Shown here: piece after piece, positions 1 through 64,000 of the stretch
How the letters are laid out: every line of letters begins with the position of its first letter
How positions within the stretch are numbered: position 1 is the stretch's first letter
From: a virus
Lineage: Duplodnaviria > Heunggongvirae > Uroviricota > Caudoviricetes
Strand: one strand, 5' to 3'
Virus record (IMG/VR): IMGVR_UViG_3300032155_000026
Location: 12,916 to 76,915 of that record
Length of the DNA stretch: 64,000 bases
Program-made: the position numbers and the translations under genes
The notes under the pieces: model-generated
The model's input: the letters and a program-made list of their open reading frames with translations, nothing else
What the model was told of the DNA's origin: nothing
Databases searched by the model: none

Positions 1-1
1 C

Positions 2-295
2 GAGGTCGCCGTCGCCGAGACGATCGTGTGCGCCTGGGGCATCCCGCTGTTGTACGAGCCGCATGTTGTCGAGGTAGGCACGCGCGTGTACATCCCAGAC
101 TTTTTCGTCCCGTGGCACTCGGTGTGGCTGGAGGTCAAGGGCGAGTGGCGTAGCGGCAGCAAGGCAAAGTTCGGGAGGGCGCTGGACATCTTAGGGCCTG
201 AACGTCTTATCATTGTGCCGCCCCTGTACCGTCGGGAATTCGACGGTGCGGCACAGGGCCTGTACAGGGGCAGTCTTCGGAGGCAGATCAGGTGA
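2..295 (+). CDS. hypothetical protein, 5'-partial; PD-(D/E)xK nuclease-like motif
   Basis: Frame-2 ORF open to window start. YIPDF...WLEVKG fits D-x(n)-E-x-K. Stop at 293-295. Confidence 0.35.
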   Translation, partial: EVAVAETIVCAWGIPLLYEPHVVEVGTRVYIPDFFVPWHSVWLEVKGEWRSGSKAKFGRALDILGPERLIIVPPLYRREFDGAAQGLYRGSLRRQIR

Positions 296-1194
296 GTACC
301 AGGCGGTTGCGCGTCAGTGTTCAGATTTCTGAGGAGGAGAGGTTGGCGCGGCTCTCCTCCGTGGATAGCATCGAAGATCCGACCAGGCTGGCGCATGCGC
401 TGCTGTCGTTGGGCGGTGGCGCGTCGCAAGAGATGGACGATTACCCGCCGTATGTGCGGGCGTCTTCCATCTATAATGTATGCCCCCGCGAGCGGGTGCT
501 GGGCATGCGGGCCGGAAAGGTCGTTCCGAAGCGGGCGGCTGGGGTTCAGCTACAGACAGTCTATGACATGGGGCACGCGTTCCACGAGTACATGCAAAAC
601 AACCCGGCCTACTTCGGAGGCAAGCTGTACGGCTGGTGGGTGTGCTCTGCGTGCCAGAGGACGGTCTTTGGCACCAGGCACTCTGGCGCTTGCCAGGTAT
701 GCGGTGCGAAACCTGGGTCCTATAGGTACAAAGAGCACGGCTTCCAGATCCGCGAGCCTTGGCGTTTGTCAGGCCATGTGGACGCCTATCTCGAGATCGC
801 GCGCGGCGATTTTAGGATCTGCGACCTGAAAACGATCAACGGGAAGGACTTCGAGAAGCTGACCGCCCCTCATATCGAGCACCTGTACCAGGTGCACGCC
901 TACCTGCTGGGGCACAGGCATCACACGCTTCCTGTCACGGTAAACCAGAACGCGGCGCTGCTGCTCTACGCGAGCAAGCGGATGACGACGAAGACGTTTC
1001 CGTTCAAGGCGTTCCACGTTCGGCTTGACCCCATCATCGCTGCGGCGGTCGAGGACATCCTGTCCGAATTTACCCGCGCCGTGGGTGACTTCGCCTACAA
1101 CCCGGCGCCGCGACAGGACTGCCTGGCGTCGAATTTCATGTGCTATCGAGCCACGTCGTGTCCTTGCGTGGCTGAATGTCGGGAGGCTATGTGA
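292..1194 (+). CDS. Cas4/RecB-family PD-(D/E)xK exonuclease with Cys cluster
   Basis: HVDAYLE...ICDLKT core, QVHAY (QxxxY) motif, N-terminal Cys (NVCPR) plus C-terminal CxxxxxCxCxxxC. Inserted CxxC...CxxC zinc ribbon. Confidence 0.55.
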   Translation: MSTRRLRVSVQISEEERLARLSSVDSIEDPTRLAHALLSLGGGASQEMDDYPPYVRASSIYNVCPRERVLGMRAGKVVPKRAAGVQLQTVYDMGHAFHEYMQNNPAYFGGKLYGWWVCSACQRTVFGTRHSGACQVCGAKPGSYRYKEHGFQIREPWRLSGHVDAYLEIARGDFRICDLKTINGKDFEKLTAPHIEHLYQVHAYLLGHRHHTLPVTVNQNAALLLYASKRMTTKTFPFKAFHVRLDPIIAAAVEDILSEFTRAVGDFAYNPAPRQDCLASNFMCYRATSCPCVAECREAM

Positions 1195-1616
1195 TATCAG
1201 CGCTGCTCTCGAACCGTTTTGTGCTCGGAGGCCTGGGGCTGCTGCTTGGCCTGGTGCTGGCCGGCGTGTTTTACGTCAAGGCGGAACGCGCTGAGGCGCG
1301 GCTGTCTGACGAGATTGCGCAGCACACGGCTACCAAATCGGAGCTGTCTGCCGCGACCACGCGTGAGAATCTCCTGCAGGCGTCCGCGAAGGCGGATAGG
1401 GCTGCGATTGCGGCGCTGCAGAAGCAGCTGGCGCGTTCGCACAAGCAGATTGCCGACTGCGCGAGCAGGGAGGCCGAGGTGTCCGACCTGATGTCCGCTG
1501 CGCGGACGCAGCCCGTCAATGGAGTGATCGACAATGAAACGAGTCGTCGGGTTCTGCAGTTTCTTAATGATCGTGTGTTTGGCGTCGTGCACGACGACGC
1601 GTCCGCGGGTAGCTGA
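1176..1616 (+). CDS. i-spanin (Rz-like): N-terminal TM then coiled coil
   Basis: Hydrophobic N-terminus ISALLSNRFVLGGLGLLLGLVLAGVFYV followed by a charged helical region. Embeds the next gene out of frame. Confidence 0.5.
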   Translation: MSGGYVISALLSNRFVLGGLGLLLGLVLAGVFYVKAERAEARLSDEIAQHTATKSELSAATTRENLLQASAKADRAAIAALQKQLARSHKQIADCASREAEVSDLMSAARTQPVNGVIDNETSRRVLQFLNDRVFGVVHDDASAGS

Positions 1617-1827
1617 CCCGGTACGCGTGACGCACGGCTACGTACTGTGCGCGAGACCTGCGCACCCGGCCTACGGCGCGTTCGCGCCGGCTGAGCCTGC
1701 GTGGTCCGCGCGCAACACGGAGACGCTCCTGCGCAACGCGACCAGGATGCGCGCCTACGTGGATGCCTTGGAGTCGACGGTCGAGTGTTACGAAGCCCAG
1801 GTGCAATCGATTGCACCGGAGGAGTAG
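1534..1827 (+). CDS. o-spanin (Rz1-like) lipoprotein, overlapping the i-spanin in another frame
   Basis: Signal peptide with lipobox LASC; starts inside the 3' end of 1176..1616. Confidence 0.55.
   Translation: MKRVVGFCSFLMIVCLASCTTTRPRVADPVRVTHGYVLCARPAHPAYGAFAPAEPAWSARNTETLLRNATRMRAYVDALESTVECYEAQVQSIAPEE
1800..1817. repeat. palindrome copy 1 GGTGCAATCGATTGCACC (perfect)
   Basis: Sits at the 3' end of the o-spanin gene, 13 nt before the RNR ATG. Confidence 0.9.
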
Positions 1828-1830
1828 GAA

Positions 1831-4689
1831 ATGCTGCAACACGCGTCAGGGTTTCAGTCCGTCTTTGAGGAGTTCGTCTACAAACGCACCTACGCGCGCT
1901 TCCTGGACAAGGAAGGTCGTCGCGAGGATTGGCCTGAGACTGTGGCGCGTTACCGGGATTTTTTCCTGCCGCGCGTACCTGCGGCCAAGCAGCACGAGTT
2001 CCGGAAGGTCTGCGCCGGCATCGAGAGCCTCGAAGTCATGCCCTCCATGCGGGCGCTGTGGACCGCCGGTCCCGCGCTGGAACGGGAGAACCTTGCGGGG
2101 TTCAACTGCGCCGGCGTCGCGATAGACCACCCCAAGGCTTTCGCCGAAACGCTGTACCTGCTCATGAACGGCTGCGGCGTCGGCTTCTCGGTAGAGCGCC
2201 AGTTCATCAACCACCTGCCGGAGGTCCCGCACTCCTTGCAGAAGTCTGACCGGGTGCTGCCGGTTCCAGACTCCAAAGAGGGCTGGGCCCGAGCGTTCGG
2301 GGATCTGATCAAGGCGCTCTACGCCGGGGAGATTCCTGAGTGGGATCTGTCGAAGGTGCGCCCGCGCGGTGCGAAGTTGAAGACTTTTGGAGGCCGCGCC
2401 TCTGGCCCAGGCCCGCTGGACGCGTTGTTCAGATTTACGGTAGCCACGTTCCGGGAGGCCGCCGGGCGGAAGCTGTACTCGGTCGAGTGCCATCGGATCT
2501 GCTGCAAGATCGCCGAAATCGTGGTCGTTGGCGGGGTGCGCAGGTCTGCCTGCTTGTCCCTGTCGAACCCGAGTGACGACCGCATGCGCAGCATCAAATC
2601 CGGGCAGTTCTGGGAGACCATGCCGGAACTTGCCATGGCCAACAACAGCGCGGCGTGGACCGAGAAGCCGTCAGCCGAGATATTCCTCGGGGAGTGGCTG
2701 GCGCTGATCAAATCGAAGTCTGGCGAGCGGGGTATCTTCAACAGGGCCAGTGCCCGCTACATCGCCGCCTTGAACGGACGCCGGGACCCGAACCACGAGT
2801 GGCTTTGCAACCCCTGCTGCTTCTCCGGAGACACGCGGCTGCTGACCGCCACCGGCTACGAAAGGTTTGACGCGCTGGCCGGAAAGAGTGTCACCATAGT
2901 CAATTCTGACGGGCGGCAGACGCCTGGCCGCGTGTGGAGTTCCGGGGAGCGCGCGGTGGTTAAAGTGACATTCGCCGGTAGCCCTGGTGTGCCTGGGCAG
3001 ACGGTCGTGTGCACGCCAGACCACCGCTTCATGCTTGCTGATGGGTCCGAATGTCAGGCGCTCGACTTGGCTGGTAAGCGTGTCATGCCCTACCTGGCGC
3101 GCAGGGGCGTCGCCTCGCGTGCGGACTTCCTTGCTGGGTTTATACTGGGGGACGGCGCGCTGCCCAGGCTCGCTAGCCCGAGCCATCGTGGGTTGGAGGT
3201 GTACCTCGGCGCAAAGGATGGTGACGTCGCTGATTATTTTGGCGTCAGGACTGGCCCCTGGTACTCGGTAGAGGCCGCGGAGGCTGCTGAGAAGTGGGGA
3301 CTCCTGGCGACACGGGCGCCCGGCAGGGAACTGCCGGATGCCGCGAACGAAGACTTCATGTCAGGGCTTTGGACGGCGAACGGCTGCGTTGTTCGGAAGC
3401 ACTGCCGTGCGGCGTTGAAGACGACGTCGCGTAGGTTGGCGGATGCCGTCCTTGCGTGGCTTAAAGATCGCGACGTCCACGCCTACGTGACCGTCAACAA
3501 GCCGAAGGTTGTCTCGTTTGCTAACGGGGACTTTCCTTGCAAGGAAAGCTATGGCGTGAACGTTGCCGGGGCCCGTAATCTGGCCAAGCTGTCGACGGTG
3601 GTGCGTTTTCTCCAGGAGTACAAGATGGCCGCGCTGGAGGAGACCGTACTGGAACACGCCCCGTTCGTCAGATCGGTCAAGCCTTGCGGGCTGCGCGAGG
3701 TCTTCGACTTTACCGAGCCGGAGACGCATTGGGGTGTTGTTGAGGGCTTGGTGGTGCACAACAGCGAGACTCTCCTGCGCCCGCAATCCCTCTGCAACCT
3801 CTCCGAGGCCGTCGTGCGTCCCGGCGACTCTCTGGAAGACCTCCAGAGAAAGGTCCGTTTCGCCACGATTCTCGGCGTGGTGCAGAGCACGCTGACGAAG
3901 TTCGGGTTCGTCAGGCGCGAGTGGCGGCGTAACTGCGAAGAAGAGCGTCTGTGCGGCGTTTCACTTACGGGCCTGCGCGACCACCCAGTCCTCTGCCGTG
4001 CAAGCGACAAAGCGCGCCTCTGGTTAACGGCCATGCGACAGACTGCCGTGGCGACCGCGGAGGAGTGGAGCAAGGCGCTCGAGATCAATATGCCAGCCGC
4101 GCTCACCCTCGTGAAGCCCAGCGGCACGGTCGGCACCATGCTGAACGCCGCGCCAGGGCTGCACACGAGGTACGCGCCGTGCTACCTGCGGCGTGTCCGG
4201 GTGTCGACGACTGACCCAGTGTACCGCTTCCTGCGCGATCGCGGTGTTCCGGTGCAGCCCGAGGTTGGGCAGGAGCTGGAGACGTGCACGACAGCTGTGT
4301 TCGAGTTTCCGGTCCGCTCGCCGGAACATGCGGTGTTCCGGGACGAGGTTTCGGCCATCGAGCAGCTGGAGTATTGGCTCATGCTCCAGAAGTGCTGGTG
4401 TGAAATGAAGCCGTCCGTCACCGTCTACGTGAAGGACCACGAATGGCTGTCCGTCGGCGCCTGGGTTTACGACCACTGGGATTGGGTGTCCGGGATTGCC
4501 TTCCTGCCGTGGGACGGTGGTGTGTACCCGCTGATGCCGTACGAGGAAATTTCGGAGGCCGAGTTCCAGGCCAGGCTTGACGAGATGCCCGACATCGACT
4601 TCCGCGACCTGTCCGCGTACGAGTGCGACGACCACACGACTGGCGCCAAGGAACTGGCCTGCGTTGGTGGGGCCTGCGATCTCGCCTAA
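1831..4689 (+). CDS. ribonucleotide reductase catalytic subunit (probably class II, B12-dependent), interrupted by an intein
   Basis: 952-aa ORF. NCAGV...GCGVGFSVE region and active-site N-P-C|intein|S-E. Extein ~637 aa. No NrdB-like gene adjacent. Confidence 0.8.
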   Translation: MLQHASGFQSVFEEFVYKRTYARFLDKEGRREDWPETVARYRDFFLPRVPAAKQHEFRKVCAGIESLEVMPSMRALWTAGPALERENLAGFNCAGVAIDHPKAFAETLYLLMNGCGVGFSVERQFINHLPEVPHSLQKSDRVLPVPDSKEGWARAFGDLIKALYAGEIPEWDLSKVRPRGAKLKTFGGRASGPGPLDALFRFTVATFREAAGRKLYSVECHRICCKIAEIVVVGGVRRSACLSLSNPSDDRMRSIKSGQFWETMPELAMANNSAAWTEKPSAEIFLGEWLALIKSKSGERGIFNRASARYIAALNGRRDPNHEWLCNPCCFSGDTRLLTATGYERFDALAGKSVTIVNSDGRQTPGRVWSSGERAVVKVTFAGSPGVPGQTVVCTPDHRFMLADGSECQALDLAGKRVMPYLARRGVASRADFLAGFILGDGALPRLASPSHRGLEVYLGAKDGDVADYFGVRTGPWYSVEAAEAAEKWGLLATRAPGRELPDAANEDFMSGLWTANGCVVRKHCRAALKTTSRRLADAVLAWLKDRDVHAYVTVNKPKVVSFANGDFPCKESYGVNVAGARNLAKLSTVVRFLQEYKMAALEETVLEHAPFVRSVKPCGLREVFDFTEPETHWGVVEGLVVHNSETLLRPQSLCNLSEAVVRPGDSLEDLQRKVRFATILGVVQSTLTKFGFVRREWRRNCEEERLCGVSLTGLRDHPVLCRASDKARLWLTAMRQTAVATAEEWSKALEINMPAALTLVKPSGTVGTMLNAAPGLHTRYAPCYLRRVRVSTTDPVYRFLRDRGVPVQPEVGQELETCTTAVFEFPVRSPEHAVFRDEVSAIEQLEYWLMLQKCWCEMKPSVTVYVKDHEWLSVGAWVYDHWDWVSGIAFLPWDGGVYPLMPYEEISEAEFQARLDEMPDIDFRDLSAYECDDHTTGAKELACVGGACDLA
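2818..3762 (+). other. intein (315 aa) with LAGLIDADG homing endonuclease
   Basis: Starts Cys (CFSGDTRLL) right after NPC, ends VVHN followed by Ser. LAGFILGDGAL and GLWTANGCV dodecapeptide motifs. Confidence 0.75.
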
Positions 4690-4705
4690 CTGCAATCGAT
4701 TGCAT
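4690..4705. repeat. palindrome copy 2, variant cTGCAATCGATTGCAt
   Basis: Between the RNR stop and the sigma factor start. Confidence 0.8.
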
Positions 4706-4715
4706 CGGAGGCAGT

Positions 4716-5483
4716 GTGCAGAGACAGCAGGCTTGCGCCGACTGCGCGGATGAGGGAGCGTTCGTCCGAAAGTACCAGCGACTCGCGCGGGACTACGCGT
4801 ATTTCGTGATGCGCACGCGCAAGCCGTTTTTGTTCGGCCTGGATATGGACGACCTGGTCGGCGCCGCGCTGCAAGGCGTCCTCGGCGCGTTCAGGGTGCG
4901 GCACCTGATCGGCGGTGCGCCGCTTGAAGCTGTGGTGCGCTTGCGCATCCGGTGGGCCATCCAAAACGAGATCCGCAAGATGGACCCGACCCCGCCGACC
5001 TGGCGTGCCGCGCAGCGCGCGCTAAGAGAGGCGAGCGCGCGACTGGAATCCAGCGAGGGCGAGGTGACTGACGAGGCCCTTGGTGAGGCGCTGGGGTTGA
5101 GCAGCCAGGCTTTGTGGCAGTTGCGCTCGTCGGCGGCTGCCGCCTCTCCCGCGGTCGTCTCCGAATACGTGAGCGGCGAGGACGACGGGACCCTGTCGAG
5201 GTACGACCTGTGTGAAGACGGGGTTGGTCCTTCGGCGGAAGACGTGGTCGCTGGGCATGCAGCGCGCCGCCTCCTCCTGGACGCGATAGACAGTCTCCCG
5301 GAACGCACACGCTGGATTTTGATGGCGCATTTTTACGAGGACAGGTCGCTACAGGAGATAGCCGAGGCCCTGGGAATTTCAAAACAGCGAGTCGCGCAGT
5401 TGAAGGACCGTGGCCTCATGACATTGCGGGAGCGTCTGGGCGAGGACGCCGACGCGACTGTGTTTGAGGGCCTGCAACGATAG
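4716..5483 (+). CDS. RNA polymerase sigma factor, sigma-70 family (phage-encoded)
   Basis: Region 2-like DLVGAALQGVLGAFRV...WAIQNEIRK. Region 4 HTH LQEIAEALGISKQRVAQLKDRGLMTLRE. GTG 4716 with GGAGG 5 nt upstream. Confidence 0.7.
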   Translation: MQRQQACADCADEGAFVRKYQRLARDYAYFVMRTRKPFLFGLDMDDLVGAALQGVLGAFRVRHLIGGAPLEAVVRLRIRWAIQNEIRKMDPTPPTWRAAQRALREASARLESSEGEVTDEALGEALGLSSQALWQLRSSAAAASPAVVSEYVSGEDDGTLSRYDLCEDGVGPSAEDVVAGHAARRLLLDAIDSLPERTRWILMAHFYEDRSLQEIAEALGISKQRVAQLKDRGLMTLRERLGEDADATVFEGLQR

Positions 5484-5491
5484 GAGTTCCA

Positions 5492-5842
5492 GTGGAACGT
5501 ATCAAGGCGATTTTTGACGAGTGTTTCGACCTCATGACCGCGAAGAATCACGACTACGCCGGCGAGCAGGCACGAGACTTGTTTGCCAACCTGCGCGAGT
5601 GTGAGCGATTCGGGGTTCCGCTGCACCTCGGCATCATGACCAGGATGTCTGACAAGTGGTGCCGCGCATGCAACCTGCTGCAGCAGGACGCCGCGGTCAA
5701 GACGGAGTCTTTGGAGGACACGGTTCGCGACATGATCAACTACGGCGCTTTCATGTTGCTGGCCTTGCGGGAGCTGAAAACACAGGAGGGCCCTGTGGAG
5801 ATTGTACATGGCGACCAGCAAACGGGTAGTGGCGATCGGTGA
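5492..5842 (+). CDS. hypothetical protein; possible all-alpha NTP pyrophosphohydrolase-like (MazG/HisE-type)
   Basis: ORF track. ...ESLEDTVRDMINYGAFMLLA C-terminal pattern resembles the all-alpha NTP-PPase metal-binding helix. Confidence 0.35.
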   Translation: MERIKAIFDECFDLMTAKNHDYAGEQARDLFANLRECERFGVPLHLGIMTRMSDKWCRACNLLQQDAAVKTESLEDTVRDMINYGAFMLLALRELKTQEGPVEIVHGDQQTGSGDR

Positions 5843-6584
5843 CCTCCATGCTGGGCACGCCGTGGGGCTAACGCCCCCGTGGCGCGTCCGCGGGTACTCC
5901 AAGGAGCTGCGCAGGCTCCACAAGGAGATGTGGTCGTTCTATGTGCAGGCGTTGCAGGCCGAGGGGCCGATCGACGTTCTGCTCGTGAACGGCGACTTGA
6001 TCGATGGGAAGGGCGGCCGCAGTGGCGGCGTAGAGATCCTGGTGCCGGACCTGACTGAGCAGTGCGACATAGCTGCCGAGTGTATCAGGGAGGCTCGCGC
6101 GAAGTCTGTGGTCGTGACGTACGGCACGCCGTATCACGTATCGGGGGCGGACGGTACAGATTACGAGGCGCTGGTGGCCAGGGAGGTCGGCGCGGCCATC
6201 GGCGGACATGAGTGGGTGGAAGTCAACGGCAGGATCTTTGACGTGAAGCACAAGGTGTCAGGCAGCCAGGTGCCCCACGGCCGGTTCACTGCGCTGGCTC
6301 GCGAGCAGGTGTGGAACCTGTTGTGGGCAGAGCGAGGACATCCGAAAGCGGAGGTGCTGCTGCGGTCTCACGTGCACTATCACGTGTTCTGTGGCACGCC
6401 CAGGTGGCTGGCGATGACGTTGCCGCCGCTCCAAGGGCTTGGTAGTATCTACGGGACCAGACAGTGTTCAGGCACTGTCGATTTCGGCCTGGTGGCGTTT
6501 GACGTTCCTGAGAAGGGAGGCATCGCATGGCGGTCACACGTAATCGAGCTCAAAGCGGCCACGCCAAAGCCGGTAAGGCTCTGA
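5802..6584 (+). CDS. calcineurin-like metallophosphoesterase
   Basis: GDLHAG, GDLIDGKG and GTPYH motifs. Start 5802 or 5808. Confidence 0.7.
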   Translation: MYMATSKRVVAIGDLHAGHAVGLTPPWRVRGYSKELRRLHKEMWSFYVQALQAEGPIDVLLVNGDLIDGKGGRSGGVEILVPDLTEQCDIAAECIREARAKSVVVTYGTPYHVSGADGTDYEALVAREVGAAIGGHEWVEVNGRIFDVKHKVSGSQVPHGRFTALAREQVWNLLWAERGHPKAEVLLRSHVHYHVFCGTPRWLAMTLPPLQGLGSIYGTRQCSGTVDFGLVAFDVPEKGGIAWRSHVIELKAATPKPVRL

Positions 6585-6814
6585 CGGTCGACGTCGCTCG
6601 TATTTTCGATGAGTTGCGCGCCCGCTCTGGCGGGGAGGGGCTGACGACGCGGGAGGTCGCCGAGATTCTTGGCAAGAGCCGCCTCGTCGTGCGCGAGCTT
6701 ATCAGGAAGGCCATTGAGGAGGGGCGCTGTCGCCCCTCTACCAAACAGGTGCGGTCCGCGCTCACTGGCGTGGTCTCTCCCGTGCCGAGTTTCGTCTTCC
6801 TGGAGAAGGAGTAG
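6527..6814 (+). CDS. small HTH-like DNA-binding protein
   Basis: GAAGGGAGG RBS 6 nt before ATG. TTREVAEILGKSRLVVRELIRKAIEEG helix-turn-helix-like. Confidence 0.4.
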   Translation: MAVTRNRAQSGHAKAGKALTVDVARIFDELRARSGGEGLTTREVAEILGKSRLVVRELIRKAIEEGRCRPSTKQVRSALTGVVSPVPSFVFLEKE

Positions 6815-6818
6815 CGGA

Positions 6819-7490
6819 GTGTCCCGCAAAAAATTCTACCAGCCGGTGCGGGAGCGTGGGTATTCGCCCGCGTTCCTCGGACGCTACTTCGAGCCGACAC
6901 GAGAGGAGCTGGCTGGCCTCCTGCTCGATGGCAGCGTCCGCCGCGCCGATGTGTTTTTCGCGCGGCTACATGAGCGGTTCAGATTTGTGGCCTTCGCGGC
7001 CCCGTATGTCAGGCAGAGGCGCCCGGTACGTTGCGATCAATTCGAGACCTGGACTGCGGAAGATGCGTGCGTAGTCGCGAACACCGCCTTGTGGACCAAC
7101 TTTGCGATCACGATGCCGATCCTCGGCAGCGGCCTGGAGGGGAAGAAGTGGCCGCGTGTTCGTTTAGACACGAAGAGGCTGTTCGCGTCCTCTGGCACAC
7201 AGCCCGAGCGGCTCACAGTGGTGTTCGACCCAGAGGTTTATTGGCACCCGTTGGTCAGGATAGAGGCTACGGGGCGCGAGGTTTGGTGTGACGCGTTCTA
7301 CGTCGACACGCTGTTCAACTATCTAAAGCCGCAGGTGTCCGTGGAGCCTGGATACGTCGTGGCCCGGTGCACGTCTTACGGGGCGCGCATGCGTATTGAC
7401 GGGATGCGTCTGCAGTCAGCGGCGCGCGACAAGCTGCTTGAGTTGATCGGGAATGTGGGGGAGGGGTGCGCATGCGATTTGTCGGCATAG
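6819..7490 (+). CDS. hypothetical protein
   Basis: GTG 6819 after GGAG RBS, in frame with track ORF 6669..7490. Protein-like composition downstream. Confidence 0.45.
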   Translation: MSRKKFYQPVRERGYSPAFLGRYFEPTREELAGLLLDGSVRRADVFFARLHERFRFVAFAAPYVRQRRPVRCDQFETWTAEDACVVANTALWTNFAITMPILGSGLEGKKWPRVRLDTKRLFASSGTQPERLTVVFDPEVYWHPLVRIEATGREVWCDAFYVDTLFNYLKPQVSVEPGYVVARCTSYGARMRIDGMRLQSAARDKLLELIGNVGEGCACDLSA

Positions 7491-8014
7491 ACCCAGGGCT
7501 GTCGTGCACTGGCGTGGCCATTCTGCACCCAGAGGGTGCCATGGAGTCGTTCGCAGTCCGAACGGACGCCGCGCAGTCCGATCTTGCGCGGCAGTTGTCC
7601 GTGGTGCAATCAATTGCACCGAGAGTGCGCACAGGAGATGTCCTGATCTTTGAGGATTTTGGTGTGACCGTTCGGTTTGCGAAATCGGCCAAGCTGGTCG
7701 AACGCATTGAGCTGTGCGGGATGCTCAAGATGGCGCTCGGCCTCAAGAGCGGCGCACCAGTGCTGGTGTGCAGCCCTGGCCACCTCAAGAAGTTTTTCAC
7801 TGGCAACGGCAGCGCGTCGAAGACTGGAGTGTTGGACGCGGCTTGTCGACTCGGTGGGCGCAGGTTTGAGACTGACGACGAGGCGGACGCGTTTGCGTTA
7901 GCCCACGTAGGCAGGCGACTGGTCTGCGGCCCAGTCGACTCGGACGTGCTTAGGGCCGTCGAGGCCTGGTCCGGCAACGGCGCGGCTCTGAAACGGCTGC
8001 GCTTTGTCGCGTAA
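7466..8014 (+). CDS. RuvC-like Holliday junction resolvase
   Basis: MRFVGIDPGLSCTG N-terminal catalytic motif and DDEADAFALAHVG C-terminal Asp motif. Confidence 0.7.
   Translation: MRMRFVGIDPGLSCTGVAILHPEGAMESFAVRTDAAQSDLARQLSVVQSIAPRVRTGDVLIFEDFGVTVRFAKSAKLVERIELCGMLKMALGLKSGAPVLVCSPGHLKKFFTGNGSASKTGVLDAACRLGGRRFETDDEADAFALAHVGRRLVCGPVDSDVLRAVEAWSGNGAALKRLRFVA
7603..7620. repeat. palindrome copy 3, variant GGTGCAATCAATTGCACC
   Basis: Inside the RuvC-like gene. Confidence 0.8.
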
Positions 8015-8020
8015 TTCGAT

Positions 8021-8049
8021 TTTGCGCCTGTGGGGCACGGTGGTAGATT
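8021..8049 (+). promoter_or_regulatory. sigma70-like promoter (TTTGCG-N17-TAGATT)
   Basis: Hexamers and spacing upstream of the AAA+ gene; GATTTTG motif just upstream. Confidence 0.35.
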
Positions 8050-8095
8050 CAATTTGTTGGAACTGGATCTACACCGCCACCGCAGGAGGATAAGC

Positions 8096-9667
8096 GTGCG
8101 AAAGATCTCGAGCTACATCAAAGCGGGGTATCCCGTACTCTACGTGCAGACGGTCGAACAGGAGCGGGCGCTCCGGTCGCTGCTCACGGACCTGAAGGAG
8201 TCGGGGTTGAGTAGCGACCTCGAAGTCTTCATCTGGAAGATCACGACCGGTCTTTACCCGTACCTGGCGACGAACCCCGAAGCCGACCGCGTGGCCCAGG
8301 ATTTCCGGGAGGCTCTCGGCTGGATCAGCAAGGGGCAGGACGGGACGCCGCGTCCCGACACGGTCTACGTGTTCTTCAACGTCAAGGAGATGCTGCAGAA
8401 CCCGGCGAACCGCCAGCAGTTCCAGGACACAGCTTACGACATCCGCACGGTCGGGTCGCACATCATCGTGGTCGGCGGTCACATCGACCTTCCCGAAGAG
8501 CTGACCGACGTGGTGACCTTCGTGGACTGCCCGATGCCCACGAAGAGCGAGATCAAGGCCGTCTTCGCCAAGATGATCGCCAAATACAAGGAGCACATTC
8601 CCGAAAAGATCGAGCCCGCCCACCTGGATTCGGCCGCGTGCAACGCCGTCGGCCTGTCGGAGTTCAAGGCCGAGAACGCGGTGTCTCTCTCCATCGTGGA
8701 AAGCCGCAGTCTCGACGTCGACCTCCTGCGGGCCGAGAAGCAGGCGGCGGTCAAGCAGTCCGGTGTCCTGGAGTACGTGCATCACACGGAGAGCATGGAC
8801 TCGCTGGGCGGGTTCGACGTGCTCAAGGCGTTCGTGGGGAAGCGCAAGGGCTACTACGAGAACGTCGAGCGCGCCGAGGAGTTCGGCCTGCGGCCCCCGA
8901 AGGGGTTGATGCTCGTCGGCCTGGCCGGCACCGGCAAATCCCTCTCGGCCAAGGCGATCAGCGCCGCCCTCCAGCTGCCGCTGTTCAAATTCAACATCGG
9001 TGCCGTCTTCAAGGGCATCGTCGGCGCGTCCGAGGCGGCTGTGCGCGACGCGCTCAAGCTGGCAGAAACGGTTTCTCCCTGCGTGCTTCTGCTCGACGAG
9101 TTCGAAAAGGGGTTCTCCGGGCTGGAGTCGAGCGGCAAGACCGACTCCGGCGTGACGTCCCGCGTTATCCAGCAGCTTCTGACCTGGATGCAGGACACCA
9201 GGGCGCCGATCTACAAGGTGGCCACCTGCAACACGATTCGCAACCTGGACGCCGCGCTGTTCCGGCGCGGTCGCTGGGACGCCGTCTTCGCCGTCGACCT
9301 GCCCAACGTGCGGGAGCGGTCAGAGATCTTCTCCATCCACCTGCAGAAGCGCGGTCGTAACCCCGATGCGTTCGACCTCAAGGCGCTCGCCGCGGGCTCG
9401 ACCGACTTCGTCGGCGCAGAGATCGAGTCGGTGGTCGACGAGGCCTTGTACAACGCGTTCAACGACGGTACGGACCTTCAGACGAGCCACCTGCTGGGCG
9501 TGTGCAAGACGGTGGTCCCCATCGCCAAGACCGACAAGGAGGACGTCGCGCAGTTCCGCCACTGGATGAGGGAGCGGGCCACGCCGGTGTCGTCGCCCGA
9601 CGCCTCCGAAAGCCGCGGCGGCAAGGGGCGGGCCATTCGCGTGGCTGATGGCGCCGGTGTTCACTAA
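8096..9667 (+). CDS. AAA+ family ATPase
   Basis: Walker A GLAGTGKS, Walker B VLLLDEF, arginine-finger region. GTG 8096 after GGAGG. Confidence 0.75.
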   Translation: MRKISSYIKAGYPVLYVQTVEQERALRSLLTDLKESGLSSDLEVFIWKITTGLYPYLATNPEADRVAQDFREALGWISKGQDGTPRPDTVYVFFNVKEMLQNPANRQQFQDTAYDIRTVGSHIIVVGGHIDLPEELTDVVTFVDCPMPTKSEIKAVFAKMIAKYKEHIPEKIEPAHLDSAACNAVGLSEFKAENAVSLSIVESRSLDVDLLRAEKQAAVKQSGVLEYVHHTESMDSLGGFDVLKAFVGKRKGYYENVERAEEFGLRPPKGLMLVGLAGTGKSLSAKAISAALQLPLFKFNIGAVFKGIVGASEAAVRDALKLAETVSPCVLLLDEFEKGFSGLESSGKTDSGVTSRVIQQLLTWMQDTRAPIYKVATCNTIRNLDAALFRRGRWDAVFAVDLPNVRERSEIFSIHLQKRGRNPDAFDLKALAAGSTDFVGAEIESVVDEALYNAFNDGTDLQTSHLLGVCKTVVPIAKTDKEDVAQFRHWMRERATPVSSPDASESRGGKGRAIRVADGAGVH

Positions 9668-9745
9668 ACGTCGCAAAATGGTTGATCTTCGCGTCACCTT
9701 TTGCTAGGTTTGAAATAGGGGATATCCACCCCAAAACACGCAAGT

Positions 9746-9763
9746 GGTGCAATCGATTGCACC
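9746..9763. repeat. palindrome copy 4 (perfect)
   Basis: 12 nt upstream of ATG 9775; abuts the RBS. Confidence 0.9.
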
Positions 9764-9774
9764 AGGAGGGCAAC

Positions 9775-10683
9775 ATGGCAAAGGGCAAGGAAAAGGCAAA
9801 GGGCAAGGAAAAGGCCAAGGCGAAGGAAAAGGCCAAGGCGAAACAGTCTGCTACCGAGCAGGCCCCGGCCGTGTCCGACGAGCGGGTGCTCGACGGCGAG
9901 CTGCTCGGCCCCGAGTCGTCCGACAGGGCCACGCAGGTTCGCGAGATGATCGAGGGCGCGGTCAACAATATGACCGTCGCGTTCTACGATCTGGCCGTCG
10001 GCCTGTACGAGGCGTACGCGAAGAACTACGCGCAGATCTGGGGCTACCAGAACTTCGAGGCGTACGTGACCGCCCGCCTGGACATGAAGTACCGCCGGGC
10101 GGTCTATCTGGTGGACTGCGGCAAGGCGATCGTGGAGATCGGCATCGACCGCGAGAAGGTTCAGCACATCGGCTGGACGAAGTTCAAGGAGATCTCGGCC
10201 CTGATCCAGAAGAAGCCCGAGGAGGCCGACCGCTACCTCGCGCTGGCCGAGGGCTTTTCCGCCTCCCAGCTGAAGGAGGAGCTCCGCAAGGAGATCGAGA
10301 TCAAGCAGGGGCGGGAGGCCACCGGCGGCGTCATGCGCATGTCGCTGAAGTTCGAGGGCGACGCCATGAACACCGTGGCCGACGCGATCCGCATCGCCAA
10401 CGGCGAGCTGGGCAAGGAAGACGTCCACGCGTCCATCGGCCACATCTGCGCAGAATGGCTGATGGCCAAGAGCGCGGTCGGCGCGGCGTCGAGCCTCGAC
10501 GACTGGCTGGCCTACCTCGAGCGGACCTACGGCGTCCGCCTCCAGCGTGTCACCAGCGAGGAGTCTCTGGAGTCGCTGCTGGAAGGCGGCGAGGCCAGCG
10601 AGGCCGAGGAAGCCAGCATCGAGTCCATGCTCGGCGGCGAGGAAGACAACGACGTGCGCAAGCTGCTCGGCGTGGACGTCTAG
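9775..10683 (+). CDS. acidic protein with N-terminal K/E/A-rich repeat tail
   Basis: ATG 9775 after CCAGGAGGG. MAKGKEKAKGKEKAKAKEKAKAK N-terminus, then globular and acidic C-terminus. Confidence 0.55.
   Translation: MAKGKEKAKGKEKAKAKEKAKAKQSATEQAPAVSDERVLDGELLGPESSDRATQVREMIEGAVNNMTVAFYDLAVGLYEAYAKNYAQIWGYQNFEAYVTARLDMKYRRAVYLVDCGKAIVEIGIDREKVQHIGWTKFKEISALIQKKPEEADRYLALAEGFSASQLKEELRKEIEIKQGREATGGVMRMSLKFEGDAMNTVADAIRIANGELGKEDVHASIGHICAEWLMAKSAVGAASSLDDWLAYLERTYGVRLQRVTSEESLESLLEGGEASEAEEASIESMLGGEEDNDVRKLLGVDV
9778..9843 (+). repeat. 18-bp tandem coding repeat (aagggcaaggaaaaggca-like x4)
   Basis: Direct repeats encoding KGKEKA units. Confidence 0.7.
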
Positions 10684-10748
10684 TCGATCTGAACCAGGGT
10701 GACCGCGGCGGGCACCGCGGTCACCTGACAGGCAGCTGTGAGGAAGTC

Positions 10749-11390
10749 ATGAAGGATTTTTTAGAGGCGTTGTCCAGAGGACCGACGGACTGCTTCCAAT
10801 ACGCAATGCGCGAACTGGACGCTGGGAACGACAGGGGGCTGCACGCAGCGATGCGCAAGGCCGTCTGTCGTTATTTTTGGTGGATGGCCGGAGAGTTCTT
10901 CATCCTGGAGGGAGACCTTGGATGGGGACCAGGGCATCGTGAGTACGACGGCGACGCGCCGTTCCCGCCCAGAATCTGCGGGTACTGGCGTAACGTGGAC
11001 GCCTTTCTACACGATCTTGGATGCCTTCGGCGATCGCGTGCAGTCGAGGCCTTGGCCGGCGCACGGTGGGACCGCGCGAACACTTCGGTTGAGGCCCGCA
11101 CGCTCCGGTTCCTCTACGCACGGTTGCACACGGACGCGGAGGTACTCAACTACCTGTACGAGAGGCTGGCCCTTTCGAGGTCGGAGTATGAGGTAGGTGC
11201 CGCGCGCGTCTTCATGGGGCTGGTCAAGGATGACCCGGCGACGGCCCCGCTGGCGTGCGCGGGCCTCGCGCTGCTTTTGGCGAAGCAGCTGCGGCGCGTC
11301 AGCGTTCGCAAGGAAGTCGCGCTTGCCCGCCGGCAGGCGCGTGTGGCCACCCAGCCGAAGGAGTCGCTCTTCGCGCAGTGTGTTGCCTAG
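10749..11390 (+). CDS. hypothetical protein
   Basis: ATG 10749 after GAGGAAG. Only the 3' part of track ORF 9744..11390 is protein-like. Confidence 0.5.
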   Translation: MKDFLEALSRGPTDCFQYAMRELDAGNDRGLHAAMRKAVCRYFWWMAGEFFILEGDLGWGPGHREYDGDAPFPPRICGYWRNVDAFLHDLGCLRRSRAVEALAGARWDRANTSVEARTLRFLYARLHTDAEVLNYLYERLALSRSEYEVGAARVFMGLVKDDPATAPLACAGLALLLAKQLRRVSVRKEVALARRQARVATQPKESLFAQCVA

Positions 11391-11402
11391 TACCCGCGCA
11401 GG

Positions 11403-11432
11403 AGCCCCGTTCTACTTGGACGGGGCTTTTTT
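11403..11432 (+). terminator. rho-independent terminator
   Basis: AGCCCCGT-tctacttgg-ACGGGGCT hairpin followed by TTTTTT. Confidence 0.65.
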
Positions 11433-11521
11433 CAGGTCGCGAATAACGAGTCGCTCTCGAGTTTTCGAGAGGAACCCCTTATCATCCCCTGCACGCAGGG
11501 CGAAATGCTTTAGGAGGCAAT

Positions 11522-12349
11522 ATGTCCGAGAAGAGTGACCCGCGAGTTCTTGAAGTCCGGATGGTGCCGATCACCGAGATCCACCCGAACCCTTGGAATC
11601 CCAACGTCATGAGCGACGAGTTCTTCAACATGTTGACGTCCGACGTCTCCGGTGAGGATGTTGGTTTTGCGCAGCCCATCCTGGTGGCCGCGCAGGACGA
11701 CGGGACGTTCCGTATCATCGACGGAGAGAACCGGTACGAGGCCGCAAGGCTGTCTGGGTTCACGGAGATCCCGTGCATGATCGCGCAGGGGAAGCTGGCG
11801 ACGGACGAGGGCCTGCAGAAGATCCAAACCGTGCGCATGAACAAGCTGCACGGGCAGATGGACAAGCGCAAGTTCGAGGATCTGGTGCGGGGGCTGGCCA
11901 AGGAGTATACGCTGGACCAGCTTGCGGACGCCCTGGTGTTCACTGACCCGACCAAGCTCGAGGCCATGCTGGACGAGACGCGGCGCAACTTGCCGCCTGA
12001 GATGCGCAAGGAGTTCGACAAGGCCAAGGAAGAGATCAAGACGGTGGACGATCTTTCGCAGGTGCTGAATCGGCTGTTCACGCGCTACGGCTCCACGCTG
12101 CCGTACCGCTTCATGGTCCTGGATTTCGGCGGGAAGAAGCATATGTGGATTCGCTTCCCCGACGACAAGGCGTACGGCGCGGTCCTGGAGAAGGCCCGGC
12201 TGTGCCAGACCAGCGGGGTGACGTTCAGCTCCGTGCTCCTCCAGGCGCTGGCACGCGTGGACGCGGAATGGATCGACGAGGCCCTGCCGCACCTGGAGGC
12301 CGCTGAGCTCGAAACGGGCACGGAGGACTCGACAAACGCGGCACTCTAG
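11522..12349 (+). CDS. ParB-like nuclease domain protein
   Basis: ParB N-terminal domain signature PITEIHPNPWNPN; GGAGG RBS. Confidence 0.7.
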   Translation: MSEKSDPRVLEVRMVPITEIHPNPWNPNVMSDEFFNMLTSDVSGEDVGFAQPILVAAQDDGTFRIIDGENRYEAARLSGFTEIPCMIAQGKLATDEGLQKIQTVRMNKLHGQMDKRKFEDLVRGLAKEYTLDQLADALVFTDPTKLEAMLDETRRNLPPEMRKEFDKAKEEIKTVDDLSQVLNRLFTRYGSTLPYRFMVLDFGGKKHMWIRFPDDKAYGAVLEKARLCQTSGVTFSSVLLQALARVDAEWIDEALPHLEAAELETGTEDSTNAAL

Positions 12350-12350
12350 G

Positions 12351-12380
12351 TTGACGTAACCAGTTGGAATCAGTTAAAAT
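12351..12380 (+). promoter_or_regulatory. sigma70-like promoter (TTGACG-N17-TTAAAAT)
   Basis: Consensus-like hexamers 38 nt upstream of ATG 12418. Confidence 0.5.
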
Positions 12381-12417
12381 ACTCCTGTAGTGGAGAGATC
12401 CTACGCAAGGAGGGTTT

Positions 12418-13407
12418 ATGACAGCGGAGGCGAGAGTGTACGGGGCGCGGTCAGCCATTCAGAAAGCCGTCAGGCGGGGCGACGTGTCGCTCGGCCTGGC
12501 GTGCTTTGATTTGCTGAACCGGGACAAGAAACAGCAGGAGTGGCTGCGATTCCGGCTCCCCATCCTGGTGGCCGAGGACTGCTGGACGATGGCCGGCGAT
12601 TTCGCCAAGGCCAAGGCGGCGAGCAAGAACGACCCGCAGGCGCTGCGGCGGTTCATGGCGCGACTGCTCATCGCGAAAAAGAACCAGGACGCCAACTGGC
12701 TCTGGTCGATGGCCAAGGACGGCGCGTATCGCGTGGAGCACCCCGAGTGGCACCTCATCAACGAGATGATCACGCGTGCCGACGAGAACGGCGGGCCCAA
12801 GCGCGTGGCGCTTGACCAGCTTCTCGATCTCGCTGAGCGCGTGACTGGCGTGCGCGACCTGACGGAGTACGAGCGGGGGGCGGTACGCGTTCTGGACGAG
12901 AAGCGTCGTATCGGTGGGCTGGAGAGCGACCCGTACATGTGCCTGACGGCCATCGGGCTGATTCACGCGCGGCGTCTTCCGGAAGCGGGCGTGGCAGCCA
13001 TGCTCGACGAGCAAAAGGCGGTGTACAAGCAGGTGTGCCTCGTGGAGGCCCCCAAATTTCCGGAGTGGTGCTGGGACATGCACACCAGGGCTGGAAAAAT
13101 GGCCATGTCGGCGTTCATGAAGCAGGTGCGTCATCCAGTCATCGGCACGCGGGACCGACTGATCGAGGTCTGGTTCCATCTGGAGAGCGCCGCGATTGGC
13201 ATGAACGTCGTGGCCGAGCGTCTGGACCCGGCTGACGCCGCGCGGCCGCGTTTCGATCAGGAAATCTGGTACGGGCCCGGCAAGACGAACATGGCAAGGA
13301 TCTGCGGGGCCCCGCTCGACGAGATCACGGCCCTGTGGGAAAAAGAGTGGCGACCGAGGCTGTTCGAGCTGGTCCGGTGGGCCATGAAGAAGGAGGGTGT
13401 TGCGTGA
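12418..13407 (+). CDS. hypothetical protein
   Basis: 329-aa ORF with AGGAGGG RBS. Stop overlaps the next start (GTGA). Confidence 0.55.
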   Translation: MTAEARVYGARSAIQKAVRRGDVSLGLACFDLLNRDKKQQEWLRFRLPILVAEDCWTMAGDFAKAKAASKNDPQALRRFMARLLIAKKNQDANWLWSMAKDGAYRVEHPEWHLINEMITRADENGGPKRVALDQLLDLAERVTGVRDLTEYERGAVRVLDEKRRIGGLESDPYMCLTAIGLIHARRLPEAGVAAMLDEQKAVYKQVCLVEAPKFPEWCWDMHTRAGKMAMSAFMKQVRHPVIGTRDRLIEVWFHLESAAIGMNVVAERLDPADAARPRFDQEIWYGPGKTNMARICGAPLDEITALWEKEWRPRLFELVRWAMKKEGVA

Positions 13408-14873
13408 ACGTGTTGCTGCTCCCGCAGCTGTATTCCGCGAGCAATTTATTCGGCGTGAGCATGGTCAACTACCTGTACGACCTCGTGTCGGTCGTGAACG
13501 CCGTACGCGACGATGTACACTGGTGGTTCGGAGTCCCTGAGACGTCGGACGTTGTACGCTGGTCGGCAGAGGATTTTGCCGGGCTGGACCGTGTGACGGT
13601 GTTTCCTGTCTTGCCGAACGGCGGCGCGAACCGCTCCACGGTCAGGGATGGTTTTGCGGGAGTGGATTACCCGTTCTACAGTCGGGAGTGTCTGCGGCTC
13701 TTCGCGGACCTCCCGCGCTACCTACAGTTCGACGTGGTCCTGTCCAACTTCTACACAGCGCAGACGGTCCCGGCGCTGCAGGCGAGCTATCCGCCCGCGT
13801 ACCACTACTTGCTGCCGAAAGTCGGGCAGCCCACGGTCATCAACCTGCTCACGGAGACTTGGCTGGACAAATCGCTGAGTCAGCTGTGTGCGCCGGCTGG
13901 TCGGCAGGCCGTGGTATTCAGTGCCGCGGCCAGCGACATCAACCTGGTGTTGACCCGCGCTGATGCTGACGAGCTCGTCCTGGAGGCTCGCAAACTCCTC
14001 GCACCCGCGCTCGCGCGGTCGCTACGCCCGCTCGTACAGAGGCCGGTGCTGGACAGCGCGAAGGTGCCGGTGTTCGAGAGGCCGGTGGGCAGGCGGACCT
14101 TCTTTCACGGCGGGACGCTGGAAGCCAAGCGCCACGTGCGCGAGCTCGTGGAGCATGTCGGGAGACTCGCAGCAGTGTGCGACGTGCGCCTGCTGAACAC
14201 GACGCAGCTGCAGACTGCCCCTGCGTGGACAGAGGGCAGGCTCTCGTACCTCGAGATGCGCACCGGGTGCAATCGATTGCACTACCTGGAGGCGTTGGCC
14301 GACGGCGATTTTTGCTTGTGCATGGTGGATTACGAGGGCACTGGGCTGGGCTACACGGAAGCCATTCTGTCCGGTATGACGCCGGTGTGGCTGAGGCGTC
14401 CGTGGAACGTCGGGAGGCTTCCTGACGACTACCCGTTCTTCTGCCGTGGGAAGGCCGAGATGCACCAGGCGATGCACTTCTGCGCGACGTCCCCTGAGCG
14501 CGCCAAGGAGCTCGGGAAGCAGGCCGTGGAGTACGTGCGCAAGCTCTATGACAAGGAATCGCAGGGGCTCGAATGGTCGGACCTGCTCGACCAGGCTGCC
14601 GAGATCCGCGCGGGCAAGACGCGGGCCTTGGCGAGTGGCCACTTCATGACCGCGCTTGTGCGAGGAGGGCTGGCGACGCTTCCAGAACGGTTCACGACCA
14701 GAGAGCTGCTGGCCGCCGTAGCCGCACAGTCCGAGAAATTGACAGTGCAGAAGCTGGCGGCACAGGGTGCGCAGGTGCGCGCGTTGGCCATGTCGTTTGG
14801 AGCGTGCCCGCTCACTGGCGACCTTGCCGATGACGGGCTGTGGGTGCGCCAGGGAGGGCAGGCTGATGGATAG
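13404..14873 (+). CDS. putative glycosyltransferase-like protein (paralog of 15588..17030)
   Basis: GTG 13404 after AGGAGGG. C-terminal ...GTGLGYTEAILSGMTPVW...LPDDYPFF region parallels ...LSAGLIVLINKK...LPKDYPWYW in the paralog. Confidence 0.45.
   Translation: MNVLLLPQLYSASNLFGVSMVNYLYDLVSVVNAVRDDVHWWFGVPETSDVVRWSAEDFAGLDRVTVFPVLPNGGANRSTVRDGFAGVDYPFYSRECLRLFADLPRYLQFDVVLSNFYTAQTVPALQASYPPAYHYLLPKVGQPTVINLLTETWLDKSLSQLCAPAGRQAVVFSAAASDINLVLTRADADELVLEARKLLAPALARSLRPLVQRPVLDSAKVPVFERPVGRRTFFHGGTLEAKRHVRELVEHVGRLAAVCDVRLLNTTQLQTAPAWTEGRLSYLEMRTGCNRLHYLEALADGDFCLCMVDYEGTGLGYTEAILSGMTPVWLRRPWNVGRLPDDYPFFCRGKAEMHQAMHFCATSPERAKELGKQAVEYVRKLYDKESQGLEWSDLLDQAAEIRAGKTRALASGHFMTALVRGGLATLPERFTTRELLAAVAAQSEKLTVQKLAAQGAQVRALAMSFGACPLTGDLADDGLWVRQGGQADG
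14266..14283. repeat. palindrome copy 5 (17/18)
   Basis: Inside the glycosyltransferase-like gene. Confidence 0.85.
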
Positions 14874-15591
14874 CCGAGCATTTTTTGCCGAGCGCGTGCG
14901 GCGCTGCGAGGGGGAAGACGTCTTCCACTATTGCGACGAGTGGATGGACCGGTACGCCTGGGAGCTGCGAACGACACTGTTCGACAAGCATGTGGGTGTC
15001 CGTGGCTTAGACGTTGCGGACTTCGGGTGCGGCAGTGGCCGCTGGCTCGAGCGCTGCCTGGCCGCCGGCGCGCGCAGTGTCGTTGGTGTCGAGCAGGGAG
15101 CTGAGATTGCTGCTGTGGCCCGCCGCAGGCTGCCGACAGTTCCTATTTTCGACTGCGGCGCTGACCATCACGCACTCCCTGCCTTCTTAGGGGAGGCCTC
15201 CTGTGACCTGGTCCTGATGATCACGTCGTTCATGTACTGCAACACCGGGCGGTTGCGCATGCTCCGCAACGCCGGGGACGTCTTGCGGAATGGTGGGCGT
15301 CTGGTCATGATCGACTGGTTGTCTGATCATGTTCCGTTGTACCAGCAGGGGCACCCGCACAAGGATATATGGACGCTGCCGACTGTCCTGGAGGAAGTGG
15401 CTGTGGCCGGGTTTCACGTCGTGGCCTCGCACCCCCTGTCGTGGGTGGACACCAGCGTCTTTCACTACCTCGGTAAGAACTGGCTAGCGTATCAGCTGAC
15501 CTGCGCGCTCGAGCGGCTGACGCCGTGGGTGCCACAGTCGTTGGTGAAGTACAGGCTGCTGATCCTCGAGGTCAATCGGAGGGAGTCATGA
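14866..15591 (+). CDS. class I SAM-dependent methyltransferase
   Basis: Motif I LDVADFGCGSGRW. ATG 14866 after GGGAGGG, overlapping the upstream stop. Confidence 0.65.
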   Translation: MDSRAFFAERVRRCEGEDVFHYCDEWMDRYAWELRTTLFDKHVGVRGLDVADFGCGSGRWLERCLAAGARSVVGVEQGAEIAAVARRRLPTVPIFDCGADHHALPAFLGEASCDLVLMITSFMYCNTGRLRMLRNAGDVLRNGGRLVMIDWLSDHVPLYQQGHPHKDIWTLPTVLEEVAVAGFHVVASHPLSWVDTSVFHYLGKNWLAYQLTCALERLTPWVPQSLVKYRLLILEVNRRES

Positions 15592-17030
15592 GATTTTTGG
15601 TTGTCCCAAGTTATGAATTCTCGGCCAATGTTCTCGCTGACTCGTCGTTCACCCTGACGCGCCGGATTCTCGATGCGCTGCCCGACGGCACGCATTCGCT
15701 GTTTGTCGTCCCGAAGCTGGGAGACAAGGGACACAGACGATACGAGGCGCATGGAGAGCTGCCGACGTCTCCCAGGTATTCGTTGATCCCAATCCCCATG
15801 TTCTCTGGAAAGGTTGCCTGCGAGCTTGGTCTGCCCGACGCGCTGCTGGACATGTTCAACCCGGTAGCGGGCCGACGGGTAGACTATGACGCTATATTCA
15901 CGACCAACGCGTCACTGGCTGGCAGGTTGGCACAGATGGGAAGCATGCCGCGTGGTGCGGTAACACGCCCGCCGGTGGTTTACTACGACTACGGGACGCC
16001 GTTCATCGGGACTGACTGCGATCTGGCTTATCTCAAGAGCGGTCCGGTTGATCGGGTGCTGCCTTTTTACGAAGGCCTCGCCGCGTCCGACCTGTGCGTG
16101 TTTTTCAATGACTGGACACGCATGAAGGCCCAGTCACAGTTCCGAAAGATTTTTTCCTCTGCGCTGTGCCGCGATTTCGACAGAAAAGCCAAGGTAATCC
16201 CGCTGATGTTTGCGGACGGGAAACTGCAGACCGCGATTGCTGACGTGACTCGAAGAAAGGAACTGACGGTGTATTGGGGAGGACGGCTCACCGGAACCAA
16301 GAATGTCACGCTGGCGGCTGAGGTGGTCGATTACATGTACTCGTTCGGGCATAAGGTCGAGATGGTGATCACCACGGCTGGCACGTGGGTCGACAAAGGC
16401 AAGCTACGAGTTGGCGAGTGCGCGAAGTTTCCCTCGCAGATAGAACTGCACAAGGGACTGCCGCAGGAGGACGCGTGGCGAATCATGGCCTCGTGCCATA
16501 TCTCGGTGTTCCCGCAGTCGCTGCGTTTCGGGCCCGCGGCCCCCATGGAACAGCTGAGTGCGGGGCTGATCGTGCTTATCAACAAGAAGGATTCGACGTC
16601 GGTCCTTCCCAAGGACTACCCGTGGTATTGGGATGGGGAGGCCGAGTTGCACGCGCTCCTGCGCCACGTCGTGCGCAACTACGAGGAGGAGCGCCAAAAG
16701 CTCCCGAAGTGGCAGTTGTATGCCCGGAGTCTGGCGTTAGACGCGAACATCGGGCGGTTGCACGATGAGGTGTCTGCGCTGGTGGCGAGGAATGACGCCG
16801 TTACGCGCCGTGTCAAGAATCAGCTGTTCGCCGGGCGCGCAGCTGAGGCCGTAGCTGGGCAGTCTTGGCTGCAGTACAGTGACGACCTCCTGGCCAACCA
16901 CGTCATTTTCAAAATGCTCAAGCACATGTTGTATCCAAACATCAAAACTCCTGCGATGTGGCCCGTGTATCAGCATCTGCGCGTTGCCGGGCGCATCGAC
17001 GACACGCTGCCGGTGCCGGTCATCAAGTAG
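15588..17030 (+). CDS. putative glycosyltransferase-like protein (paralog of 13404..14873)
   Basis: ATG 15588 (TCATGA overlap). Paralogous to the upstream gene. Confidence 0.45.
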   Translation: MRFLVVPSYEFSANVLADSSFTLTRRILDALPDGTHSLFVVPKLGDKGHRRYEAHGELPTSPRYSLIPIPMFSGKVACELGLPDALLDMFNPVAGRRVDYDAIFTTNASLAGRLAQMGSMPRGAVTRPPVVYYDYGTPFIGTDCDLAYLKSGPVDRVLPFYEGLAASDLCVFFNDWTRMKAQSQFRKIFSSALCRDFDRKAKVIPLMFADGKLQTAIADVTRRKELTVYWGGRLTGTKNVTLAAEVVDYMYSFGHKVEMVITTAGTWVDKGKLRVGECAKFPSQIELHKGLPQEDAWRIMASCHISVFPQSLRFGPAAPMEQLSAGLIVLINKKDSTSVLPKDYPWYWDGEAELHALLRHVVRNYEEERQKLPKWQLYARSLALDANIGRLHDEVSALVARNDAVTRRVKNQLFAGRAAEAVAGQSWLQYSDDLLANHVIFKMLKHMLYPNIKTPAMWPVYQHLRVAGRIDDTLPVPVIK

Positions 17031-17083
17031 CGACGTTGACGCCCGCGCGTCGTTGTTTCTTCTCATGGTGGAGAGGAGGCCGT

Positions 17084-17470
17084 ATGCCCGGAACCACCGA
17101 GATCCGGCCTTCGTGCAACACGTCGACTGTCGTTGACGGGCGCGGGGGCATTTTCACCTACCTGCTGCCGCTCCCAGTCGTTGAGGCGAACATGGTTTTC
17201 CTCAAGGCCGGGAAGCTGCGTGGGGAGCATTTTCATAAGGAATTCCACGAGTTCTTTTTGGTAGTCGCTGGAAAGGGCCTGTACGAGACCTGGGACGACG
17301 CTGGGCGCAAGACGCAGCGGCTGCTCACCGGTGGGGAGCTGCTGCACGTCAGGCCCGGCACGCCGCATGTGCTGCACGCGATCGAAGACATGACGTGCGT
17401 AGCGATGCTGACCAAGCGCTGGGACGATTGCGCCGAGCCTATTACGGCGTTTGCCGCCGAGGAGCTGTGA
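17084..17470 (+). CDS. cupin-fold protein, sugar 3,4-ketoisomerase-like (FdtA/WxcM-type)
   Basis: Small cupin with GEHFHKEFHEFF...GTPHVLHA metal-site-like His residues. ATG 17084 after GGAGAGGAGG. Confidence 0.5.
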   Translation: MPGTTEIRPSCNTSTVVDGRGGIFTYLLPLPVVEANMVFLKAGKLRGEHFHKEFHEFFLVVAGKGLYETWDDAGRKTQRLLTGGELLHVRPGTPHVLHAIEDMTCVAMLTKRWDDCAEPITAFAAEEL

Positions 17471-18288
17471 TGCTGCTGGCCTACCCAGAAGGAAGATCCT
17501 CTGTTTTCCGCCGCCGTTTCGCCCCCGCTGTCGCCAAGGTTTATGACATGGGGCTGACGGACGCGCCCGACCGCGCAGACCTGGTGTACATCTCCACGCC
17601 GCCGCGCACCCATTTCGCACTCGCGCGTAAGCATCTGGAGGCCGGTAGGCATGTGATCGTCGAGAAACCGGCTGTGTTTTCGCGCAATGAGGCTGAGCTG
17701 CTGATCGAACTGGCCGCACGCAAGGAGCTGGTGCTGGTCGAGAGTTTCCAGTTTCTGCACCATGCGCAGTGGCGGCTCGTCCCGTCCGGGCAGGCAAGCA
17801 GAGCCAGGTTTCTCGCACCGGTGCCGCTCGCCGGGTGGCGTGAGAACCCCCTGGAAGCCGGGGCGCTCGGCGATTTCGGCGTGTATCCGCTGCGGGCCTT
17901 TTTGGACAGGCAGGCGGGCATGGTGGAGACCGTGGAGGTCGACTGCTGCGTCCTCGTTGGCGGCGTGCCTACGCACGTGTCCGGCGTTGCTCGCTGCGGT
18001 GCCGCGGAGTGTGCGTTCACGGTGGGGTATTCGGAGCGCTTCGAGTCGACGTTCGGGATAGACGGGGTGGTCCTGCACAAGGCGTTCAACCCGCAGGCCG
18101 ACGAAGAAGTTTTCGTCCTTGGGAGTTCGGTGCAATCGATTGCATCGGACGGCTGGGTTCTGATGCTGAATCACGTGCTGGACATGTGCGCGTGTGCGGC
18201 GCTTCGCGTGCGGGCCCGGCACGACCTGTTGCGGCAGGCGGATGCGTTTGAGAAGCTGCGCAGGGCAGTCGAGGAGGCCGCGAAATGA
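17470..18288 (+). CDS. Gfo/Idh/MocA-like oxidoreductase, N-terminally short
   Basis: DLVYISTPPRTHFALARKHLEAGRHVIVEKP matches the family core. No GxGxxG Rossmann start. TGATG coupling to the cupin gene. Confidence 0.45.
   Translation: MLLAYPEGRSSVFRRRFAPAVAKVYDMGLTDAPDRADLVYISTPPRTHFALARKHLEAGRHVIVEKPAVFSRNEAELLIELAARKELVLVESFQFLHHAQWRLVPSGQASRARFLAPVPLAGWRENPLEAGALGDFGVYPLRAFLDRQAGMVETVEVDCCVLVGGVPTHVSGVARCGAAECAFTVGYSERFESTFGIDGVVLHKAFNPQADEEVFVLGSSVQSIASDGWVLMLNHVLDMCACAALRVRARHDLLRQADAFEKLRRAVEEAAK
18129..18146. repeat. palindrome copy 6, variant ...GCATc
   Basis: Inside the oxidoreductase gene. Confidence 0.8.
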
Positions 18289-19385
18289 GAGTGCCGTTGT
18301 TCAGGTTGCAGATCGGGGCAAGAACGGAGAAGCTGCTGTTCGACGCCTTCCATTCAGGGAAATGGAGCAACACGGCGATAGAGCACGCTCCCCAGCTCGA
18401 GGCGTGGTGGGCCGCGCAGTGCCAGGCGCCATTCGCGCTTTCGACGAACTCTGGGACCGCGGCCGTGCGCGCCGCGCTGTTCGGAGTAGCTGGGCGTCGT
18501 GGCGGCATGGCGCTGACCACGACCTACTCATGCAGCGCGAACCTCACGCCGCTGCTGGAGATGGGGCTGGTGCCAGCCTGGTGCGACGTTGACCTGCAGT
18601 CGTTCGGAATGACCGGCGGGGCTGTGTTCGAGCGGCTGTCCGAGGGGCCGACGCCGGTGTGCTGCGTCCTCGTGCACATGTATGGGCAGCTGGCCAGGGA
18701 TACCGAAGACATCGTCGGGCTGTGCCGCGAGAAGGGCGTGGTCGTGATCCACGACCTGTCCGAGTGCGTCGGCATGGATGTGGCCAGTTTGGACGGTGAC
18801 GTGTTCATTGCGTCTGTCCGTACGGAGAAGATGCTTGGGGCCGGCGAGGGAGGCCTCGTCGCCTTCCGGAATTTCGACCATTACCGGGCCGCGAAGACGT
18901 TCGTGTGGCGGGGCAAGCCGTCCACGCTGAACTACTGGGTGACGTCCTACGGGGACAACGTCGCCATGACGAACCTGACGGCAGCAATAGCCCTGGGGCA
19001 GATTGACGTGCTGGAAGCCCAGGTCGAAGGCAAGCGACGCGTGGCCGAGATGTACCGCAGCAGCCGACTGGCGCAGTTCGGCGACTTTCAGAAGGTGGGG
19101 GCCGAAGACGTGGCCTGGCTGAACGCGCTGCTGCTGCAGTCAGAAATTGGGCTCACGCCGCAGGATCTCGCCAAGGCCCTCGCTGCGAAGGGGGTGGAGA
19201 CCCGGCCCGCGTTCACGCCGCTGCCGACCGTGCACAGGCTGCAGACTGGCAGCACCCGGTCGGCTGCGTGCGCCGCAGCCAGAGAGATTTTTGAGCGCTG
19301 TCTGATTTTGCCGTCACCGGCGGACCTGACGGCCGAGGAGCTCGAATACGTTGTGGGGTCAATAGAGGAGGTCATGGGACGATGA
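18285..19385 (+). CDS. DegT/DnrJ/EryC1/StrS-family PLP-dependent sugar aminotransferase
   Basis: 366-aa ORF with characteristic N-terminal region and aminotransferase fold signatures. Confidence 0.75.
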   Translation: MRVPLFRLQIGARTEKLLFDAFHSGKWSNTAIEHAPQLEAWWAAQCQAPFALSTNSGTAAVRAALFGVAGRRGGMALTTTYSCSANLTPLLEMGLVPAWCDVDLQSFGMTGGAVFERLSEGPTPVCCVLVHMYGQLARDTEDIVGLCREKGVVVIHDLSECVGMDVASLDGDVFIASVRTEKMLGAGEGGLVAFRNFDHYRAAKTFVWRGKPSTLNYWVTSYGDNVAMTNLTAAIALGQIDVLEAQVEGKRRVAEMYRSSRLAQFGDFQKVGAEDVAWLNALLLQSEIGLTPQDLAKALAAKGVETRPAFTPLPTVHRLQTGSTRSAACAAAREIFERCLILPSPADLTAEELEYVVGSIEEVMGR

Positions 19386-20395
19386 AGAGGGTTCTGATCA
19401 CTGGAGTCAAGGGAATGGCCGGGTCGCACCTGGCCGACTTTCTGGTGGGTGCGAAGCACCGCGAGTGCTTCACCGGAGAGGAGTGTCACTACAAGGTGTT
19501 CGGCAACGATCTACCTGACCGGCCGTGGGATGACAACATCGCCGGGAACAAAGAGCTTGTCTACCAGGACGTGGACATCCGAGACAGGGAAGCCGTGCAC
19601 GCGCTCATGCAGGAGGTGGCCCCGGACTGGGTCTTCCACCTGGCCGCGGAAGCCTTCGTGCCGGACAGCTGGGAGCGACCCCAGGACGTGCTGGAGACCA
19701 ACGTGGTGGGCACGGCGAACGTCCTCGAAGCTGCCCGTCTCCTGCCGAAGAAGCCGATCGTCCAGATCGCGTGCACGAGCGAGGAGTACGGGCTCGTGTA
19801 CCCGGAGGAGACGCCGGTGAATCCGAAGACGCAGCCGTTCCGGCCGATGTCGCCGTACGGGGTGTCCAAGGTGTCCTCTGAACTGCTCGGCGCCCAGTAC
19901 ACGCGCAGTTACGGGCTGGCCACAGTGCTGACCCGGACGTTCAACCACACAGGGCCCAGGCAGAATGACCAGTACGTCACGTCCTCGTTCTGCAAGCAGG
20001 CGTTGCTGGTGGCGGCCGGGCGGCAGGAGGCGGTCCTCCACGGTGATCTGTCCTCTGTGCGCGACTTCACCGACGTGCGGGACATCTGCCGCGCCTACGT
20101 CGAGGCCGTACGCTGGGTGGAGAAGACTGGCGTGGGCGGGCGCGTCTTCCAGATCGGCGGCGCGGACATCCTGTCCGCCGGAACGCTGCTGAAGGCCGTG
20201 TGCAAGAAGACCGGCCTGCTGTTCGGGGTGCACACGAAGCCGGTCCGCGAGCGTATGCGCCCAAGCGACGTCCCGTTGCTGAGCTGCGACAGCTCTGAGT
20301 TCTCCGAGATGACCGGGTGGCAGCCGCTCATCGGTTACAACGAGACGATCGACGACGTCCTGTCCTACTGGCGGGAGAGGTTGGGGCTGTCATGA
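19382..20395 (+). CDS. NDP-sugar 4,6-dehydratase/epimerase (GDP-mannose 4,6-dehydratase-like SDR)
   Basis: ITGVKGMAGSHL Rossmann, TSEEYG, YxxxK (SPYGVSKVSSELL), NHTGPRQN. Confidence 0.8.
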   Translation: MKRVLITGVKGMAGSHLADFLVGAKHRECFTGEECHYKVFGNDLPDRPWDDNIAGNKELVYQDVDIRDREAVHALMQEVAPDWVFHLAAEAFVPDSWERPQDVLETNVVGTANVLEAARLLPKKPIVQIACTSEEYGLVYPEETPVNPKTQPFRPMSPYGVSKVSSELLGAQYTRSYGLATVLTRTFNHTGPRQNDQYVTSSFCKQALLVAAGRQEAVLHGDLSSVRDFTDVRDICRAYVEAVRWVEKTGVGGRVFQIGGADILSAGTLLKAVCKKTGLLFGVHTKPVRERMRPSDVPLLSCDSSEFSEMTGWQPLIGYNETIDDVLSYWRERLGLS

Positions 20396-20613
20396 TCTTC
20401 GCGAGCGACGATTCCGAGAGTTACTGGTGCCCCATGGTTAGGTGCGGCCCTGGCCATTCCAGCAACCGGGAGGTTGGGGAGAAGGCCCCGAGGTACGCGG
20501 CCTGTGTCGGGAGCAGCTGCGCGTGTTGGCGGTGGATGCCCTCGAGCAACCTGGTGGGCTTCTGCGGGCTGGCGGGCATTCCCATGAACGAAGACGCTGA
20601 GAAGGAGAGATAG
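20392..20613 (+). CDS. small Cys-rich hypothetical protein
   Basis: ATGA overlap with the upstream stop. CPMVRCGP...CVGSSCACWRW. Confidence 0.35.
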   Translation: MIFASDDSESYWCPMVRCGPGHSSNREVGEKAPRYAACVGSSCACWRWMPSSNLVGFCGLAGIPMNEDAEKER

Positions 20614-20616
20614 GTC

Positions 20617-21303
20617 ATGAAGCTGAAATTCCACGGCGAGGAGCTGATCGCCGAGATGCGCAAGATGCTGGTTAATGGTCGGGTGGAGCCCCGGCTCATG
20701 GCCGAGCAGTATCTGTTCCAGCTGCCCGACAAGGTGTTGGCCGACGTGTTCATCATGGAGCACGTGAAGAAGGCGGCGCGGTCGAAGATCCTGCAGGAAG
20801 TCGTCCTGCCGGCAGCCCGGCTGGTCAGCCCATGGTTGGCTGGCGCTGACCCCGTGAGGGTGGCCCAGGTTCTCGAGGCCTTCCTGGATGCGACGGCTGA
20901 GCTGATCGAGTTCGACAAGCCCGAGGATGACGAAGTCGTTCCTGAGAAGCCTGCGTCTCGTGGGCTTCAGGATCTGGATCTCGGGGCGGCGTACCGGGAT
21001 CTGTACGACCGCCGCAGCCGTCTGGTGACCAAGCTGGAGGACGACAACAAGAACGCTCCGCTGATCGTCTACTTCGACAAGATGGACAAGGCGCTGGCCG
21101 GCGTCCAGTCCACGCTGGATTCGATCACGAAGTACCGGCAGGCGTGCGGAGAGCTCGGCGCCAGCAAGGTGGATGTCACCCACCGCTTCGAGTCCGCGAC
21201 GCAGGCCCTGCTGGGCGAGGATGACGACTCCAGGTCTGCCATGCATGACGTGGCGATGGAGTTCGTCGAGTTTCTGGAGAAGCTGGACGGTCACAGGAAG
21301 TAA
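20617..21303 (+). CDS. hypothetical protein
   Basis: 228-aa ORF with K/E/D-rich protein-like composition. The antisense 370-aa ORF is rejected. Confidence 0.55.
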   Translation: MKLKFHGEELIAEMRKMLVNGRVEPRLMAEQYLFQLPDKVLADVFIMEHVKKAARSKILQEVVLPAARLVSPWLAGADPVRVAQVLEAFLDATAELIEFDKPEDDEVVPEKPASRGLQDLDLGAAYRDLYDRRSRLVTKLEDDNKNAPLIVYFDKMDKALAGVQSTLDSITKYRQACGELGASKVDVTHRFESATQALLGEDDDSRSAMHDVAMEFVEFLEKLDGHRK

Positions 21304-21318
21304 CCGGAGGTGGGTGCC

Positions 21319-21450
21319 GTGCGCGATGGAGTCCTGGCCGGAATTGTGGACGTTTGCAAAGGCCTCCTGGTGGTCGGGCTGGTGTCTGGCGTCTTCATCA
21401 CCGCTGCCGCCGCCGCGCTGGTTTGGGTGTGCTTGTGGATGTCCCAGTAG
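21319..21450 (+). CDS. small hydrophobic membrane peptide (43 aa)
   Basis: GTG after GGAGGTGGG. One predicted TM segment. Confidence 0.25.
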   Translation: MRDGVLAGIVDVCKGLLVVGLVSGVFITAAAAALVWVCLWMSQ

Positions 21451-21475
21451 CCGAAGGAATCGGGTGGGGTGCAGC

Positions 21476-21850
21476 ATGAGAATCTATCTGGCGTGTCCGT
21501 ATAGTGACCCCGAGGAGGCAGTCCGGGGGAGGCGTTTCGTGCAGGTGTCGATGTGTGCTGCTCAGCTGATGCAGGAGGGGCACAACGTCTTCTCGCCGAT
21601 CACGCACTCGCATTTCATCGCCCAGCTGGGAGACCTCCCGCAGAAGTGGGATTTCTGGCGGCAGATCGACTTCGAGTACATCGAGCGGTTTGCCGAGGAA
21701 GTCTGGGTGCTGATGCTCCCCGGCTGGGAGAAGAGCGTGGGTGTTCGAGCCGAGACGTCTTACGCAGAAGAGCTGGGGATCCCCGTGAAGTTCCTGGACC
21801 CAGAGGCCTTCACGCTGGAATGGCCCGAGCCTGAAGACGACGTTTACTAG
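21476..21850 (+). CDS. nucleoside 2-deoxyribosyltransferase-like (Ndt/DUF1937 superfamily) protein
   Basis: MRIYLACPYS N-terminal signature of the Ndt-like fold. Confidence 0.5.
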   Translation: MRIYLACPYSDPEEAVRGRRFVQVSMCAAQLMQEGHNVFSPITHSHFIAQLGDLPQKWDFWRQIDFEYIERFAEEVWVLMLPGWEKSVGVRAETSYAEELGIPVKFLDPEAFTLEWPEPEDDVY

Positions 21851-21861
21851 GTAGAGGTCTC

Positions 21862-24006
21862 ATGCGTTCAGCCGCAAAAAAGTGGGGGGAGTCCGCGTGC
21901 TCCCCCGCCCTTTCTCCAAGCCGAAAGAGCGGCGAAGAGGCAGAGAGAACGATCCCTCTGAACGCTGCCATAGAGAAGGCGTTGGAGCTTTTGAGCAGGG
22001 CAGGGTTTTCTGAAAAATCAAAGGTTGCCCGCGCTTATGTCGAGCTCCTGAAACTGACCGTGGGCAAGTCCGGGGCCCCCTCAGATAAAGTACCGATATC
22101 GTTGATAAAGCATAGTTTCCAGAATTTGGCAGGCATGTTGATCTCTGGAGACTGGCGGATGCTCTTCCAGCCGAGAGGTCGGAAGGACATGAAGATCGTC
22201 GACGTGGAGGAGTTCGCACGCTCGGCGCAGTACCTGGGGCTGGGTGGTGCTGTCTGGCCAGGAGTCATGGACGACCTGTGGCAGATCTTCCACGGAGAGC
22301 ATTCGGACGAGATCATCGAAGTGGTCCTGGGCGGCGGTATCGGTTGCGGCAAGACGCACTCGGCCCAGATAGGGCTGGCGTACCAGACGTACCTGCTGTC
22401 GACGTACCACTGTCCGCAGTTGGAGTTCGGGCTGGCTCCCGGAACGCCGATCGATCTGGTGATCCAGTCCGTCGACCTGAGCAAGGCACGCAAGGTGGGC
22501 TTCGAGGCGTTGCGCACGTGGATGACGAAGAGCCCGTACTTCGCGAAGAACTTCCCCCCGGTGGAGGGGCTGGTGAACGTCCTCCGGATGCCCAACTCGA
22601 TCACGATCTTGCCGGTGTCGTCCTCGGATACGGCGGCGCTCGGCATGAACGTGTGGGGTGGGTTGGTCGACGAAATCTCGTTCATGCAGCGTACGGCCAA
22701 TTCGTCCCGCGCCAGGTTCACCGGGGAAGCGGAGTACGACCAGGCCGTCAAGATCTACACAACGATCATCCGGCGCATGCAGTCCCGTTTCAACAAGTGC
22801 GGCCGGGTGCCTGGGAAGCTCTTCCTGGCGGCGTCGGCGAACTACCCTGGTGACTTCGTAGACCGCAAGGTGAAAGAGGCGGCGTCGGACATTGCAGCCG
22901 GCCGGCGGTACACGACGTTCGTGACCATCCGAAGGGAGTGGGAGGTCAAGCCCCGCGGCGCGTTTTCGGAAGAGATGTTCCTGGTGGAGGTCGGTGACGA
23001 GGTCCGGCAGTCGCGCATCATCCAGAGCATGGAGGACGCGGTCGACCCAGACGCGGTGATTCCGGTCCCTGTGGATTTCCAGGACTCTTTCGAGAAGGAT
23101 CTGGAAGCGGCCATCCGGGACATCTGCGGCGTGGCCGTGGCTGGCACCAACACGTTCATCAAGCAGCGTGAGAAGTTGGCTGCCTGCTTCCAGAAGCACG
23201 TCGAGTATTACGACGGGCGTCAGCTCTTCGCCCCCGATTCCGTGGAGCTGTCCAAATACGATGGCCGCGTCGGCGACCTGCTGAACGAAGAGTTCCTGGA
23301 AGAGCTCCGGCAGTCCGGGCATCAATTCGTGGCGCACGTGGACTTGGCCCTGCGCCGAGACTCCTGCGGCATCGCCGTGTCACACGTGCCGGGATACCAG
23401 TTCGTCGGGAAGACGACCAACTGGGACCAGACGGAGAAGCGGTACGTGGAGGTTGCGGCCGGGGAGCAGCCGGTGTTCGTTGTAGACGGCGTGCTCGAAG
23501 TCGTCCCGCCCCTGGTCGACGAGATCGACCTGACCTTGGTGGGCGACCTGCTGACCGCGCTCGCGACCAGGCTCAATCTGGTGGGTGTGACCGCGGACTC
23601 GTTCGAGAGCACGGCCCTGCTGCAGCGGATGCGCAAGACCGTGAATGCTTTCGGGAAGAAGATCAAGGCGGCGGTGGTGTCCGTAGACGCCGAGCTGACC
23701 GGATACGCGACCGTGAGACAGGCCATTCGGGATGACCGGCTGTTGATGCCCAGGATCGAGAAGCTGCACCGCGAGTTGCGCGAACTGCAGATCGACCCGA
23801 AGAAGGCGAAGGTGGACCACCCGCCGACCGGCTCGAAGGACCTGGCCGACGCGGTGGCCGGGACGCTCCACGTGCTCGGAAACCTCCATCGCTCGCGTGG
23901 GAAGCTGCAAGCGGCGACGACTGCCACTGACGAGACCACCGGGCGTGTCTCGGTGATCCGACAGGAGTCGTCTAGCAGGCGTCGCTCCAGAAGGCGTCTG
24001 CTTTAG
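21862..24006 (+). CDS. terminase large subunit (ATPase plus nuclease)
   Basis: Walker A GGGIGCGKT, Walker B GLVDEISFM. C-terminal RNaseH-like Asp motifs (DLALRRDSCG, KDLADAVAGTL). About 130-aa N-terminal extension. Confidence 0.65.
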   Translation: MRSAAKKWGESACSPALSPSRKSGEEAERTIPLNAAIEKALELLSRAGFSEKSKVARAYVELLKLTVGKSGAPSDKVPISLIKHSFQNLAGMLISGDWRMLFQPRGRKDMKIVDVEEFARSAQYLGLGGAVWPGVMDDLWQIFHGEHSDEIIEVVLGGGIGCGKTHSAQIGLAYQTYLLSTYHCPQLEFGLAPGTPIDLVIQSVDLSKARKVGFEALRTWMTKSPYFAKNFPPVEGLVNVLRMPNSITILPVSSSDTAALGMNVWGGLVDEISFMQRTANSSRARFTGEAEYDQAVKIYTTIIRRMQSRFNKCGRVPGKLFLAASANYPGDFVDRKVKEAASDIAAGRRYTTFVTIRREWEVKPRGAFSEEMFLVEVGDEVRQSRIIQSMEDAVDPDAVIPVPVDFQDSFEKDLEAAIRDICGVAVAGTNTFIKQREKLAACFQKHVEYYDGRQLFAPDSVELSKYDGRVGDLLNEEFLEELRQSGHQFVAHVDLALRRDSCGIAVSHVPGYQFVGKTTNWDQTEKRYVEVAAGEQPVFVVDGVLEVVPPLVDEIDLTLVGDLLTALATRLNLVGVTADSFESTALLQRMRKTVNAFGKKIKAAVVSVDAELTGYATVRQAIRDDRLLMPRIEKLHRELRELQIDPKKAKVDHPPTGSKDLADAVAGTLHVLGNLHRSRGKLQAATTATDETTGRVSVIRQESSSRRRSRRRLL

Positions 24007-24154
24007 CGCTGACGACGTTTCTGTCGCCCGCCCCTCCCCTTCCCCAAGGGGCGGGTGAAAACGCAGCTGGGGCCATTCTGGAGCGCGTGGCGCCTATTTC
24101 CTTCTGGCTGACTGCCGAGGCTCCCACGCGTGGGTATTTGAGCGCCTACGCGTT

Positions 24155-24182
24155 TTGAGCCACCCTCCTTATCATCTATAAG
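24155..24182 (+). promoter_or_regulatory. sigma70-like promoter (TTGAGC-N16-TATAAG), family-c repeat
   Basis: Hexamers match. Shares GAGTTTTGAG/CCTTATCAT context with elements near 11.45k, 32.2k, 42.26k and 45.18k. Confidence 0.35.
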
Positions 24183-24293
24183 AGACCAGACGTTAGAGCG
24201 AAACGCCTTCGCAACCAAGGACTTATCGCCATTTTTGTGTGGTCTGGCTGACTGCGTGCGTTCAAAAAATCTCGATTTTGTGAGCTTTTATTG

Positions 24294-24321
24294 TTGACGC
24301 ACACGCGCCTTTTGGTACTCT
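24294..24321 (+). promoter_or_regulatory. promoter module A (TTGACG-N16-TACTCT), 6 nt before the conserved ATGGAAATAGTTCAACAAA start
   Basis: One of four homologous copies (26805, 32321, 47190). GATTTTG motif upstream. Confidence 0.55.
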
Positions 24322-24327
24322 CAACTC

Positions 24328-24531
24328 ATGGAAATAGTTCAACAAAATGGGGAGAACCAGATGGACCTTACCACCGCTTCCCGGATCATAGGCCTGCCCC
24401 ACCCGTTCCTGGTGGATGACGCCCGGAGAGCCCGGCTGAACCTGTACGCACAGAACATGCTGGACCGCCCGGCCAGGCGCACCCTCCGCGAGTTGGTGGC
24501 GCTGGACCTCTACATTTCCGCAACTTCCTAG
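24328..24531 (+). CDS. small hypothetical protein (MEIVQQ...), candidate leaderless start
   Basis: ATG at the predicted transcription start. Alternative SD-dependent start at 24361. Confidence 0.35.
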   Translation: MEIVQQNGENQMDLTTASRIIGLPHPFLVDDARRARLNLYAQNMLDRPARRTLRELVALDLYISATS

Positions 24532-24545
24532 AGGAGGCTGAGAGA

Positions 24546-24815
24546 GTGGCCGACAACCTGACAGAGATCGCTGACCAGCTGGAAGAGCTCTCCGCGGACG
24601 CGTACAACATCCTGAACCAGATGAGGGATTTGTTGAGGGGCGTTCCGGCTGACATCCGGCGCAGGGCCAAGGCGTACTGGCTGGCGCACATCGACTGCGC
24701 CCTGGAGAACAGGGACGGGTGCCTGGGGAAGTCGATGACCACCCTGGCTGACACGGTGGCCGAGCTCCGGGAGCTGCTGAAGGAGAGGGTGAATGATCAC
24801 CGCACGCGAGGCTGA
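24546..24815 (+). CDS. hypothetical protein
   Basis: GTG after GAGGAGG. Helical acidic protein. Confidence 0.45.
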   Translation: MADNLTEIADQLEELSADAYNILNQMRDLLRGVPADIRRRAKAYWLAHIDCALENRDGCLGKSMTTLADTVAELRELLKERVNDHRTRG

Positions 24816-25029
24816 CAGCTTTCTGCAGAGTGCCGCCTATGACATGGCGGATGGCGACGAGCGAGAGGCCGACCGCCTGTACAACGACATCGAGGTTATG
24901 GGCGACCTCCTCGCAACCAGAGTAGGGAGCGGCCGTGTCGCCGACGAGACCCTGCTGGTCCTGATGGAGAGTCGGGTCAGCCCAGTGGCCGAGGCGGCCG
25001 CGTACATTCTTGAACGCAGAACCGGGTAG
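24793..25029 (+). CDS. hypothetical protein
   Basis: ATG after GAGGG. Overlaps the upstream gene. Confidence 0.4.
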   Translation: MITAREADSFLQSAAYDMADGDEREADRLYNDIEVMGDLLATRVGSGRVADETLLVLMESRVSPVAEAAAYILERRTG

Positions 25030-25031
25030 TC

Positions 25032-25049
25032 GGTGCAATCGATTGCACC
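25032..25049. repeat. palindrome copy 7 (perfect)
   Basis: Intergenic between 25029 and 25065. Confidence 0.9.
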
Positions 25050-25064
25050 AGATAGGAGGAAGGC

Positions 25065-25268
25065 GTGAGTCAGGTGAGAAGGGTCCGCAGGTATGAGTAT
25101 GACTGCCAGGGGTTCGAGACCGGGCTGGCCGGCCTGCGGGAAGAGCGCCACGGGTGGTTGATGCGGACCGACGAGGTCGAGGAGTTGCTCCTGGCCGTAG
25201 TTAACGGAGAGATGTCCGCGGCAGACGCCCTGCTGGCGGTGCGGGACACGAGGAGGGCCGTGCGATGA
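25065..25268 (+). CDS. hypothetical protein
   Basis: GTG after GGAGGAAGG. Confidence 0.4.
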   Translation: MSQVRRVRRYEYDCQGFETGLAGLREERHGWLMRTDEVEELLLAVVNGEMSAADALLAVRDTRRAVR

Positions 25269-25561
25269 AGATCGATCTGAAGGACGTCAGCCTGCCGTGG
25301 CAGGTGAAGGGTTCGAACTACGCCTTTGTCCGCCTGGGTCCGCTTGGTAAACTGGTGGTGAAGGAATGCATCCGTATCCGTGGTGAGGAGCCCGTGTTCC
25401 AGATGTGGGTGTTCGGCGAGGAGCTGAAGATCAAGGCGAGCAGCGGGTTCAAGGTCGCGTCTCTGGGAGACGGGATGCGCGTGGCCGAGGCGTCTGCGCG
25501 TGCGGGGATCAAGGAGGCCTACCGGATCGTGATGGAAGAGTTCCCCGAACCGCTGGACTGA
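25265..25561 (+). CDS. hypothetical protein
   Basis: ATGA overlap with the upstream gene. Confidence 0.45.
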   Translation: MKIDLKDVSLPWQVKGSNYAFVRLGPLGKLVVKECIRIRGEEPVFQMWVFGEELKIKASSGFKVASLGDGMRVAEASARAGIKEAYRIVMEEFPEPLD

Positions 25562-25564
25562 CCG

Positions 25565-25951
25565 ATGGTTGAAAAATGGATTCGCCCTGGGCCGACCCTG
25601 GCTGGTTGTGAGACCGTCAGGGTGACCGACGACGTGCCGCCCGCTTGGCTCATTTGCAAGCGGGCGCTTCTGCCGAGCCGTGAGATGCTGCTGAGCTGGG
25701 GCGCGCTCATGATCTGCACCGAGGGGTACAGGTGTCCGAAGAGTGGTTACTGGGTCCCCGAGGGCAGCTTCAGGATGTTCGACGGCCGCGAGATCGGCCT
25801 GGTGACAGAGATGACCGTCGAACAGAGCGGGTTTCCGATCGTGCTCCTCTCCACCACGGTCCGGCGGGTCTTTCTGCGCGTGTCGTGGATCTGCGTGGTG
25901 GTCGACTGGACCGGCTACGGTTTCTGCTTCCCGAGGAGGTTGCGGCTGTGA
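25565..25951 (+). CDS. LPP-motif paralog family member P1
   Basis: ALLPSREMLLSWGALM motif. Ends PRRLRL*, encoded by AGGAGGTTGCGGCTGTGA. Confidence 0.5.
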   Translation: MVEKWIRPGPTLAGCETVRVTDDVPPAWLICKRALLPSREMLLSWGALMICTEGYRCPKSGYWVPEGSFRMFDGREIGLVTEMTVEQSGFPIVLLSTTVRRVFLRVSWICVVVDWTGYGFCFPRRLRL

Positions 25952-26166
25952 CGTACGTGCTCAACGGGAACCGCGTCCGGTTTTTGCAGGAGTCCGAATA
26001 CAGTGATTCACTGGTAGGGCAGGTGGTTCACCTGCCGCCCATGGAGTTGCTGCGGGATACAGACCGGCTGCGTGTTGGGCGGGCTGGTCGTGTCTGGCCT
26101 GTCCGGTTACCGGGATTCTTGTTGTTGAGCGCATGTTCGTTTTCTTTGACGGTCGCGGAACGGTAG
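25948..26166 (+). CDS. small hypothetical protein
   Basis: GTG overlapping the P1 stop (GTGA); junction RBS AGGAGG. Confidence 0.35.
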   Translation: MTYVLNGNRVRFLQESEYSDSLVGQVVHLPPMELLRDTDRLRVGRAGRVWPVRLPGFLLLSACSFSLTVAER

Positions 26167-26366
26167 TGACAGCCACCCGTAGTGCTGGCGACGAGGTGCG
26201 AGCCGTGCGCCTTGAAGGCTGCGATCCGTGGTGGTTCTCCTGCAGGTGGTTGATGTTGAGAGCCTTGGCGATTCGAGTACAACCGCTAGACGTTGTGCCG
26301 GAGGGCCCGGTGGTGGCACCGGCGATTGAAATCGTGACTGAACCGGTCAGGAGGTTGCGTCTGTGA
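26133..26366 (+). CDS. small hypothetical protein ending VRRLRL
   Basis: Track ORF. 3' end AGGAGGTTGCGTCTGTGA identical in form to the 25934..25951 junction. Confidence 0.35.
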   Translation: MFVFFDGRGTVVTATRSAGDEVRAVRLEGCDPWWFSCRWLMLRALAIRVQPLDVVPEGPVVAPAIEIVTEPVRRLRL

Positions 26367-26776
26367 TTCGGACGGCCGCGTGCAAGCCCTCGGTGCAGTT
26401 TGTCACCAGAGAGTGGAAGGGCGTCGTCTACCACATGCTGGGGCCCAGAGGCACGGATGACAGGCGTTATATCAAGCTGCGCTGCTGGGTGCTGCCCCCG
26501 GTCGAGGCTCTGCTGTCCTGGGGGCTGGTGGTTAAGGCTGATGCGCCGCAGGCCGCCCTGACAGACTACGCTGTCGCTGAATCGCAGAGATGCTTGATCG
26601 TGCGAAACATGCTGCCGCTGTTTGACGGGAAGACACCGCGTGCGCTGCGAACAGTCGCGTCCTGGTCGTGCACGCTGCGCGGGAACGGGCTGGAGTCGCT
26701 GGTGGTCGAGTTGGCCTGGCTAGCCCGCGCGGCGCTCAGGCAACCGGTGCAGGCCTGCCGACGCTTACGCGTCTAA
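26363..26776 (+). CDS. LPP-motif paralog family member P2
   Basis: WVLPPVEALLSWGLVV motif. Ends CRRLRV*. Confidence 0.5.
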   Translation: MIRTAACKPSVQFVTREWKGVVYHMLGPRGTDDRRYIKLRCWVLPPVEALLSWGLVVKADAPQAALTDYAVAESQRCLIVRNMLPLFDGKTPRALRTVASWSCTLRGNGLESLVVELAWLARAALRQPVQACRRLRV

Positions 26777-26804
26777 TTATTTCTGATTTTAGAGACTTTT
26801 CGTG

Positions 26805-26832
26805 TTGTCGCCTGCGCGCCTTCTGCTATTAT
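26805..26832 (+). promoter_or_regulatory. promoter module B (TTGTCG-N16-TATTAT), 6 nt before conserved ATGGAAATAGTTCAACAAA
   Basis: Homologous to module A, including the upstream GATTTTAGAG. Confidence 0.5.
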
Positions 26833-26838
26833 CAAGGC

Positions 26839-26994
26839 ATGGAAATAGTTCAACAAAAGGAGCAGGCAATGACCGCCAACGTATGGGATTCCGTGGAAGA
26901 GTTCTTCGACGATCGTGGGTTCGACTTCGACTCCATTGAGGACGCCCGCGACCTGTTCGGGGATGCGGCTGTGCGTGCCTACCTGGAGGCCTAG
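26839..26994 (+). CDS. small acidic protein (MEIVQQ... or SD-dependent MTANVWD from 26869)
   Basis: Conserved ATG 26839 is in frame with the AAAGGAGC-ATG 26869 start. Confidence 0.4.
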   Translation: MEIVQQKEQAMTANVWDSVEEFFDDRGFDFDSIEDARDLFGDAAVRAYLEA

Positions 26995-27276
26995 ATGAGC
27001 GTCCGGGAAGGGAGAGTCCGGGTGGCGGTCGTTTCCGCCAGCAAGCTCGGCTCGGCGTGCTGGAGCGCGCTCCGGGCAGTCGGTGGGTGCCACCAATGCG
27101 ACAGAGTCAGGGGCTGCGCCCTTCCGGAGGCCGTCCGTGGCCGGCTGCTGTTGGCAGAGCGTGCCTTCGACAGGCATCTGGAAGAGAGCGAACGCAAGCG
27201 TGTTCGACTGGCCGCTGAGTTGGCGTCTGCCAAAGAGGCCGTGGGAGGGCTGAGCGATGACCGTGGACAGATTTGA
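26995..27276 (+). CDS. hypothetical protein
   Basis: ATGA overlap with the upstream stop. Confidence 0.4.
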   Translation: MSVREGRVRVAVVSASKLGSACWSALRAVGGCHQCDRVRGCALPEAVRGRLLLAERAFDRHLEESERKRVRLAAELASAKEAVGGLSDDRGQI

Positions 27277-27586
27277 CGAGTTCGAGCTGTGGGCGAAGTC
27301 GGCGGTTCCGACCCGCTGGCTGACCCTGGGAGCGCCGGACGCCAAGGAGATCGTGGCCGCGGTCGAGAAACGACTGGCCGAGAAAAGCGATGAGATAAGG
27401 GCCCTGAAGCTGGCGCATGACCGACAGTCGGCGGCAGACCGAAAGCGCCTCGAAAGGATGGACGCGCGCCTTTGCGAGATGATCGACTGCGCGAGCTGGT
27501 CGAGTCGTTTGAGACGCTTGAGCACCTCGAATCCCAGACCGGGCAGGCGCGCGTTCGAGTGTCGTTTGACCTCGACTGCTACATGA
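27257..27586 (+). CDS. hypothetical protein, possibly frameshifted
   Basis: N-terminal 75 aa are protein-like. The frame-1 continuation 27421..27645 (LRELVESFETLEHL...) reads better than this frame's tail. Confidence 0.3.
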   Translation: MTVDRFDEFELWAKSAVPTRWLTLGAPDAKEIVAAVEKRLAEKSDEIRALKLAHDRQSAADRKRLERMDARLCEMIDCASWSSRLRRLSTSNPRPGRRAFECRLTSTAT

Positions 27587-27634
27587 GGCTCGGCGACGTG
27601 CTCGTGCGGATGTCGTCCGATGGAGGTGCTGAAG

Positions 27635-27811
27635 ATGATCGTTGACATTCACGATGTGTGTCCGTCCATGCGTTCCCTGGCCGAGACTGCCAGACGCGCG
27701 TACCTGGCTGGGTGCTCACGGATCGCGGCGGCGCTCCTGAAAGCTGGACACGCTCGCTACGGTGCCGTGTTCGCGGCGGCGTACTGGAACGCCAAGCGGC
27801 AGCTGGGGTAG
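27635..27811 (+). CDS. small hypothetical protein
   Basis: ATG 27635 after GGAGGTG (track start 27620). Confidence 0.35.
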   Translation: MIVDIHDVCPSMRSLAETARRAYLAGCSRIAAALLKAGHARYGAVFAAAYWNAKRQLG

Positions 27812-27813
27812 CC

Positions 27814-27831
27814 CGTGCAATCGATTGCACC
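27814..27831. repeat. palindrome copy 8 (perfect 16 core)
   Basis: Directly after the TAG stop at 27811. Confidence 0.9.
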
Positions 27832-28258
27832 GGAAGGTTGGCCGTCTAGGTGGGTTGAGTGTGAAGACGCCAGATGGCTCATGCCTGACTGCGACCCGCG
27901 CGACGTTGGGCAGCTTACGCGACTGGCAGACTTCCTCGAAACGCGCCGAGCGCTTTGGCTCCCGCCACTCGACTTGTTGCTCAAGACCAGAGGGCTGGTC
28001 CGGCGCGGCGAAACGGCATACTTTGCGCGCGCGCTTGGTGACGACTCCCTGGTCGACTCCATGCTTCCGTGGCTGTCTAGCAGGGAGGGCGTGTACATTG
28101 AGGAACGCATCCCGCGCCCCAAGGGGCCCGCTTTCGTGCTGCACGGGGACCAGGGTGAGTTTTTCTGGTATCCGGAGTGGTTCGCGCTCGCCCGCGAAGA
28201 CCTGCGGATGCGGGCTGACGTGGACAGGTTGCGCGCGGTCAGAAAGTTGAGACTCTGA
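27815..28258 (+). CDS. LPP-motif paralog family member P3 (start uncertain)
   Basis: ALWLPPLDLLLKTRG motif; ends VRKLRL*. The track start lies inside the palindrome, so the real start may be 27869 or 27881. Confidence 0.45.
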   Translation: MQSIAPEGWPSRWVECEDARWLMPDCDPRDVGQLTRLADFLETRRALWLPPLDLLLKTRGLVRRGETAYFARALGDDSLVDSMLPWLSSREGVYIEERIPRPKGPAFVLHGDQGEFFWYPEWFALAREDLRMRADVDRLRAVRKLRL

Positions 28259-28276
28259 CCCGCTACTGGAGGACGA

Positions 28277-28495
28277 ATGATTCGACAGACGTACGTGGTC
28301 ACGTTCGGTTTTGGGCAAATCCTGTCCGGATGCTATACCAAGGTGGTGGCATCCTCCAGGGACAAGGCCCAGGAGAGGGTCATTGACGAGTATGGCAGAC
28401 TGTGGTCGATGCTGTATGATTCCGAAGAGGCTGCTGGATGCGCGGAATACAACCTGAAGTTCGTGCCGTTCGGCACGCCCAATGGGAGGAGATGA
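28277..28495 (+). CDS. hypothetical protein
   Basis: GGAGGACGA-ATG; compact globular-looking 72 aa. Confidence 0.5.
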   Translation: MIRQTYVVTFGFGQILSGCYTKVVASSRDKAQERVIDEYGRLWSMLYDSEEAAGCAEYNLKFVPFGTPNGRR

Positions 28496-28496
28496 C

Positions 28497-29096
28497 ATGC
28501 GAGAGGGGCAGATGCTGCATGTGGACGCGGAGATACGCACGCAGGGCCCGTGCTTTATGGAGGTCGCAGGCCGGATCACCAAGGTTGAGACCGTGATGGA
28601 TCTGGTCGACGTCGTGCTGGCCTCGCGTGTCGGCGACGCGACGTGGAGGAAGCCGTTTGAAATGCGCGCTGAGGTTATGCGCGACCTTCTCGGGGTCCTG
28701 GAGGGGGGAGCGGCCGGGCGCCCGGAGACGTGGTTCCTCTCTGCCAGGGACTGCTACGAGGCGCAGCAGGAGCGCATGTGGCACCTGGCCAGGGCGTTCA
28801 GCAACCGCGGCTTTTCCGTGACCTGGCACGACGGGGAGGTTTTCTGGGCCAGTGTCCCGAAGTGGAAGGGCTGGATGTGGTTCCCGTCGTGCGGTCCGAA
28901 GGAGGCGACGGCTACCGTGTATGACATCGAGCAGGCGGCGCAGGCCGGAAGGAAGGGCATCCGGCAGCTGCTCCTGAACCTCAAGCGGGCCGTCGGCGAG
29001 GGGCCCGAGTTCGAGAAGGGGCTGCGCGCTACCGCGCGGGTGGTGGAATCCGTCCGCCGTGCGCTCGCGGACGCGGCACAGCCCATCGGGGGATAG
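28497..29096 (+). CDS. hypothetical protein
   Basis: ATG 28497 after GGGAGGAG, immediately after the upstream stop. Confidence 0.5.
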   Translation: MREGQMLHVDAEIRTQGPCFMEVAGRITKVETVMDLVDVVLASRVGDATWRKPFEMRAEVMRDLLGVLEGGAAGRPETWFLSARDCYEAQQERMWHLARAFSNRGFSVTWHDGEVFWASVPKWKGWMWFPSCGPKEATATVYDIEQAAQAGRKGIRQLLLNLKRAVGEGPEFEKGLRATARVVESVRRALADAAQPIGG

Positions 29097-29098
29097 TC

Positions 29099-29548
29099 AT
29101 GCGTGTGCCGCGCGAACCGACGCCGACCCCGTGCCTGCGTGCGGTGCGCTGGGGTGAGGCAACCTACATGATGTTGGCGGGCCCGAACGTCATGCAAGTC
29201 ATCGTCCGCAAATGGCCGGTCCTCCTCGCGCCTGTCGAACTGCTCGTACACCTTGAGGTGGTGAAGCCGTACGGAGCGCTTGGATGGCGTTCGCGCCTCC
29301 AGACGGGAGGGCCGGGCTGCCTGCTCACGACATTCATGATCGCCGAGATGGCCTGCATCGTGCAGCGTCTCGAGTTGTTTGACGGTGAGGTAGGACATCT
29401 GCACACGCGGGGCGTGCTCGTGTACGGTCGCGCGCCGTCCGGCAGACTAAGCCTCTCTTGCGATTCCGACTGGTTCTATCTGGCCCCAGGGTGCTACTCT
29501 AACGAGCCGTTGCGCGTGACGGAGTCGACCAGGCGGCTGCGCGTGTAA
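29099..29548 (+). CDS. LPP-motif paralog family member P4
   Basis: WPVLLAPVELLVHLEVV motif; ends TRRLRV*. Confidence 0.5.
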   Translation: MRVPREPTPTPCLRAVRWGEATYMMLAGPNVMQVIVRKWPVLLAPVELLVHLEVVKPYGALGWRSRLQTGGPGCLLTTFMIAEMACIVQRLELFDGEVGHLHTRGVLVYGRAPSGRLSLSCDSDWFYLAPGCYSNEPLRVTESTRRLRV

Positions 29549-29563
29549 CTGGAGGTGGCGTTC

Positions 29564-30013
29564 ATGGAATGGGTTGCACTGCACAGGACGATGGTTGAGT
29601 TTGGGCTCCCCCTGGCGCTCTGCATAGCGGGATGGTGGTTCTTGTGGCCCCACCGAAGGAATCGCCTGGAGAGGCCAGAACCCGAGACGCTTGAGCAATG
29701 CAGGGCGCAGTTGGAGCGTATCGCGGCGGCGCCTGGCGATACTGAAGAAGACTGGGTGCTCTTCGTGGCGAAGGGCGGGACGCTGCATGCCCACGGAAAG
29801 GCTAACGCGCGGGTGCGTGCGATATTTCTGTGCGAGCTGCTGAGTGTCTGCGACCCGGCGGTCTGCGCGCTTGTGTTCTCCGAGCACGCGGGGCGGCAGA
29901 TCCAGGCCCGGCAATTCGAGGAGTTGATGACCGGGGCACCTGCCGAGGCGTCCCCGGATAAACCGACGGCTGCCCGGAAGGCGTGTCCGCAAGACAGACT
30001 GCTGCGGCTGTAA
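29564..30013 (+). CDS. LPP-motif paralog family member P5 (weaker)
   Basis: EFGLPLALCIAGWW; ends DRLLRL*. ATG 29564 after GGAGGTGG (track GTG 29555). Confidence 0.45.
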   Translation: MEWVALHRTMVEFGLPLALCIAGWWFLWPHRRNRLERPEPETLEQCRAQLERIAAAPGDTEEDWVLFVAKGGTLHAHGKANARVRAIFLCELLSVCDPAVCALVFSEHAGRQIQARQFEELMTGAPAEASPDKPTAARKACPQDRLLRL

Positions 30014-30061
30014 TTTGCTGGAACGGCGCCTGATGTTATTGTCAGACATGGAGGACGTGTA

Positions 30062-30490
30062 ATGCCGTTTGATCTTCCACCGTTCGATGGGCTGCTAACG
30101 GGACGCTGGAGTAGCGGCCCAACGCGGTTCCAGTGGATGCCTCGCAGCCTCGACGCGGTTGACTACGAACCCTTTGTGATGGACGCAGTGCGCCCTCGCG
30201 CTAAATGGGATCGTGCAGCCGTTGCCAGAGAGCTGCACGACATCAAAGAGCGCCTGCAGATGCTCGCCGAGCACGCCAGTCTGACGTCCCAGGATGGAGT
30301 GTCGTGGCAGTTCATCTACGGAGACGAGAACGACGCACAGATAATCGGCTTTGGCCATACCACGGCACGGGTGGCGCTCCTGCGCAGAGCGTGTCGTGTG
30401 CATCGTGGATTCCGCAGACTCTTACGCCGTGTCCTGCGCTTGGATAGCGCCGAGCGCGTCGAGGGAGGCTCGCGTGTTCTGCGACTCTGA
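30062..30490 (+). CDS. LPP-motif paralog family member P6
   Basis: MPFDLPPFDGLLTGRW N-terminus; ends SRVLRL*. Confidence 0.5.
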   Translation: MPFDLPPFDGLLTGRWSSGPTRFQWMPRSLDAVDYEPFVMDAVRPRAKWDRAAVARELHDIKERLQMLAEHASLTSQDGVSWQFIYGDENDAQIIGFGHTTARVALLRRACRVHRGFRRLLRRVLRLDSAERVEGGSRVLRL

Positions 30491-30941
30491 TTTTCCTGAG
30501 TCGTTCAACCACGACGACGTGCGAAATGCGTACAAGGCGTGGCCCACGACGTGGGTGCGTGCCAGGTCAGGCCCAGCCGTGCTGATGCTCCGCAGACCTG
30601 TTCTGGTGACCGCGCGTGCTCTGCCAGTCGTACGGTTCTTGCCCCCGAAGGCCTGGCTTCTGGAAACCGGGCGGCTGCGCAGCGATATGATTACCTTGTG
30701 GAACTTCATGTATGCCAGGCGGGACGCGACTCGGTGCTGTGTCATGACCCTCGTCGACGTTGTGAGCGCTGATCGCGTGTATTGGAATTCTATCAACGAC
30801 GACCAGCGGCCTTTTTTGTTACGACCATCGTTGGGTCGGGCTGGCGTGGCGGGCGTATGTTCGGACGGACTCCCTGGCGCGGGTTCGGCGACTGCGTCTG
30901 TAGTGCAATCGATTGCACCAGACCGTGCCAGGAAGCTATGA
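30474..30941 (+). CDS. LPP-motif paralog family member P7
   Basis: GTG 30474 after GGGAGG. VVRFLPPKAWLLETGRL motif. C-terminus runs into palindrome #9. Confidence 0.45.
   Translation: MFCDSDFPESFNHDDVRNAYKAWPTTWVRARSGPAVLMLRRPVLVTARALPVVRFLPPKAWLLETGRLRSDMITLWNFMYARRDATRCCVMTLVDVVSADRVYWNSINDDQRPFLLRPSLGRAGVAGVCSDGLPGAGSATASVVQSIAPDRARKL
30902..30919. repeat. palindrome copy 9
   Basis: At the 3' end of P7, before gene 30966. Confidence 0.9.
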
Positions 30942-30965
30942 TGAAGAAAAAAGAGGTTTGACCAG

Positions 30966-31892
30966 ATGGCGAAACGGTACATCGACGAGCGACTTTCCTA
31001 CGCCCGCTGCAACACGCTTTGGAAAGAGCGAGAAGCCCACGTGGTCAAGGTGAACAGCAAGGGAGACTATGGCATCCGTCTGATGGATCGCACCTACCTG
31101 ATCAAATCCAGACGGGTGGACTGGAAGAAGGCGTACCGCCCGGTCTGGCAGGTCGTGTGGACCACCGGGATTCCGATCATCACGTTCTACCCGTGCGGCA
31201 CGATCGAGCTGCCCATGAACGCTCCAATCCGTGCGCGGCGGATGTGGTCGTTTCGGCAGCGCCGCTACGCGCTGAAAGGATACGACGCGAGCATCTGGGG
31301 TAGCGGCTACCACCAGCGCTTTCTGGCGTATTGGCGTTCGTGCCGGATTTCCCACAGGGTGCAGACGCACTATCTGTATCCGTGGATCGCGGAGAATTTC
31401 ACGAACGAGACGGACCGGTACGTGGTCAGGTTTCGGTTCGACGGGAGCACGCCCATCCCGGTCGGGCGCTTTTCCGAGAGCGCGCGCCTGGAGTATAGGC
31501 ACCGGCTCGTCATACGCTGCGACGCGGCAGGGCGCCTGCAGCATGTCGAATACGGCGACTCGGTCGCACAACCCTGTGTGGTGGTCGTTAAGGAGTCCGG
31601 AGAGCGTTTCCTCCCCAAGCTGGTCAAGCGAAAGACGACCTGGACCATGCATAGCATACTCGAGCAGGACGACTTTCTTGAGGAAGCCGTGGAGGAGTAC
31701 GTGGACGCGCGGGAATCCGCAGCGATGGCCGTACTCCTGAAGGCGTTCGTCCAGGGCCGGAGCACTGCGCGCGGGTGGGAGTTCCGGAATCTCGCCGAAG
31801 ATCTGTGGCGCAAGGCCAGGAAGCAGGCTGAGCATGAGTATCCGGAGAAGTTCGTGTCGCGTGGGAAGGAGAGGAGATTGCGCATATGCTGA
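30966..31892 (+). CDS. hypothetical protein (308 aa)
   Basis: Track ORF; W/Y/R-rich globular composition. Confidence 0.55.
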   Translation: MAKRYIDERLSYARCNTLWKEREAHVVKVNSKGDYGIRLMDRTYLIKSRRVDWKKAYRPVWQVVWTTGIPIITFYPCGTIELPMNAPIRARRMWSFRQRRYALKGYDASIWGSGYHQRFLAYWRSCRISHRVQTHYLYPWIAENFTNETDRYVVRFRFDGSTPIPVGRFSESARLEYRHRLVIRCDAAGRLQHVEYGDSVAQPCVVVVKESGERFLPKLVKRKTTWTMHSILEQDDFLEEAVEEYVDARESAAMAVLLKAFVQGRSTARGWEFRNLAEDLWRKARKQAEHEYPEKFVSRGKERRLRIC

Positions 31893-32170
31893 CGAGCAGT
31901 GACATTCAGCGCCTGAACGACCGCCTTGCCGCGGTCACCGATCGGGTGTGCCTGCGCCTCCCTTTGGAGGAGACCGAGGCGGTGCTGCGTGCGATGGGCG
32001 CCACCCCGGCGTGCCCCCTCGCAGAAGTCGTGGCCGGGGCCGGGGAGGCCGGGCAGGTGTGGTGTGCCGTTCTCGAGGATGGGGCGGATGCAGGACTCCA
32101 ACTCGAGCTGCGCTGGAAAACGCTGGCAGGGTCGGCCACCTACGCGATGGCGCGTGTGAAGAGAAATTAG
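31886..32170 (+). CDS. hypothetical protein
   Basis: ATG overlapping the upstream stop. Confidence 0.45.
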   Translation: MLTSSDIQRLNDRLAAVTDRVCLRLPLEETEAVLRAMGATPACPLAEVVAGAGEAGQVWCAVLEDGADAGLQLELRWKTLAGSATYAMARVKRN

Positions 32171-32320
32171 GCGCACACATTTGGCGTCTCCAGAGTTTTC
32201 GAGATCCAGGCCCTATAATCCTCTGTGAGACAGGCGAATTGCTTTTCCTGGGCGGGCCGCTCCACTGGGATTTCGAGCGCCCGCGCGTTCAAAAAATATT
32301 GATTTTGCGAGATTCTACTG

Positions 32321-32348
32321 TTGACGTACCGGTGCCTCCTGGTACACT
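32321..32348 (+). promoter_or_regulatory. promoter module C (TTGACG-N16-TACACT), 6 nt before conserved ATGGGAATCATTCAACAAA
   Basis: Near-identical to module A over about 90 nt (ttcaaaaaatNTNgattttgNgag...ttgacg). Confidence 0.55.
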
Positions 32349-32354
32349 GAAGTT

Positions 32355-32663
32355 ATGGGAATCATTCAACAAATGGAGGAAATCATGGAACCGCTGAAGT
32401 GCCCCCACTGCCAGAAGCCCATCCCGGAAGAGGCCCTGCGTGAGGAACCCGCCAACGTGGTCGAGTTCCGTGGCGCGCTGCTGCCGATCTCCACCACGAG
32501 CGCCCTGTGGTGCTGCGGAGGAGACATACACATGCGCATCGAGATGGTGGACGGGACGCCCACCGTCACCGAGGTGTACCCGGTGCCGGATGAGCTGTCG
32601 CTGCCCGCGTCCGAAGAGGCGCTGATGACCAAGCTCGGACTGACCTACGAGGATTTCCAGTGA
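32355..32663 (+). CDS. zinc-ribbon protein (CPHC...CC); alternative SD start 32385
   Basis: Conserved ATG in frame. GGAGGAAATC-ATG at 32385. Confidence 0.5.
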   Translation: MGIIQQMEEIMEPLKCPHCQKPIPEEALREEPANVVEFRGALLPISTTSALWCCGGDIHMRIEMVDGTPTVTEVYPVPDELSLPASEEALMTKLGLTYEDFQ

Positions 32664-32679
32664 TTGCCACCGGTGCAAT

Positions 32680-32701
32680 CGATTGCACCGGGCGTACTCC
32701 T
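32680..32701. repeat. palindrome copy 10, 22-bp perfect CCGGTGCAATCGATTGCACCGG
   Basis: After the stop at 32663. Confidence 0.9.
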
Positions 32702-32737
32702 GAAGAGGCGCCCGGTGCACAACCCGCAGGAGAAGAG

Positions 32738-33079
32738 ATGATGCTGACCGCAACGAAGTTGCCGGTGTACAGAGTAGGCGGTGGCCTGCGCATCCGCCAG
32801 GCCGTGCGCATGGCGATCTGCGAGCGCCTGTCAGACCTGACCAGTGGATTGCACCCCAGCGTCCCGCTGGACGAGATGTTCGAGGTCTGCCGGGCCGTCG
32901 GCCTGGAGGCCGTGGACGAAGCGCAGGAGCCCTGGAGCGGCCTCCTCTGCGGAAGAGAGGGCAGGGCGAGCATCGCCCTCCTGTCTCTGGATTTCGGGGA
33001 GGTGGTGGAGGAGCACCTGCAGGTGTCCTGGTACCGGCTGGAAAGCGGGCGGTTCGAAGTGACCGCCTACGTGCTCTAG
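32738..33079 (+). CDS. hypothetical protein
   Basis: GGAGAAGAG-ATG 32738 in track frame. Confidence 0.5.
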   Translation: MMLTATKLPVYRVGGGLRIRQAVRMAICERLSDLTSGLHPSVPLDEMFEVCRAVGLEAVDEAQEPWSGLLCGREGRASIALLSLDFGEVVEEHLQVSWYRLESGRFEVTAYVL

Positions 33080-33092
33080 GAGGAAGCCGTGG

Positions 33093-33221
33093 GTGAGCGA
33101 CACGGTGTCCTACGCGTTGCTGCAAGACATTGTGGAGCTTTCAGCAGAGCTAGATATGGAGTGCCCGCTTCAGGAATATCTGGACGACTACGACGAGATT
33201 ATTGACCACGAGGGAGGATGA
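33093..33221 (+). CDS. small acidic peptide (42 aa)
   Basis: GTG after GGAGGAAGCC. Clean acidic ORF ...LQEYLDDYDEIIDHEGG. Confidence 0.3.
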   Translation: MSDTVSYALLQDIVELSAELDMECPLQEYLDDYDEIIDHEGG

Positions 33222-33224
33222 ACA

Positions 33225-33473
33225 ATGGCGAGCAAGCGACATCTGCGACGCAAGAGTTGTCAGGGGAAGGCCAGACACGCCAGCGAGGAGAACGCGTGGA
33301 AGGCCGTGGATGGGACACAGGATGTGACCGGCACGATCGGCCTGACGCCGTACAAATGCGCGTTTTGTGGCTGGTGGCACATAGGGCATAATAGAGGAAA
33401 GGTGATCGCTGACCGCTGCGGTCACTCGCAGAAAGCGGCAGCCAGCGGCCAACTGCACGGCGGTCGGGGATAG
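33225..33473 (+). CDS. zinc-finger-like small protein
   Basis: CQGK...CAFCGWWH...C..H pattern. Confidence 0.45.
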   Translation: MASKRHLRRKSCQGKARHASEENAWKAVDGTQDVTGTIGLTPYKCAFCGWWHIGHNRGKVIADRCGHSQKAAASGQLHGGRG

Positions 33474-33483
33474 GAGGACGATC

Positions 33484-33813
33484 ATGGCTTCTTTGCAAAA
33501 GACGATGTCTGGCGTTCCGCAGGTAGTGATGGCCGAAGGGTCCGTCATTCCGGTCCCACTGGTCGAGGCCGCGGTGTCGATGCTACTCGCGATTCCCGCT
33601 GATATTCTGGAAAGGGTTGCGGCGGCGATGGACAGAGCCAGCGTGGACGCGGAGCTGCTGGAGTATCCGCCTGCGCAGTATGGCGCGCGGGTGCTTCGCG
33701 ACTTCATGTCCGGGCGTCCGGTGGACGCGGAGCAATTCGTCGTGGTCTGCAACGCGGTTGCGCACGTGGTGGCGCCTACTTTCGGCAAAGAGTGCGGGGC
33801 CTGCCATGGCTGA
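33484..33813 (+). CDS. hypothetical protein
   Basis: GGAGGACGATC-ATG. Confidence 0.5.
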   Translation: MASLQKTMSGVPQVVMAEGSVIPVPLVEAAVSMLLAIPADILERVAAAMDRASVDAELLEYPPAQYGARVLRDFMSGRPVDAEQFVVVCNAVAHVVAPTFGKECGACHG

Positions 33814-34081
33814 GCGCGGAACACTCGCCCCCGGCGAACCCCACCCGGCGGCACGGCTGGCGCTCCTGTGGCTTCGGGCGTTCCCGCTCTCTGACCTCAT
33901 GGCTTGGCAGGAGGTTCTGGCCTCGACCGCCATAGAGGGCAACCGGATGGCCGAAGTCTGTGCGGAGACGCTGAGGCGCTTTATCGCTGGAGAGCCGGTG
34001 AGCGATCGATACCTGCTCGGGCTGGTTTGCGTGTTACGTGACCTGAACAGCCTGTGCGGTGCAACCGATTGCACGGAGTAA
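33810..34081 (+). CDS. hypothetical protein
   Basis: ATGGCTGA start/stop overlap. 3' end runs through palindrome #11. Confidence 0.45.
34058..34075. repeat. palindrome copy 11, variant ...CAACCGATTG...
   Basis: At the 3' end of gene 33810..34081. Confidence 0.8.
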
Positions 34082-34090
34082 GGTGGGTGT

Positions 34091-34510
34091 ATGGCGACCT
34101 GGTGCAGCTACCGAGCGACGTTTACGTTCCCGGATGTCAGTTCCGTTGCGCACGCGCTGGAACTCTGGACGCATTTCGAGTCCGGCCGGTATCAGGACTA
34201 TCATTTTGCGCAGCCCGACCAGGACCTGCCGTTCATGCTCCACTGCGAGAGTCGGGGCTACGGAGACATGGAGTCGTTGTTCTTCGACCTCGGAAGGCTG
34301 GCCCTGTTCGGGACCCTGGTGACCGCGGACGATGCGGAACACGGGGACTGCTCGTTCTTCGTCGGTCCGAATGACCGGGCGATACTGGCCGCGAAGAGGC
34401 TGGATGTCTGCCAACGGATTGAGGATCTGATGATGTCGTATGGGCAGCCAAGACCGAATGAGACTGACGCGTTCCTCAAACGGCTGAGGCTCCTCGCGGA
34501 GGACGTATGA
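34091..34510 (+). CDS. hypothetical protein
   Basis: Track ORF; globular composition. Confidence 0.5.
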   Translation: MATWCSYRATFTFPDVSSVAHALELWTHFESGRYQDYHFAQPDQDLPFMLHCESRGYGDMESLFFDLGRLALFGTLVTADDAEHGDCSFFVGPNDRAILAAKRLDVCQRIEDLMMSYGQPRPNETDAFLKRLRLLAEDV

Positions 34511-34782
34511 GGTGGTTGGTCATCCCGTTGGTGCTCGCCGCCCAGCTGGCCGTGGCTGAGGTGTCCTGGCGTCTCGGCAAGGCCGCAGGTGAGCGCGAGG
34601 CGGTCGTCGCGGCGCAGACCCGCGCTGAAGTGACGTGCGAGCAATATTTCGACGCTGTGTTGGATCTTCTCGCGATAGCCGACGAGCACACGACACGGCT
34701 GTCCGCTGTCGAAGAGGATCTGTCCGCCACGGTGCTGCGCATGGATGGCGCGCACCATGAGCTAGTCAGGAGGCCCAAGTGA
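34507..34782 (+). CDS. hypothetical protein with N-terminal hydrophobic helix
   Basis: ATGA overlap. WLVIPLVLAAQLAVA membrane/signal-like helix. Confidence 0.45.
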   Translation: MRWLVIPLVLAAQLAVAEVSWRLGKAAGEREAVVAAQTRAEVTCEQYFDAVLDLLAIADEHTTRLSAVEEDLSATVLRMDGAHHELVRRPK

Positions 34783-34985
34783 CGACGTGTTTCGTGATCT
34801 ACGGTTACGACGATGAGGACAACGCGCCCGTGCTGCTATGCACGGACAACAGGCGGGAGGCGGCGCAGTGCGCGCGTGACTACGGGGCCGTCGTGTACGA
34901 GTACGACAAGGTCGGTGGCCGGGTCGGCGGCAGCCTGTGCAATGGCCGGAGGGTCTGGCCGCGGGAGGGAAGTCGTGAAGAATGA
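34779..34985 (+). CDS. hypothetical protein
   Basis: GTGA overlap with the upstream gene. Confidence 0.4.
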   Translation: MTTCFVIYGYDDEDNAPVLLCTDNRREAAQCARDYGAVVYEYDKVGGRVGGSLCNGRRVWPREGSREE

Positions 34986-35124
34986 GCGTGTTCGCATCGC
35001 GCGCCTTTGGGCGAAGACGGTGGCGGCGGTGGCCGTGTGCGCGGCTGGCGCGTATTGCATGCACGTGACTGGCGGGGAGACGGGCATCGGCTGGGCGATT
35101 CTCGGCCTGATGATCATCTGGTAG
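34975..35124 (+). CDS. small membrane peptide
   Basis: GTG after GGGAGGGAAG. One TM segment (TVAAVAVCAAGAYC...WAILGLMIIW). Confidence 0.3.
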   Translation: MKNERVRIARLWAKTVAAVAVCAAGAYCMHVTGGETGIGWAILGLMIIW

Positions 35125-35145
35125 AATGAAGGCAGGAGGAAAATC

Positions 35146-36126
35146 ATGCCCTGCGTGACATACATGGACGATTTCGAGTATATCGAGTTGCGCTATGCGA
35201 TGGACCCTGAAATGCGGAAGCTGTGCGACGAAGTCCGGGACCTCACCGGCATGGTGTTTGCCGTCGGCAAGACGACGCAGGCGGTCGGGAGGTCAGGCGT
35301 GTGGCCGTTCCGGAAGACGGACACGCTGGAGCGGTACACCGTGTACCTGCGGCTGCCTGACACCCCGGAAGCGCAGTGTATCAACCTGCTGACCGGGCTG
35401 GGAGGTGGGTACAGTCGGGCTGAGGCCGGCGCGTTCCTGATCGGCGTACGGCTCCTGGCGAGTTCAGGAAGGCACCGGGGGCGTAGGCGCGAAAGGGGCG
35501 TGCCCCTGCGCGACGCGGAGGACGGCGCCGGTGGCATGGCAAGCGTCGAGCTCACCGGGCGGCAGATCGCAGAGCTTCACGCCCTGGTGGGCGACGACCC
35601 CACGGCGCCCGTCACTGTGCACAGGGCCCCCATGGGGCACTCCGGCCCTGGCCTGTACGCATGGTTCTCGGAGAACACGGAAGAGGGGGCTGTCTTTTTG
35701 GGCGGTGCCTCCGACGTTCGCCCCTGCTCTTTCACGGAAGAGTGGTGTATCTCCCGTGCTCGATCCGAGGGGGCCAGCGACCCGACCACTGGACAACCGG
35801 AGGCAGCCGGTTCCCGCCCCTGCACCTGCGGAGAGAGGCCGAGCATGATGCAATGCCAGGACTGTCTGCCGGGCAGTGAGGCGCCGGAAGGCACGTACTG
35901 TTCGGACGGCGAGCACCCCGGATGTGTGTGCACTGACGGTGCGTGGCCTGCGTGCAAGAAAGACGTTCGTGCCGCCGACAACTTGAGGGCCGTGATCACC
36001 CAGATGCGTGATGTCGTCCGCGAGGCCGATGAAGAGCTGCACGCCACCGCGTACGCCGTCCACCGCAAGCTGCAGGCGCTCTTGGCGCAGACGGCCGAGC
36101 TGAGCATGGGAGGCGACAATGAGTGA
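35146..36126 (+). CDS. hypothetical protein (326 aa), Cys-rich C-terminal half
   Basis: GGAGGAAAATC-ATG; multiple Cys pairs (CTCG...CQDC...CVCTDGAWPAC). Confidence 0.55.
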   Translation: MPCVTYMDDFEYIELRYAMDPEMRKLCDEVRDLTGMVFAVGKTTQAVGRSGVWPFRKTDTLERYTVYLRLPDTPEAQCINLLTGLGGGYSRAEAGAFLIGVRLLASSGRHRGRRRERGVPLRDAEDGAGGMASVELTGRQIAELHALVGDDPTAPVTVHRAPMGHSGPGLYAWFSENTEEGAVFLGGASDVRPCSFTEEWCISRARSEGASDPTTGQPEAAGSRPCTCGERPSMMQCQDCLPGSEAPEGTYCSDGEHPGCVCTDGAWPACKKDVRAADNLRAVITQMRDVVREADEELHATAYAVHRKLQALLAQTAELSMGGDNE

Positions 36127-36472
36127 TGGTCTGAACGACATGCGGTGCCGGTACTGCGGTCATGCCGTGGGGCACGAAAAGGGCTGTCCCTACCCCACGA
36201 TCACGTCGATCGAGGACGGGGAGGCCGTTCAGGAATGGGCAAAGCGGCAGTGGGCGCGTGCCGAGCGGAGCGAGGCCGAGGCGGAGGAGCTCCGCATGGC
36301 CAAGCACAGCACGGGACAGGCGCTCGTGTTCGCCGTGGAAGAACGCGAACGTCTTCTCAAGCAGCGGGAGGCACTGCTGGCTCTGATCGCGGACGGGCCT
36401 GGTGAAGAAGACGGGCCCTGGGCGCCCGGCTGGGAAGAGCGGGCCGGCATCCCGCGTAAGGAGGTCATATGA
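36119..36472 (+). CDS. hypothetical zinc-ribbon protein
   Basis: MRCRYCGH...GCPYP. Confidence 0.5.
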   Translation: MSDGLNDMRCRYCGHAVGHEKGCPYPTITSIEDGEAVQEWAKRQWARAERSEAEAEELRMAKHSTGQALVFAVEERERLLKQREALLALIADGPGEEDGPWAPGWEERAGIPRKEVI

Positions 36473-36921
36473 GCGGCGGACATTGGGACCACCGCCAGTA
36501 CGGGATGACGTCGTTCCTGCAAGACGCCGCCGACGACGAGACCGTGATCGAGCGCTTCCCCAAGCTGGCGAAGCTCCTGGGCGAGCTCGGCGACGCGCTC
36601 GGGAAGGTCGCGCATGACCTCGACTGGGACCTGAGCGGCGACACGCTCATCAAGGACGACGTCGCGTTCGAGCAGGCAGCACTGGATAGCCTGCGTATGG
36701 TGCTGGACGACTCCCGCCACGATGCGGAAGAGCCGTACGCGTACTTCGTCCGGGAGCTCCGAGAAGAGCGCAGGAATTGCGTCATGTGCGGAGGTTGCGA
36801 GGCTGTGCTGCACACGGAGCACGTCATCGAGCACAACGCCGGCAGGGGCGCCGACGAGACGATCGAATGCCCGACATGTCGTGCCCAGTACGAGATGTAC
36901 TGGCTGCGCTGCCTGGATTAG
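36469..36921 (+). CDS. hypothetical protein with C-terminal 4-Cys zinc-binding motif
   Basis: CVMCGGCE...CPTCRAQ. Confidence 0.55.
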   Translation: MSGGHWDHRQYGMTSFLQDAADDETVIERFPKLAKLLGELGDALGKVAHDLDWDLSGDTLIKDDVAFEQAALDSLRMVLDDSRHDAEEPYAYFVRELREERRNCVMCGGCEAVLHTEHVIEHNAGRGADETIECPTCRAQYEMYWLRCLD

Positions 36922-36934
36922 AAGGAGGGGGGGC

Positions 36935-37120
36935 ATGCTTTTAGAGATTTTCGGGATCATCGGAATAATGGCCTCCATCGTGGCCGTCGTCGGCCTCATC
37001 CTCGGCATAGGCGCGTGTGCCGCGGAGAGCGTTGCCATTCGGAACGGTGGATTCATACACAACGGGATGTGGTACAGTGTGCGGGCCGAGCCGCGGACGC
37101 CCAAAGGGCCGGAGGAGTAA
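36935..37120 (+). CDS. small membrane protein
   Basis: GGAGGGGGGGC-ATG. TM helix FGIIGIMASIVAVVGLILGIGA. Confidence 0.35.
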   Translation: MLLEIFGIIGIMASIVAVVGLILGIGACAAESVAIRNGGFIHNGMWYSVRAEPRTPKGPEE

Positions 37121-37122
37121 CA

Positions 37123-37503
37123 GTGGCCAAGAAGACGCTGAGGGATCTGAAGGCGATCGCCCTGGATCTCTACAAGGAAAAGATCCTCACGAGTCAGCAG
37201 GTTCCGCCGGAGGTGCTTCAGACCGTGTTCCTCCCGCTCGCGCTGTGTGACAAGGCGGCGCTGACCAAGATGCGCAAGCGTGGAATCGTCGTCCTTTACG
37301 AGTACCTGGACAAGGCCGGGCCTTTGTACGTCAACGGCTACCCGACTTTCGCCTCCTGCCACGGGCTGACCAAGAAGGAATGGGACACAGTGCTGGCCGA
37401 GCACGAGAAGATTTTGCGGAAGGTCGAGCCGGTCAGGTACGTCGAGATCCTCGAGAAAAGACACCTGGCGAAGTTAGGAGGTGCGCAATGCGTGGATGGA
37501 TAG
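37123..37503 (+). CDS. hypothetical protein
   Basis: GTG after GGAGGAGTAACA. Confidence 0.45.
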   Translation: MAKKTLRDLKAIALDLYKEKILTSQQVPPEVLQTVFLPLALCDKAALTKMRKRGIVVLYEYLDKAGPLYVNGYPTFASCHGLTKKEWDTVLAEHEKILRKVEPVRYVEILEKRHLAKLGGAQCVDG

Positions 37504-37829
37504 GCGTCGACCTGGACGGGACGCTGGCCGAGTACGACAGGTGGGCTGGCCCGGAGCACATTGGCCCGCCGGTCCCCCAGATGGTCAACCGAGTGCGCCA
37601 GTGGCTGGCCGACGGTGCTGATGTGCGCGTGTTCACGGCGCGCGTCTGGCACGACGGCACCCCCACGAGGGTGCACGAGGCGATGGTGGCCGAGCAGGCC
37701 ATCCAGGCGTGGTGCGCGCAGCACGTCGGCAAGGTGCTGCCCGTCACGTGCACGAAGGATTTCGGGATGATCGTCTTGTACGACGACCGCTGCGTTCGGG
37801 TCGAGAAGAACACTGGGAGGTTGCTGTGA
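37488..37829 (+). CDS. small protein with HAD-like motif I (VDLDGTL)
   Basis: ATG after GGAGGTGCGCA; DxDGT motif at the N-terminus. Confidence 0.4.
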   Translation: MRGWIGVDLDGTLAEYDRWAGPEHIGPPVPQMVNRVRQWLADGADVRVFTARVWHDGTPTRVHEAMVAEQAIQAWCAQHVGKVLPVTCTKDFGMIVLYDDRCVRVEKNTGRLL

Positions 37830-38032
37830 TGCTGTATGCTGTAGCCCTGCACGTGACCGAAAAAACGGATACGGGAAATCGAGAGCAGATCCTGCTCAAC
37901 TTCGTTGAGGCGTCGTCCCCCGAGGAGGCGGTCGGCCTGTCCATTTGTTCGGACAGGGTGATCGGCGTCATCGGCGCCGTGAAGGCCAAGAGCGTTCCTG
38001 GGCAGACTGACTCGGCGGCCACGGAGCTTTAA
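37829..38032 (+). CDS. hypothetical protein
   Basis: GTGATG overlap start. Confidence 0.35.
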   Translation: MLYAVALHVTEKTDTGNREQILLNFVEASSPEEAVGLSICSDRVIGVIGAVKAKSVPGQTDSAATEL

Positions 38033-38043
38033 TCGGTGCAATC
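38024..38043. repeat. palindrome copy 12, 20-bp perfect
   Basis: Between the TAA at 38022 and ATG 38065. Confidence 0.9.
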
Positions 38044-38064
38044 GATTGCACCGCTGGAGGGAGC

Positions 38065-38451
38065 ATGTCTAAGGGAATTCGTCTGCATCCGAAGTTTGGG
38101 TTGAACCCGACCATGCCCGTGTGTTTCTTCTGCGGGCGGGACACCGGCGAGGTCGCCCTGCTCGGGGCCGCGTATCACGGCGAGGCACCCACGAAGATGG
38201 TGCTCGACAAGAGGCCGTGCGCCGCGTGCGAGAAAGAGTGGGAGGCGAGCATCGCCTTGATCGAGGCCCGCCGGATCAACGGCGAGATCGACCCGACAGG
38301 TCGTGTGGTCGTGGTCACGCGCGAGGCTGCGACACGCATCTTACGTCAGCCGCTCCTGGACGACGTGCTTAGTGTCGGAAAGGCCCTGCTCGAGCCCGCG
38401 GCTTTCGAGGAGCTGTTTGGCGCACACCTTGCCGAAGCGTCCGTGCAGTAA
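38065..38451 (+). CDS. zinc-ribbon protein
   Basis: GGAGGGAGC-ATG; CFFCGR...CAACEKEW. Confidence 0.5.
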   Translation: MSKGIRLHPKFGLNPTMPVCFFCGRDTGEVALLGAAYHGEAPTKMVLDKRPCAACEKEWEASIALIEARRINGEIDPTGRVVVVTREAATRILRQPLLDDVLSVGKALLEPAAFEELFGAHLAEASVQ

Positions 38452-38518
38452 CGCTTTCGTTTGTCGTCCTGGCGCTTTTTCGCTATTCTTCATTCAGGTG
38501 GAAGAAGGAGCCAAGCAA

Positions 38519-38799
38519 TGAAGAAGGTCGTCTGCATCCTGGTGGCGGTGCTGGTACTCGCCACCAACGCGCTGGCCGGAAAGGACTGCTGGAAGGTCAC
38601 GGACCCAGACAAGCGCGCCCTCTGCGAAGGGGCTACGGTGCGTCCGAAGAAGACCCCGCAAGCCGGTGGTTCGTGCTGGAAGATCATGGACCATGACCTG
38701 CGCGCCTTGTGCGAAGGGAAGTGCTGGAAGATCAACGACTGGGATCTTCGGATGTCCTGTCGTGGCATGACCGACGAAGAGGAACCCGTGGATGAATAG
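38519..38799 (+). CDS. secreted small protein with three CWK(V/I)xDxDxRAxCEG repeats
   Basis: Signal peptide MKKVVCILVAVLVLATNALAG; GAAGGAG RBS. Confidence 0.5.
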
Positions 38800-39486
38800 G
38801 CTCTGCGAGGTCTGTCAGCGTCCCTGACCGACGAAGAGGCGAAGCATCCGCGACGACGCTACCACAGCGGTTGCGCAGAACCGGCCTGCCGAGAGCGCAA
38901 GGTCGGGAGTTACAAAGCCAGGGACCGCACGGCGTCGTCAGTGGCCCGCGTTCGCAAGACGGCCGAGACGGTTGGGGCGAAGCGTGCCCAGACGTGGAGC
39001 GTCGAGAGATCCCTTCCCAGAGATGACGATCCACGGGTTGCCGGCGCTCCACGCGTGGAACAACCCGTTTTACGGCTGACGAATCGTTCTTTGACGTGCT
39101 TATTGCTGTGGAGGTCGCGTATGTGGAGAATCCCGGCCTATGCGTGGTGTCCGCGAAAGCTCGGCACCCCTCGAGTCGACGGTGGGCGGCCCGGAGACCG
39201 CTCGGGGCAGGTCTGCGGCACCTGTATCCCGAGCGCCTGACCTCCGGCGCATACCGGGGAGCCGCACCGAACGGTCCGGCTCCCACCTCCACAGCGATCA
39301 GCGCGTTGCTCCTTGTTCTTTCTCCGCATGTCGGCCTCGTGGAAGGACACGATGAACCGATAAAGTCGCAAGCGTGTTGACTCGGATGGGCGGCCAGCCC
39401 GTAACGGTAGGCGCAGCGTGGCGTCTGCGGCCTTTGCGACAGCCGGTACTCAAGCCCGGCCCGGCATGCGGAGAAGGAACAAATTT

Positions 39487-39563
39487 CGGGGTGTAGGTCA
39501 GCCTGGAAGACCGCCTGCTTTGGGAGCAGGACGCCGGAGGTTCAAATCCTCTCGCCCCGACCA
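39487..39563 (+). tRNA. tRNA-Pro (anticodon UGG)
   Basis: Cloverleaf folded by hand. 7-bp acceptor stem with one G-U, D-stem GGTC/GACC, anticodon stem CCTGC/GCAGG, loop TTTGGGA. T-arm GGAGG-TTCAAAT-CCTCT; discriminator A plus CCA. Confidence 0.85.
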
Positions 39564-39775
39564 CTTGAGGTTCTGTGCTCGAAAGAGCTGGTTACGCTAC
39601 AGGGCGGTAGCTGCAGCCGACGTTGACGGCAAAGCGCGTGACGCTGGCCCGAGTTTGATCTGCTACTGCCTCCCAGGTGTCGGGAAAAGGCGAAGTCGAG
39701 TGACGCTCGACATGCTCCGAATGCTGCTAGGGCAGAAAGCCGGGACTGACGCGAGACACCGCAGAGCCAAACTGA

Positions 39776-39982
39776 ATGGCGGAGTCTATGGGCAATGGAG
39801 AGACCAGAACGCTGTACGTGTGCGCGGACGGGATCGAGGGCCTGCTGGAGACGGGCCTGGCCAGGTCGGTGGGGAACGGGTGTTTCGTGCTCACGTCGAA
39901 AGGGCGCAAGACGCTCGAGGACGTGATCAGCGACCACAAGACCGGGCAGCTTCGCCCGGAAGCCGCGACTGTCGGCGGCTAA
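39776..39982 (+). CDS. small hypothetical protein
   Basis: Track ORF; weak RBS. Confidence 0.3.
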   Translation: MAESMGNGETRTLYVCADGIEGLLETGLARSVGNGCFVLTSKGRKTLEDVISDHKTGQLRPEAATVGG

Positions 39983-40002
39983 CCGCAAGAGAAGGAGGGC
40001 TT

Positions 40003-40215
40003 ATGCGAATCAGGGTGGTTATCGATGCGGCGTTCGAAGTGGAGACGCCGGAGGCCATGATGCAGGTCAGCGCTGACCTCGACGAGGCTGTGAGCAAGCT
40101 GCGCAGTCGCGGGACCGTGTCGACGTCGTTCAGGCAGTGGCGGGCCCGCCTCGCCGATGACGTCGACGCGGAGGGCGGCACCGAGTCCGACCAGACGCCG
40201 GTGGAGGTGCAGTGA
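40003..40215 (+). CDS. small acidic hypothetical protein
   Basis: GAAGGAGGGCTT-ATG. Confidence 0.4.
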   Translation: MRIRVVIDAAFEVETPEAMMQVSADLDEAVSKLRSRGTVSTSFRQWRARLADDVDAEGGTESDQTPVEVQ

Positions 40216-40460
40216 TGCGGCTCTACTACATGTGCCTGCTGCTCGGACTGTTCCTGCTCGTTTCGTTCGGCGTCATCATCCCGCACGGCGTGTCCGCGAA
40301 CGACACGCTGGCCGTGGCCGTGACCGGGGCCTACATGCTGTTCGTCGTCCCGTGGGTGGGCTGGCGTGGCGTCCGCCGTATCCACCAGGAGTGGAAAAAC
40401 CGCAACCGCCCTGTGACGCAGGTCACTGGGGAAGATCCGAAGGAGGGTTCCCATGCGTAA
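40212..40460 (+). CDS. NfeD-like small membrane protein (partner of SPFH)
   Basis: Two TM helices; translationally coupled to the SPFH gene. Confidence 0.45.
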   Translation: MMRLYYMCLLLGLFLLVSFGVIIPHGVSANDTLAVAVTGAYMLFVVPWVGWRGVRRIHQEWKNRNRPVTQVTGEDPKEGSHA

Positions 40461-41307
40461 GATCCTGAGCCTCTGCATCCTGGCGCTCCTGCTGCTGGCC
40501 CTGGGGGCCTGCTCCCGTGTCGAGCCCGGCTACGTCGGCGTGAAGGTCAACCTGCTCGGCGGCGCCAAGGGCGTGGACCACGAGGTTCTCGGCACCGGTC
40601 GCTACTGGATCGGCTTCAACGAGCAACTGTTCCTGTTCCCGGTGTTCACGCAGCAGCACGTCTGGACCAAGGACAAGACCGAAGGGAGTCCGACCGACGA
40701 GTCCATGACCTTCCAGACCTCCGAGGGCCTGTCCGTGAACACCGACCTCGGCATCGCCTACAAGATCAGGCCGGATATGGTCGCCGTCGTGTTCCAGAAG
40801 TACCGCAAGGGCGTGGAAGAAATCACCAGCGTGTACCTGCGGAACATGGTGCGCGACGCGTTCAACAGCGCAGCGTCCACGCGCAAGGTCGAGTCCGTGT
40901 ACGGGGCCGGAAGGGCCGAGCTCCTGGCCGAGGTCGAGCGGCTGGTCCGTGCCCAGGCCGATCCCATCGGCATCGAGGTCGAGCGCATCTGGTGGGTGAA
41001 CGAGCTGCGACTGCCGGGCGCGGTGATCGCGCAGATCAACGGGAAGATCGCGGCCACGCAGGAGGCCGAGAAGCGCGAGAACGAAGTCCGCATGGTCATG
41101 GCCGAGGCGAGCAAGGCCAGGGAGAAGGCTCGCGGCGAGGCTGACGCCATTCTGCTGCGTGCCAAGGCCGAGGCCGACGCGAACCTCATGGTCGCGAAGT
41201 CGCTGACCCCGGAACTGGTCCACTACAGAACCATCGAGCGCTGGTCGGGTCAGTTGCCCCAGGTCACCGGGAGCGGGGTGCCGTTGATCAACCTCGGGCA
41301 GAAGTAA
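40453..41307 (+). CDS. SPFH/band-7 (prohibitin/HflKC-like) lipoprotein
   Basis: Lipobox LALGAC. SPFH domain pattern (VGVKVNLLGG...GRYWIGFNEQLFLFPVFTQQ), coiled-coil C-terminus. Confidence 0.7.
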   Translation: MRKILSLCILALLLLALGACSRVEPGYVGVKVNLLGGAKGVDHEVLGTGRYWIGFNEQLFLFPVFTQQHVWTKDKTEGSPTDESMTFQTSEGLSVNTDLGIAYKIRPDMVAVVFQKYRKGVEEITSVYLRNMVRDAFNSAASTRKVESVYGAGRAELLAEVERLVRAQADPIGIEVERIWWVNELRLPGAVIAQINGKIAATQEAEKRENEVRMVMAEASKAREKARGEADAILLRAKAEADANLMVAKSLTPELVHYRTIERWSGQLPQVTGSGVPLINLGQK

Positions 41308-41328
41308 CGCGCCGCGGCGCACATGGAG

Positions 41329-41352
41329 GCCGGTGCAATCGATTGCACCGGC
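41329..41352. repeat. palindrome copy 13, 24-bp perfect, with U-tract (terminator)
   Basis: After the SPFH gene. Confidence 0.9.
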
Positions 41353-41364
41353 TTCTTTGTTTGT
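41329..41364 (+). terminator. rho-independent terminator built on the 24-bp palindrome copy
   Basis: GCCGGTGCAATCGATTGCACCGGC followed by TTCTTTGTTTGT. Confidence 0.7.
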
Positions 41365-41414
41365 ACGCACCCTGGCCGCCGTGGTAGACTTAACGCAAAG
41401 TCCGGAGGGCATAC

Positions 41415-41798
41415 ATGCTGAGCGAACACACTGTCGAGAATTTCAACACGCTGGTCAGAGCGGCTGCCAATGGAGACGTGGCGTTGCTGGATGCCTATGA
41501 CGTCACGCTGGGGCGCGCACAGCCCGTCATAGCAGCAGCCACCAGGGAAGACTCCGGCGAGGTGACGTTCGTGCCGTTCGCGCTGCTCCTCGACGAGAAC
41601 CCCTACGTGAGGCTGCGCCCGCCGGCCGTGGGAACCGGTCAGCCCTATGAAGTTGAGTGTGCCGCCTGCAAGGACCGAGGGTTCCTGATAGTGAATAACT
41701 CTGGGCGTCTTCGGGTGGCCCGGTGCGCGGTCTGTGCCATGTTCGATTCCGACGGCGTGGCGGAACAGGCCGTGCTGGCCTCGCTGGCCGACTTTTGA
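41415..41798 (+). CDS. hypothetical protein
   Basis: GGAGGGCATAC-ATG. Confidence 0.5.
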   Translation: MLSEHTVENFNTLVRAAANGDVALLDAYDVTLGRAQPVIAAATREDSGEVTFVPFALLLDENPYVRLRPPAVGTGQPYEVECAACKDRGFLIVNNSGRLRVARCAVCAMFDSDGVAEQAVLASLADF

Positions 41799-41808
41799 GG
41801 ATTGCGCG

Positions 41809-42084
41809 ATGGACATCGGCGAACTGCTCGACGGGTACCAGGACAAGGCTGGCCGCACCACGATCCTCCGCAAGGGTGTGGTGGTCGCCACGACCGAGCG
41901 TGCCATCCTCTTTTTCGATGACGAGTCCGTGACCGAATTCTGGGTGTCCAGGAAGATGATCTGCGACTGGCGGTTCGTCGAGGACGGGACCAGACAGGGT
42001 CTGGCCGATCGTCACCTGGCGCGCAACGACGAGATTGAGCTGCTCATTCCGAAGTGGTTGGCACGGAAAGAAGGGTTGATCTGA
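41809..42084 (+). CDS. hypothetical protein
   Basis: ATG 41809 in track frame. Confidence 0.45.
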   Translation: MDIGELLDGYQDKAGRTTILRKGVVVATTERAILFFDDESVTEFWVSRKMICDWRFVEDGTRQGLADRHLARNDEIELLIPKWLARKEGLI

Positions 42085-42100
42085 GCAGCGGGCGTGCTCC

Positions 42101-42137
42101 AGAAAGAAAAAAGGGCCCCAGGTGCGAACTGGGGCCC
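42101..42137 (-). terminator. intrinsic-terminator-like hairpin oriented for minus-strand transcripts
   Basis: GGGCCCCAG-gtgcgaa-CTGGGGCCC with A-tract on the + side, i.e. a U-tract on the minus strand. Confidence 0.4.
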
Positions 42138-42260
42138 CGGCCGCGGGGAGGGCGTTTCCGCAGCCTGTGGTGGAGTGGAGGTGAGCCGCCACCACCCTGA
42201 TGGGACCCCCTCCCCGCTAAAACGTCAAGTACACGGGCGCTTTACGCCCGCCTTCGAGTT

Positions 42261-42288
42261 TTGAGCCCGCGAGCATCCCCTCTATACT
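42261..42288 (+). promoter_or_regulatory. sigma70-like promoter (TTGAGC-N16-TATACT), family-c repeat
   Basis: GAGTTTTGAGC context as at 24155. Confidence 0.45.
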
Positions 42289-42349
42289 GGTCTTGGTGGC
42301 CGAGGCTCCATACGAGGCCCTACGCACGCCTAGACAGGGTCTATGAGAC

Positions 42350-42697
42350 ATGTCTGATCAGGAGGAGATGATGGGAGAGCGTGACAAGCAAATTTCGGTC
42401 GTACTGTTGTGGGGAGAGGAGGCGTTCCGCATCCTCTGTGATCTGCGGCGTCGAACCGGCGAGGACCTGAAAAAGTTGGCAGCCGCCGTCGAGATCTACG
42501 TGTTCGACACGGAGGCCGCCGCAGAGGCATTTCGGCAGGGGATCTGCGCCGCGCGCACGCGAGAGGACGTCTTCGAGCTGTCGAGCGTGCAGTACAACTG
42601 CGTGGCGACAGCGTTGCGCGTGGCTGGCAGGAAGGGGGCGGTGCACAGGCAAGAGACCCTTCCGAGTGACATAGACCGCCTGCCCGTCGGCAGGTAG
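42350..42697 (+). CDS. hypothetical protein
   Basis: CAGGAGGAG-ATG. Confidence 0.5.
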   Translation: MSDQEEMMGERDKQISVVLLWGEEAFRILCDLRRRTGEDLKKLAAAVEIYVFDTEAAAEAFRQGICAARTREDVFELSSVQYNCVATALRVAGRKGAVHRQETLPSDIDRLPVGR

Positions 42698-42709
42698 GAA
42701 AAACCCCAC

Positions 42710-42738
42710 TTGCGCGTGGGAGGGGCGGTGTGTATAAA
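42710..42738 (+). promoter_or_regulatory. sigma70-like promoter (TTGCGC-N17-TATAAA)
   Basis: Immediately upstream of the MazG gene. ATG 42741 sits too close to the -10, so 42762 is preferred as the start. Confidence 0.45.
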
Positions 42739-42761
42739 ATATGCGCCGCGCGGAGAAGAAG

Positions 42762-43106
42762 ATGAGGCTGTCCGATTATCAGCGGGGCGCGACGGAGACA
42801 GCGGTGTACCCCGAACAGGGAAACGTCGGTGGGTTGATGTACGCCGCGCTCGGCTTGGCTGGGGAGGCTGGTGAGATCGCGAACAAGGTGAAGAAGGTGT
42901 TCCGTGACGGAGCGACCGACTCGCCGGACAAACGTGCGGAGCGCATGCTGGAGTTGCAGAAAGAGCTCGGGGACGTCCTGTGGTACGTGGCGGCGCTGGC
43001 CACCGAGCTCGGCTGCGACCTGGATGCGGTAGCGCGGGGGAATCTCCAGAAGCTGCAGTCGCGCAAGGCTCGCGGCGTGCTCGGGGGGAGCGGAGACGAC
43101 AGATGA
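42762..43106 (+). CDS. MazG-like nucleoside triphosphate pyrophosphohydrolase
   Basis: EAGEIANKVKK and ELGDVLWYVAALATELGCDLD helices typical of MazG/HisE all-alpha NTP-PPases. Confidence 0.7.
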   Translation: MRLSDYQRGATETAVYPEQGNVGGLMYAALGLAGEAGEIANKVKKVFRDGATDSPDKRAERMLELQKELGDVLWYVAALATELGCDLDAVARGNLQKLQSRKARGVLGGSGDDR

Positions 43107-43327
43107 CCAGACCAACAGATTTGAGTGCGCCTGCCGTATTGGGCACCGGCTGGGCGCGTGGCGCTGACAGACCGAACTGTGGGAAGTTCGGTGGCAAGCT
43201 GGTCGAGTTCAAAGAGGTCATGGTTGAACCCGACGTGTTCCGCTACACCGTGACGGTGGAAGTGTCGGCGCACACCGCAGACGCCACCACGTTCGTGCGG
43301 GCGCTACGTTCGATCGGCGTTCTCTAG
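43103..43327 (+). CDS. hypothetical protein
   Basis: ATGA overlap with the mazG-like stop. Confidence 0.4.
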   Translation: MTRPTDLSAPAVLGTGWARGADRPNCGKFGGKLVEFKEVMVEPDVFRYTVTVEVSAHTADATTFVRALRSIGVL

Positions 43328-43421
43328 CGGGGGGTGGGCGGCTCGAAAGGGTCGCCCACTTTTCGTTTTGTCCAGGCCCGCCCGCTGGGTATGCTGTCTT
43401 CAGAAACAAGGAGGTCCAACC

Positions 43422-43868
43422 ATGGAAGAGCATGAGCAGACGCCCGACCCCATGCGTGGAGTCGTCGCGATTGTCCAAGGGCAGGTAGCAGCGGAGCAGA
43501 AGATGCGGGCGCGCCACGCGGCGCTGCGCCGCCTGTCCGACATCCCGATGAGCGCGCAGCAGGCCTCGAAGGAAAAGAACCGACTGCTCGCCGCGGTCGC
43601 CGGCCTCGCAGAGCGCAAGCCCTTCAAGGTGGGCGACGTCGTGTGCTGGAAGCACGACTTGAAAAACTGCGTCGCTCCGCAGCTGGGGCAGCCCGCCGTG
43701 GTCGTTGAGGTTCTCGACCCGCCGCTGCGGATGACCGATCCTGGAATGCACGGGTCCCCGTACTACGGGGAGTGTCTCGACGTGCGTATCGCCCTGGTGC
43801 ACCCGGAAGACGAGATGATCACGGTGTACGCGGCCGAGTCCTGGCGTCTGCAGCACTGGGCCGACTGA
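43422..43868 (+). CDS. hypothetical protein
   Basis: AAGGAGGTCCAACC-ATG. Confidence 0.5.
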   Translation: MEEHEQTPDPMRGVVAIVQGQVAAEQKMRARHAALRRLSDIPMSAQQASKEKNRLLAAVAGLAERKPFKVGDVVCWKHDLKNCVAPQLGQPAVVVEVLDPPLRMTDPGMHGSPYYGECLDVRIALVHPEDEMITVYAAESWRLQHWAD

Positions 43869-43872
43869 TCGT

Positions 43873-43890
43873 GGTGCAACCGATTGCACT
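43873..43890. repeat. palindrome copy 14, variant
   Basis: After the stop at 43868. Confidence 0.8.
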
Positions 43891-43918
43891 GAAGGTCAAG
43901 AGTCTGGAGGAGCTGTCC

Positions 43919-44125
43919 ATGTGGAGCGACCCGCTGTTCTTGAAGGCGATGAAGGTCATGGACTCGTGCCGCACTGACGGGCAGCGCGCCGTGGCCGCCG
44001 AGTATGTCAGGAGGGCGTTCCTGAAAGCAACCGAGAGGGGAGACGGCTCGAAGGCCGCGCGGTTCTGGGCGCGGCAATTCGGGTGGGACGTGATCTCCCC
44101 AAGGAGTCGAAAATGCGCATCATAG
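43919..44125 (+). CDS. small hypothetical protein
   Basis: GGAGGAGCTGTCC-ATG; overlaps the thyX start. Confidence 0.35.
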   Translation: MWSDPLFLKAMKVMDSCRTDGQRAVAAEYVRRAFLKATERGDGSKAARFWARQFGWDVISPRSRKCAS

Positions 44126-44829
44126 ACCAGTCAGCAGAAGTCTTGTCCTTGGAGGATCTGAACCTGGTGGAGGTCGCGGCCAGAACCTGCTACAAATCGG
44201 AAGAGCGGGCTGGGATCAAGACGCTCGAACAGTTCGTGAAGGGGCTGCGTGTCCGCGGACACACGGCCATGCTCGAGTTCGCCACGGCCACGGTGCGTCT
44301 GGTCACGAACCGGGGCGTGACCCACGAACTGGTGCGTCACCGCCTTGCGTCGTACGCGCAGGAGTCGACCCGTTACTGCGATTATGGTGACGGGCACACG
44401 CGGTTCGTCAGGCCTGTGTGGTGCGATGCCACCGCCGCCGAGATGAACCAGGTGCTGGACCTCGCTGTTGCTGGGAAGGTTTCCGGCAACGACTTTCGCG
44501 TCCTCGCCGAGGAGCGCCTGATGGCGACGCCGGACGTGGAGTGGCTGCTCGCCTGCTGGTCGGCGGCCGCGTCCTATGAATACCTGCGCAAGGAGTGCGG
44601 CTGGCGTCCCGAGCAGGCCCGCGAAGTTCTGCCCAACGCGCTCAAGACCGAAATCGTGGTCAAGGCCAACCTGCGCGAGTGGCGGCACATCTTCTCCCTG
44701 CGCGTACTCGGGCGGACTGGCAGGCCCCACCCGCAGATCAGCGCCCTGCTGTCCCCGCTGCTCGAGAGATTCTCGCTCGAGTTTCCTGGGGTGTTCGACG
44801 ACCAGGTCGAGGCGCTCACGCGTCATTGA
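44113..44829 (+). CDS. thyX: flavin-dependent thymidylate synthase ThyX
   Basis: ThyX signature RHRLASYAQESTRY (RHR-x7-S). AAGGAG RBS. Size is right. Confidence 0.8.
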   Translation: MRIIDQSAEVLSLEDLNLVEVAARTCYKSEERAGIKTLEQFVKGLRVRGHTAMLEFATATVRLVTNRGVTHELVRHRLASYAQESTRYCDYGDGHTRFVRPVWCDATAAEMNQVLDLAVAGKVSGNDFRVLAEERLMATPDVEWLLACWSAAASYEYLRKECGWRPEQAREVLPNALKTEIVVKANLREWRHIFSLRVLGRTGRPHPQISALLSPLLERFSLEFPGVFDDQVEALTRH

Positions 44830-44851
44830 CGAGTCAGGACGCCGAGGTCCT

Positions 44852-45037
44852 ATGAGTGCGGGGCCCGGAGTCGCCATGAAAAAGAGTCAGCATGTTTTGA
44901 ACGAGCTGCATGTCTACTGCAGATTGAGGACGTGTAAAATGCCGAAATGGCTGGCGAAATGCCTGGCTGGGCTCTTCGGGTGGGTGACCGAGCCGCTCAT
45001 CTACAACAAGAAGCCGCGGCCGCCCCGCTGGGGGTAG
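44852..45037 (+). CDS. small basic hypothetical protein
   Basis: ATG 44852 in track frame; Cys pairs. Confidence 0.3.
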   Translation: MSAGPGVAMKKSQHVLNELHVYCRLRTCKMPKWLAKCLAGLFGWVTEPLIYNKKPRPPRWG

Positions 45038-45266
45038 CGTTGACAGCGAACGGTGCCTGGACTATGTGAAAGGCACTTCCCACAGTTGGTCTGTACCACA
45101 GGCCACGCGCCCACCTGGTGCCCGCCGGGTGGGCGCACTTCTTTGTCGGATAACGACGAGCATATTTGACGCCTCCAGAGTTTTTGGAGCGTTCCCCATC
45201 CCTTCCATAAGACCACCGACGTTCGTGTGAAAAGTCATCGCACCCAAGCGTTTACGAGAAACGCCT

Positions 45267-45284
45267 GGTGCAATCGATTGCAGC
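45267..45284. repeat. palindrome copy 15, variant ...GCAGc
   Basis: Intergenic, upstream of gene 45377. Confidence 0.8.
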
Positions 45285-45376
45285 GTCCGCGTGTTTTGTG
45301 CGCACGGCGTCTTGCGCTATCCTCTTCCCATCAAGAAAAACGTCGGTAGACCGACGACAGACAGCTGGGAGGACTT

Positions 45377-45961
45377 ATGGAAAGGGCCAAGCAGGACAGG
45401 ACGTGGCAGCTCATGATGGACCAGATACGCGGGCTCTGCGGAAGGATCGGCGTAGGGCCGATGGACCTCGCCACGCTGCGCGAGATCCACAAGCAGCGCT
45501 GGAATCTGGTCGACGTGGTGCGCGTGTTCCGCCCGCTGACCGCGGAAGAGACCGAGTTTCTCGCGTGGTACTGCGCGATTGACGAGTGGTGCCGCGAGCA
45601 GTGCGAGCGTCTGACCTCGATGGGGTACGAGGAGTACGGGCAGGTCGAGAACGGCTTCGAGGTCAGGCTGATCAACGACCTCGCTGTTACGCTGCTGGGG
45701 TTTTTCTGGGACTGTCTCATCGACATCCTCGAGCCGCGCGACGCCGTGGCGCTGTACGGTCCCGGAACCATTTCGTTCGGGTTCCTGCCCGACGGGCAGC
45801 TGGTCGTGGCTTTCCGGAAGCCGGATCGCGCGGCCGACGCGGCCGCAGCTGGCGCCGGCATGCCCGACGCGCGGGCGCTCGCTATTCTCGCGCGCGCTCT
45901 CGGCGTCGCGGCCAACGGGCCCTCCCAGGAGGAAGCCGACACCCCGCACATCGTGCACTAG
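45377..45961 (+). CDS. hypothetical protein
   Basis: Track ORF; globular composition. Confidence 0.55.
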   Translation: MERAKQDRTWQLMMDQIRGLCGRIGVGPMDLATLREIHKQRWNLVDVVRVFRPLTAEETEFLAWYCAIDEWCREQCERLTSMGYEEYGQVENGFEVRLINDLAVTLLGFFWDCLIDILEPRDAVALYGPGTISFGFLPDGQLVVAFRKPDRAADAAAAGAGMPDARALAILARALGVAANGPSQEEADTPHIVH

Positions 45962-45972
45962 GAGGGGGGCGC

Positions 45973-47132
45973 ATGCACGTAGCAGTTCTTGTCATCTACA
46001 ACCCGGAGGAGCAGTCGCTGGAAGACGCGCTGCTTCCCTTCCATGAATTCGAGTGCACGGGCAACGAAGCCTACGTCGAGGATATCGACGTTACTGAGGA
46101 GCGGCTGGCGGAATACGAGGCTAGCGAGGATGACATGATCCGGCTCGCCGACGGAACACTGGCCGACCCGTGGGATTGGGACGGCCCTGTTATCGTCAGG
46201 CCACGCCGGAAGAGATCGCGGCTATCGAGGACCGTACCTTTAAGGGCTCGTACCGACGTGCAGCCGACGACATACGTGTCGGGTGTACGCCCCCTGGCAG
46301 CGAGAAGGCCCGTTTCAAGACGTCCGATCGTCTGTCCTTCCTGGAGTGGCTCGAGGACACCTATGGCGCGGCGGTGGTGAGTCCTGGCGAGAAGCCGGAC
46401 ATCGCCAACGACGCCAAATACGGCTATGCGCGGGTCGACGGGGACGGAAACGTCTTGCAGGTGATCCGCAGGACAAACCCGAACTCTCGGTGGGACGGGT
46501 GGGCTCTCGGGGGCCGCTGGCCAGACATGCTGGTCGTCAAGATGAACGCGCCGCACGAGCGCGGCCGCAGCCTCGGACGTGCGCGCTCCGAACCAGATCC
46601 GGAGCTTGAGGAAGACGGCCGCATCGCCTGCGATGCAGCGCCGGCTGGCCAGATCGACTGGGAGTACATGCACCTGCTGGAGCGGCGCAAAGCGGAGCGT
46701 ACGTGGGACGCTGATCAGGAGCGACTGCGTGAGCAGGAGCGCAAGCTCCTTGCTGACGGGCAGACGTGGGAGTCCTTGATGGCTGCGGACTCTTCGGATG
46801 TGCGCGACAGGTTTGAGGGGGCCTGTCGCGCCTACGGTCTGACTCCCGACGTTGACGTCTACAGGCGTTGGCGGTTGAGCTGCACTGGTTTCTTCTGGAT
46901 TCTCGGCGTCAACCTCATGAAGTGCCCGACGAAGGAGAAGCTCGTGGCCGCGCAGGAGGTGCCCGTAACGTACGCGGTCGTCAAGGATGGCGAGTGGCAC
47001 ACGAAGAGCGCGGGCGGGTTGTTCGACCAGGACGCTGACGCCGCGTGCCGGGACTGGCAGGAGCGTTTTCAGGAGCTGCTCGAGGACGTCCCGCCTGACT
47101 GGATGATCGCAGTCGTTGACTGCCACTACTAA
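45973..47132 (+). pseudogene. hypothetical protein with apparent -1 frame change near 46170-46190 (or two overlapping genes)
   Basis: Frame-1 ORF from ATG 45973 is protein-like only to about 46188. Frame-0 ORF 46170..47132 is protein-like throughout but lacks an RBS. Confidence 0.35.
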
Positions 47133-47189
47133 GCGAACGGCCTCGGCAACGGGGCCGTTCCTTTTTTCAGCAATTCCGAGATTTTAGGT

Positions 47190-47217
47190 TTGACCACCGG
47201 CAGTCTTTTGCTACACT
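47190..47217 (+). promoter_or_regulatory. promoter module D (TTGACC-N16-TACACT), 6 nt before conserved ATGGAAATCATTCAACAAA
   Basis: Fourth copy of the module. Here the conserved ATG is out of frame with the downstream gene 47357. Confidence 0.5.
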
Positions 47218-47275
47218 GAAGTCATGGAAATCATTCAACAAATGACGGAATACCAGCCCCAGGCGAGAGACAGCC

Positions 47276-47293
47276 GGTGCAATCGATTGCACC
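47276..47293. repeat. palindrome copy 16 (perfect 18; 24-bp near-palindrome)
   Basis: Between promoter module D and ATG 47357. Confidence 0.9.
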
Positions 47294-47356
47294 AGCCACC
47301 GCAGGGGCATCGGGCGGGCACCCGAGGGACGCCGTCGCACCTGTGGGAGGTTCCTC

Positions 47357-47611
47357 ATGACCATGGTCGCTTCAGTCAAATCTCTGGCACCTGACCCGCA
47401 CGAGACCTACGCCATCCTCAAGAACGGCGTCGGGAAGTGGGAGTGCACCTGCCCTGCCTACAAATTCACGAAGCCCGACGCGAAGGGGAGGAAGTTCCCC
47501 TGCAAGCACCTGCGGGCGGCCTGGACCTTCGGCCAGAAGCTGAAGAAGGACGGCCAGCCGGCCGGCTTCGACGGCAACGCGATCGTAATCTTCGATTCCA
47601 GCAAATTCTAA
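47357..47611 (+). CDS. SWIM-type zinc-finger small protein
   Basis: CTCPAYKF...CKH (CxC-x(n)-CxH) motif. GGGAGG RBS. Confidence 0.55.
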   Translation: MTMVASVKSLAPDPHETYAILKNGVGKWECTCPAYKFTKPDAKGRKFPCKHLRAAWTFGQKLKKDGQPAGFDGNAIVIFDSSKF

Positions 47612-47658
47612 GGGCGTGGTGGGGGAGCCGCCGGCTCCTCCCCAGCGAGGAGTACGAC

Positions 47659-47895
47659 ATGAACGTCAGCGAATCCAAAGAGCTCAAGGGGTACGTGGAG
47701 ATCGACGGCAGGGTGCCGGCCTGGGAAAACCCGACGCAGGGATGGAAGCTGGAGAACAGGGTGACCACCCACCTGCTCGGGGGGTGCTATGGCATCGACA
47801 AGGTGGTCAAGACCGTCCCGCACCCGCAGCAGCCGCGCAAGTGGACGCTGAAGGTGATGACGCACAAGGAAGTCCTGTATTTCGGATTGCGGTAA
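47659..47895 (+). CDS. hypothetical protein
   Basis: GAGGAGTACGAC-ATG. Confidence 0.45.
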   Translation: MNVSESKELKGYVEIDGRVPAWENPTQGWKLENRVTTHLLGGCYGIDKVVKTVPHPQQPRKWTLKVMTHKEVLYFGLR

Positions 47896-47909
47896 AGAGG
47901 AGCCATTCG

Positions 47910-48194
47910 ATGAACATGCGCGAATTTGCACAGCTGCTCACACGCCTGTAGAACGAGGACCTGGAAAAAGCCAGGGCGGTACTGCACGAGGAGCAGCGCA
48001 GGCGGCAGCGGCTGCTGCGCCACGAGTTCTCTGTGGGGGACCGGGTGTCCTTCGACTACAAGGGCCAGCGTCACAGCGGAACGATCAGCAGGCTGAACGA
48101 CATGACTGCCACCGTGGACGTTGATAGCCCGCGCCGGCTGTCCGGGCGTGTCGCATTCGAGTTCCTGCACAAGCAAAACGGGAGGACCGCATGA
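47910..48194 (+). CDS. small protein interrupted by an in-frame TAG at 47949-47951
   Basis: Strong RBS AAAGAGGAG 7 nt before ATG 47910. 13 codons, then TAG, then 80 in-frame protein-like codons ending in ATGA overlap with the next gene. Confidence 0.3.
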
Positions 48195-48406
48195 GCAACA
48201 AATTCGACGAGAGCAAGATGGTGGTGCTCGCGCGCAAGGAAGTCGGCAACGGCCTGACCGTCGAGGTCTACCGCTATGCTGACCACGAGCCGTCCGTCCG
48301 CGTGCTCAAGGGCGGGTTCAAGCTGACCAATTTCCGCGCGGCCGACGTGCCCGGCATCACGGCGGCGATGACCGAGGCCGTGCACGACCTGCGTGTCGGA
48401 GCGTAG
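48191..48406 (+). CDS. hypothetical protein
   Basis: GGGAGGACCGC-ATG. Confidence 0.5.
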   Translation: MSNKFDESKMVVLARKEVGNGLTVEVYRYADHEPSVRVLKGGFKLTNFRAADVPGITAAMTEAVHDLRVGA

Positions 48407-48407
48407 C

Positions 48408-48758
48408 ATGCGGGGGCGCATCAAGATCACGCGACACAAGAGAGGCAAAGCGACGCTGTCTGGAATTCCTTTCCAAGACCTACGGAGCCTTCTCACGGCG
48501 GCGTCGCTGTGGCGGCACGAGCATGGCGAAAAGCCTGACGACTTCGCCGATACGGTGGCGTGGCACAGACGTCAGCGCGCTATCCTAGACATGTGTGAAC
48601 AGGCCGTGGATCGCGCGATCGACGAGGCAAATGGCCGAACACGCATGCCGCTGACGCGCGAGGCACGTTTGGAGGCCGTCCGGCAAAGCCGGCGCATCAG
48701 GCAACAGCTCGCCGCCATTCATGCTCGGTACACGGCGATCGTGGCCGAGGAGCTGTAA
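48408..48758 (+). CDS. hypothetical basic protein
   Basis: TAGCATG stop/start arrangement (track start 48393). Confidence 0.45.
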   Translation: MRGRIKITRHKRGKATLSGIPFQDLRSLLTAASLWRHEHGEKPDDFADTVAWHRRQRAILDMCEQAVDRAIDEANGRTRMPLTREARLEAVRQSRRIRQQLAAIHARYTAIVAEEL

Positions 48759-48759
48759 C

Positions 48760-48948
48760 ATGCGTGCTTACGGAACGCCCGGAGTTCGGACGGCCAGACA
48801 AGACCCTGCCACCGGCGAGTGGTTCTATCGGGGCCACTGGTACGAGAGCAGGGAGGACCTCTACGACGCGTACCAGGCGGAAGAGGACGCCAAGATCGAT
48901 CGGTATGAGGCAGACCGGGAAGATTTCCGGTCGGGAGCGATTGAATGA
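48760..48948 (+). CDS. small hypothetical protein
   Basis: ATG 48760 immediately after the upstream stop. Confidence 0.4.
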   Translation: MRAYGTPGVRTARQDPATGEWFYRGHWYESREDLYDAYQAEEDAKIDRYEADREDFRSGAIE

Positions 48949-49160
48949 GCAACGAAGTCGTCAAGGCCCTGGAGAACGTGAAGTTGCTGGCCAAAGAGAT
49001 CGGGGTGCGCGCCGTGCGCATGCCGCACAGCCGTTGTGTCCGCGTGGTTGGCGCGCCTACGGCCCTGGACGAGGTCCGGGAGGACGTGTTGGCGACGTAC
49101 GGCCGGCGCGCCCGGTTTCTGCAACCGGATGACCACACGCTGATCGTGTCCCTGCAATAG
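48945..49160 (+). CDS. hypothetical protein
   Basis: ATGA overlap; followed by a CGCGAAC-aagc-GTTCGCG hairpin. Confidence 0.45.
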   Translation: MSNEVVKALENVKLLAKEIGVRAVRMPHSRCVRVVGAPTALDEVREDVLATYGRRARFLQPDDHTLIVSLQ

Positions 49161-49372
49161 CCCGCGAACAAGCGTTCGCGACGTCGGCCCTGGGCGGCAA
49201 CGCCTGGGGCCATGCCGTTTGTGGCGCCAAAACGACGAGCATATCTGGCGTCTCCCGAGTCCTGAGCCTGCCGCCCTTACCACCCATTGTCCACACGACG
49301 ATTCACTTTGACAGAAAAAAGTTGGTCGCGGTCTTGACGGCGACGCGTCGCTTTTTCTGATCTGGGTAGCGA

Positions 49373-49390
49373 AGTGCAATCGATTGCACC
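49373..49390. repeat. palindrome copy 17
   Basis: Just upstream of the head-module gene start at 49402. Confidence 0.9.
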
Positions 49391-49401
49391 GGGAGTATCG
49401 T

Positions 49402-49989
49402 GTGGAAGTGTCGCGTACGCTGAAATCCGTGAGCCTGGAGGGCGGCTACCATTACGTCTATGGCGTGGTGTACTCGCCCCTGCAGGTCGACACGGACTGG
49501 GAGACGATGACCCAGGCGGACATCGTCAAAATGGCGCACGAGTTCCTCGCCGAGGGCAGGACGACGAACATCGACGTGATGCACGATAACCAGGTCAGCG
49601 GCGCTGCCGTAGTCGAGTCGTTCATCGCACGGAAGGGAGACCCGGACTACCCCGAAGGGGCCTGGGTGCTCGGAGTCAGGATTCCAGAGGGTCCGCTCTG
49701 GGAGGCCGTGCAGAAGGGCGTGCTCAATGGGTTCAGTGTCGAGGCTTCGGTACTGAAGGTGCCGAAGAAGGTTCTGGTGGACCTGGTGCGCATAGCGCTT
49801 GGCGAGACAGAAATGAGCACCGCCGGGGAGATCGCGCCGCACAAGCATCACTACTACCTGGAGTTCGACGCGAACGGGGTGGTGACGCTGGGCGTGACCG
49901 ACGAGGTGCTCGGGCACATCCACCAGATCGGCGGGACGACCGCCACGGATCTGGCCGATGGGCACAGCCACAGGTTTTTCGTGGAGTAA
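49402..49989 (+). CDS. hypothetical protein at the start of the head module
   Basis: GTG after GGGAG. Immediately upstream of the scaffold-like gene. His-rich C-terminus (HKHHYY...GHIHQIGG...GHSHRF). Confidence 0.45.
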   Translation: MEVSRTLKSVSLEGGYHYVYGVVYSPLQVDTDWETMTQADIVKMAHEFLAEGRTTNIDVMHDNQVSGAAVVESFIARKGDPDYPEGAWVLGVRIPEGPLWEAVQKGVLNGFSVEASVLKVPKKVLVDLVRIALGETEMSTAGEIAPHKHHYYLEFDANGVVTLGVTDEVLGHIHQIGGTTATDLADGHSHRFFVE

Positions 49990-49992
49990 GAA

Positions 49993-51033
49993 ATGAGCAC
50001 CCCCAACAAGCACGTACAGCAGGAGCGGGAAGTGGTGTTCCTGGTTTCGCCGAAGGCACATTTTGTGTCGCTGGTGGGCAGGGGTGCGAACCAGACCCCG
50101 TTTCGCGTCGTGAAAACGCAAGAGAAACAAGGAGACGCGCCCGTGAAAGTTCTGCAGTCCCTCATCGTGCCGGCTGGCATGGACCAGGAAGCCGTGTGCG
50201 GCCTCTTCGACGAGGACGTTCGCGGCGTGCTCAAGTTCGATAAGGCCCTCGGAAACGGCAAGAACACCGTATTCGAGCAGTACGCCCGGTCGGCGTTCAA
50301 GGCCGAGTCCCTGGAGCTGGTGACGCTGGACGAGAAGTCCGGGGTCCTGGCCGTGCGTGGCGAGCTGTCCGACACCGACCAGGGCGGCGTGATCGCCAAG
50401 CTGTTCAAGCCGGTGAAGAAGGCGGAAGCCCTGGAGATCAGCGACGACCTGTCCGCGATGGCCCCGGAGGCTGTGGTCAAGGCCGTGAGCGACGCCGTCT
50501 ATGGCGAGCTGTACCGTGCCTGCGAGGCCAGCCAGATGATCCTGTTCCAGGAGAGCACGCCCGACGTCGACAAGGTGGCGATGGTGCAAAAGCTGCTGCT
50601 CGGCTTCGTCGAGTACCTGACCAGCGTGCTGCCCGTCACCAAGGGTGCGCCGCTGATCAAGCCCGAGCCCGTCGACCAGACCGCCACCCCCAACGAGGAG
50701 CCCGAAATGACCGCCACCAAGGACGAGACCCCCAAGACGCCCGAGCAGCCCCAGGTGGAGCCGGCCGTCGAGACCGTGAAGAGCGACGTTCCCGCTGACC
50801 CGATCGCGGCCCTGACTGCCCTGATCGAGCCGCTGGTGCAGCGCCTCGACGCGGTCGAGAAGGCTGTTGCCTCGGACGTGAACAAGTCCGTGCAGGCCCT
50901 GGCCGAGACCGTGGCCAAGCTGGAGAAGGCTGTCCCGGCGATTCCTTCCAGGGACGCCGACGACGTGGAGAAAACCGAAAAGAGCGACCGCAAGCCCGAC
51001 GTCTTCGCCGGCGTCCTGGGCCTGGGCCGTTAA
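49993..51033 (+). CDS. putative scaffolding protein
   Basis: Acidic, helical, Ala/Glu/Lys-rich. Directly upstream of the major capsid gene. Confidence 0.5.
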   Translation: MSTPNKHVQQEREVVFLVSPKAHFVSLVGRGANQTPFRVVKTQEKQGDAPVKVLQSLIVPAGMDQEAVCGLFDEDVRGVLKFDKALGNGKNTVFEQYARSAFKAESLELVTLDEKSGVLAVRGELSDTDQGGVIAKLFKPVKKAEALEISDDLSAMAPEAVVKAVSDAVYGELYRACEASQMILFQESTPDVDKVAMVQKLLLGFVEYLTSVLPVTKGAPLIKPEPVDQTATPNEEPEMTATKDETPKTPEQPQVEPAVETVKSDVPADPIAALTALIEPLVQRLDAVEKAVASDVNKSVQALAETVAKLEKAVPAIPSRDADDVEKTEKSDRKPDVFAGVLGLGR

Positions 51034-51053
51034 CCCGAGAGGAGAATACCGAC

Positions 51054-51965
51054 ATGAAGCCCAGCAACCGTGACATCGTCGCCAAGGCTGACATCGCCGT
51101 TTCCGATCTGGTGGCCGACGGCGGCTACCTGAACCCCGAGCAGTCCAGCAAGTTCCTCGAGATGGTCTATGACGAGCCGACCCTGCTGCGCGACGTGCGT
51201 CGCGTCTCCATGGCCGGCCCGATCAAGAACATCGACAAGATCGGGTTCGCCTCCCGCATCATGCGCGCCGCGCCCCGCTCCGGCATCCCCCTGGACGCTG
51301 CCGACCGTGCCAAGGCGACCACCGACCAGGTCGTGCTGACCACGAAGGAGGCGATCTGCGAGGTCAACATCCCGTACGACGTGCTCGAGGATAACATCGA
51401 GAAGGGCGGACTCGAGGGCACCATCATGCGCATGATGGCCGCGCGCGCCGCCGTGGACCTGGAAGAGCTCCTGGTCAAGGGTGACACCGCGTCCGCCGAC
51501 GCGTACCTGGCCCTGCAGGACGGCGCCCTGAAGCTGGCCGCCACCCATGCGCTGGACGCGCAGGGCGGCGCCATCGGCAAGGCGGTGTTCAAGGCCGCCA
51601 TGAAGGAAATGCCGTCCAAGTACCGCAACAACCCGTCCACCCTGCGGTTCTACATCTCGCCCAACGCCGAGGTGGACTACCGCGACACCCTGGCCGACCG
51701 ACAGACCGCGACCGGCGACGCCCTGGTCGAGGGCGTGCGCCCCGTCTTCGCCTTCGGCTCCCCCGTGCGCGCGTGTGCGGCCCTGGCGAACAGCCAGCTG
51801 CTGTACACCAACCCGCAGAACCTGATCATGGGCGTGCAGCGTCAGATCATGGTCGAGACCGACAAGGACATCCGTGCGCGGGTGCTGATCATCGTCATGA
51901 CCATGCGCCTGGCCATCGCGGTCGAGGAAGTCGACGCCATCGTGAAGACCACGAACATCGGCTAG
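51054..51965 (+). CDS. major capsid protein (HK97-fold type)
   Basis: 303 aa; ...LRFYISPNAEVDYRDTL... and overall pattern typical of sipho/podovirus MCPs. Strong RBS GAGAGGAGAATACCGAC-ATG. Confidence 0.75.
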   Translation: MKPSNRDIVAKADIAVSDLVADGGYLNPEQSSKFLEMVYDEPTLLRDVRRVSMAGPIKNIDKIGFASRIMRAAPRSGIPLDAADRAKATTDQVVLTTKEAICEVNIPYDVLEDNIEKGGLEGTIMRMMAARAAVDLEELLVKGDTASADAYLALQDGALKLAATHALDAQGGAIGKAVFKAAMKEMPSKYRNNPSTLRFYISPNAEVDYRDTLADRQTATGDALVEGVRPVFAFGSPVRACAALANSQLLYTNPQNLIMGVQRQIMVETDKDIRARVLIIVMTMRLAIAVEEVDAIVKTTNIG

Positions 51966-51977
51966 AACGTCTGACCT

Positions 51978-52001
51978 GGGAGGTCGGGAAACCGGCCTCC
52001 C
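51978..52001 (+). terminator. GC-rich hairpin after the capsid gene (partial terminator/attenuator)
   Basis: GGGAGGTCGGGAAACCGGCCTCCC with a weak U-tract. A related CGGGAAACCGGC hairpin lies at 52626..52644. Confidence 0.3.
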
Positions 52002-52022
52002 TGTTCTCCAAAGGAGGAGAAT

Positions 52023-52268
52023 ATGAGCCTCGCGCGGAACGAATGGGAAAAGATCAAGCTGGCCGTCGTGACCGGCGCCAACGCCGCCACGAACATCGCC
52101 GTGACCGGCATGGCGGCGGAAGACGCCATCATCGGCATCGTGAACCTGACCGACGCCGCGGCCGTGTCGCTGGCCGGGCTCGTGATCACTGACGGCAACT
52201 TCAAGATCACGGCCTCGACCGCCTCGAAGGCGCTCCTCGTCCTGTGGGTCGACAAGAGCGCCGGCTAA
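52023..52268 (+). CDS. small virion-associated hypothetical protein (paralog of next)
   Basis: AAAGGAGGAGAAT-ATG; ends LLVLWVDKSAG. Confidence 0.5.
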   Translation: MSLARNEWEKIKLAVVTGANAATNIAVTGMAAEDAIIGIVNLTDAAAVSLAGLVITDGNFKITASTASKALLVLWVDKSAG

Positions 52269-52280
52269 CCGGAGGATGCC

Positions 52281-52619
52281 ATGACCAAGGAAACCATCGC
52301 TGCCAATTTCGGCCAGGGGGGCGCGAAGCTCAGTGAGCAGGGCGTCGGCGGTCTGCGGGCCATCCTGACCGAGCTGCAGGGGCTGAAGTTCGCCGTCGTG
52401 GCCGGCGCCAACGCCGACACCGGCATCACGCTGATTGGCGCCAAGACCGAGGACACGCTGCTGTTCGTGCTCGGGCTGGACCCCGACAACGCCACCCCGG
52501 CTGACCAGGTGATCGACTGGACGACGGCGTTCGCGATCACGGCCGACGACACGATCAAGGCCGCCACCCAGGCGACCGCCGGGTACGACCTGGTCGTCGT
52601 GTGGCTGGACAAGCGCTAG
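52281..52619 (+). CDS. small virion-associated hypothetical protein (paralog of previous)
   Basis: CGGAGGATGCC-ATG; ends LVVVWLDKR; shared VTGANA/VAGANA core. Confidence 0.5.
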   Translation: MTKETIAANFGQGGAKLSEQGVGGLRAILTELQGLKFAVVAGANADTGITLIGAKTEDTLLFVLGLDPDNATPADQVIDWTTAFAITADDTIKAATQATAGYDLVVVWLDKR

Positions 52620-52654
52620 CGGCCGGCCGGGAAACCGGCTCCGTGAGACTAGAC

Positions 52655-52686
52655 GAGGGCGGGGCAACCCGCCCTCTTTAGTTTGT
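52655..52686 (+). terminator. rho-independent terminator
   Basis: GAGGGCGGG-GCAA-CCCGCCCTC followed by TTTAGTTTGT. Confidence 0.65.
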
Positions 52687-52697
52687 AGGAGGGACGT

Positions 52698-53300
52698 ATG
52701 GCCCTGGATGTGACAGTTGGTGGCGCGGGCTCTGACAGCTACGCGACCGTGGCAGAGGCTGACGCGTATCTCGCTGTAAGGCCCGGATTTGACGTGACCG
52801 CCTGGAGTGAGCTGGACGAAGGCGACAAGGAGCTGCGTCTGCAGTTGGCCACGCAGGTACTGGACACGAAGCTGAAGTTTCGTGGCGTGCGCGCGTGCAA
52901 GACTCAGGCGCTCGCCTGGCCCAGGCTGTTCCCAGGTGACCCACTGTACGCCGAGACGGACGCAGCTGGCGGGCTGGGGCAGGTCTGGGCTGATTGGACG
53001 ACGCTGGAAGACTATGCGGAGCTTGTGGCCGTGGACACTCCCGAGGTCCCGACTGGCGTGAAAAAGGCGCAGATCGAAATCGCCTTCCAGGTCGTGCACA
53101 GCCACCTGCTGACCCTGCAGCCGTTCGCGGACGGGGCTGTCTCAGTGGCGTCCATCGATCTGGACGCGATCTCCGTGACGCTGAAGCAGGAAGAGCGCAA
53201 CCCAGCCAAGCCGTTCAGCAAGGCCGATTTTGACGCAATGTCCATCGTGCGTTTGTACCTGGGGCGCTGGCTGACCGGGTCTCGGATGTCGCTGATCTAG
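52698..53300 (+). CDS. head-tail connector (gp6-like adaptor)
   Basis: SYATVAEADAYL N-terminal motif and position after the capsid genes. Confidence 0.55.
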   Translation: MALDVTVGGAGSDSYATVAEADAYLAVRPGFDVTAWSELDEGDKELRLQLATQVLDTKLKFRGVRACKTQALAWPRLFPGDPLYAETDAAGGLGQVWADWTTLEDYAELVAVDTPEVPTGVKKAQIEIAFQVVHSHLLTLQPFADGAVSVASIDLDAISVTLKQEERNPAKPFSKADFDAMSIVRLYLGRWLTGSRMSLI

Positions 53301-53316
53301 TGCAATCGATTGCACC
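53299..53316. repeat. palindrome copy 18
   Basis: Overlaps the TAG of the connector gene; 13 nt before ATG 53329. Confidence 0.9.
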
Positions 53317-53328
53317 GCGGGAGACGCC

Positions 53329-53694
53329 ATGGCCTTCGACTACAGACAGATCCGGCAGCTGGCCGAGCAGCAGATCAAGGAATACGGACGCCCGATCACG
53401 ATCAAGGGTGAGATCAAGGGGACGTTCGATCCGACCACCGGCAAATACACCGGAGGGTCCCAGACGACGCGCCAGGCCTACGGCATCGTGACGGCTTACG
53501 CGCGCAACGAGATAGACGGCACGCTCATCCAGGCCAAGGACCAGAAGGTGCTTCTCGCCGCCGACAGCCTGTCTGCACCGCCAGAGGTGGGCGAGCTGCT
53601 CGTGGTCGGGTCCGTAGAGTACCGGGTCGTGAGCGTCCGCGCCGTTGAGCCTGGCGGCACCGCCCTCTTGTACAAAGTGCAGGTGCGCAAGTGA
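53329..53694 (+). CDS. head closure / head-tail joining protein
   Basis: Size and position in the module; beta-rich. Confidence 0.45.
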   Translation: MAFDYRQIRQLAEQQIKEYGRPITIKGEIKGTFDPTTGKYTGGSQTTRQAYGIVTAYARNEIDGTLIQAKDQKVLLAADSLSAPPEVGELLVVGSVEYRVVSVRAVEPGGTALLYKVQVRK

Positions 53695-54092
53695 GCAACT
53701 TCGCTGCGGCCCTAGACAGGTTCAAGAAGGAGGCCCTTGAGAAGGTAGAGACGATCGTGCGGGAGTCCGCGATCGAGGTCGGAGACCGCATCGTGCACCG
53801 CACCCCCGTCAAGACCGGTCGGGCGCGGCGAAATTGGGTGGCGACGCTGGGAGCACCCACCAACTACGCCTTGAACGAGTTCGACAAGAATGGGGCGTTG
53901 ACCGTCGCGCGAATCCGGCAGGTGCTGGAGGCGTTCAAGTTGGGGGAAGTCATCTTCATCGCGAACCGTGTGGATTACGCGCTCGGGCTGGAATACGGGC
54001 GCAGCCGCCAGGCGCCGAACGGAATGGTCCGAGTGACGGTTGTCGAGTGGCAGGACATCGTGGCGGCGAAGGCGCGGGCGTTCGGGGGGTAG
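53691..54092 (+). CDS. HK97 gp10-like tail component
   Basis: VKTGRARRNW motif region and position. Confidence 0.5.
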   Translation: MSNFAAALDRFKKEALEKVETIVRESAIEVGDRIVHRTPVKTGRARRNWVATLGAPTNYALNEFDKNGALTVARIRQVLEAFKLGEVIFIANRVDYALGLEYGRSRQAPNGMVRVTVVEWQDIVAAKARAFGG

Positions 54093-54095
54093 GTA

Positions 54096-54506
54096 GTGTC
54101 AGTTTCCGCCATCCAATCAGCCCTGAACGGGCACCTGGCGTCGTTCGCGACTGCGGCATCGCTACGCGTCGCGTACGAGAACAGCGCATTCACCCCAAAC
54201 GACGGCGAGACCTACCTCCAGCCCAGATTGATGCCGGCGCTGCCCGTGGCTGCGGCGCTCGGGGAGGCGGCACAAAACAAGCAGCCAGGTGTATTTCAGG
54301 TGACCATCGTCGCACCGTCCGGCCAGGGCTGGGGCGACTTGTCAGCGCTCGCAGACGGCCTGCGCGCGCATTTCAAACGCGGCACCAAGCTCATGACTGG
54401 CGCGCTGACCGTCACGTCCTCGAGCGTGGGCCCCATGCTGACTGACGACGGTCGCGGCGTGACGCTCCCTGTGAGCGTGGCGTTCCTGGCGTACGTCGAT
54501 AATTAG
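54096..54506 (+). CDS. tail terminator-like protein
   Basis: Position immediately before the major tail gene; 136 aa. Confidence 0.4.
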   Translation: MSVSAIQSALNGHLASFATAASLRVAYENSAFTPNDGETYLQPRLMPALPVAAALGEAAQNKQPGVFQVTIVAPSGQGWGDLSALADGLRAHFKRGTKLMTGALTVTSSSVGPMLTDDGRGVTLPVSVAFLAYVDN

Positions 54507-54518
54507 GGAGGAGAAGTC

Positions 54519-55424
54519 ATGGTTTTCGCGACCGGCGGATTTCACGGCCTGCGGTACGTCCCCGAAGTGACCTGGGGCGACACCCCTGCAACCCCTGCCA
54601 TGGTCGATCTGCGGCACACGTCCTGCTCGCTGGTGCTGTCGAAAGACAGCTTCGAGAGCCAGGAACTGCGGAACGACCGCCAGATCACCGACCTGCGCGT
54701 TGGCGCGCAGAAGATCCAGGGCGACATTGCCTTCGAGCTGTCCTACGGCGAGTTCGACCCGTTCCTTGAAGCCGCGCTGTTCGGTGCGTGGAACACCGAT
54801 GTTCTGAAGGCCGGCACGACGGCGAAGTTCTTCACCATCGAACGCGCCTTCTCCGACATCGGCGTCTACGGCGCGTTCACCGGATGCATGGTGGCGTCGA
54901 TGGCGCTCAGCCTCAAGCCGAACGCCATCGTGACCGGCTCGTTCAACCTCATCGGCAAGGGGGCTGCGTACTCCGATACGCCGCTGGACGCCTCCACGAC
55001 CCCGTCGCAGACGAACCCGGCGCTGGACGCGTTCTCCGGTTCGATCAAGGAGGGCGGGTCTGCCATCGCCGTCGTCACCGGCATCGACCTGCAGGTGGAG
55101 AACGGCCTCGAGGCGGTCTACGTGGTCGGTTCCAACGTGGCCGCGGCTGTCGTGCCTGGCCGCTGCAAGGTGACCGGGACGGTGTCGGCGTACTTCGAGA
55201 ACCAGACGCTGCTGAACAAGTTCATCAACGAGACGGCGTCGGACATCGAGGTCACCCTCGGCAACGGCACCGCGAAGTCGTACAAGATCCTGCTGCCGGA
55301 AGTGCGCTACGCGGGTGCCGACAACCCGGTGTCCGGCGAGGGCCCCGTCGTGCTGAGCATGCCGTTTCAGGCTGTGTACGACACCACCGAGGCCACGAGC
55401 CTCAAGATCACCCGCATCCCGTAA
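54519..55424 (+). CDS. major tail protein
   Basis: 301 aa, beta-rich, strong RBS GGGAGGAGAAGTC-ATG. Followed by chaperone and tape-measure genes. Confidence 0.65.
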   Translation: MVFATGGFHGLRYVPEVTWGDTPATPAMVDLRHTSCSLVLSKDSFESQELRNDRQITDLRVGAQKIQGDIAFELSYGEFDPFLEAALFGAWNTDVLKAGTTAKFFTIERAFSDIGVYGAFTGCMVASMALSLKPNAIVTGSFNLIGKGAAYSDTPLDASTTPSQTNPALDAFSGSIKEGGSAIAVVTGIDLQVENGLEAVYVVGSNVAAAVVPGRCKVTGTVSAYFENQTLLNKFINETASDIEVTLGNGTAKSYKILLPEVRYAGADNPVSGEGPVVLSMPFQAVYDTTEATSLKITRIP

Positions 55425-55442
55425 GACGCAAGGAGGGCGACG

Positions 55443-55826
55443 ATGATTGACCTGAAGACTCTCGACACGACCATGGCCGAACACGGGGTGGCGATGGAAG
55501 TCCTCCACCCCGTGACCAGGGAGCCGATCGGCGCACAGATCAAGCTGGTCGGTTCCGATTCCGAACGGTTCCGCAACCTGTCACGCGAGCTGGTGCGGCG
55601 CCGCGTTGGCAAGAAGCTCTCTGCTGCGTCCGCCGAGATGCTGGAGCAGGAGGCCCTCGAGCTTCTGGCGGACTGCACCCTCGGCTGGTCCGGCGTCATG
55701 CTGGATGGACAGGAGCTGCAGTTCTCCAAGAAGGCGGCCGTGGACCTGTACGCGAGGTTCCCGTGGCTGCGCGAACAGGCTGACGCCTTCATCGCGGACC
55801 GCGCAAATTTTTTGCCGCGGTCGTAG
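55443..55826 (+). CDS. tail assembly chaperone (G-like)
   Basis: Position between major tail and tape measure; slippery site near the 3' end. Confidence 0.6.
   Translation: MIDLKTLDTTMAEHGVAMEVLHPVTREPIGAQIKLVGSDSERFRNLSRELVRRRVGKKLSAASAEMLEQEALELLADCTLGWSGVMLDGQELQFSKKAAVDLYARFPWLREQADAFIADRANFLPRS
55805..55811 (+). other. -1 programmed frameshift slippery heptamer AAATTTT (G/GT-type)
   Basis: XXXYYYZ in the zero frame 12 nt before the stop. The -1 frame continues without a stop into 55841..56167. Confidence 0.6.
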
Positions 55827-55840
55827 CTGACCTGTGCGAG

Positions 55841-56167
55841 GTGCTGCGCGCGAAGCTGGAGTTGGACTACCCGGGGAAGGACGGGCTGAGCAAGCGTGAA
55901 CACCTCGCACAAGTGGAGGCGGCGACCGGGAGGAAAGTGATCGTTGAGCCAGAGCCGCCCTTCGTGGGCGTATACCTCTGGAACTGGTTTTGGGAGCTAA
56001 ACGCTGGCCGTGGGGCCACAGGGTTCGGGCCCGCCCCCTTGTCGTACGAGGGGATAGCAGCGTGGGCGAGACTTGCAGGAGTGTGTCTGACACCGTGGGA
56101 GCTGCGAGCGATCAAGACGCTGGACGCGACCTACATGGCCTTCGTGGCCGAACGGAGTAGCGTGTGA
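55841..56167 (+). CDS. tail assembly chaperone extension (T-like), expressed by -1 frameshift from 55443
   Basis: The -1 frame is open from 55811 and contiguous with this ORF. No independent RBS. Confidence 0.55.
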   Translation: MLRAKLELDYPGKDGLSKREHLAQVEAATGRKVIVEPEPPFVGVYLWNWFWELNAGRGATGFGPAPLSYEGIAAWARLAGVCLTPWELRAIKTLDATYMAFVAERSSV

Positions 56168-58602
56168 CCGACTTTGCCGATCTCGGAGTCCGTGTCCGTG
56201 CTGAGGGCGCTGCGGAGACTGCCAAGCAGCTCGATCAGCTGTCCGCGGCCGGACGGAAGGCGGAAGACTCCACCAAGAATCTCGAGTCTGCCAGCAAGAC
56301 CTTGCAGCAGACCATGCTCAAGCTCGCCGCAGCCGTCGGTGCGTACAAGCTGGCTGGTCTGGTCAAGGACGCGTCTCTGCTGGCCGCCAGGTATCAGACG
56401 CTCGGCGTCGTGATGAACACGGCTGGGCGCAACGCCGGGTACTCCGCGGTAGAAATGTCGCTGTTCGAGGACAGCCTGCGCAAGCAGGGTATCGCCGCTA
56501 TTGAGGCGCGCGAGACCCTCGCGAAGCTGTCTGCCGCGAACATCGACCTGGCGCAGGCATCCAAGCTGGCGCGAGCCTCGCAGGACTTGGCGGTCGTTGG
56601 TGGAATCAACTCTTCTGAGGCGTTCGCGCGCCTGACGCACGGTCTGATCTCCGGCCAGACCGAAATCTTGCGTACGCTCGGGCTGAACGTGACGTTTGAG
56701 CAGTCGTACGCCAGACTGGCCGCGCAGCTCGGAAAGAACGCAGCGCAGCTCACGCAGCAGGAAAAGATCCAGGCCCGCGTGAACATCGCCCTGGAGGCTG
56801 CGGCCAGGTATCAGGGTATTTACGAAGAGTCGATGAAGACGGCGGGCAAGCAGCTGACGTCCATCAAGCGCTACTGGGACGATCTGCTCGTGTCGTTCGG
56901 CAGCGCGCAGCTGCCCGCAGTCAGCCACATCGTCCTGGAGATCACCGAACGTATCAAGGCGATGCAGAAGGTGGTCTCCGACCCGACCATGCAGTCTGAG
57001 CTGGCTGGCATTGGCAAGACGGCCATCGACAGCTTCGACAACCTGGTGGCGTTCGGCGAGGCGGCTGGGCGCGTGTTCCTGAGCGTGCTCGAGGGGTGGA
57101 ACAAGCTCCCGGAGGCTGTCCAGCAGCTCGGCATCGTAGGGGCGCTGGTCGGCGGCATCAAGGGAGCCGCGTTCGTCGGCACGTTCGCACACATGTACGG
57201 CTGGGCCGACAACATGGACAAGGCCATGGCCCTGATCGGGTCCGGCGAGCTGTCCATCGGCGAGTTTTCCAAGATGAACAGCGCCGACCTCGACAAGTAC
57301 CTCAAGAGTCGGGAACGCGGCGCGGTCAGCAGAAAGCTGGACGCAGCCATCACTGGGACAGACGGCATCACCCCCGGCGCGCTTGTGGGGCCCGGCACCG
57401 CGCTCGACATGACCAAGCACCCGGCGATGCTCGACGGCAAGCAGCCGCTCAGCGAAGCCGAGATACGAAAGATCGAGAGCGCGACGAACAAGCTCCGGCT
57501 GGCTATGCTGGAGTTGACCGGGTCGCAGTTCGATCTGGAGATGGAGAAGGCACGGCAGGAGATCGCCGGACTGGCCCGCGTGCTCGGCGAGGGCAGCGCG
57601 CAGGTCCGCGAGTTCGCGACTGCGCGGTATGCCAAGGTTCGGCAAGAGTTCGATCCGGCCTACCACCCGAATCACGGCGTCGCCATCCCGCAGGATGCGC
57701 TCGACCGGGCAGCCGCCGCGACTGACGCGGTATCCGCCGGAAATGCGGCCGCCGCTAGGTCGTACGAAGACCCGAACATGACTAAGATCGTGCTTGAGCG
57801 GTCGAAGACCGAACAGGCCTTCGCTACCGAATTCAAGAGGATCACCCAGGGGAACACCGCGGTCGAGATCGAGGAGCTGCAAAAACGCGTCCGCGAGTGG
57901 GAACGCGCGGGCATCGAGCGCACCCAGATCGAAGAGTACGTGGCGAAGCGCATGGTCGACCTGGAGAAGGAGTCCACGGTCGAACGGCTGCGGCTGCAGA
58001 AGGACTGGGTTTCCGGCGTGCAGCGCGGAATGCTGGAATACGCCTACGAGATGGAGAAGACCAGCGACAACGTCGCGAGGGCCACGATCAAGGCATTCCG
58101 CACGATGGAAGACGCCATAGTCGACTTCGTCATGAAGGGCAAGATCGAGTTCAAGAGCCTGACGAATTCGATCATTGCCGACATGGTGCGCATGGTGGTG
58201 CAGCAGCAGATCACCGCCCCGCTGGCCAAGGCCGGCAGCAACTTCTTCGGCAGCATGTTCAGCAGCATCTTCCACGGCGGCGGCGATGTCGGCGGCGTCG
58301 GTGGGCGGTCCAGGGCTGTTTCTGCCGCGACGTTCATCGGAGCCCCCAGGCTGCACGACGGGCTGGCGCCTGATGAGTTTCCGGCCATCCTGCAGAAAGG
58401 CGAGCGCGTCATCCCGAAGAGCCAGGCTGGCGGTGGCGGTTCCCCGGTGAACATCCGAGTGGACCTCAAAAACGAGTCTGGGCAGCAGCTCAAGGCAACG
58501 CGGCACGAGACGTCGTTCGACGGTGCGGAGTACGTCGTGACCGTGTGGCTGGACGCCTACAACCGCAATGCCTACGGGCTGCGCGAGGCGCTGTCTGGCT
58601 AG
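56164..58602 (+). CDS. tape measure protein
   Basis: 812 aa, alpha-helical and Ala/Gln-rich, GTGA-coupled. Canonical position. Confidence 0.8.
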   Translation: MTDFADLGVRVRAEGAAETAKQLDQLSAAGRKAEDSTKNLESASKTLQQTMLKLAAAVGAYKLAGLVKDASLLAARYQTLGVVMNTAGRNAGYSAVEMSLFEDSLRKQGIAAIEARETLAKLSAANIDLAQASKLARASQDLAVVGGINSSEAFARLTHGLISGQTEILRTLGLNVTFEQSYARLAAQLGKNAAQLTQQEKIQARVNIALEAAARYQGIYEESMKTAGKQLTSIKRYWDDLLVSFGSAQLPAVSHIVLEITERIKAMQKVVSDPTMQSELAGIGKTAIDSFDNLVAFGEAAGRVFLSVLEGWNKLPEAVQQLGIVGALVGGIKGAAFVGTFAHMYGWADNMDKAMALIGSGELSIGEFSKMNSADLDKYLKSRERGAVSRKLDAAITGTDGITPGALVGPGTALDMTKHPAMLDGKQPLSEAEIRKIESATNKLRLAMLELTGSQFDLEMEKARQEIAGLARVLGEGSAQVREFATARYAKVRQEFDPAYHPNHGVAIPQDALDRAAAATDAVSAGNAAAARSYEDPNMTKIVLERSKTEQAFATEFKRITQGNTAVEIEELQKRVREWERAGIERTQIEEYVAKRMVDLEKESTVERLRLQKDWVSGVQRGMLEYAYEMEKTSDNVARATIKAFRTMEDAIVDFVMKGKIEFKSLTNSIIADMVRMVVQQQITAPLAKAGSNFFGSMFSSIFHGGGDVGGVGGRSRAVSAATFIGAPRLHDGLAPDEFPAILQKGERVIPKSQAGGGGSPVNIRVDLKNESGQQLKATRHETSFDGAEYVVTVWLDAYNRNAYGLREALSG

Positions 58603-58618
58603 TGCAATCGATTGCACC
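58601..58618. repeat. palindrome copy 19
   Basis: Overlaps the TAG of the tape measure gene, upstream of 58634. Confidence 0.9.
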
Positions 58619-58633
58619 GAAGGAGAACATGAC

Positions 58634-58969
58634 ATGGCCTGGCCCACGATCATAGCGCCGTCGTCCATCGAAGAGAAGGACTACACGCCGCAGATCAAGA
58701 CCGAAAGCGAGGCGAACTACGTCCAGTCGCGCAGGCGCGGCACGCGTTCGCGCATGCTGTTCAAGCTGACGTGGGAGAGCATGTCGACGACGGACTATGA
58801 ACTGCTGAAAGCGGCTGTCCGCACGGACATGGGTTCGACGTTCTCCTGGACGCACCCGCTGACGTCGACCGTGTACGAGTGCCGCTATTCCAGTGACGGG
58901 GTGCAGGGGCGAGCCCGTGCTGGCCGTGTGGGGTCGTGGACCGTTTCCGTTGAGATCGAGGAGGTCTGA
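58634..58969 (+). CDS. minor tail protein (lambda gpM-like)
   Basis: 111 aa and position. AGGAG RBS. Confidence 0.45.
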   Translation: MAWPTIIAPSSIEEKDYTPQIKTESEANYVQSRRRGTRSRMLFKLTWESMSTTDYELLKAAVRTDMGSTFSWTHPLTSTVYECRYSSDGVQGRARAGRVGSWTVSVEIEEV

Positions 58970-59577
58970 TGCTGCCGCTGTCGACCGCCGCGATTTTCGA
59001 GAAGAACCGACTGGCATCGTCCGGGGCGTGGATTCTCCTGTGCCAGATCACGCTGACGGATGGCACCGTGATTCGCGTCTGTCAGAACGACGAAGACGTG
59101 ATCTGGAACGGAGAACAGTGGGTGGCGTTCCCGTTCGAGATCGACGTGATCGGCTTCGAGCGGAAGGGCGAGATCCCGCGCGCCGTCGCAAAGGTGTCGA
59201 ACGTGACGCGGGCCATAGAAGGCTATCTGCAGTCTGGCGGTGGTGGCGTCGGCAGCAGCGTGTGGCTGGCCGTCGTGCATTCTGACCACCTCGACCTGAC
59301 CGAGCCTGAGATAGAGGCTGATTTCATCTGCACGTCGGCCACGTCTGACGCGAAGTGGGCGACGTTCTCGCTCGGAGCGCCCAGCCACTTCAGGAGGCGC
59401 GTGCCGCAGTGCCGCATCCGGAAGAATAACTGTCGTTTCCGGTTCAAATCCACGGAGTGTGGGTACTCCGGTACGGAGACTGATTGCGACAAGACGCTCG
59501 CGGCCTGCCGCAGCTTCAACAATTCGGTCCGGTACGGCGGCTTCCCCGGCATCGGGAGTGGGAGCGTTTATGTCTAA
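58969..59577 (+). CDS. minor tail protein (lambda gpL-like)
   Basis: C-terminal Cys cluster (CRIRKNNCRFRFKSTECGY...C) as in gpL. TGATG coupling. Confidence 0.55.
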   Translation: MLPLSTAAIFEKNRLASSGAWILLCQITLTDGTVIRVCQNDEDVIWNGEQWVAFPFEIDVIGFERKGEIPRAVAKVSNVTRAIEGYLQSGGGGVGSSVWLAVVHSDHLDLTEPEIEADFICTSATSDAKWATFSLGAPSHFRRRVPQCRIRKNNCRFRFKSTECGYSGTETDCDKTLAACRSFNNSVRYGGFPGIGSGSVYV

Positions 59578-59977
59578 GGCGTGGTTGGAGAAATTCATTG
59601 GCGTGCCGTTCGTTGACGGCGGACGGGAGCTGCGCGGCTGCGATTGCTGGGGTCTGGTCATGCTGGTGTTCGCTGAATACGGCGTGTCGCTTCCCGACTA
59701 CCGGATCTCGTGCTTCCAGAGCGCGGCGATCCACGCCCAGATAGAACGCGCCCGCGTGGAGTGGCGCAGGCTGCCAGAGCCGGCAGAGCCTTCGCTGGTG
59801 GTGTTTAAGAGCACCAACCCGCAGGCGCGTCGCTGCATGACAGACCACCTTGGCGTGTATGTCGGAGGTGGGATGGTGCTGCACACGCTCGTCAAACAGC
59901 AGGCGCACCTGGATAGGATCAGCCACCCGTTTTGGGCCAGGAAGATCGAGGGGTTCTACGAGTATGTCGGACGCTAA
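59570..59977 (+). CDS. tail assembly protein, NlpC/P60 peptidase fold (lambda gpK-like)
   Basis: GCDCWGLV catalytic Cys motif and His further on. Confidence 0.6.
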   Translation: MSKAWLEKFIGVPFVDGGRELRGCDCWGLVMLVFAEYGVSLPDYRISCFQSAAIHAQIERARVEWRRLPEPAEPSLVVFKSTNPQARRCMTDHLGVYVGGGMVLHTLVKQQAHLDRISHPFWARKIEGFYEYVGR

Positions 59978-62900
59978 GATTTACATGACAGTGGTGCGAA
60001 ACCCGTTCCTCTTTCTGTCCGATCCGAACAGGGGCAGGGAGATCGTGGAGCTCGACTACGTGCCGGGCCGTACGCTCATGGAGTACGCCGAGGACTACCG
60101 CCCGTCGGACATGCCCATGGCCTATTCGATCAACGGCGGCGTTACGCCCGGCCTGGCCATCCCCCAGCCAGGCGACTTCTTGGCCGTGTGTCCTGACCAT
60201 CGCGGCGGCGGTGGCGGTGGCGGCGGCAAGAACCCCATAAAGACCATCCTGATGCTGGCTGTGGTTGTTGTCGCGGCCTACGTGGTTGGTCCGGCGGCCG
60301 CAGGCATGGTTGATGCGTCGCTTGGCGTAGGGGCGCTCGCAGGCACGTCCACGCACGCCTTCCTGGTCAGCGCCGCAGGCGCGCTTGCGTCCGCGGCGAC
60401 TATCGCCATCGGCGGCTTGATTTTGAATGCTGCGTTTCCCACGCCGTCACCTGACCTCGGCGGGGCCGCCGTGTCTGCAAGCGATTGGGAGGCAGAGTCC
60501 CCAACGTATGGTTGGGACCAGAGTGCTAACCCGCAGTCTGAGGGACGCGCGTTGCCTGTCATGTTCGGGAAAGTCCGGTGCACGCCGACCATCATCGGCA
60601 AATACGTGACTGCCGCAGACGACGGCAAGCAGTACCTGAACCTCTTGCTGGCCCTCTCCGAGGGAGAGGACGTTCCAGGGTCTGGTCGGGGCGTTGTCGA
60701 GGTCGAGGACATCTACCTCAATGGTCGTCAGATCGGCGATTACACCGGTGTCACGTACGAAGTGCGGCCGGGCACCGTCGATCAGTCCGTGACCGACGGG
60801 TTTGGCGACACCGTTTCCCACGAATCGGTGTCGCGCCCGTTGAAGCGTGGAGAGGATTACTCTTCCAGCAAAGCCTACGCCGTCGGCGACGTGGTGTGGG
60901 AGAATTCCGTGGCCTACGAGGCCATTGCGATCACGAACGCCGGCGAAGCGCCGTCGACGACTCCGGCAAAGTGGCGCACGTACTGGATCGAGATCCCCTT
61001 GTTCGGCACGGCGACGTCGGCTCTTGGTCTTGGCGCGATCTGCCCGTACGGCCTGTACTACGCGAATAACGACGGCGGGCTCTCGCAGGAGAGCATCTAC
61101 CTGGACGTCGACTATAAGATCGATGGCGGGAGCTGGACTCCGTGGCTCGCCGATTACGAGATCTCCGGAGCGCAGCGCGAGCCTGTGACCAAATACTGGC
61201 GCAAGGACGGGCTGGCCGAGGGCAAGTACAGCGTGCGCATGCGTTACCACCGCAAGCCGTCCACGTCGGCGCGGGCCGGCACGCAGTGCACGTTCGACTT
61301 TCTTCAGGAGATCGTGGTCGACGATTTTTCGTACCCATGCACGGCCCTGGTCGCCATACGTGCACTGGCCACTGACCAGCTGTCCGGAGGGCTTCCCAGA
61401 GTAGAGGTCCTGGCCAAGCGCATGACGCTGAGCGTGTGGGACGGGACCGCGTGGGAGCAGAAGGCAGCCACGAACCCGGCGTGGGCCACGTGGAGCCTCA
61501 TCCAGAACGCGCGGTACGGCATGGGCTGGCCCAAGGAGAGAATGCTGTACAGCGAGTTCGCTGACTGGGCAGCTTGGTGCGACGAGAAGGGGCTGACCGT
61601 CAATGTCTACATCGACGTCTTTTCGTCGGGACCGGAGGCGTTGAAGCGCACCAGCGAGCTCGGGCGCGGGACGATGATTCAGCGTGGCATGAACGTCGGG
61701 TGCCTGGCGGACATGCCAGCGGACCCCGTCCAGATGTTTTCTGTCGGCAACATCCTGGCTGATTCGTTCAGCCAGTCGTGGCTGGAGCTGAAAGACCGCG
61801 CGAACGTCATCGAGATCACTTACCCAGACGAAGCGACCGAGTTCACCCGGCAGACGGTGGAGCTGCGCAGGAAGAACCTCGACGAGAACACGGACGACGT
61901 GGTGCGCCAGAGCGTGTCCCTCCCAGGCTGCACGTCGAGGGAGCTGGCGGTCAGGCACGGGCGTTTCTTGCTGAACAGCAACGAGTACCTGCTGCGCACG
62001 GCCATGTGGAAGGCGGACGTCGACGCGATCGCCTGCCAGCCTGGCGACGTGGTCATGCTTCAGCACGACCTCCCGATGTGGGGCGAGGGCGGGCGTGTCG
62101 TCGGCTGTGCGGGCACGACGCTGACTTTGGACAAACAGGTGACCCTGGAGCCCGGCGTGTCGTACGCCGTGCAGCTGCGCTACTCCGTCCTGCCCGCGGC
62201 GTGGGATGCTGGAACGAGTTATCTGCATGGTGCGCACGTTGTCCATGGTGGACGCATGTTCAAAGCGCGCACTAGCGTCGCGGCCGGAACGTCCACCAGT
62301 GACCGCACTTACTGGGCGGCGGTCTCCGACTGGTTTGAGGAGTTGCCAGTGCAATCGGTTGCACTGCAGACGACGACTGCCGTGCTTGAGCTGACGCGCA
62401 CGCCGGCCGGGACCGTCAGCAAATTCGACGTCTACCAGTTTGGAGAGTTGAACAGGCTGCACGACAAATTCCGCGTCCTGTCCATCAGCAGGGACAAGGA
62501 TCTTGTGTGCACCCTGACAGCGCTGGAGTACAATGCGGCTGTCTACAACGATGACGAAGTCATCCCGCCATACTCGACGGCGTCAGCCATCCGCACACAG
62601 TACGGCATAACGGCCAACGAGGTTTGGGAGGTAGGCCCTGATGGCACGGCACTCCCTTACATCATTCTGACGTGGCAGGGCATGGCCGTCTCTTGGGACG
62701 TCTACTACAGAGAGGTCGGCGGTGCCTGGGTGCGTCATGGAACGTCGAGCCGACCGCGGTACAGGATCGACGGGCTGCCCGGCGTCAAGACGTATGAGTT
62801 TTCCGCGGCGACTGGCGCGCCGGATCGCGGTACCAAGGTGCAGCTGAGTGTCGGCGGGAAGGAAAAAATCCCTGACGCGCTCGAGGGCCTGACCATCGCG

Positions 62901-63698
62901 TGTCTCGGTAACCTGGCGTTGCTGCGCTGGCAGCTGCACCAGGAGCTGGACGTGCGCATCGGAGGTCGTGTGCTATTCAGGCACGCCCCGGTAATGTCCG
63001 GGGCGTCTTGGGGGTCGGCTACAGGTATAGGCGACGGTGTACCTGGCGGGTCCACGATAGCCGTGTTGCCGCTGAAGGCTGGGTCGTATCTGGCCAGGGT
63101 GTACGACGCGCAGGGAATCGCGTCGGAGCCAGCCATCGTCACGACGGCTGGCGCGACGGTGCTGGAATTCGGACCGGTGCAGTCGATTGAAGAGCACCCG
63201 CAGTTCCTCGGAGACGCAGTCGGTTGCGCAGCGCTCGACGGAAGTCTGCGGCTTATCGGCAACGCCCTTGTGGACGACATAGTGCTGATCGATGATGTCT
63301 CGTCTCTGGATGGTCTTGGCGGGGTGCGCGTCGGCGGAACGTACGGATTTTCGGCAGGCATGGACTTCACGACCCCGCGCCGCGTGCGTCTACTCTCAGT
63401 AGTGGGTGCGCAGTGTTTCAACGTAGTCGACGTCGTAGATGCCCGCGAGCAACCAGTCGACGACTGGTTGGATGTTGACGGTGTGGACGTTGGAGCGGCA
63501 GACGCCACCGTGTGGTTCTCTGAGACAGATGACGACCCGGCGAACCCCGACGCCGTATGGTCGGATTGGAATAGGCTGGATGCGGCAGATGTGTTCACGA
63601 GGGGGCTGCGCTTTCAGCTGAGGCTGGAGTCGCGGGACACCGATGTGAATATTTACGTTTCGCACCTGGCGGTGCATGCCGAGGAGGTTATACAGTGA
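59964..63698 (+). CDS. tail tip: gpI-like domain fused to host-specificity gpJ-like protein
   Basis: N-terminal ~200 aa resembles lambda I (Gly run GGGGGGGG, hydrophobic segment). Then a J-like region (PVMFGKVRCTPTIIGKYV...), 1244 aa. Confidence 0.65.
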   Translation: MSDAKIYMTVVRNPFLFLSDPNRGREIVELDYVPGRTLMEYAEDYRPSDMPMAYSINGGVTPGLAIPQPGDFLAVCPDHRGGGGGGGGKNPIKTILMLAVVVVAAYVVGPAAAGMVDASLGVGALAGTSTHAFLVSAAGALASAATIAIGGLILNAAFPTPSPDLGGAAVSASDWEAESPTYGWDQSANPQSEGRALPVMFGKVRCTPTIIGKYVTAADDGKQYLNLLLALSEGEDVPGSGRGVVEVEDIYLNGRQIGDYTGVTYEVRPGTVDQSVTDGFGDTVSHESVSRPLKRGEDYSSSKAYAVGDVVWENSVAYEAIAITNAGEAPSTTPAKWRTYWIEIPLFGTATSALGLGAICPYGLYYANNDGGLSQESIYLDVDYKIDGGSWTPWLADYEISGAQREPVTKYWRKDGLAEGKYSVRMRYHRKPSTSARAGTQCTFDFLQEIVVDDFSYPCTALVAIRALATDQLSGGLPRVEVLAKRMTLSVWDGTAWEQKAATNPAWATWSLIQNARYGMGWPKERMLYSEFADWAAWCDEKGLTVNVYIDVFSSGPEALKRTSELGRGTMIQRGMNVGCLADMPADPVQMFSVGNILADSFSQSWLELKDRANVIEITYPDEATEFTRQTVELRRKNLDENTDDVVRQSVSLPGCTSRELAVRHGRFLLNSNEYLLRTAMWKADVDAIACQPGDVVMLQHDLPMWGEGGRVVGCAGTTLTLDKQVTLEPGVSYAVQLRYSVLPAAWDAGTSYLHGAHVVHGGRMFKARTSVAAGTSTSDRTYWAAVSDWFEELPVQSVALQTTTAVLELTRTPAGTVSKFDVYQFGELNRLHDKFRVLSISRDKDLVCTLTALEYNAAVYNDDEVIPPYSTASAIRTQYGITANEVWEVGPDGTALPYIILTWQGMAVSWDVYYREVGGAWVRHGTSSRPRYRIDGLPGVKTYEFSAATGAPDRGTKVQLSVGGKEKIPDALEGLTIACLGNLALLRWQLHQELDVRIGGRVLFRHAPVMSGASWGSATGIGDGVPGGSTIAVLPLKAGSYLARVYDAQGIASEPAIVTTAGATVLEFGPVQSIEEHPQFLGDAVGCAALDGSLRLIGNALVDDIVLIDDVSSLDGLGGVRVGGTYGFSAGMDFTTPRRVRLLSVVGAQCFNVVDVVDAREQPVDDWLDVDGVDVGAADATVWFSETDDDPANPDAVWSDWNRLDAADVFTRGLRFQLRLESRDTDVNIYVSHLAVHAEEVIQ
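62347..62366. repeat. palindrome copy 20, variant CAGTGCAATCGGTTGCACTG
   Basis: Inside the J-like gene. Confidence 0.75.
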
Positions 63699-64000
63699 GC
63701 CAGAACGACTTCGTGATCGATAACGCCGCGGGACTGATCTTCCGTCTGGATGTCCAGAATGCGCTGCAGGCGCTGGCGAGCCTGAACTCGGGCCCAGCTG
63801 CGCCGACTACCACGTACCCGCTCATGCTGTGGGCGGACACGGCGCACAACCTGCTCAAGATGCGCAACACCGCGGATGACGTATGGGTGCCGCTGTGTGA
63901 CCTCGGAGTGGCGCTGGCTCGCGGAGATCATACGCATTCTGGTGTCTACGAGGCCATCGACCCGGCCATCGTGCGGGACGACGCGCCTCTCTCCGCCCCG
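63695..64000 (+). CDS. tail fiber protein, 3'-partial
   Basis: GTG overlapping the J-like stop. Open to window end. Confidence 0.4.
   Translation, partial: MSQNDFVIDNAAGLIFRLDVQNALQALASLNSGPAAPTTTYPLMLWADTAHNLLKMRNTADDVWVPLCDLGVALARGDHTHSGVYEAIDPAIVRDDAPLSAP

Follow-up and report, generated by a model that had tools for sequence, protein, structure and literature searches.

Paralogous copies of a probable early-promoter cassette share a conserved initially transcribed box in an uncultured phage

The window, which is the whole 64,000-nucleotide stretch of phage DNA analysed here, contains four repeated modules that are probably paralogous copies of one early-promoter cassette, in which a promoter read by a host sigma70-type RNA polymerase would be joined to a shared non-coding leader or operator box. 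All four lie on the + strand, with their boxes at 24328, 26839, 32355 and 47224, and they share a layout of phased A/T tracts (at about -61, -50 and -39 in every copy), a TTGACG-like -35, a 16-nt spacer, a TGn-extended -10 (TAnnnT), 6 nt, and the sequence ATGGAAAT..TTCAACAAA. An initial annotation had placed four homologous modules at these sites, and pattern and profile searches both recover exactly those. Allowing up to 3 mismatches, the box pattern ATGGAAATMRTTCAACAAA occurs exactly four times, always on the + strand, where sequence shuffles lead one to expect 0.02 occurrences, and a 67-nt module profile finds these four copies only (E 1e-19 to 1e-20; next best E>1). The -35 and -10 hexamers, the 16-nt spacers and the 6-nt distance between -10 and ATG given in that annotation were all correct on recheck, while the identity of copies A and C, put there at about 85% over about 90 nt, was measured as 77% across 90 nt. 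The TGn extension of the -10, present in every copy, was absent from that description.

The first three modules stand close to the genes that they precede. Module A (24260-24346) comprises the A/T tracts, the -35 TTGACG (24294-24299), the 16-nt spacer, TGG followed by the -10 TACTCT (24313-24321), CAACTC, and the box ATGGAAATAGTTCAACAAA (24328-24346), whose first base, 24328, is the predicted +1. An SD GGAG, 6 nt and the ATG at 24361 follow (24351-24363), and this SD-led start opens a 56-aa first gene (24361-24531). Module B (26771-26857) has the -35 TTGTCG (26805-26810), the 16-nt spacer, TGC and the -10 TATTAT (26824-26832), CAAGGC and a box matching the pattern as ATGGAAATAGTTCAACAAA (26839-26857), and its GGAG, 6 nt and ATG at 26869 (26859-26871) lead a 41-aa gene (26869-26994) whose start is kept in the orthologue of a close relative. 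In module C (32287-32373) the -35 TTGACG (32321-32326), the 16-nt spacer, TGG and the -10 TACACT (32340-32348), and GAAGTT precede the box ATGGGAATCATTCAACAAA (32355-32373), followed by GGAG(G), 6 nt and the ATG at 32385 (32375-32387) of a 92-aa gene (32385-32663).

Module D (47156-47242) differs in what lies downstream. An intrinsic terminator with an 11-bp stem and T-tract (47135-47166) closes the upstream unit just 5' of it, and the -35 TTGACC (47190-47195), the 16-nt spacer, TGC and the -10 TACACT (47209-47217), GAAGTC and the pattern-matching box ATGGAAATCATTCAACAAA (47224-47242) then open a leader of 133 nt from the predicted +1. The rest of this leader (47243-47356) is strongly structured and carries a decayed SD remnant and an 18-bp palindrome (47276-47293), before GGAGG, 6 nt and the ATG at 47357 (47346-47359) begin an 84-aa SWIM-finger first gene (47357-47611). 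The small genes downstream of the modules are ORFans that fall into no PHROG or Pfam family. An addition to the initial annotation is that A, B and C carry a canonical GGAG placed exactly 6 nt 5' of the downstream ATG, and this arrangement recurs in those copies of the relative that have an adjacent gene.

The relative just mentioned, represented by three contigs with a terminase at least 90% identical in protein and about 90% in DNA, provides a footprint across the modules. The box search in relatives that had been proposed yields three further copies on these contigs, namely orthologues of C and D and one A/B hybrid. In the seven copies together the -35 TTG.C., the TG, the -10 TA...T and the box AT.G.AAT..TTCAACAA. 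are invariant, the spacer is 16 nt throughout, T1, A2 and T6 of the -10 are fixed with the middle positions varying, and the TG is followed by G, C, G, C, T, A and C. The DNA around the copies is only 47-75% identical between the two phages. Because the seven copies conserve exactly the positions that the holoenzyme reads, while spacers and flanks diverge, the prediction of sigma70-type promoters is strongly supported. A promoter scan flags B, C and D, with the 16-nt spacer and TG, and copy A falls below its threshold solely since TACTCT matches at 3/6 positions.

Where would these promoters start, and which polymerase would read them? In each copy 6 nt separate the -10 from the first A of the box and a pyrimidine precedes that A, so that the earlier placing of the predicted start on the A of the ATG agrees with the -10-to-ATG geometry, being a prediction from the 6-nt distance. 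If transcription does begin on this base, as the geometry would have it, the box would be the first stretch to be transcribed and would lie at the 5' end of the early mRNAs. We infer that the reader is the host sigma70 holoenzyme, with the phage's own sigma factor as a less likely candidate; the host itself is probably a proteobacterium. This phage sigma factor is encoded at 4623-5483, and a second, different promoter-like family precedes the structural genes, an arrangement that fits early transcription by host sigma and a later change to promoters read by the phage sigma.

The most conserved part of the module is the box itself, a 19-nt element of the form AT(G/C)G(A/G)AAT(N)(R)TTCAACAA(A/G) with a G+C content of 26-32% in a genome of 63%. 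Among the four copies of the window 16/19 box positions are invariant, compared with 14/34 in the core promoter and 23/75 upstream (binomial P 2e-6 to 2e-4 for the excess), and across the seven copies the box retains 14 of its 19 positions, with +11 to +18 invariant, so that its conservation is stricter than that of the -35 and -10 hexamers. The comparison is a shallow one, as the carriers of the box belong to one phage lineage; outside this lineage the box has no match in viral, metagenome, genome or phage collections.

What, then, is the function of the box? The sub-mechanism that we prefer, at a little under even confidence, is that of a shared non-coding recognition site co-controlling the early operons, which could take the form of an asymmetric promoter-proximal DNA operator over +1 to +19 or of a 5' RNA tag. 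This preference comes from the invariance of +11 to +18 in all seven copies, a region whose sequence RNA polymerase is not known to read, and from the retention of the box in D, where no start codon adjoins it. The evidence thus favours what the initial annotation had kept as a fallback, a conserved promoter-proximal regulatory or operator element. More tentatively, the box may be the site of a putative phage-encoded regulator that switches the early operons off together, or that stabilises or translates them together, and the AUG-bearing copies could also load 70S ribosomes, so that a single element would serve as promoter part, operator and ribosome entry site.

Several specific forms of such a site were considered. 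A Pfam scan of 65 small proteins, mostly ORFans, from the 64 kb examined of a 217-kb contig gave no HTH, Cro-like or antiterminator domain. Inspection of the box found no clear dyad symmetry, just a weak and inconsistent GAA..TTC, and an operator for a dimeric HTH repressor was rejected on this ground, a binder of asymmetric sites remaining compatible. In RNA the box is predicted by folding to be single-stranded, with fold z-scores of +1.6, -0.2, +1.4 and -0.6 for the four copies, and an Rfam scan at gathering thresholds returned no cis-regulatory RNA family, its sole match being tRNA-Pro. An HK022 put RNA or other Rfam cis-regulatory RNA was accordingly set aside, the box being unpaired and having no covariance-model match, as was a lambda-type nut site, since neither the boxA core CGCUCUU(U)A nor a boxB hairpin is present. 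The sole boxA-like stretch in the box is UUCAACAA, which we take to resemble the 3' part of the rrn boxA.

The next most likely explanation, a serious contender though short of probable, is that the box acts purely in cis and without a dedicated trans factor, as a downstream promoter region setting open-complex stability and promoter escape combined with an unstructured AU-rich standby site or enhancer beside the SD, its readers being the RNA polymerase and ribosome of the host alone. The conserved module runs from about -68 to +19, which is roughly the footprint of the open complex (-55 to +20), the box, itself unpaired, lies directly against the SD in A, B and C, and the Pfam scan found no regulator. 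Moreover, the initial transcribed sequence is part of a functional promoter and strongly modulates its output (PMC5961368, PMC12464699). However, the invariance of +11 to +18 exceeds that of the hexamers and goes beyond the needs of AU-richness or escape kinetics, and the box is kept in D and in its orthologue, where neither SD nor ATG adjoins it.

The headline claim of the initial annotation was that the conserved ATG is a leaderless start codon. In its full form this would have 70S ribosomes initiating at the 5'-terminal AUG as the selected function of the box, giving extended isoforms beginning MEIVQQ.. in A, B and C, and translation of the upstream ORF of D opening its structured leader. 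We regard this as unlikely. The ATG does fall exactly on the predicted +1 in six of the seven copies, and, as had been reported, it is in frame with the gene in three of the four copies of the window, with box ATG and gene ATG separated by 33, 30 and 30 nt in A, B and C and by an out-of-frame 133 nt in D; the N-termini MEIVQQ, MEIVQQ and MGIIQQ were likewise confirmed in translation. The frame is open and free of stops in A, B, C and the A/B hybrid. Such an in-frame count is nevertheless not significant, because its chance probability is about 1/9 and the copies are paralogues, among which frame would be inherited. Three further points are in keeping with leaderless initiation, each of them not significant alone: box position 9 varies between A, C and T, each of which gives Ile when read from the ATG, the observed leader indels all add up to multiples of 3, and the 5' end is unstructured, A-rich and CA-rich. 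There are also precedents in SD-led E. coli mRNAs with functional 5'-terminal AUGs (PMC4965119) and in the leaderless lambda cI mRNA (PMC10491246).

Against this stands the C orthologue of the relative, which reads ATCGGAATCATTCAACAAA and so has ATC in place of ATG (a variant seen in one short-read assembly contig), yet retains the rest of the box, the SD, the ATG at +31 and the MEPL.. N-terminus, with no other in-frame start 5' of the SD-led ATG. A perfect GGAG-6 nt-ATG is found downstream wherever a gene adjoins, and the linker codons between box and SD-led ATG evolve freely, 3/4 positions being changed in both orthologue pairs. The box codons are rare A/T-ending ones (relative use GAA 0.23, ATA 0.09, GTT 0.10, CAA 0.10), and none of 93 genes has A/T-ending codons at all six of positions 2-7. 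In D the box ATG opens a 56-codon ORF (47224-47394) that is out of frame with the gene, as it is in the D orthologue; in the relative this ORF is uninterrupted and ends at the same stop although indels have occurred, a point in favour of its translation, but GC1/2/3 is 0.71/0.59/0.76 in the leader, compared with 0.64/0.45/0.81 in genes, and shows no coding-like pattern. Leaderless mRNAs are, furthermore, rare in proteobacteria, the group of the probable host. Because the relative has ATC together with a normal RBS and a start codon 30 bases downstream, the conserved ATG most likely belongs to a control leader that is not translated, and the first genes would be translated from the SD-led ATG at +31 or +34 in A, B and C and at +134 in D. 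Some leaderless-type initiation at the 5'-terminal AUG may occur in the six ATG-bearing copies, whose sequence would fit an mRNA that begins with AUG and also has an SD-led leader.

A role of the box in sigma-dependent pausing and the loading of an antitermination factor is more doubtful still. Here the +6 to +11 stretch, AAT(N)(R)T, would mimic a -10 element and hold sigma70-RNAP near +16 to +21, where a phage factor would modify the polymerase for reading through downstream hairpins. A2, T3 and T6 of this hexamer are kept in all seven copies, the variable box positions 9 and 10 correspond to its least important positions 4 and 5, and hairpin palindromes are numerous in the operons, one resembling a terminator. 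The hexamer nevertheless lacks T1 and makes 4/6 matches only, no Q-, N- or put-like component and no boxB-like or put-like structure was found, the boxA core GCUCUU is absent, and the invariance of +12 to +18 is left unexplained.

Whatever the box does, the cassettes also serve as boundaries for the exchange of gene blocks, because the 2.5-kb block of small genes between A and B is absent in the relative and a single hybrid A/B cassette replaces the two that flank it. That the box has no regulatory role and is kept alike by gene conversion or recombination at such boundaries is very improbable, for although the hybrid and the lost 2.5 kb demonstrate recombination within cassettes, conservation and divergence are interleaved at single bases (-35, TG, -10, box), unlike in conversion tracts, 19 nt is short for homologous exchange, and orthologous copies keep the box though their flanks are 47-75% identical.

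The cassettes offer a testable map of early transcription units in an uncultured phage of about 100-217 kb with no close sequenced relatives, and a compact strong promoter-leader cassette for GC-rich proteobacteria. They also pinpoint one short box whose mutation should reveal the co-regulation of early genes, and give a concrete case of promoter cassettes as junctions in the gain and loss of accessory blocks. More generally, the coincidence of an ATG with a predicted +1 says little for leaderless translation unless orthologues keep it.

How do these cassettes compare with known systems? The early promoters of T4 and T5 are likewise present in several copies per genome, with A/T tracts or an UP-like region, a -35 and a TGn-extended -10; they start on a purine and are followed by small host-takeover genes in blocks. 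In T5 early promoters the transcribed region contributes to promoter strength. The downstream homologies of the T4 and T5 promoters are loose, whereas here the first 19 transcribed bases exceed the -10 and -35 in conservation (14/19, seven copies). The E. coli mRNAs with a 5'-uAUG (Beck, Fleming and Janssen 2016, PMC4965119) are similar in having a 5'-terminal AUG, here a predicted one, as well as an ordinary leader with its SD and a start codon further downstream; such AUGs can bind 70S ribosomes, in some cases with an effect on the gene that follows. In contrast to these mRNAs and to that of lambda cI, the AUG here is unconserved, being ATC in one orthologue, and the conserved part is mainly +6 to +18.

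As candidate operators, the boxes resemble the stoperators of mycobacteriophage L5, which are asymmetric multi-copy repressor sites, and operators of the lac O1 type, O1 itself lying at +1 to +21, in being short, asymmetric and oriented sites repeated at several transcription units and placed where they could block initiation or early elongation. Unlike L5 stoperators, there are four copies only in 64 kb, each at a fixed distance from a promoter, and no repressor candidate was found. Like the lambdoid nut boxA/boxB and HK022 put sites (PMC9378689), they place a conserved element in the first transcribed stretch of every early operon, although the box is without the hairpin, the two-stem put fold, the boxA core and the Rfam match. 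Finally, the morons and mosaic boundaries of tailed phages provide the parallel of a promoter-led accessory block that one phage carries and its close relative lacks, the junction falling within a repeat; the blocks here differ in that they are many-gene and not individually flanked by promoter and terminator, and in that the boundary repeat is the promoter cassette itself.

The element is a family of phage early-promoter cassettes, in itself of a known kind, and has an unusually strictly conserved box of 19 nt at the predicted start of the initial transcribed sequence (ITS). The initial annotation had placed four such modules in this DNA, and that observation is confirmed and sharpened by direct reading of the sites, alignment, pattern count and profile HMM. 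The box pattern, ATGGAAATMRTTCAACAAA, has four matches with at most one mismatch, all on the + strand, at 24328, 26839, 32355 and 47224 (cassettes A, B, C and D), against 0.02 expected from shuffles of the window. A profile HMM of the 67-nt module returns four copies only, with E values of ~1e-19 to 1e-20 and the next match at E>1, and a repeat finder recovers the modules as one family of 77-99 nt. Each has, on the + strand, a -35 hexamer (TTGACG in A, TTGTCG in B, TTGACG in C and TTGACC in D) and an extended, TGn-type -10 element (TGG-TACTCT, TGC-TATTAT, TGG-TACACT and TGC-TACACT, respectively), with a spacer of 16 nt in all four, a box that starts after 6 nt downstream of the -10, and upstream A/T tracts phased at ~11 bp. 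Between the four copies 16/19 positions are invariant in the box, 14/34 in the core promoter and 23/75 in the upstream part (binomial P 2e-6 to 2e-4). Copies A and C are indeed alike, but at a computed identity of 77% over 90 nt and not the ~85% first given.

The promoter reading is well supported by comparison with a close relative, found by cluster look-ups in Logan assembly SRR24236065, of which three contigs were compared. Identity to the window is 90% for contig L077 (terminase) and for the head and tail genes of L078, but only 73-85% in the small-gene region of L078; the C region is found on L079, at 73-86%. Between them they add one orthologue each of C and D and an A/B hybrid, giving seven copies in all. 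Invariant in the seven are TTG.C. of the -35, the TG of TGn (where n is any of the four bases), T1, A2 and T6 of the -10, and 14/19 positions of the box, AT.G.AAT..TTCAACAA., while the spacers and flanks have diverged, with identity falling to 47-48% just upstream of cassette C. The alignment shows what a sigma70-type promoter would be expected to conserve and, in addition, a box under tighter constraint than the hexamers. HMMER with an extended product of C1, the first gene after cassette C, gave no match but the 92-aa gene call of the source itself and so adds no independent evidence. The D leader is no unusually conserved island, its 84-89% identity to the relative being that of the adjacent gene.

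Outside this lineage the box pattern, alone or with the -10, gave chance matches only, at 18 loci in IMG/VR, 31 in JGI metagenome contigs and 24 in GTDB genomes. These lie mostly in low-GC DNA, all 24 GTDB matches being in typically low-GC taxa, and five with GC >50% showed no convincing tblastx homology to the window, one of them having marginal short matches only. In three distant relatives with ~50% terminase identity (L074-L076) the box and its 5' ATG are absent, and the terminase is followed by TGC-TATAnT promoters and AT-rich leaders.

What, then, is it about the box that keeps it so constant? Our tentative preference is for a shared recognition site that would coordinate the early operons, either as an asymmetric operator that spans +1 to +19 or as a 5' RNA tag, because +11 to +18 is invariant in all seven copies and the box is retained in D. 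RNA polymerase is not known to recognise sequence at +11 to +18. Moreover, the box is kept in D and its orthologue although the adjacent Shine-Dalgarno (SD) sequence and ATG have decayed, which argues against a role limited to enhancing the neighbouring start codon. The regulatory or operator element that the initial annotation gave as an alternative is the reading we favour, although not in the form of a structured RNA: the box is predicted to be single-stranded as RNA and is unpaired in the A and D folds, A and C fold worse over their first 73 nt than shuffled sequences do, and no Rfam family matches the box. Its complements in the window are chance 8-9-mers only, and it has neither clear dyad symmetry nor a boxA core. 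Consensus sequences of the boxA, IHF, CRP, DnaA and LexA type were inspected by eye and rejected, and GGA sites of the CsrA/RsmA kind fail to account for +6 to +18. Pfam gave no candidate regulator among the 65 small proteins (ORFans) of the 64-kb window, about one third of the genome. The transcription starts, the timing and the box's mode of action we infer alike from sequence.

Ranked next, and a serious possibility, is a purely cis-acting downstream promoter region coupled to an unstructured leader, in keeping with the strong modulation of promoter output by the ITS (PMC5961368, PMC12464699).

The leaderless reading, in which the box ATG is itself the start codon and yields MEIVQQ-type N-termini, is disfavoured because of a natural ATG-to-ATC variant and canonical SD-led starts, and is improbable as the function for which the box is selected. 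The box of the C orthologue, ATCGGAATCATTCAACAAA, has lost the ATG and kept the other 18 positions, and the gene retains its SD (CGGAGG), an ATG at +31 and the N-terminus MEPL.CP.CQKPIPEE. In A, B, C and the relative's copies GGAG stands exactly 6 nt before the downstream ATG, which is the arrangement at most genes of this phage. The count of three in-frame copies out of four is correct, yet it would arise by chance in about one case in nine, is inherited among paralogues and is not significant; the first-gene products, when compared as possible paralogues, proved unrelated. In D and its orthologue the box ATG lies 133 and 130 nt from the start of the gene, out of frame with it, and the D leader contains an intergenic palindrome and has a GC content by codon position that is not coding-like. 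Of the codons in the box, GAA has a relative usage of 0.23, ATA of 0.09, and GTT and CAA of 0.10 each; A/T-ending codons make up 18% of the phage's codons, and 0/93 genes have them at all six of positions 2-7. Between the box and the real ATG, 3/4 codons differ in each orthologue pair. In favour of translation from the box are that its position 9 is A, C or T, each giving Ile in the ATG frame, that the observed leader indels are net multiples of three, and that the 5' end is A/CA-rich and unstructured, none of these being significant alone. Some dual-mode initiation is conceivable in the six ATG copies, since the 5'-terminal AUG of some SD-led mRNAs of E. coli binds ribosomes (PMC4965119), but the box does not owe its conservation to this. 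Still less probable is a sigma-dependent pause or antitermination loading site, to which the -10-like AAT(N)(R)T at +6 to +11 would point.

The D leader, of 133 nt, has an MFE of -52 kcal/mol over 147 nt. A 56-codon ORF opens at its box ATG (47224-47394; L078 2534-2701 in the relative), is still open in the relative, where local indels have left its stop unchanged, and overlaps the start of a SWIM-finger gene by 38 nt.

The cassettes are also junctions for the gain and loss of accessory-gene blocks, since the DNA after the relative's terminase runs into one hybrid cassette and not into a separate A and B. This hybrid (L077 2923-2953) resembles A in its upstream part, -10 and discriminator and B in its -35 and the start of its spacer, and downstream lies B1, the first gene after cassette B; the relative thereby lacks the seven or eight small genes that fill the 2.5 kb from box A to box B in the window (24346-26838).

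The window, with a G+C of 63% and all genes on the + strand, is a tailed-phage segment that encodes a ribonucleotide reductase, an AAA ATPase, a large terminase, a tape-measure protein, a lambda-J-like tail fibre and a major capsid protein. Within it the four modules are confined to a 24-47 kb block between the terminase and head genes, with roughly 50 small genes, nearly all ORFans; such blocks are typical of early, host-takeover regions. In all, ~25 kb of small ORFs separate the large terminase (21862-24006) from the protease, capsid and tail genes (49402 onward), and a tRNA-Pro (UGG; 39487-39563, +) lies among them. Strong intrinsic terminators on the + strand at 41325-41366, 45107-45146, 47135-47170 and 52655-52686 split the region into units. 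Upstream, a glycosyltransferase, a GFO/IDH/MocA oxidoreductase, a DegT-type aminotransferase and a GDP-mannose 4,6-dehydratase-like enzyme form a sugar-modification cluster (15525-20395, +) that may serve to modify the host surface or DNA.

Among 50,697 phage records neither the window (megablast, 10 kb) nor module A (sensitive blastn) has a match; a related-loci search with the window's terminase found none, and exact look-up of the terminase, also in its 605-aa version, gave no recorded contig. Terminase identity is only 32-35% with Rhodobacter phage RcZahn, Agrobacterium phage JP1 and Vibrio SIO-2-like phages, and the capsid protein is nearest to Stenotrophomonas DLP5/Summit and Rhizobium phages. 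The host is probably a GC-rich proteobacterium, because the tail-fibre matches listed are all from phages of proteobacteria. The 217,215-bp source contig (JGI), at about twice the length of the 92-126-kb contigs of the listed distant relatives, may be a concatemer or represent a larger genome. In RcZahn, too, the terminase and head genes are set apart by a long block of other genes (PMC8601537).

A second promoter-like repeat has six copies on the + strand, at 11438-11499, 24128-24189, 32172-32233, 42241-42294, 45157-45215 and 49235-49293 (nhmmer E 1e-6 to 3e-11), with the consensus ~CATATTTGRCGYCTCCAGAGTTTTCGAG, ~10 nt, then CCYTATMAT, and with no canonical -35 at 17 nt. Two copies lie ~130-180 nt upstream of cassettes A and C, forming tandem promoters, one directly precedes the head/structural genes, and the family is kept in the close relative. 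The phage encodes a sigma factor of 286 aa (4623-5483, +; Sigma70_r4 E 6e-15, Sigma70_r4_2 E 3e-12), as does L076, and the repeats are candidate promoters for it. A sigma factor of its own and a second promoter family before the structural genes fit a switch from host-sigma early to phage-sigma later promoters, a temporal order that we infer.

Of perhaps greater interest than the cassettes is a perfect 18-bp palindrome, GGTGCAATCGATTGCACC, with 20 copies in the window at up to three mismatches against 0.04 expected. They lie at 1800, 4689, 7603, 9746, 14266, 18129, 25032, 27814, 30902, 32672, 34058, 38035, 41332, 43873, 45267, 47276, 49373, 53299, 58601 and 62348 (18 nt each), and the terminator at 41325 is made from one copy plus a T-tract. 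By a crude gene set ~15/20 are intergenic, typically ~2 nt from a stop codon and before the next SD, 9-15 nt ahead of the start. Nearly all copies share the arms TGCAA/TTGCA and differ in the central 4 nt and outer 2 nt. The palindrome is kept in the close relative, and the relatives at ~50% terminase identity have their own: TTTGCAATCGATTGCAAA in L075 and TTGCAAGCGATTGCA in L074, each with seven copies, and a different one, TTTTCCAACCGGTTGGAAAA, likewise just before SDs, in L076. The literature searched holds no description of it. It may be an intercistronic hairpin common to the whole clade, or else be bound by a dimeric protein, for example the ParB_N protein. A protein with a ParB N-terminal domain is encoded at 11522-12349 (+; E 2e-10), and others lie next to the terminase region in L074 and L075; by analogy with KorB or ParB and their multi-copy sites, it may bind the dispersed palindromes.

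Follow-up and report, generated by a model that had tools for sequence, protein, structure and literature searches.

Phage accessory islands are rich in small genes without homologues, and their logic can rarely be read from sequence. The question raised by the present locus is what a row of small and otherwise dissimilar phage genes has in common, and whether that common element lies in the DNA, in the protein bodies or at the protein ends. The window (the whole stretch analysed, 64,000 nucleotides) belongs to one metagenomic contig of an uncultivated phage, and the whole analysis is based on that contig.

The array and its members

The array consists of eight neighbouring small ORFs on the + strand, from 25.5 to 30.9 kb, each with [RK]-x-L-R-[LV] directly before the stop. 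The proteins are about 130-150 aa long and have conserved blocks (an N-proximal W, LPPxE/DxLL, (L/F)FDG and a C-proximal W), while the rest of the body diverges fast. The members and the gene directly after them are as follows.

25565..25951, + strand: member A, 128 aa; LLPSREMLLSWG motif, FDG and W blocks, tail RRLRL
25948..26366, + strand: member B/C; GTG start overlapping the TGA of A, tail RRLRL
26363..26776, + strand: member D, 137 aa; WVLPPVEALLSWG, LFDG, AW, tail RRLRV
27815..28258, + strand: member E, 147 aa; LWLPPLDLLL, tail RKLRL
29099..29548, + strand: member F, 149 aa; LLAPVELL, LFDG, DW, tail RRLRV
29564..30013, + strand: G, 149 aa; tail RLLRL only, no LPP, no body similarity
30062..30490, + strand: H, 142 aa; LPP motif DLPPFDGLL at residues 5-12
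30474..30903, + strand: member I; motif FLPPKAWLLETG in frame 0, tail RRLRL in frame +1
30966..31892, + strand: 308-aa protein directly after the array; end ...KERRLRIC

Six ORFs are intact (128-149 aa), tightly packed and preceded by RBSs, with good GC3 (0.74-0.84) in a genome of 63% GC. GC3 backs the coding frames of the array (0.76-0.90 in that of member A) and is weak in B/C, H and I. The start of member E is uncertain: GTG 27815 lies inside a palindrome, and the gene call of the source record (P0003, 125 aa) is consistent with a start at ATG 27881. The N-terminus of G looks hydrophobic by eye, with no computed hydropathy peak there. In H the tail occurs twice, internally as RRVLRL and terminally as SRVLRL. 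The 308-aa protein has a body unlike the family, and its tail-like stretch lies one residue from the end.

Two of the eight members, B/C and I, reach the tail only via a frameshift. In B/C the LPPMELL motif is in frame 1 and the FFDG block, W block and tail are in frame 0. A -1 shift somewhere around 26052-26097 is needed to join ORFs 25948 and 26133, so B/C is either a pseudogene, a gene with recoding or a product of misassembly. These two ORFs, one with the LPP motif and the other with the tail, were missing from the gene list of the preliminary description and are the halves of this single member. A profile built from A, D, E and F recognises the fusion with 25.5 bits (E 8e-7). Member I starts at a GTG behind a GGGAGG RBS, 17 nt inside H; its W block (GLAWRAYV) and tail are in frame +1 and end with TAG 30901-30903 at the edge of a palindrome. 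It requires a +1 shift between about 30766 and 30840, for which a T6 run (about 30812-30817) is a candidate site; without the shift frame 0 extends to 30941. The frame +1 tail ORF gives E 0.02 (member I: family D2). Both B/C and I look like copies that a frameshift disabled in the course of gene birth and death.

A C-terminal peptide under selection

Stop-to-stop ORFs of at least 50 codons were scanned on both strands of the window. Seven, all on the + strand, end in [RKL][RKLV]LR[LV] (ORF ends 25951, 26366, 26776, 28258, 29548, 30013 and 30490), in agreement with the seven genes previously said to end in (R/K)(R/L)LR(L/V). An eighth tail, RRLRL, precedes the stop at 30901-30903 in frame +1, behind the gene starting at 30474. 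The same ending is found in none of about 743 other ORFs on either strand of the window. The pentapeptide occurs 17 times in the six-frame translation; eight occurrences are at ORF ends, where about 0.09 are expected by chance, and all eight of these are in the array. In 53 unrelated loci such an ending occurs at a rate of 1 in 3281 ORFs. Pro or Gly usually stands 0-7 residues before the tail, with none nearby in member I.

The constraint acts on the peptide and not on the DNA, since synonymous codons vary freely and the flanks are unrelated. Five different Arg codons are used at position -5 and five at -2, Leu is encoded by TTG, TTA or CTG, and the spacers 3' of the tails are unrelated between members. 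No RNA structure was found at the array junctions. Tail residues that were kept while their codons turned over require purifying selection.

Known C-terminal and docking patterns (MuA, ssrA, SspB XB, HbYX, MIM1, beta-clamp) gave zero matches across all members. The ClpX-type patterns were a basic run plus an A/V/L/I pair (MuA), LAA (ssrA) and LR[VL][VL]K (SspB XB), and the beta-clamp-binding motif, matched by no array member, was QL[SD]LF or QLxLx[LF].

A junction cassette restricted to three genes

The preliminary description attributed the shared C-terminus to a conserved nucleotide cassette, AGGAGGTTGCGNCTGTGA, with a GTG start overlapping the TGA stop and hard-wired translational coupling. 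Two copies are present.

25934..25951, + strand: cassette copy 1, AGGAGGTTGCGGCTGTGA; RBS, 8 nt spacer, GTG overlapping TGA (family D16)
26349..26366, + strand: cassette copy 2, AGGAGGTTGCGTCTGTGA; 17/18 identical to copy 1

No third copy was found in the window even with 3 mismatches allowed, against eight tails. The overlap and the coupling hold at the junctions A to B/C and B/C to D; in member A, two AGG AGG Arg codons also provide the RBS for the gene that follows. The other members are not coupled in this way: they have separate RBSs, and the GTG of I lies inside H. As a general explanation the cassette is refuted by the copy count and the codon variation, and it is valid for these two junctions only. 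The AGGAGG...GTGA arrangement is confined to the A, B/C, D sub-cluster.

The LPP motif and the protein bodies

The pattern LPP.[ED].?LL has four six-frame matches in the window, all in array genes and in the coding frame. The relaxed form L[PA][PS].[ED].?LL has six, again all in array coding frames (A, B/C, D, E, F and H, at 25670, 26032, 26492, 27959, 29225 and 30074, respectively), and a looser LPP...LL adds a match at 30639 in member I. Seven of the eight tail-bearing members have the motif, with G as the exception. The proposed set of at least seven LPP-bearing genes therefore holds for those at 25565, 26363, 27815, 29099, 30062 and 30474, and loses the gene at 29564, which has no LPP.

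Similarity of the bodies was assessed with leave-one-out profiles from which the last 6 residues had been removed, using 1000 shuffles. The real score was reached by 0 shuffles for B/C (whose fusion junction had been picked to maximise the score), 0 for D, 4 for F, 11 for E, 30 for A and 49 for I. Without the tail, A, E and I are marginal and G and H give no signal. Member D is the most central of the family (17.5 bits without the tail). Pairwise BLASTP among members is weak, with a best E of 0.002. G shares only the tail with the family; H shares only the LPP motif and the tail, and the family profile misses its body. That G and H retain the tail despite unrecognisable bodies is as a modular docking peptide predicts. 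An origin of the LPP likeness in GC-rich composition is rejected by the array-only pattern matches, the shuffle controls and the GC3 frame support.

Database searches place the family on this contig alone. No member matched Pfam-A, PHROGs, NCBIfam or PADLOC better than E 0.06, a PDB profile search gave 0 matches at E up to 10, and G and H had no tblastn match among 50,697 phage records. Searches of 5.8 billion clustered proteins (word-indexed) and of 1.84 billion representatives (exhaustive HMMER profile) detected no outside homologue; the only sequences returned were the four intact members used as queries, and all of them lie on the same JGI contig of 217,215 bp. Two AlphaFold2 models were poor and unusable (pLDDT 43.5 and 47.4). 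The suggested search of protein databases with a family profile thus recovered only the contig's own genes, and the statement that no function can be assigned from sequence agrees with the lack of any homology match in the family, PDB and protein searches. Judged from the tail and the LPP motif, and for B/C, D and F also from the body, the array is a real, lineage-specific and strongly diverged paralogous family from old tandem duplications, which bears out its earlier description as a diversifying paralogue family.

Genomic setting

The array is located within an accessory insertion specific to the lineage. This insertion, about 17.7 kb long, separates the terminase gene from the genes that come straight after terminase in related phages. 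It is absent from four relatives with 45-53% identical terminase, whose post-terminase genes match the window at 41.7-43.1 kb. Four host-type, sigma-70-like promoter cassettes are found in and around the island. Their parts are an A/T-rich upstream stretch, TTGACG, a spacer, TGgTACTCT and a conserved leader, ATGGAAATAGTTCAACAAA. Two cassettes and a pair of palindromes are placed around the array genes.

24255..24353, + strand: promoter cassette upstream of the A, B/C, D operon (families D4, D5)
26766..26864, + strand: second copy of the promoter cassette, overlapping the last codons of D
27816..27829, no strand: palindrome TGCAATCGATTGCA at the start of E
30904..30917, no strand: palindrome TGCAATCGATTGCA directly after the shifted stop of I

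Members E to I belong to the block 26839-31892, and no promoter-like site upstream of that block is closer than the cassette at 26766..26864. The two TGCAATCGATTGCA copies bracket the E-to-I block. The promoters and the lineage-specific island fit early accessory genes; no result connects the genes with a defence system.

A similar tail on the phage AAA+ ATPase

A comparable motif occurs in another protein of the same phage.

8030..9667, + strand: Cdc48/PAN/FtsH-like AAA+ ATPase; C-terminal region ...GGKG-RAIRV-ADGAGVH

Only AAA and AAA_lid_3 domains were detected in it by Pfam. The ATPase family is widespread (470 relatives at E below 1e-40), and in related phages the orthologues have a conserved [LI]RNLR[VI] at the C-terminus. 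Among the 35 closest ATPase sequences, the window's own included, R.[LI]R[VILM] is found in the last 15 residues of 28 and anywhere upstream of these in 2. The window's own ATPase has a weaker, internal version (RAIRV), 7 residues from the end. R-x-[LI]-R-[VILM] near the C-terminus is matched by 8/8 array members.

A matrix of the ATPase tail was learned unsupervised from 34 orthologues, leaving out the window's own ATPase. With this matrix, nine tail-bearing ORFs of the array block were within the top 12 of 454 + strand ORFs, and the 308-aa protein had the third-best score. Because the tails of the array are mutually related, the likeness counts as roughly one comparison, for which p is about 0.01-0.02, with the caveat that it was noticed after the fact. 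In three relatives with the ATPase gene in the locus no other real gene carries the tail, and the proposed link is therefore without a second example.

Interpretation

The favoured reading, held with somewhat less than even confidence, is that divergent bodies may be combined with a shared docking peptide, the receptor of which, in the weaker part of the proposal, would be common with the ATPase tail. The tail would dock as a short linear motif, and the variable bodies would be specific to the target. With less assurance, the receptor may be the one that recognises the C-terminal [LI]RNLR[VI] of the ATPase, for which the ATPase ring, its N-domain or a third partner could be proposed. The array tails resemble the tail of the phage's own ATPase, so all may dock at the same site, and early in infection the array proteins might serve the ATPase as interchangeable adaptors or clients, or compete with it. 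A bolder version is doubtful: the array proteins and the 308-aa protein would be phage-built interchangeable adaptors or clients that copy the ATPase's R-x-L-R-V docking peptide for peptide-addressed remodelling or degradation, with bodies selecting host targets.

Chance or composition (Arg and Leu are common in GC-rich translations, and the ORFs would not be real genes) could appeal to the weak pairwise BLASTP, but such an origin is rejected on the tail counts, motif exclusivity, shuffles and GC3, and its probability is practically negligible. It is highly improbable that a reused DNA junction with hard-wired coupling gave rise to the common C-terminus as a side effect: two junctions do combine RBS, start and stop in nearly identical DNA, but the other six tails differ in codons, have TAA, TGA or TAG stops and are followed by separate RBSs or a promoter. 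With two frameshifted members, weak GC3 in three and homologues absent elsewhere, the array could conceivably be decaying, a duplication remnant without current function in which tail and motifs are the slowest-decaying remains. The six intact, well-packed ORFs and the purifying selection on the tail make this improbable.

Two further explanations leave the peptide a function. The tail may be a putative C-terminal degradation tag that limits the lifetime of early proteins, basic and hydrophobic like the MuA end and with no adaptor function. Bacterial AAA+ proteases are well known to take C-terminal peptides as signals, the tail is at the free C-terminus, usually just after Pro or Gly, and the phage encodes its own unfoldase-type ATPase. 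This is nevertheless unlikely, as MuA-like, ssrA-like and SspB-tail-like patterns fail to match, degrons rarely need five near-invariant residues and a degron on the ATPase itself would be odd. Alternatively, the array proteins may be early host-takeover effectors with one host target or localisation signal, whose tail docks to a host hub unrelated to the phage ATPase, the ATPase likeness being coincidental. The accessory island with its host-type promoters, the conserved extreme C-terminus on variable bodies and the modest statistics of the ATPase link are in its favour; it offers no nameable candidate host target, no tested docking pattern fits, and it leaves unexplained why a matrix made from ATPases only singles out the array proteins. 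It appears rather unlikely.

If the array tails and the ATPase tail are recognised by one receptor, this would give a first function for a widespread, uncharacterised phage AAA+ ATPase family and a modular route by which phages address many targets via one machine. If the ATPase likeness is coincidental, the array is a paralogue expansion of the ordinary kind, specific to one lineage. Eight proteins that otherwise differ are constrained most strongly in the five residues of the free C-terminus, and this offers a handle on the logic of the island.

Comparison with known systems

The HbYX motif is common to PAN/Rpt/Cdc48 and non-ATPase activators of the 20S proteasome, and GQYL to mycobacterial Mpa and Bpa; in these systems proteins with a shared C-terminal peptide compete for a single set of docking pockets. 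The array is similar in that a very short extreme C-terminal peptide behind a flexible linker is common to a Cdc48/PAN-type ATPase and unrelated small proteins. However, its motif is R-x-L-R-[LV] and not hydrophobic-Tyr-X (no member matches HbYX), no 20S-like peptidase was seen in the window, and the motif of the window's own ATPase does not lie at the very end.

The SspB 'XB' tail (...LRVVK) tethers the adaptor to the ClpX zinc-binding domain. The body of SspB is the variable, cargo-binding part, as proposed for the array. The MuA end, RRKKAI, is a ClpX degron (PMC8138137). The array tails share with such peptides the basic and aliphatic residues at a free C-terminus, used there as a degron or adaptor tether to an AAA+ machine, but the array does not match their patterns and nothing links its proteins to ClpX.

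ESCRT-III proteins carry MIM1 motifs, which the AAA+ ATPase Vps4 recognises with its MIT domain. Both cases comprise small paralogous proteins with a Leu/Arg-rich C-terminal motif, that of ESCRT-III being read by a classic-clade AAA+ ATPase. Unlike ESCRT-III, no array member contains MIM1, (D/E)xxLxxRLxxL(K/R), even in relaxed form, no ESCRT-III-like helical hairpin is predicted in the array, and no MIT domain was identified in the ATPase by Pfam.

It is a general phenomenon of large phages that their accessory or early regions hold families of paralogous genes peculiar to one lineage. The array resembles them in its tandem, same-strand, homologue-less small genes, hypervariable island, host-type promoters and frameshifted copies. 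It differs in that its most conserved element is the five-residue C-terminus, which is kept by G and H and resembles a motif of another phage protein.

Members of the array

Eight small genes at about 25.5-30.9 kb of the window make up the array, in which two motifs recur: an N-proximal LPPxE/DxLL (the LPP motif) and a C-terminal R-x-L-R-[L/V]-stop (the tail).

25565, +, A
25948, +, B/C (two ORFs, at 25948 and 26133)
26363, +, D
27815, +, E
29099, +, F
29564, +, G
30062, +, H
30474, +, I

In the six-frame translation, the expression LPP.[ED].?LL has four matches and the looser L[PA][PS].[ED].?LL has six, all of them in array genes and in the coding frame; the pattern LPP...LL additionally picks up gene I. 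The preliminary description had assigned the LPP motif to seven genes, and it is indeed exclusive to the array, but the gene at 29564 (G) shares the tail only. GC3 of the proposed frames is 0.74-0.84 in A, D, E, F and G, while frame support from GC3 is weaker for B/C, H and I. Given this frame support and the specificity of the tail and LPP motif, the family is real and not a composition artefact. The suggestion that the LPP likeness might be an effect of high GC is excluded by the motif expressions, which hit the array only, and by shuffle controls.

A profile built from A, D, E and F recovers the 26133 ORF and a frame +1 tail behind 30474. The 25948 ORF starts with a GTG overlapping the stop of A and bears the LPP motif, and the 26133 ORF carries an FFDG block, a W block and the tail. 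Joined by a -1 shift at about 26052-26097, they give a 139-aa protein that scores 25.5 bits (E 8e-7) against the A/D/E/F profile, and B/C is best described as one member split by a frameshift. In I the LPP motif lies in frame 0, with the W block (GLAWRAYV) and tail (RRLRL) in frame +1; the TAG stop of this tail (30901-30903) directly abuts a palindrome, a position also seen in other genes. The shifts needed are thus of opposite sign (-1 in B/C, +1 in I), and they may reflect mutation, recoding or assembly error. Candidate shift sites are a GGGCGGG stretch read from the sequence of B/C and, in I, a T6 run at about 30812-30817 (shift region 30766-30840).

Leave-one-out profiles were tested with the last six residues removed and 1000 shuffles. 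The real score was reached by no shuffle for D or for B/C (whose junction had been optimised), by 4 for F, 11 for E, 30 for A and 49 for I; G and H gave no profile signal. Pairwise BLASTP matches among members are weak (best E 0.002). In the reading preferred here, the paralogous family proposed earlier comprises A, B/C, D, E and F, which appear to be diverged paralogues, and probably I; H is read as retaining only the LPP motif and tail, and G as sharing the tail only. The H tail occurs twice, as RRVLRL and, after 9 residues, SRVLRL-stop (30425-30490); the second of these shares sequence with the ribosome-binding site (RBS) and GTG start of I and resembles read-through of an older stop.

The shared C-terminal peptide

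Stop-to-stop ORFs of at least 50 codons on both strands were scanned for a terminal [RKL][RKLV]LR[LV]. Seven ORFs end in it, all on the plus strand at 25.5-30.5 kb, and none of the remaining ~743 window ORFs does. The pentapeptide occurs 17 times in the six-frame translation of the window (110,713 residues, 1,140 ORFs); eight of these occurrences are ORF-terminal, exclusively in the array, against ~0.09 expected. The rate in 53 unrelated metagenomic loci is one in 3,281 ORFs. The common C-terminus noted earlier is thereby borne out, and the tail count, the exclusivity of the motifs and the shuffles reject an explanation by chance or composition.

Codons of the eight tails
1, AGG AGG TTG CGG CTG
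2, AGG AGG TTG CGT CTG
3, CGA CGC TTA CGC GTC
4, AGA AAG TTG AGA CTC
5, AGG CGG CTG CGC GTG
6, AGA CTG CTG CGG CTG
7, CGT GTT CTG CGA CTC
8, CGG CGA CTG CGT CTG

The amino acids were kept while the codons turned over, so the constraint acts on the peptide. The following stop varies (TGA, TAA or TAG), and the DNA 3' of the stops is unrelated between members, consisting of a promoter or separate RBSs. The preliminary description had instead explained the tail by a conserved nucleotide cassette, AGGAGGTTGCGNCTGTGA, at the 3' ends of the genes. Only two copies exist with up to three mismatches allowed, and codons differ at the other tails; the DNA-cassette explanation is rejected. The associated coupling of RBS and GTG/TGA stands at A to B/C and B/C to D, where two tail Arg codons (AGG AGG) are the RBS of the next gene and start and stop overlap in GTGA; elsewhere there is a separate RBS or promoter. 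No RNA structure was found at these two junctions (z-scores +0.45 and +0.08), and the idea was dropped. The paralogues share no DNA similarity beyond the 18-mer junction, so the duplications are old.

Two proteins outside the array approach the pattern. Gene 34091-34510 has KRLRL ten residues before its C-terminus and was rejected as a member, having no further family feature. A 308-aa protein directly 3' of the array (30966-31892), for which no homologues were found, ends in ...KERRLRIC, the tail motif plus one residue.

The phage, its relatives and the accessory island

The window (63% GC) is part of a large siphovirus-like phage, and all of its convincing genes are on the plus strand:

8030-9667, +, Cdc48/PAN/FtsH-like AAA+ ATPase
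21862-24006, +, large terminase
+, ribonucleotide reductase
+, sugar-modifying enzymes
+, thymidylate synthase
+, prohead protease
+, virion structural protein (by PHROG head and packaging category)
+, tape measure
+, J-like tail protein

A few genes 5' of the terminase, glycosyltransferase, aminotransferase and nucleotide-sugar epimerase genes form a run (15525-20395) that may serve DNA or virion glycan modification. In a protein database the window genes were located on a single JGI contig of 217,215 bp. The terminase is only ~33-35% identical to its best GenBank phage matches (RcZahn, Vibrio SIO-2-like phages) and had no match in IMG/VR; a 12-kb megablast query likewise found nothing among phage records.

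Metagenomic relatives were reached through the terminase (45-53% identity). Upstream, they have the window's gene order: RuvC-like gene, AAA+ ATPase, conserved neighbour, ParB_N gene, then terminase. Two, L054 (16576-22100) and L058 (13922-22121), look like integrated prophages of anaerobes: their phage genes are bordered by an integrase and ordinary genes of anaerobes (Crp, prismane, aconitase). One contig is labelled as a Desulfovibrio MAG. This gives a hint of the clade's host range. Intein/homing-endonuclease domains (PF14890, PF14528, PF13392) interrupt terminase or ATPase genes in several relatives (proteins P0019, P0055, P0060, P0102, P0103, P0107 and P0112); neither window gene contains one.

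None of the terminase-found relatives has the array, a correctly placed LPP motif or shared tails among its post-terminase genes. In four of them the genes directly 3' of the terminase match the window at 41.7-43.1 kb, so 24.0-41.7 kb is a lineage-specific insertion of ~17.7 kb. This island (24006-41700) holds small genes without homologues; a tRNA-Pro(TGG) lies at 39487-39563.

Four promoter cassettes of ~100 nt sit in the island and its right-hand flank:

24255-24353, promoter cassette
26766-26864, promoter cassette
32282-32380, promoter cassette
47151-47250, promoter cassette

In each, an A/T-rich stretch lies upstream of TTGACG and an extended -10 (TGgTAcaCT); the transcribed leader, ATGGAAATAGTTCAACAAA, is likewise conserved, and an RBS and the real start codon come after it. 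This arrangement would fit early transcription by host polymerase.

A 14-bp palindrome, TGCAATCGATTGCA (often GGTGCAATCGATTGCACC), has 21 window sites with at most two mismatches (0.13 expected), for example at 1802, 4691, 9748, 25034, 27816, 30904, 32674, 38037, 53301 and 58603. Typically a site falls 1-11 nt past a stop codon and is followed by an RBS, with the next start 15-18 nt further on. Relative L056 (45% GC, 51% terminase identity) has it 8 times in 22 kb, and L054 has an asymmetric variant, TGCAAGCGATTGCA: five copies on one strand, one in reverse complement, and two further near-matches. This looks like an element tied to gene starts across the clade, either bound by a protein or forming an RNA hairpin. 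A scan with an 18-bp palindrome found 2 loci in IMG/VR and 51 in metagenome contigs, none a close relative; tblastn matches were weak and confined to two window genes distant from the array.

Homologue and fold searches

No array member matched a family in Pfam, PHROGs, NCBIfam, PADLOC or PDB sequences, in agreement with the earlier statement that no function can be assigned from sequence. The profile search proposed earlier was run in two ways, word-indexed over 5.8 billion proteins and exhaustively with HMMER over 1.84 billion representatives. Each returned only the four query proteins, consistent with a lineage-specific family. AlphaFold2 models of D and E from a six-member alignment have mean pLDDT of 43.5 and 47.4, too low for fold matches to be meaningful; the only feature recurring in both, at low confidence, is a short helix immediately after LPP. 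The literature searched yielded no account of a phage family like the array proteins and no studies of this ATPase.

Resemblance to the ATPase tail

The only real tail-bearing genes in the scanned relatives are the AAA+ ATPases (...GLRNLRV-stop). Of the 35 nearest sequences retrieved for the window's ATPase, itself among them (identity at least 53%), 28 have R.[LI]R[VILM] within the last 15 residues and only 2 have it anywhere in the ~500 upstream residues. In close family members it takes the conserved form [LI]RNLR[VI], preceded by a variable Gly/Pro/Ser-rich linker; most array tails resemble the ATPase tails in lying a few residues past a Pro or Gly. More distant family members have a looser [VLI]-R-x-[LI]-[RK], and the window's own ATPase a weaker RAIRV seven residues from its end. 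The family comprises at least 470 proteins (P0078-P0197 included); phages with a member, to which no function is assigned, include Rhizobium L338C, the Pseudomonas phages SM1 and PaMx31, and Mycobacterium phage Shida.

An unsupervised matrix from 34 ATPase orthologues, the window's own left out (consensus IRNLRV), was used to score the eight C-terminal residues of each of the 454 plus-strand window ORFs. The top 12 include F, A, the 308-aa protein, D, H, I, C (of B/C), E and G; because the array tails are mutually related, this amounts to about one independent comparison, with p roughly 0.01-0.02, noticed after the fact. Derivation of the tail by duplication of the ATPase gene's 3' end was rejected, since the family profile does not match the ATPase ORF.

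Interpretation

At the level of sequence, the analysis establishes a paralogous array with a free C-terminus conserved as peptide, confined to one lineage and set in an accessory island. The tail would serve as a short motif for docking, and specificity would reside in the divergent bodies. More tentatively, the tail might address the receptor to which the ATPase's own tail is directed, in which case the array proteins could be adaptors, clients or competitors of the ATPase machine through that receptor. Rival readings are docking to a host hub unrelated to the ATPase and a decaying array. In a further rival the tail is a C-terminal degron; C-terminal signals of the degron or tether type are well established in MuA (RRKKAI) and in the SspB tail (PMC8138137), but none of the known patterns tested matches the array tails.

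The preliminary observation is confirmed in part, and its interpretation finds partial support. The array is a homologue-free, lineage-specific phage paralogue expansion. Its unusual feature is a shared C-terminal peptide mirroring the tail of the phage's AAA+ ATPase, a likeness that is testable. The domain of that ATPase is nearest to the Cdc48/p97/VAT unfoldases, a clade in which C-terminal tails are known as docking peptides.
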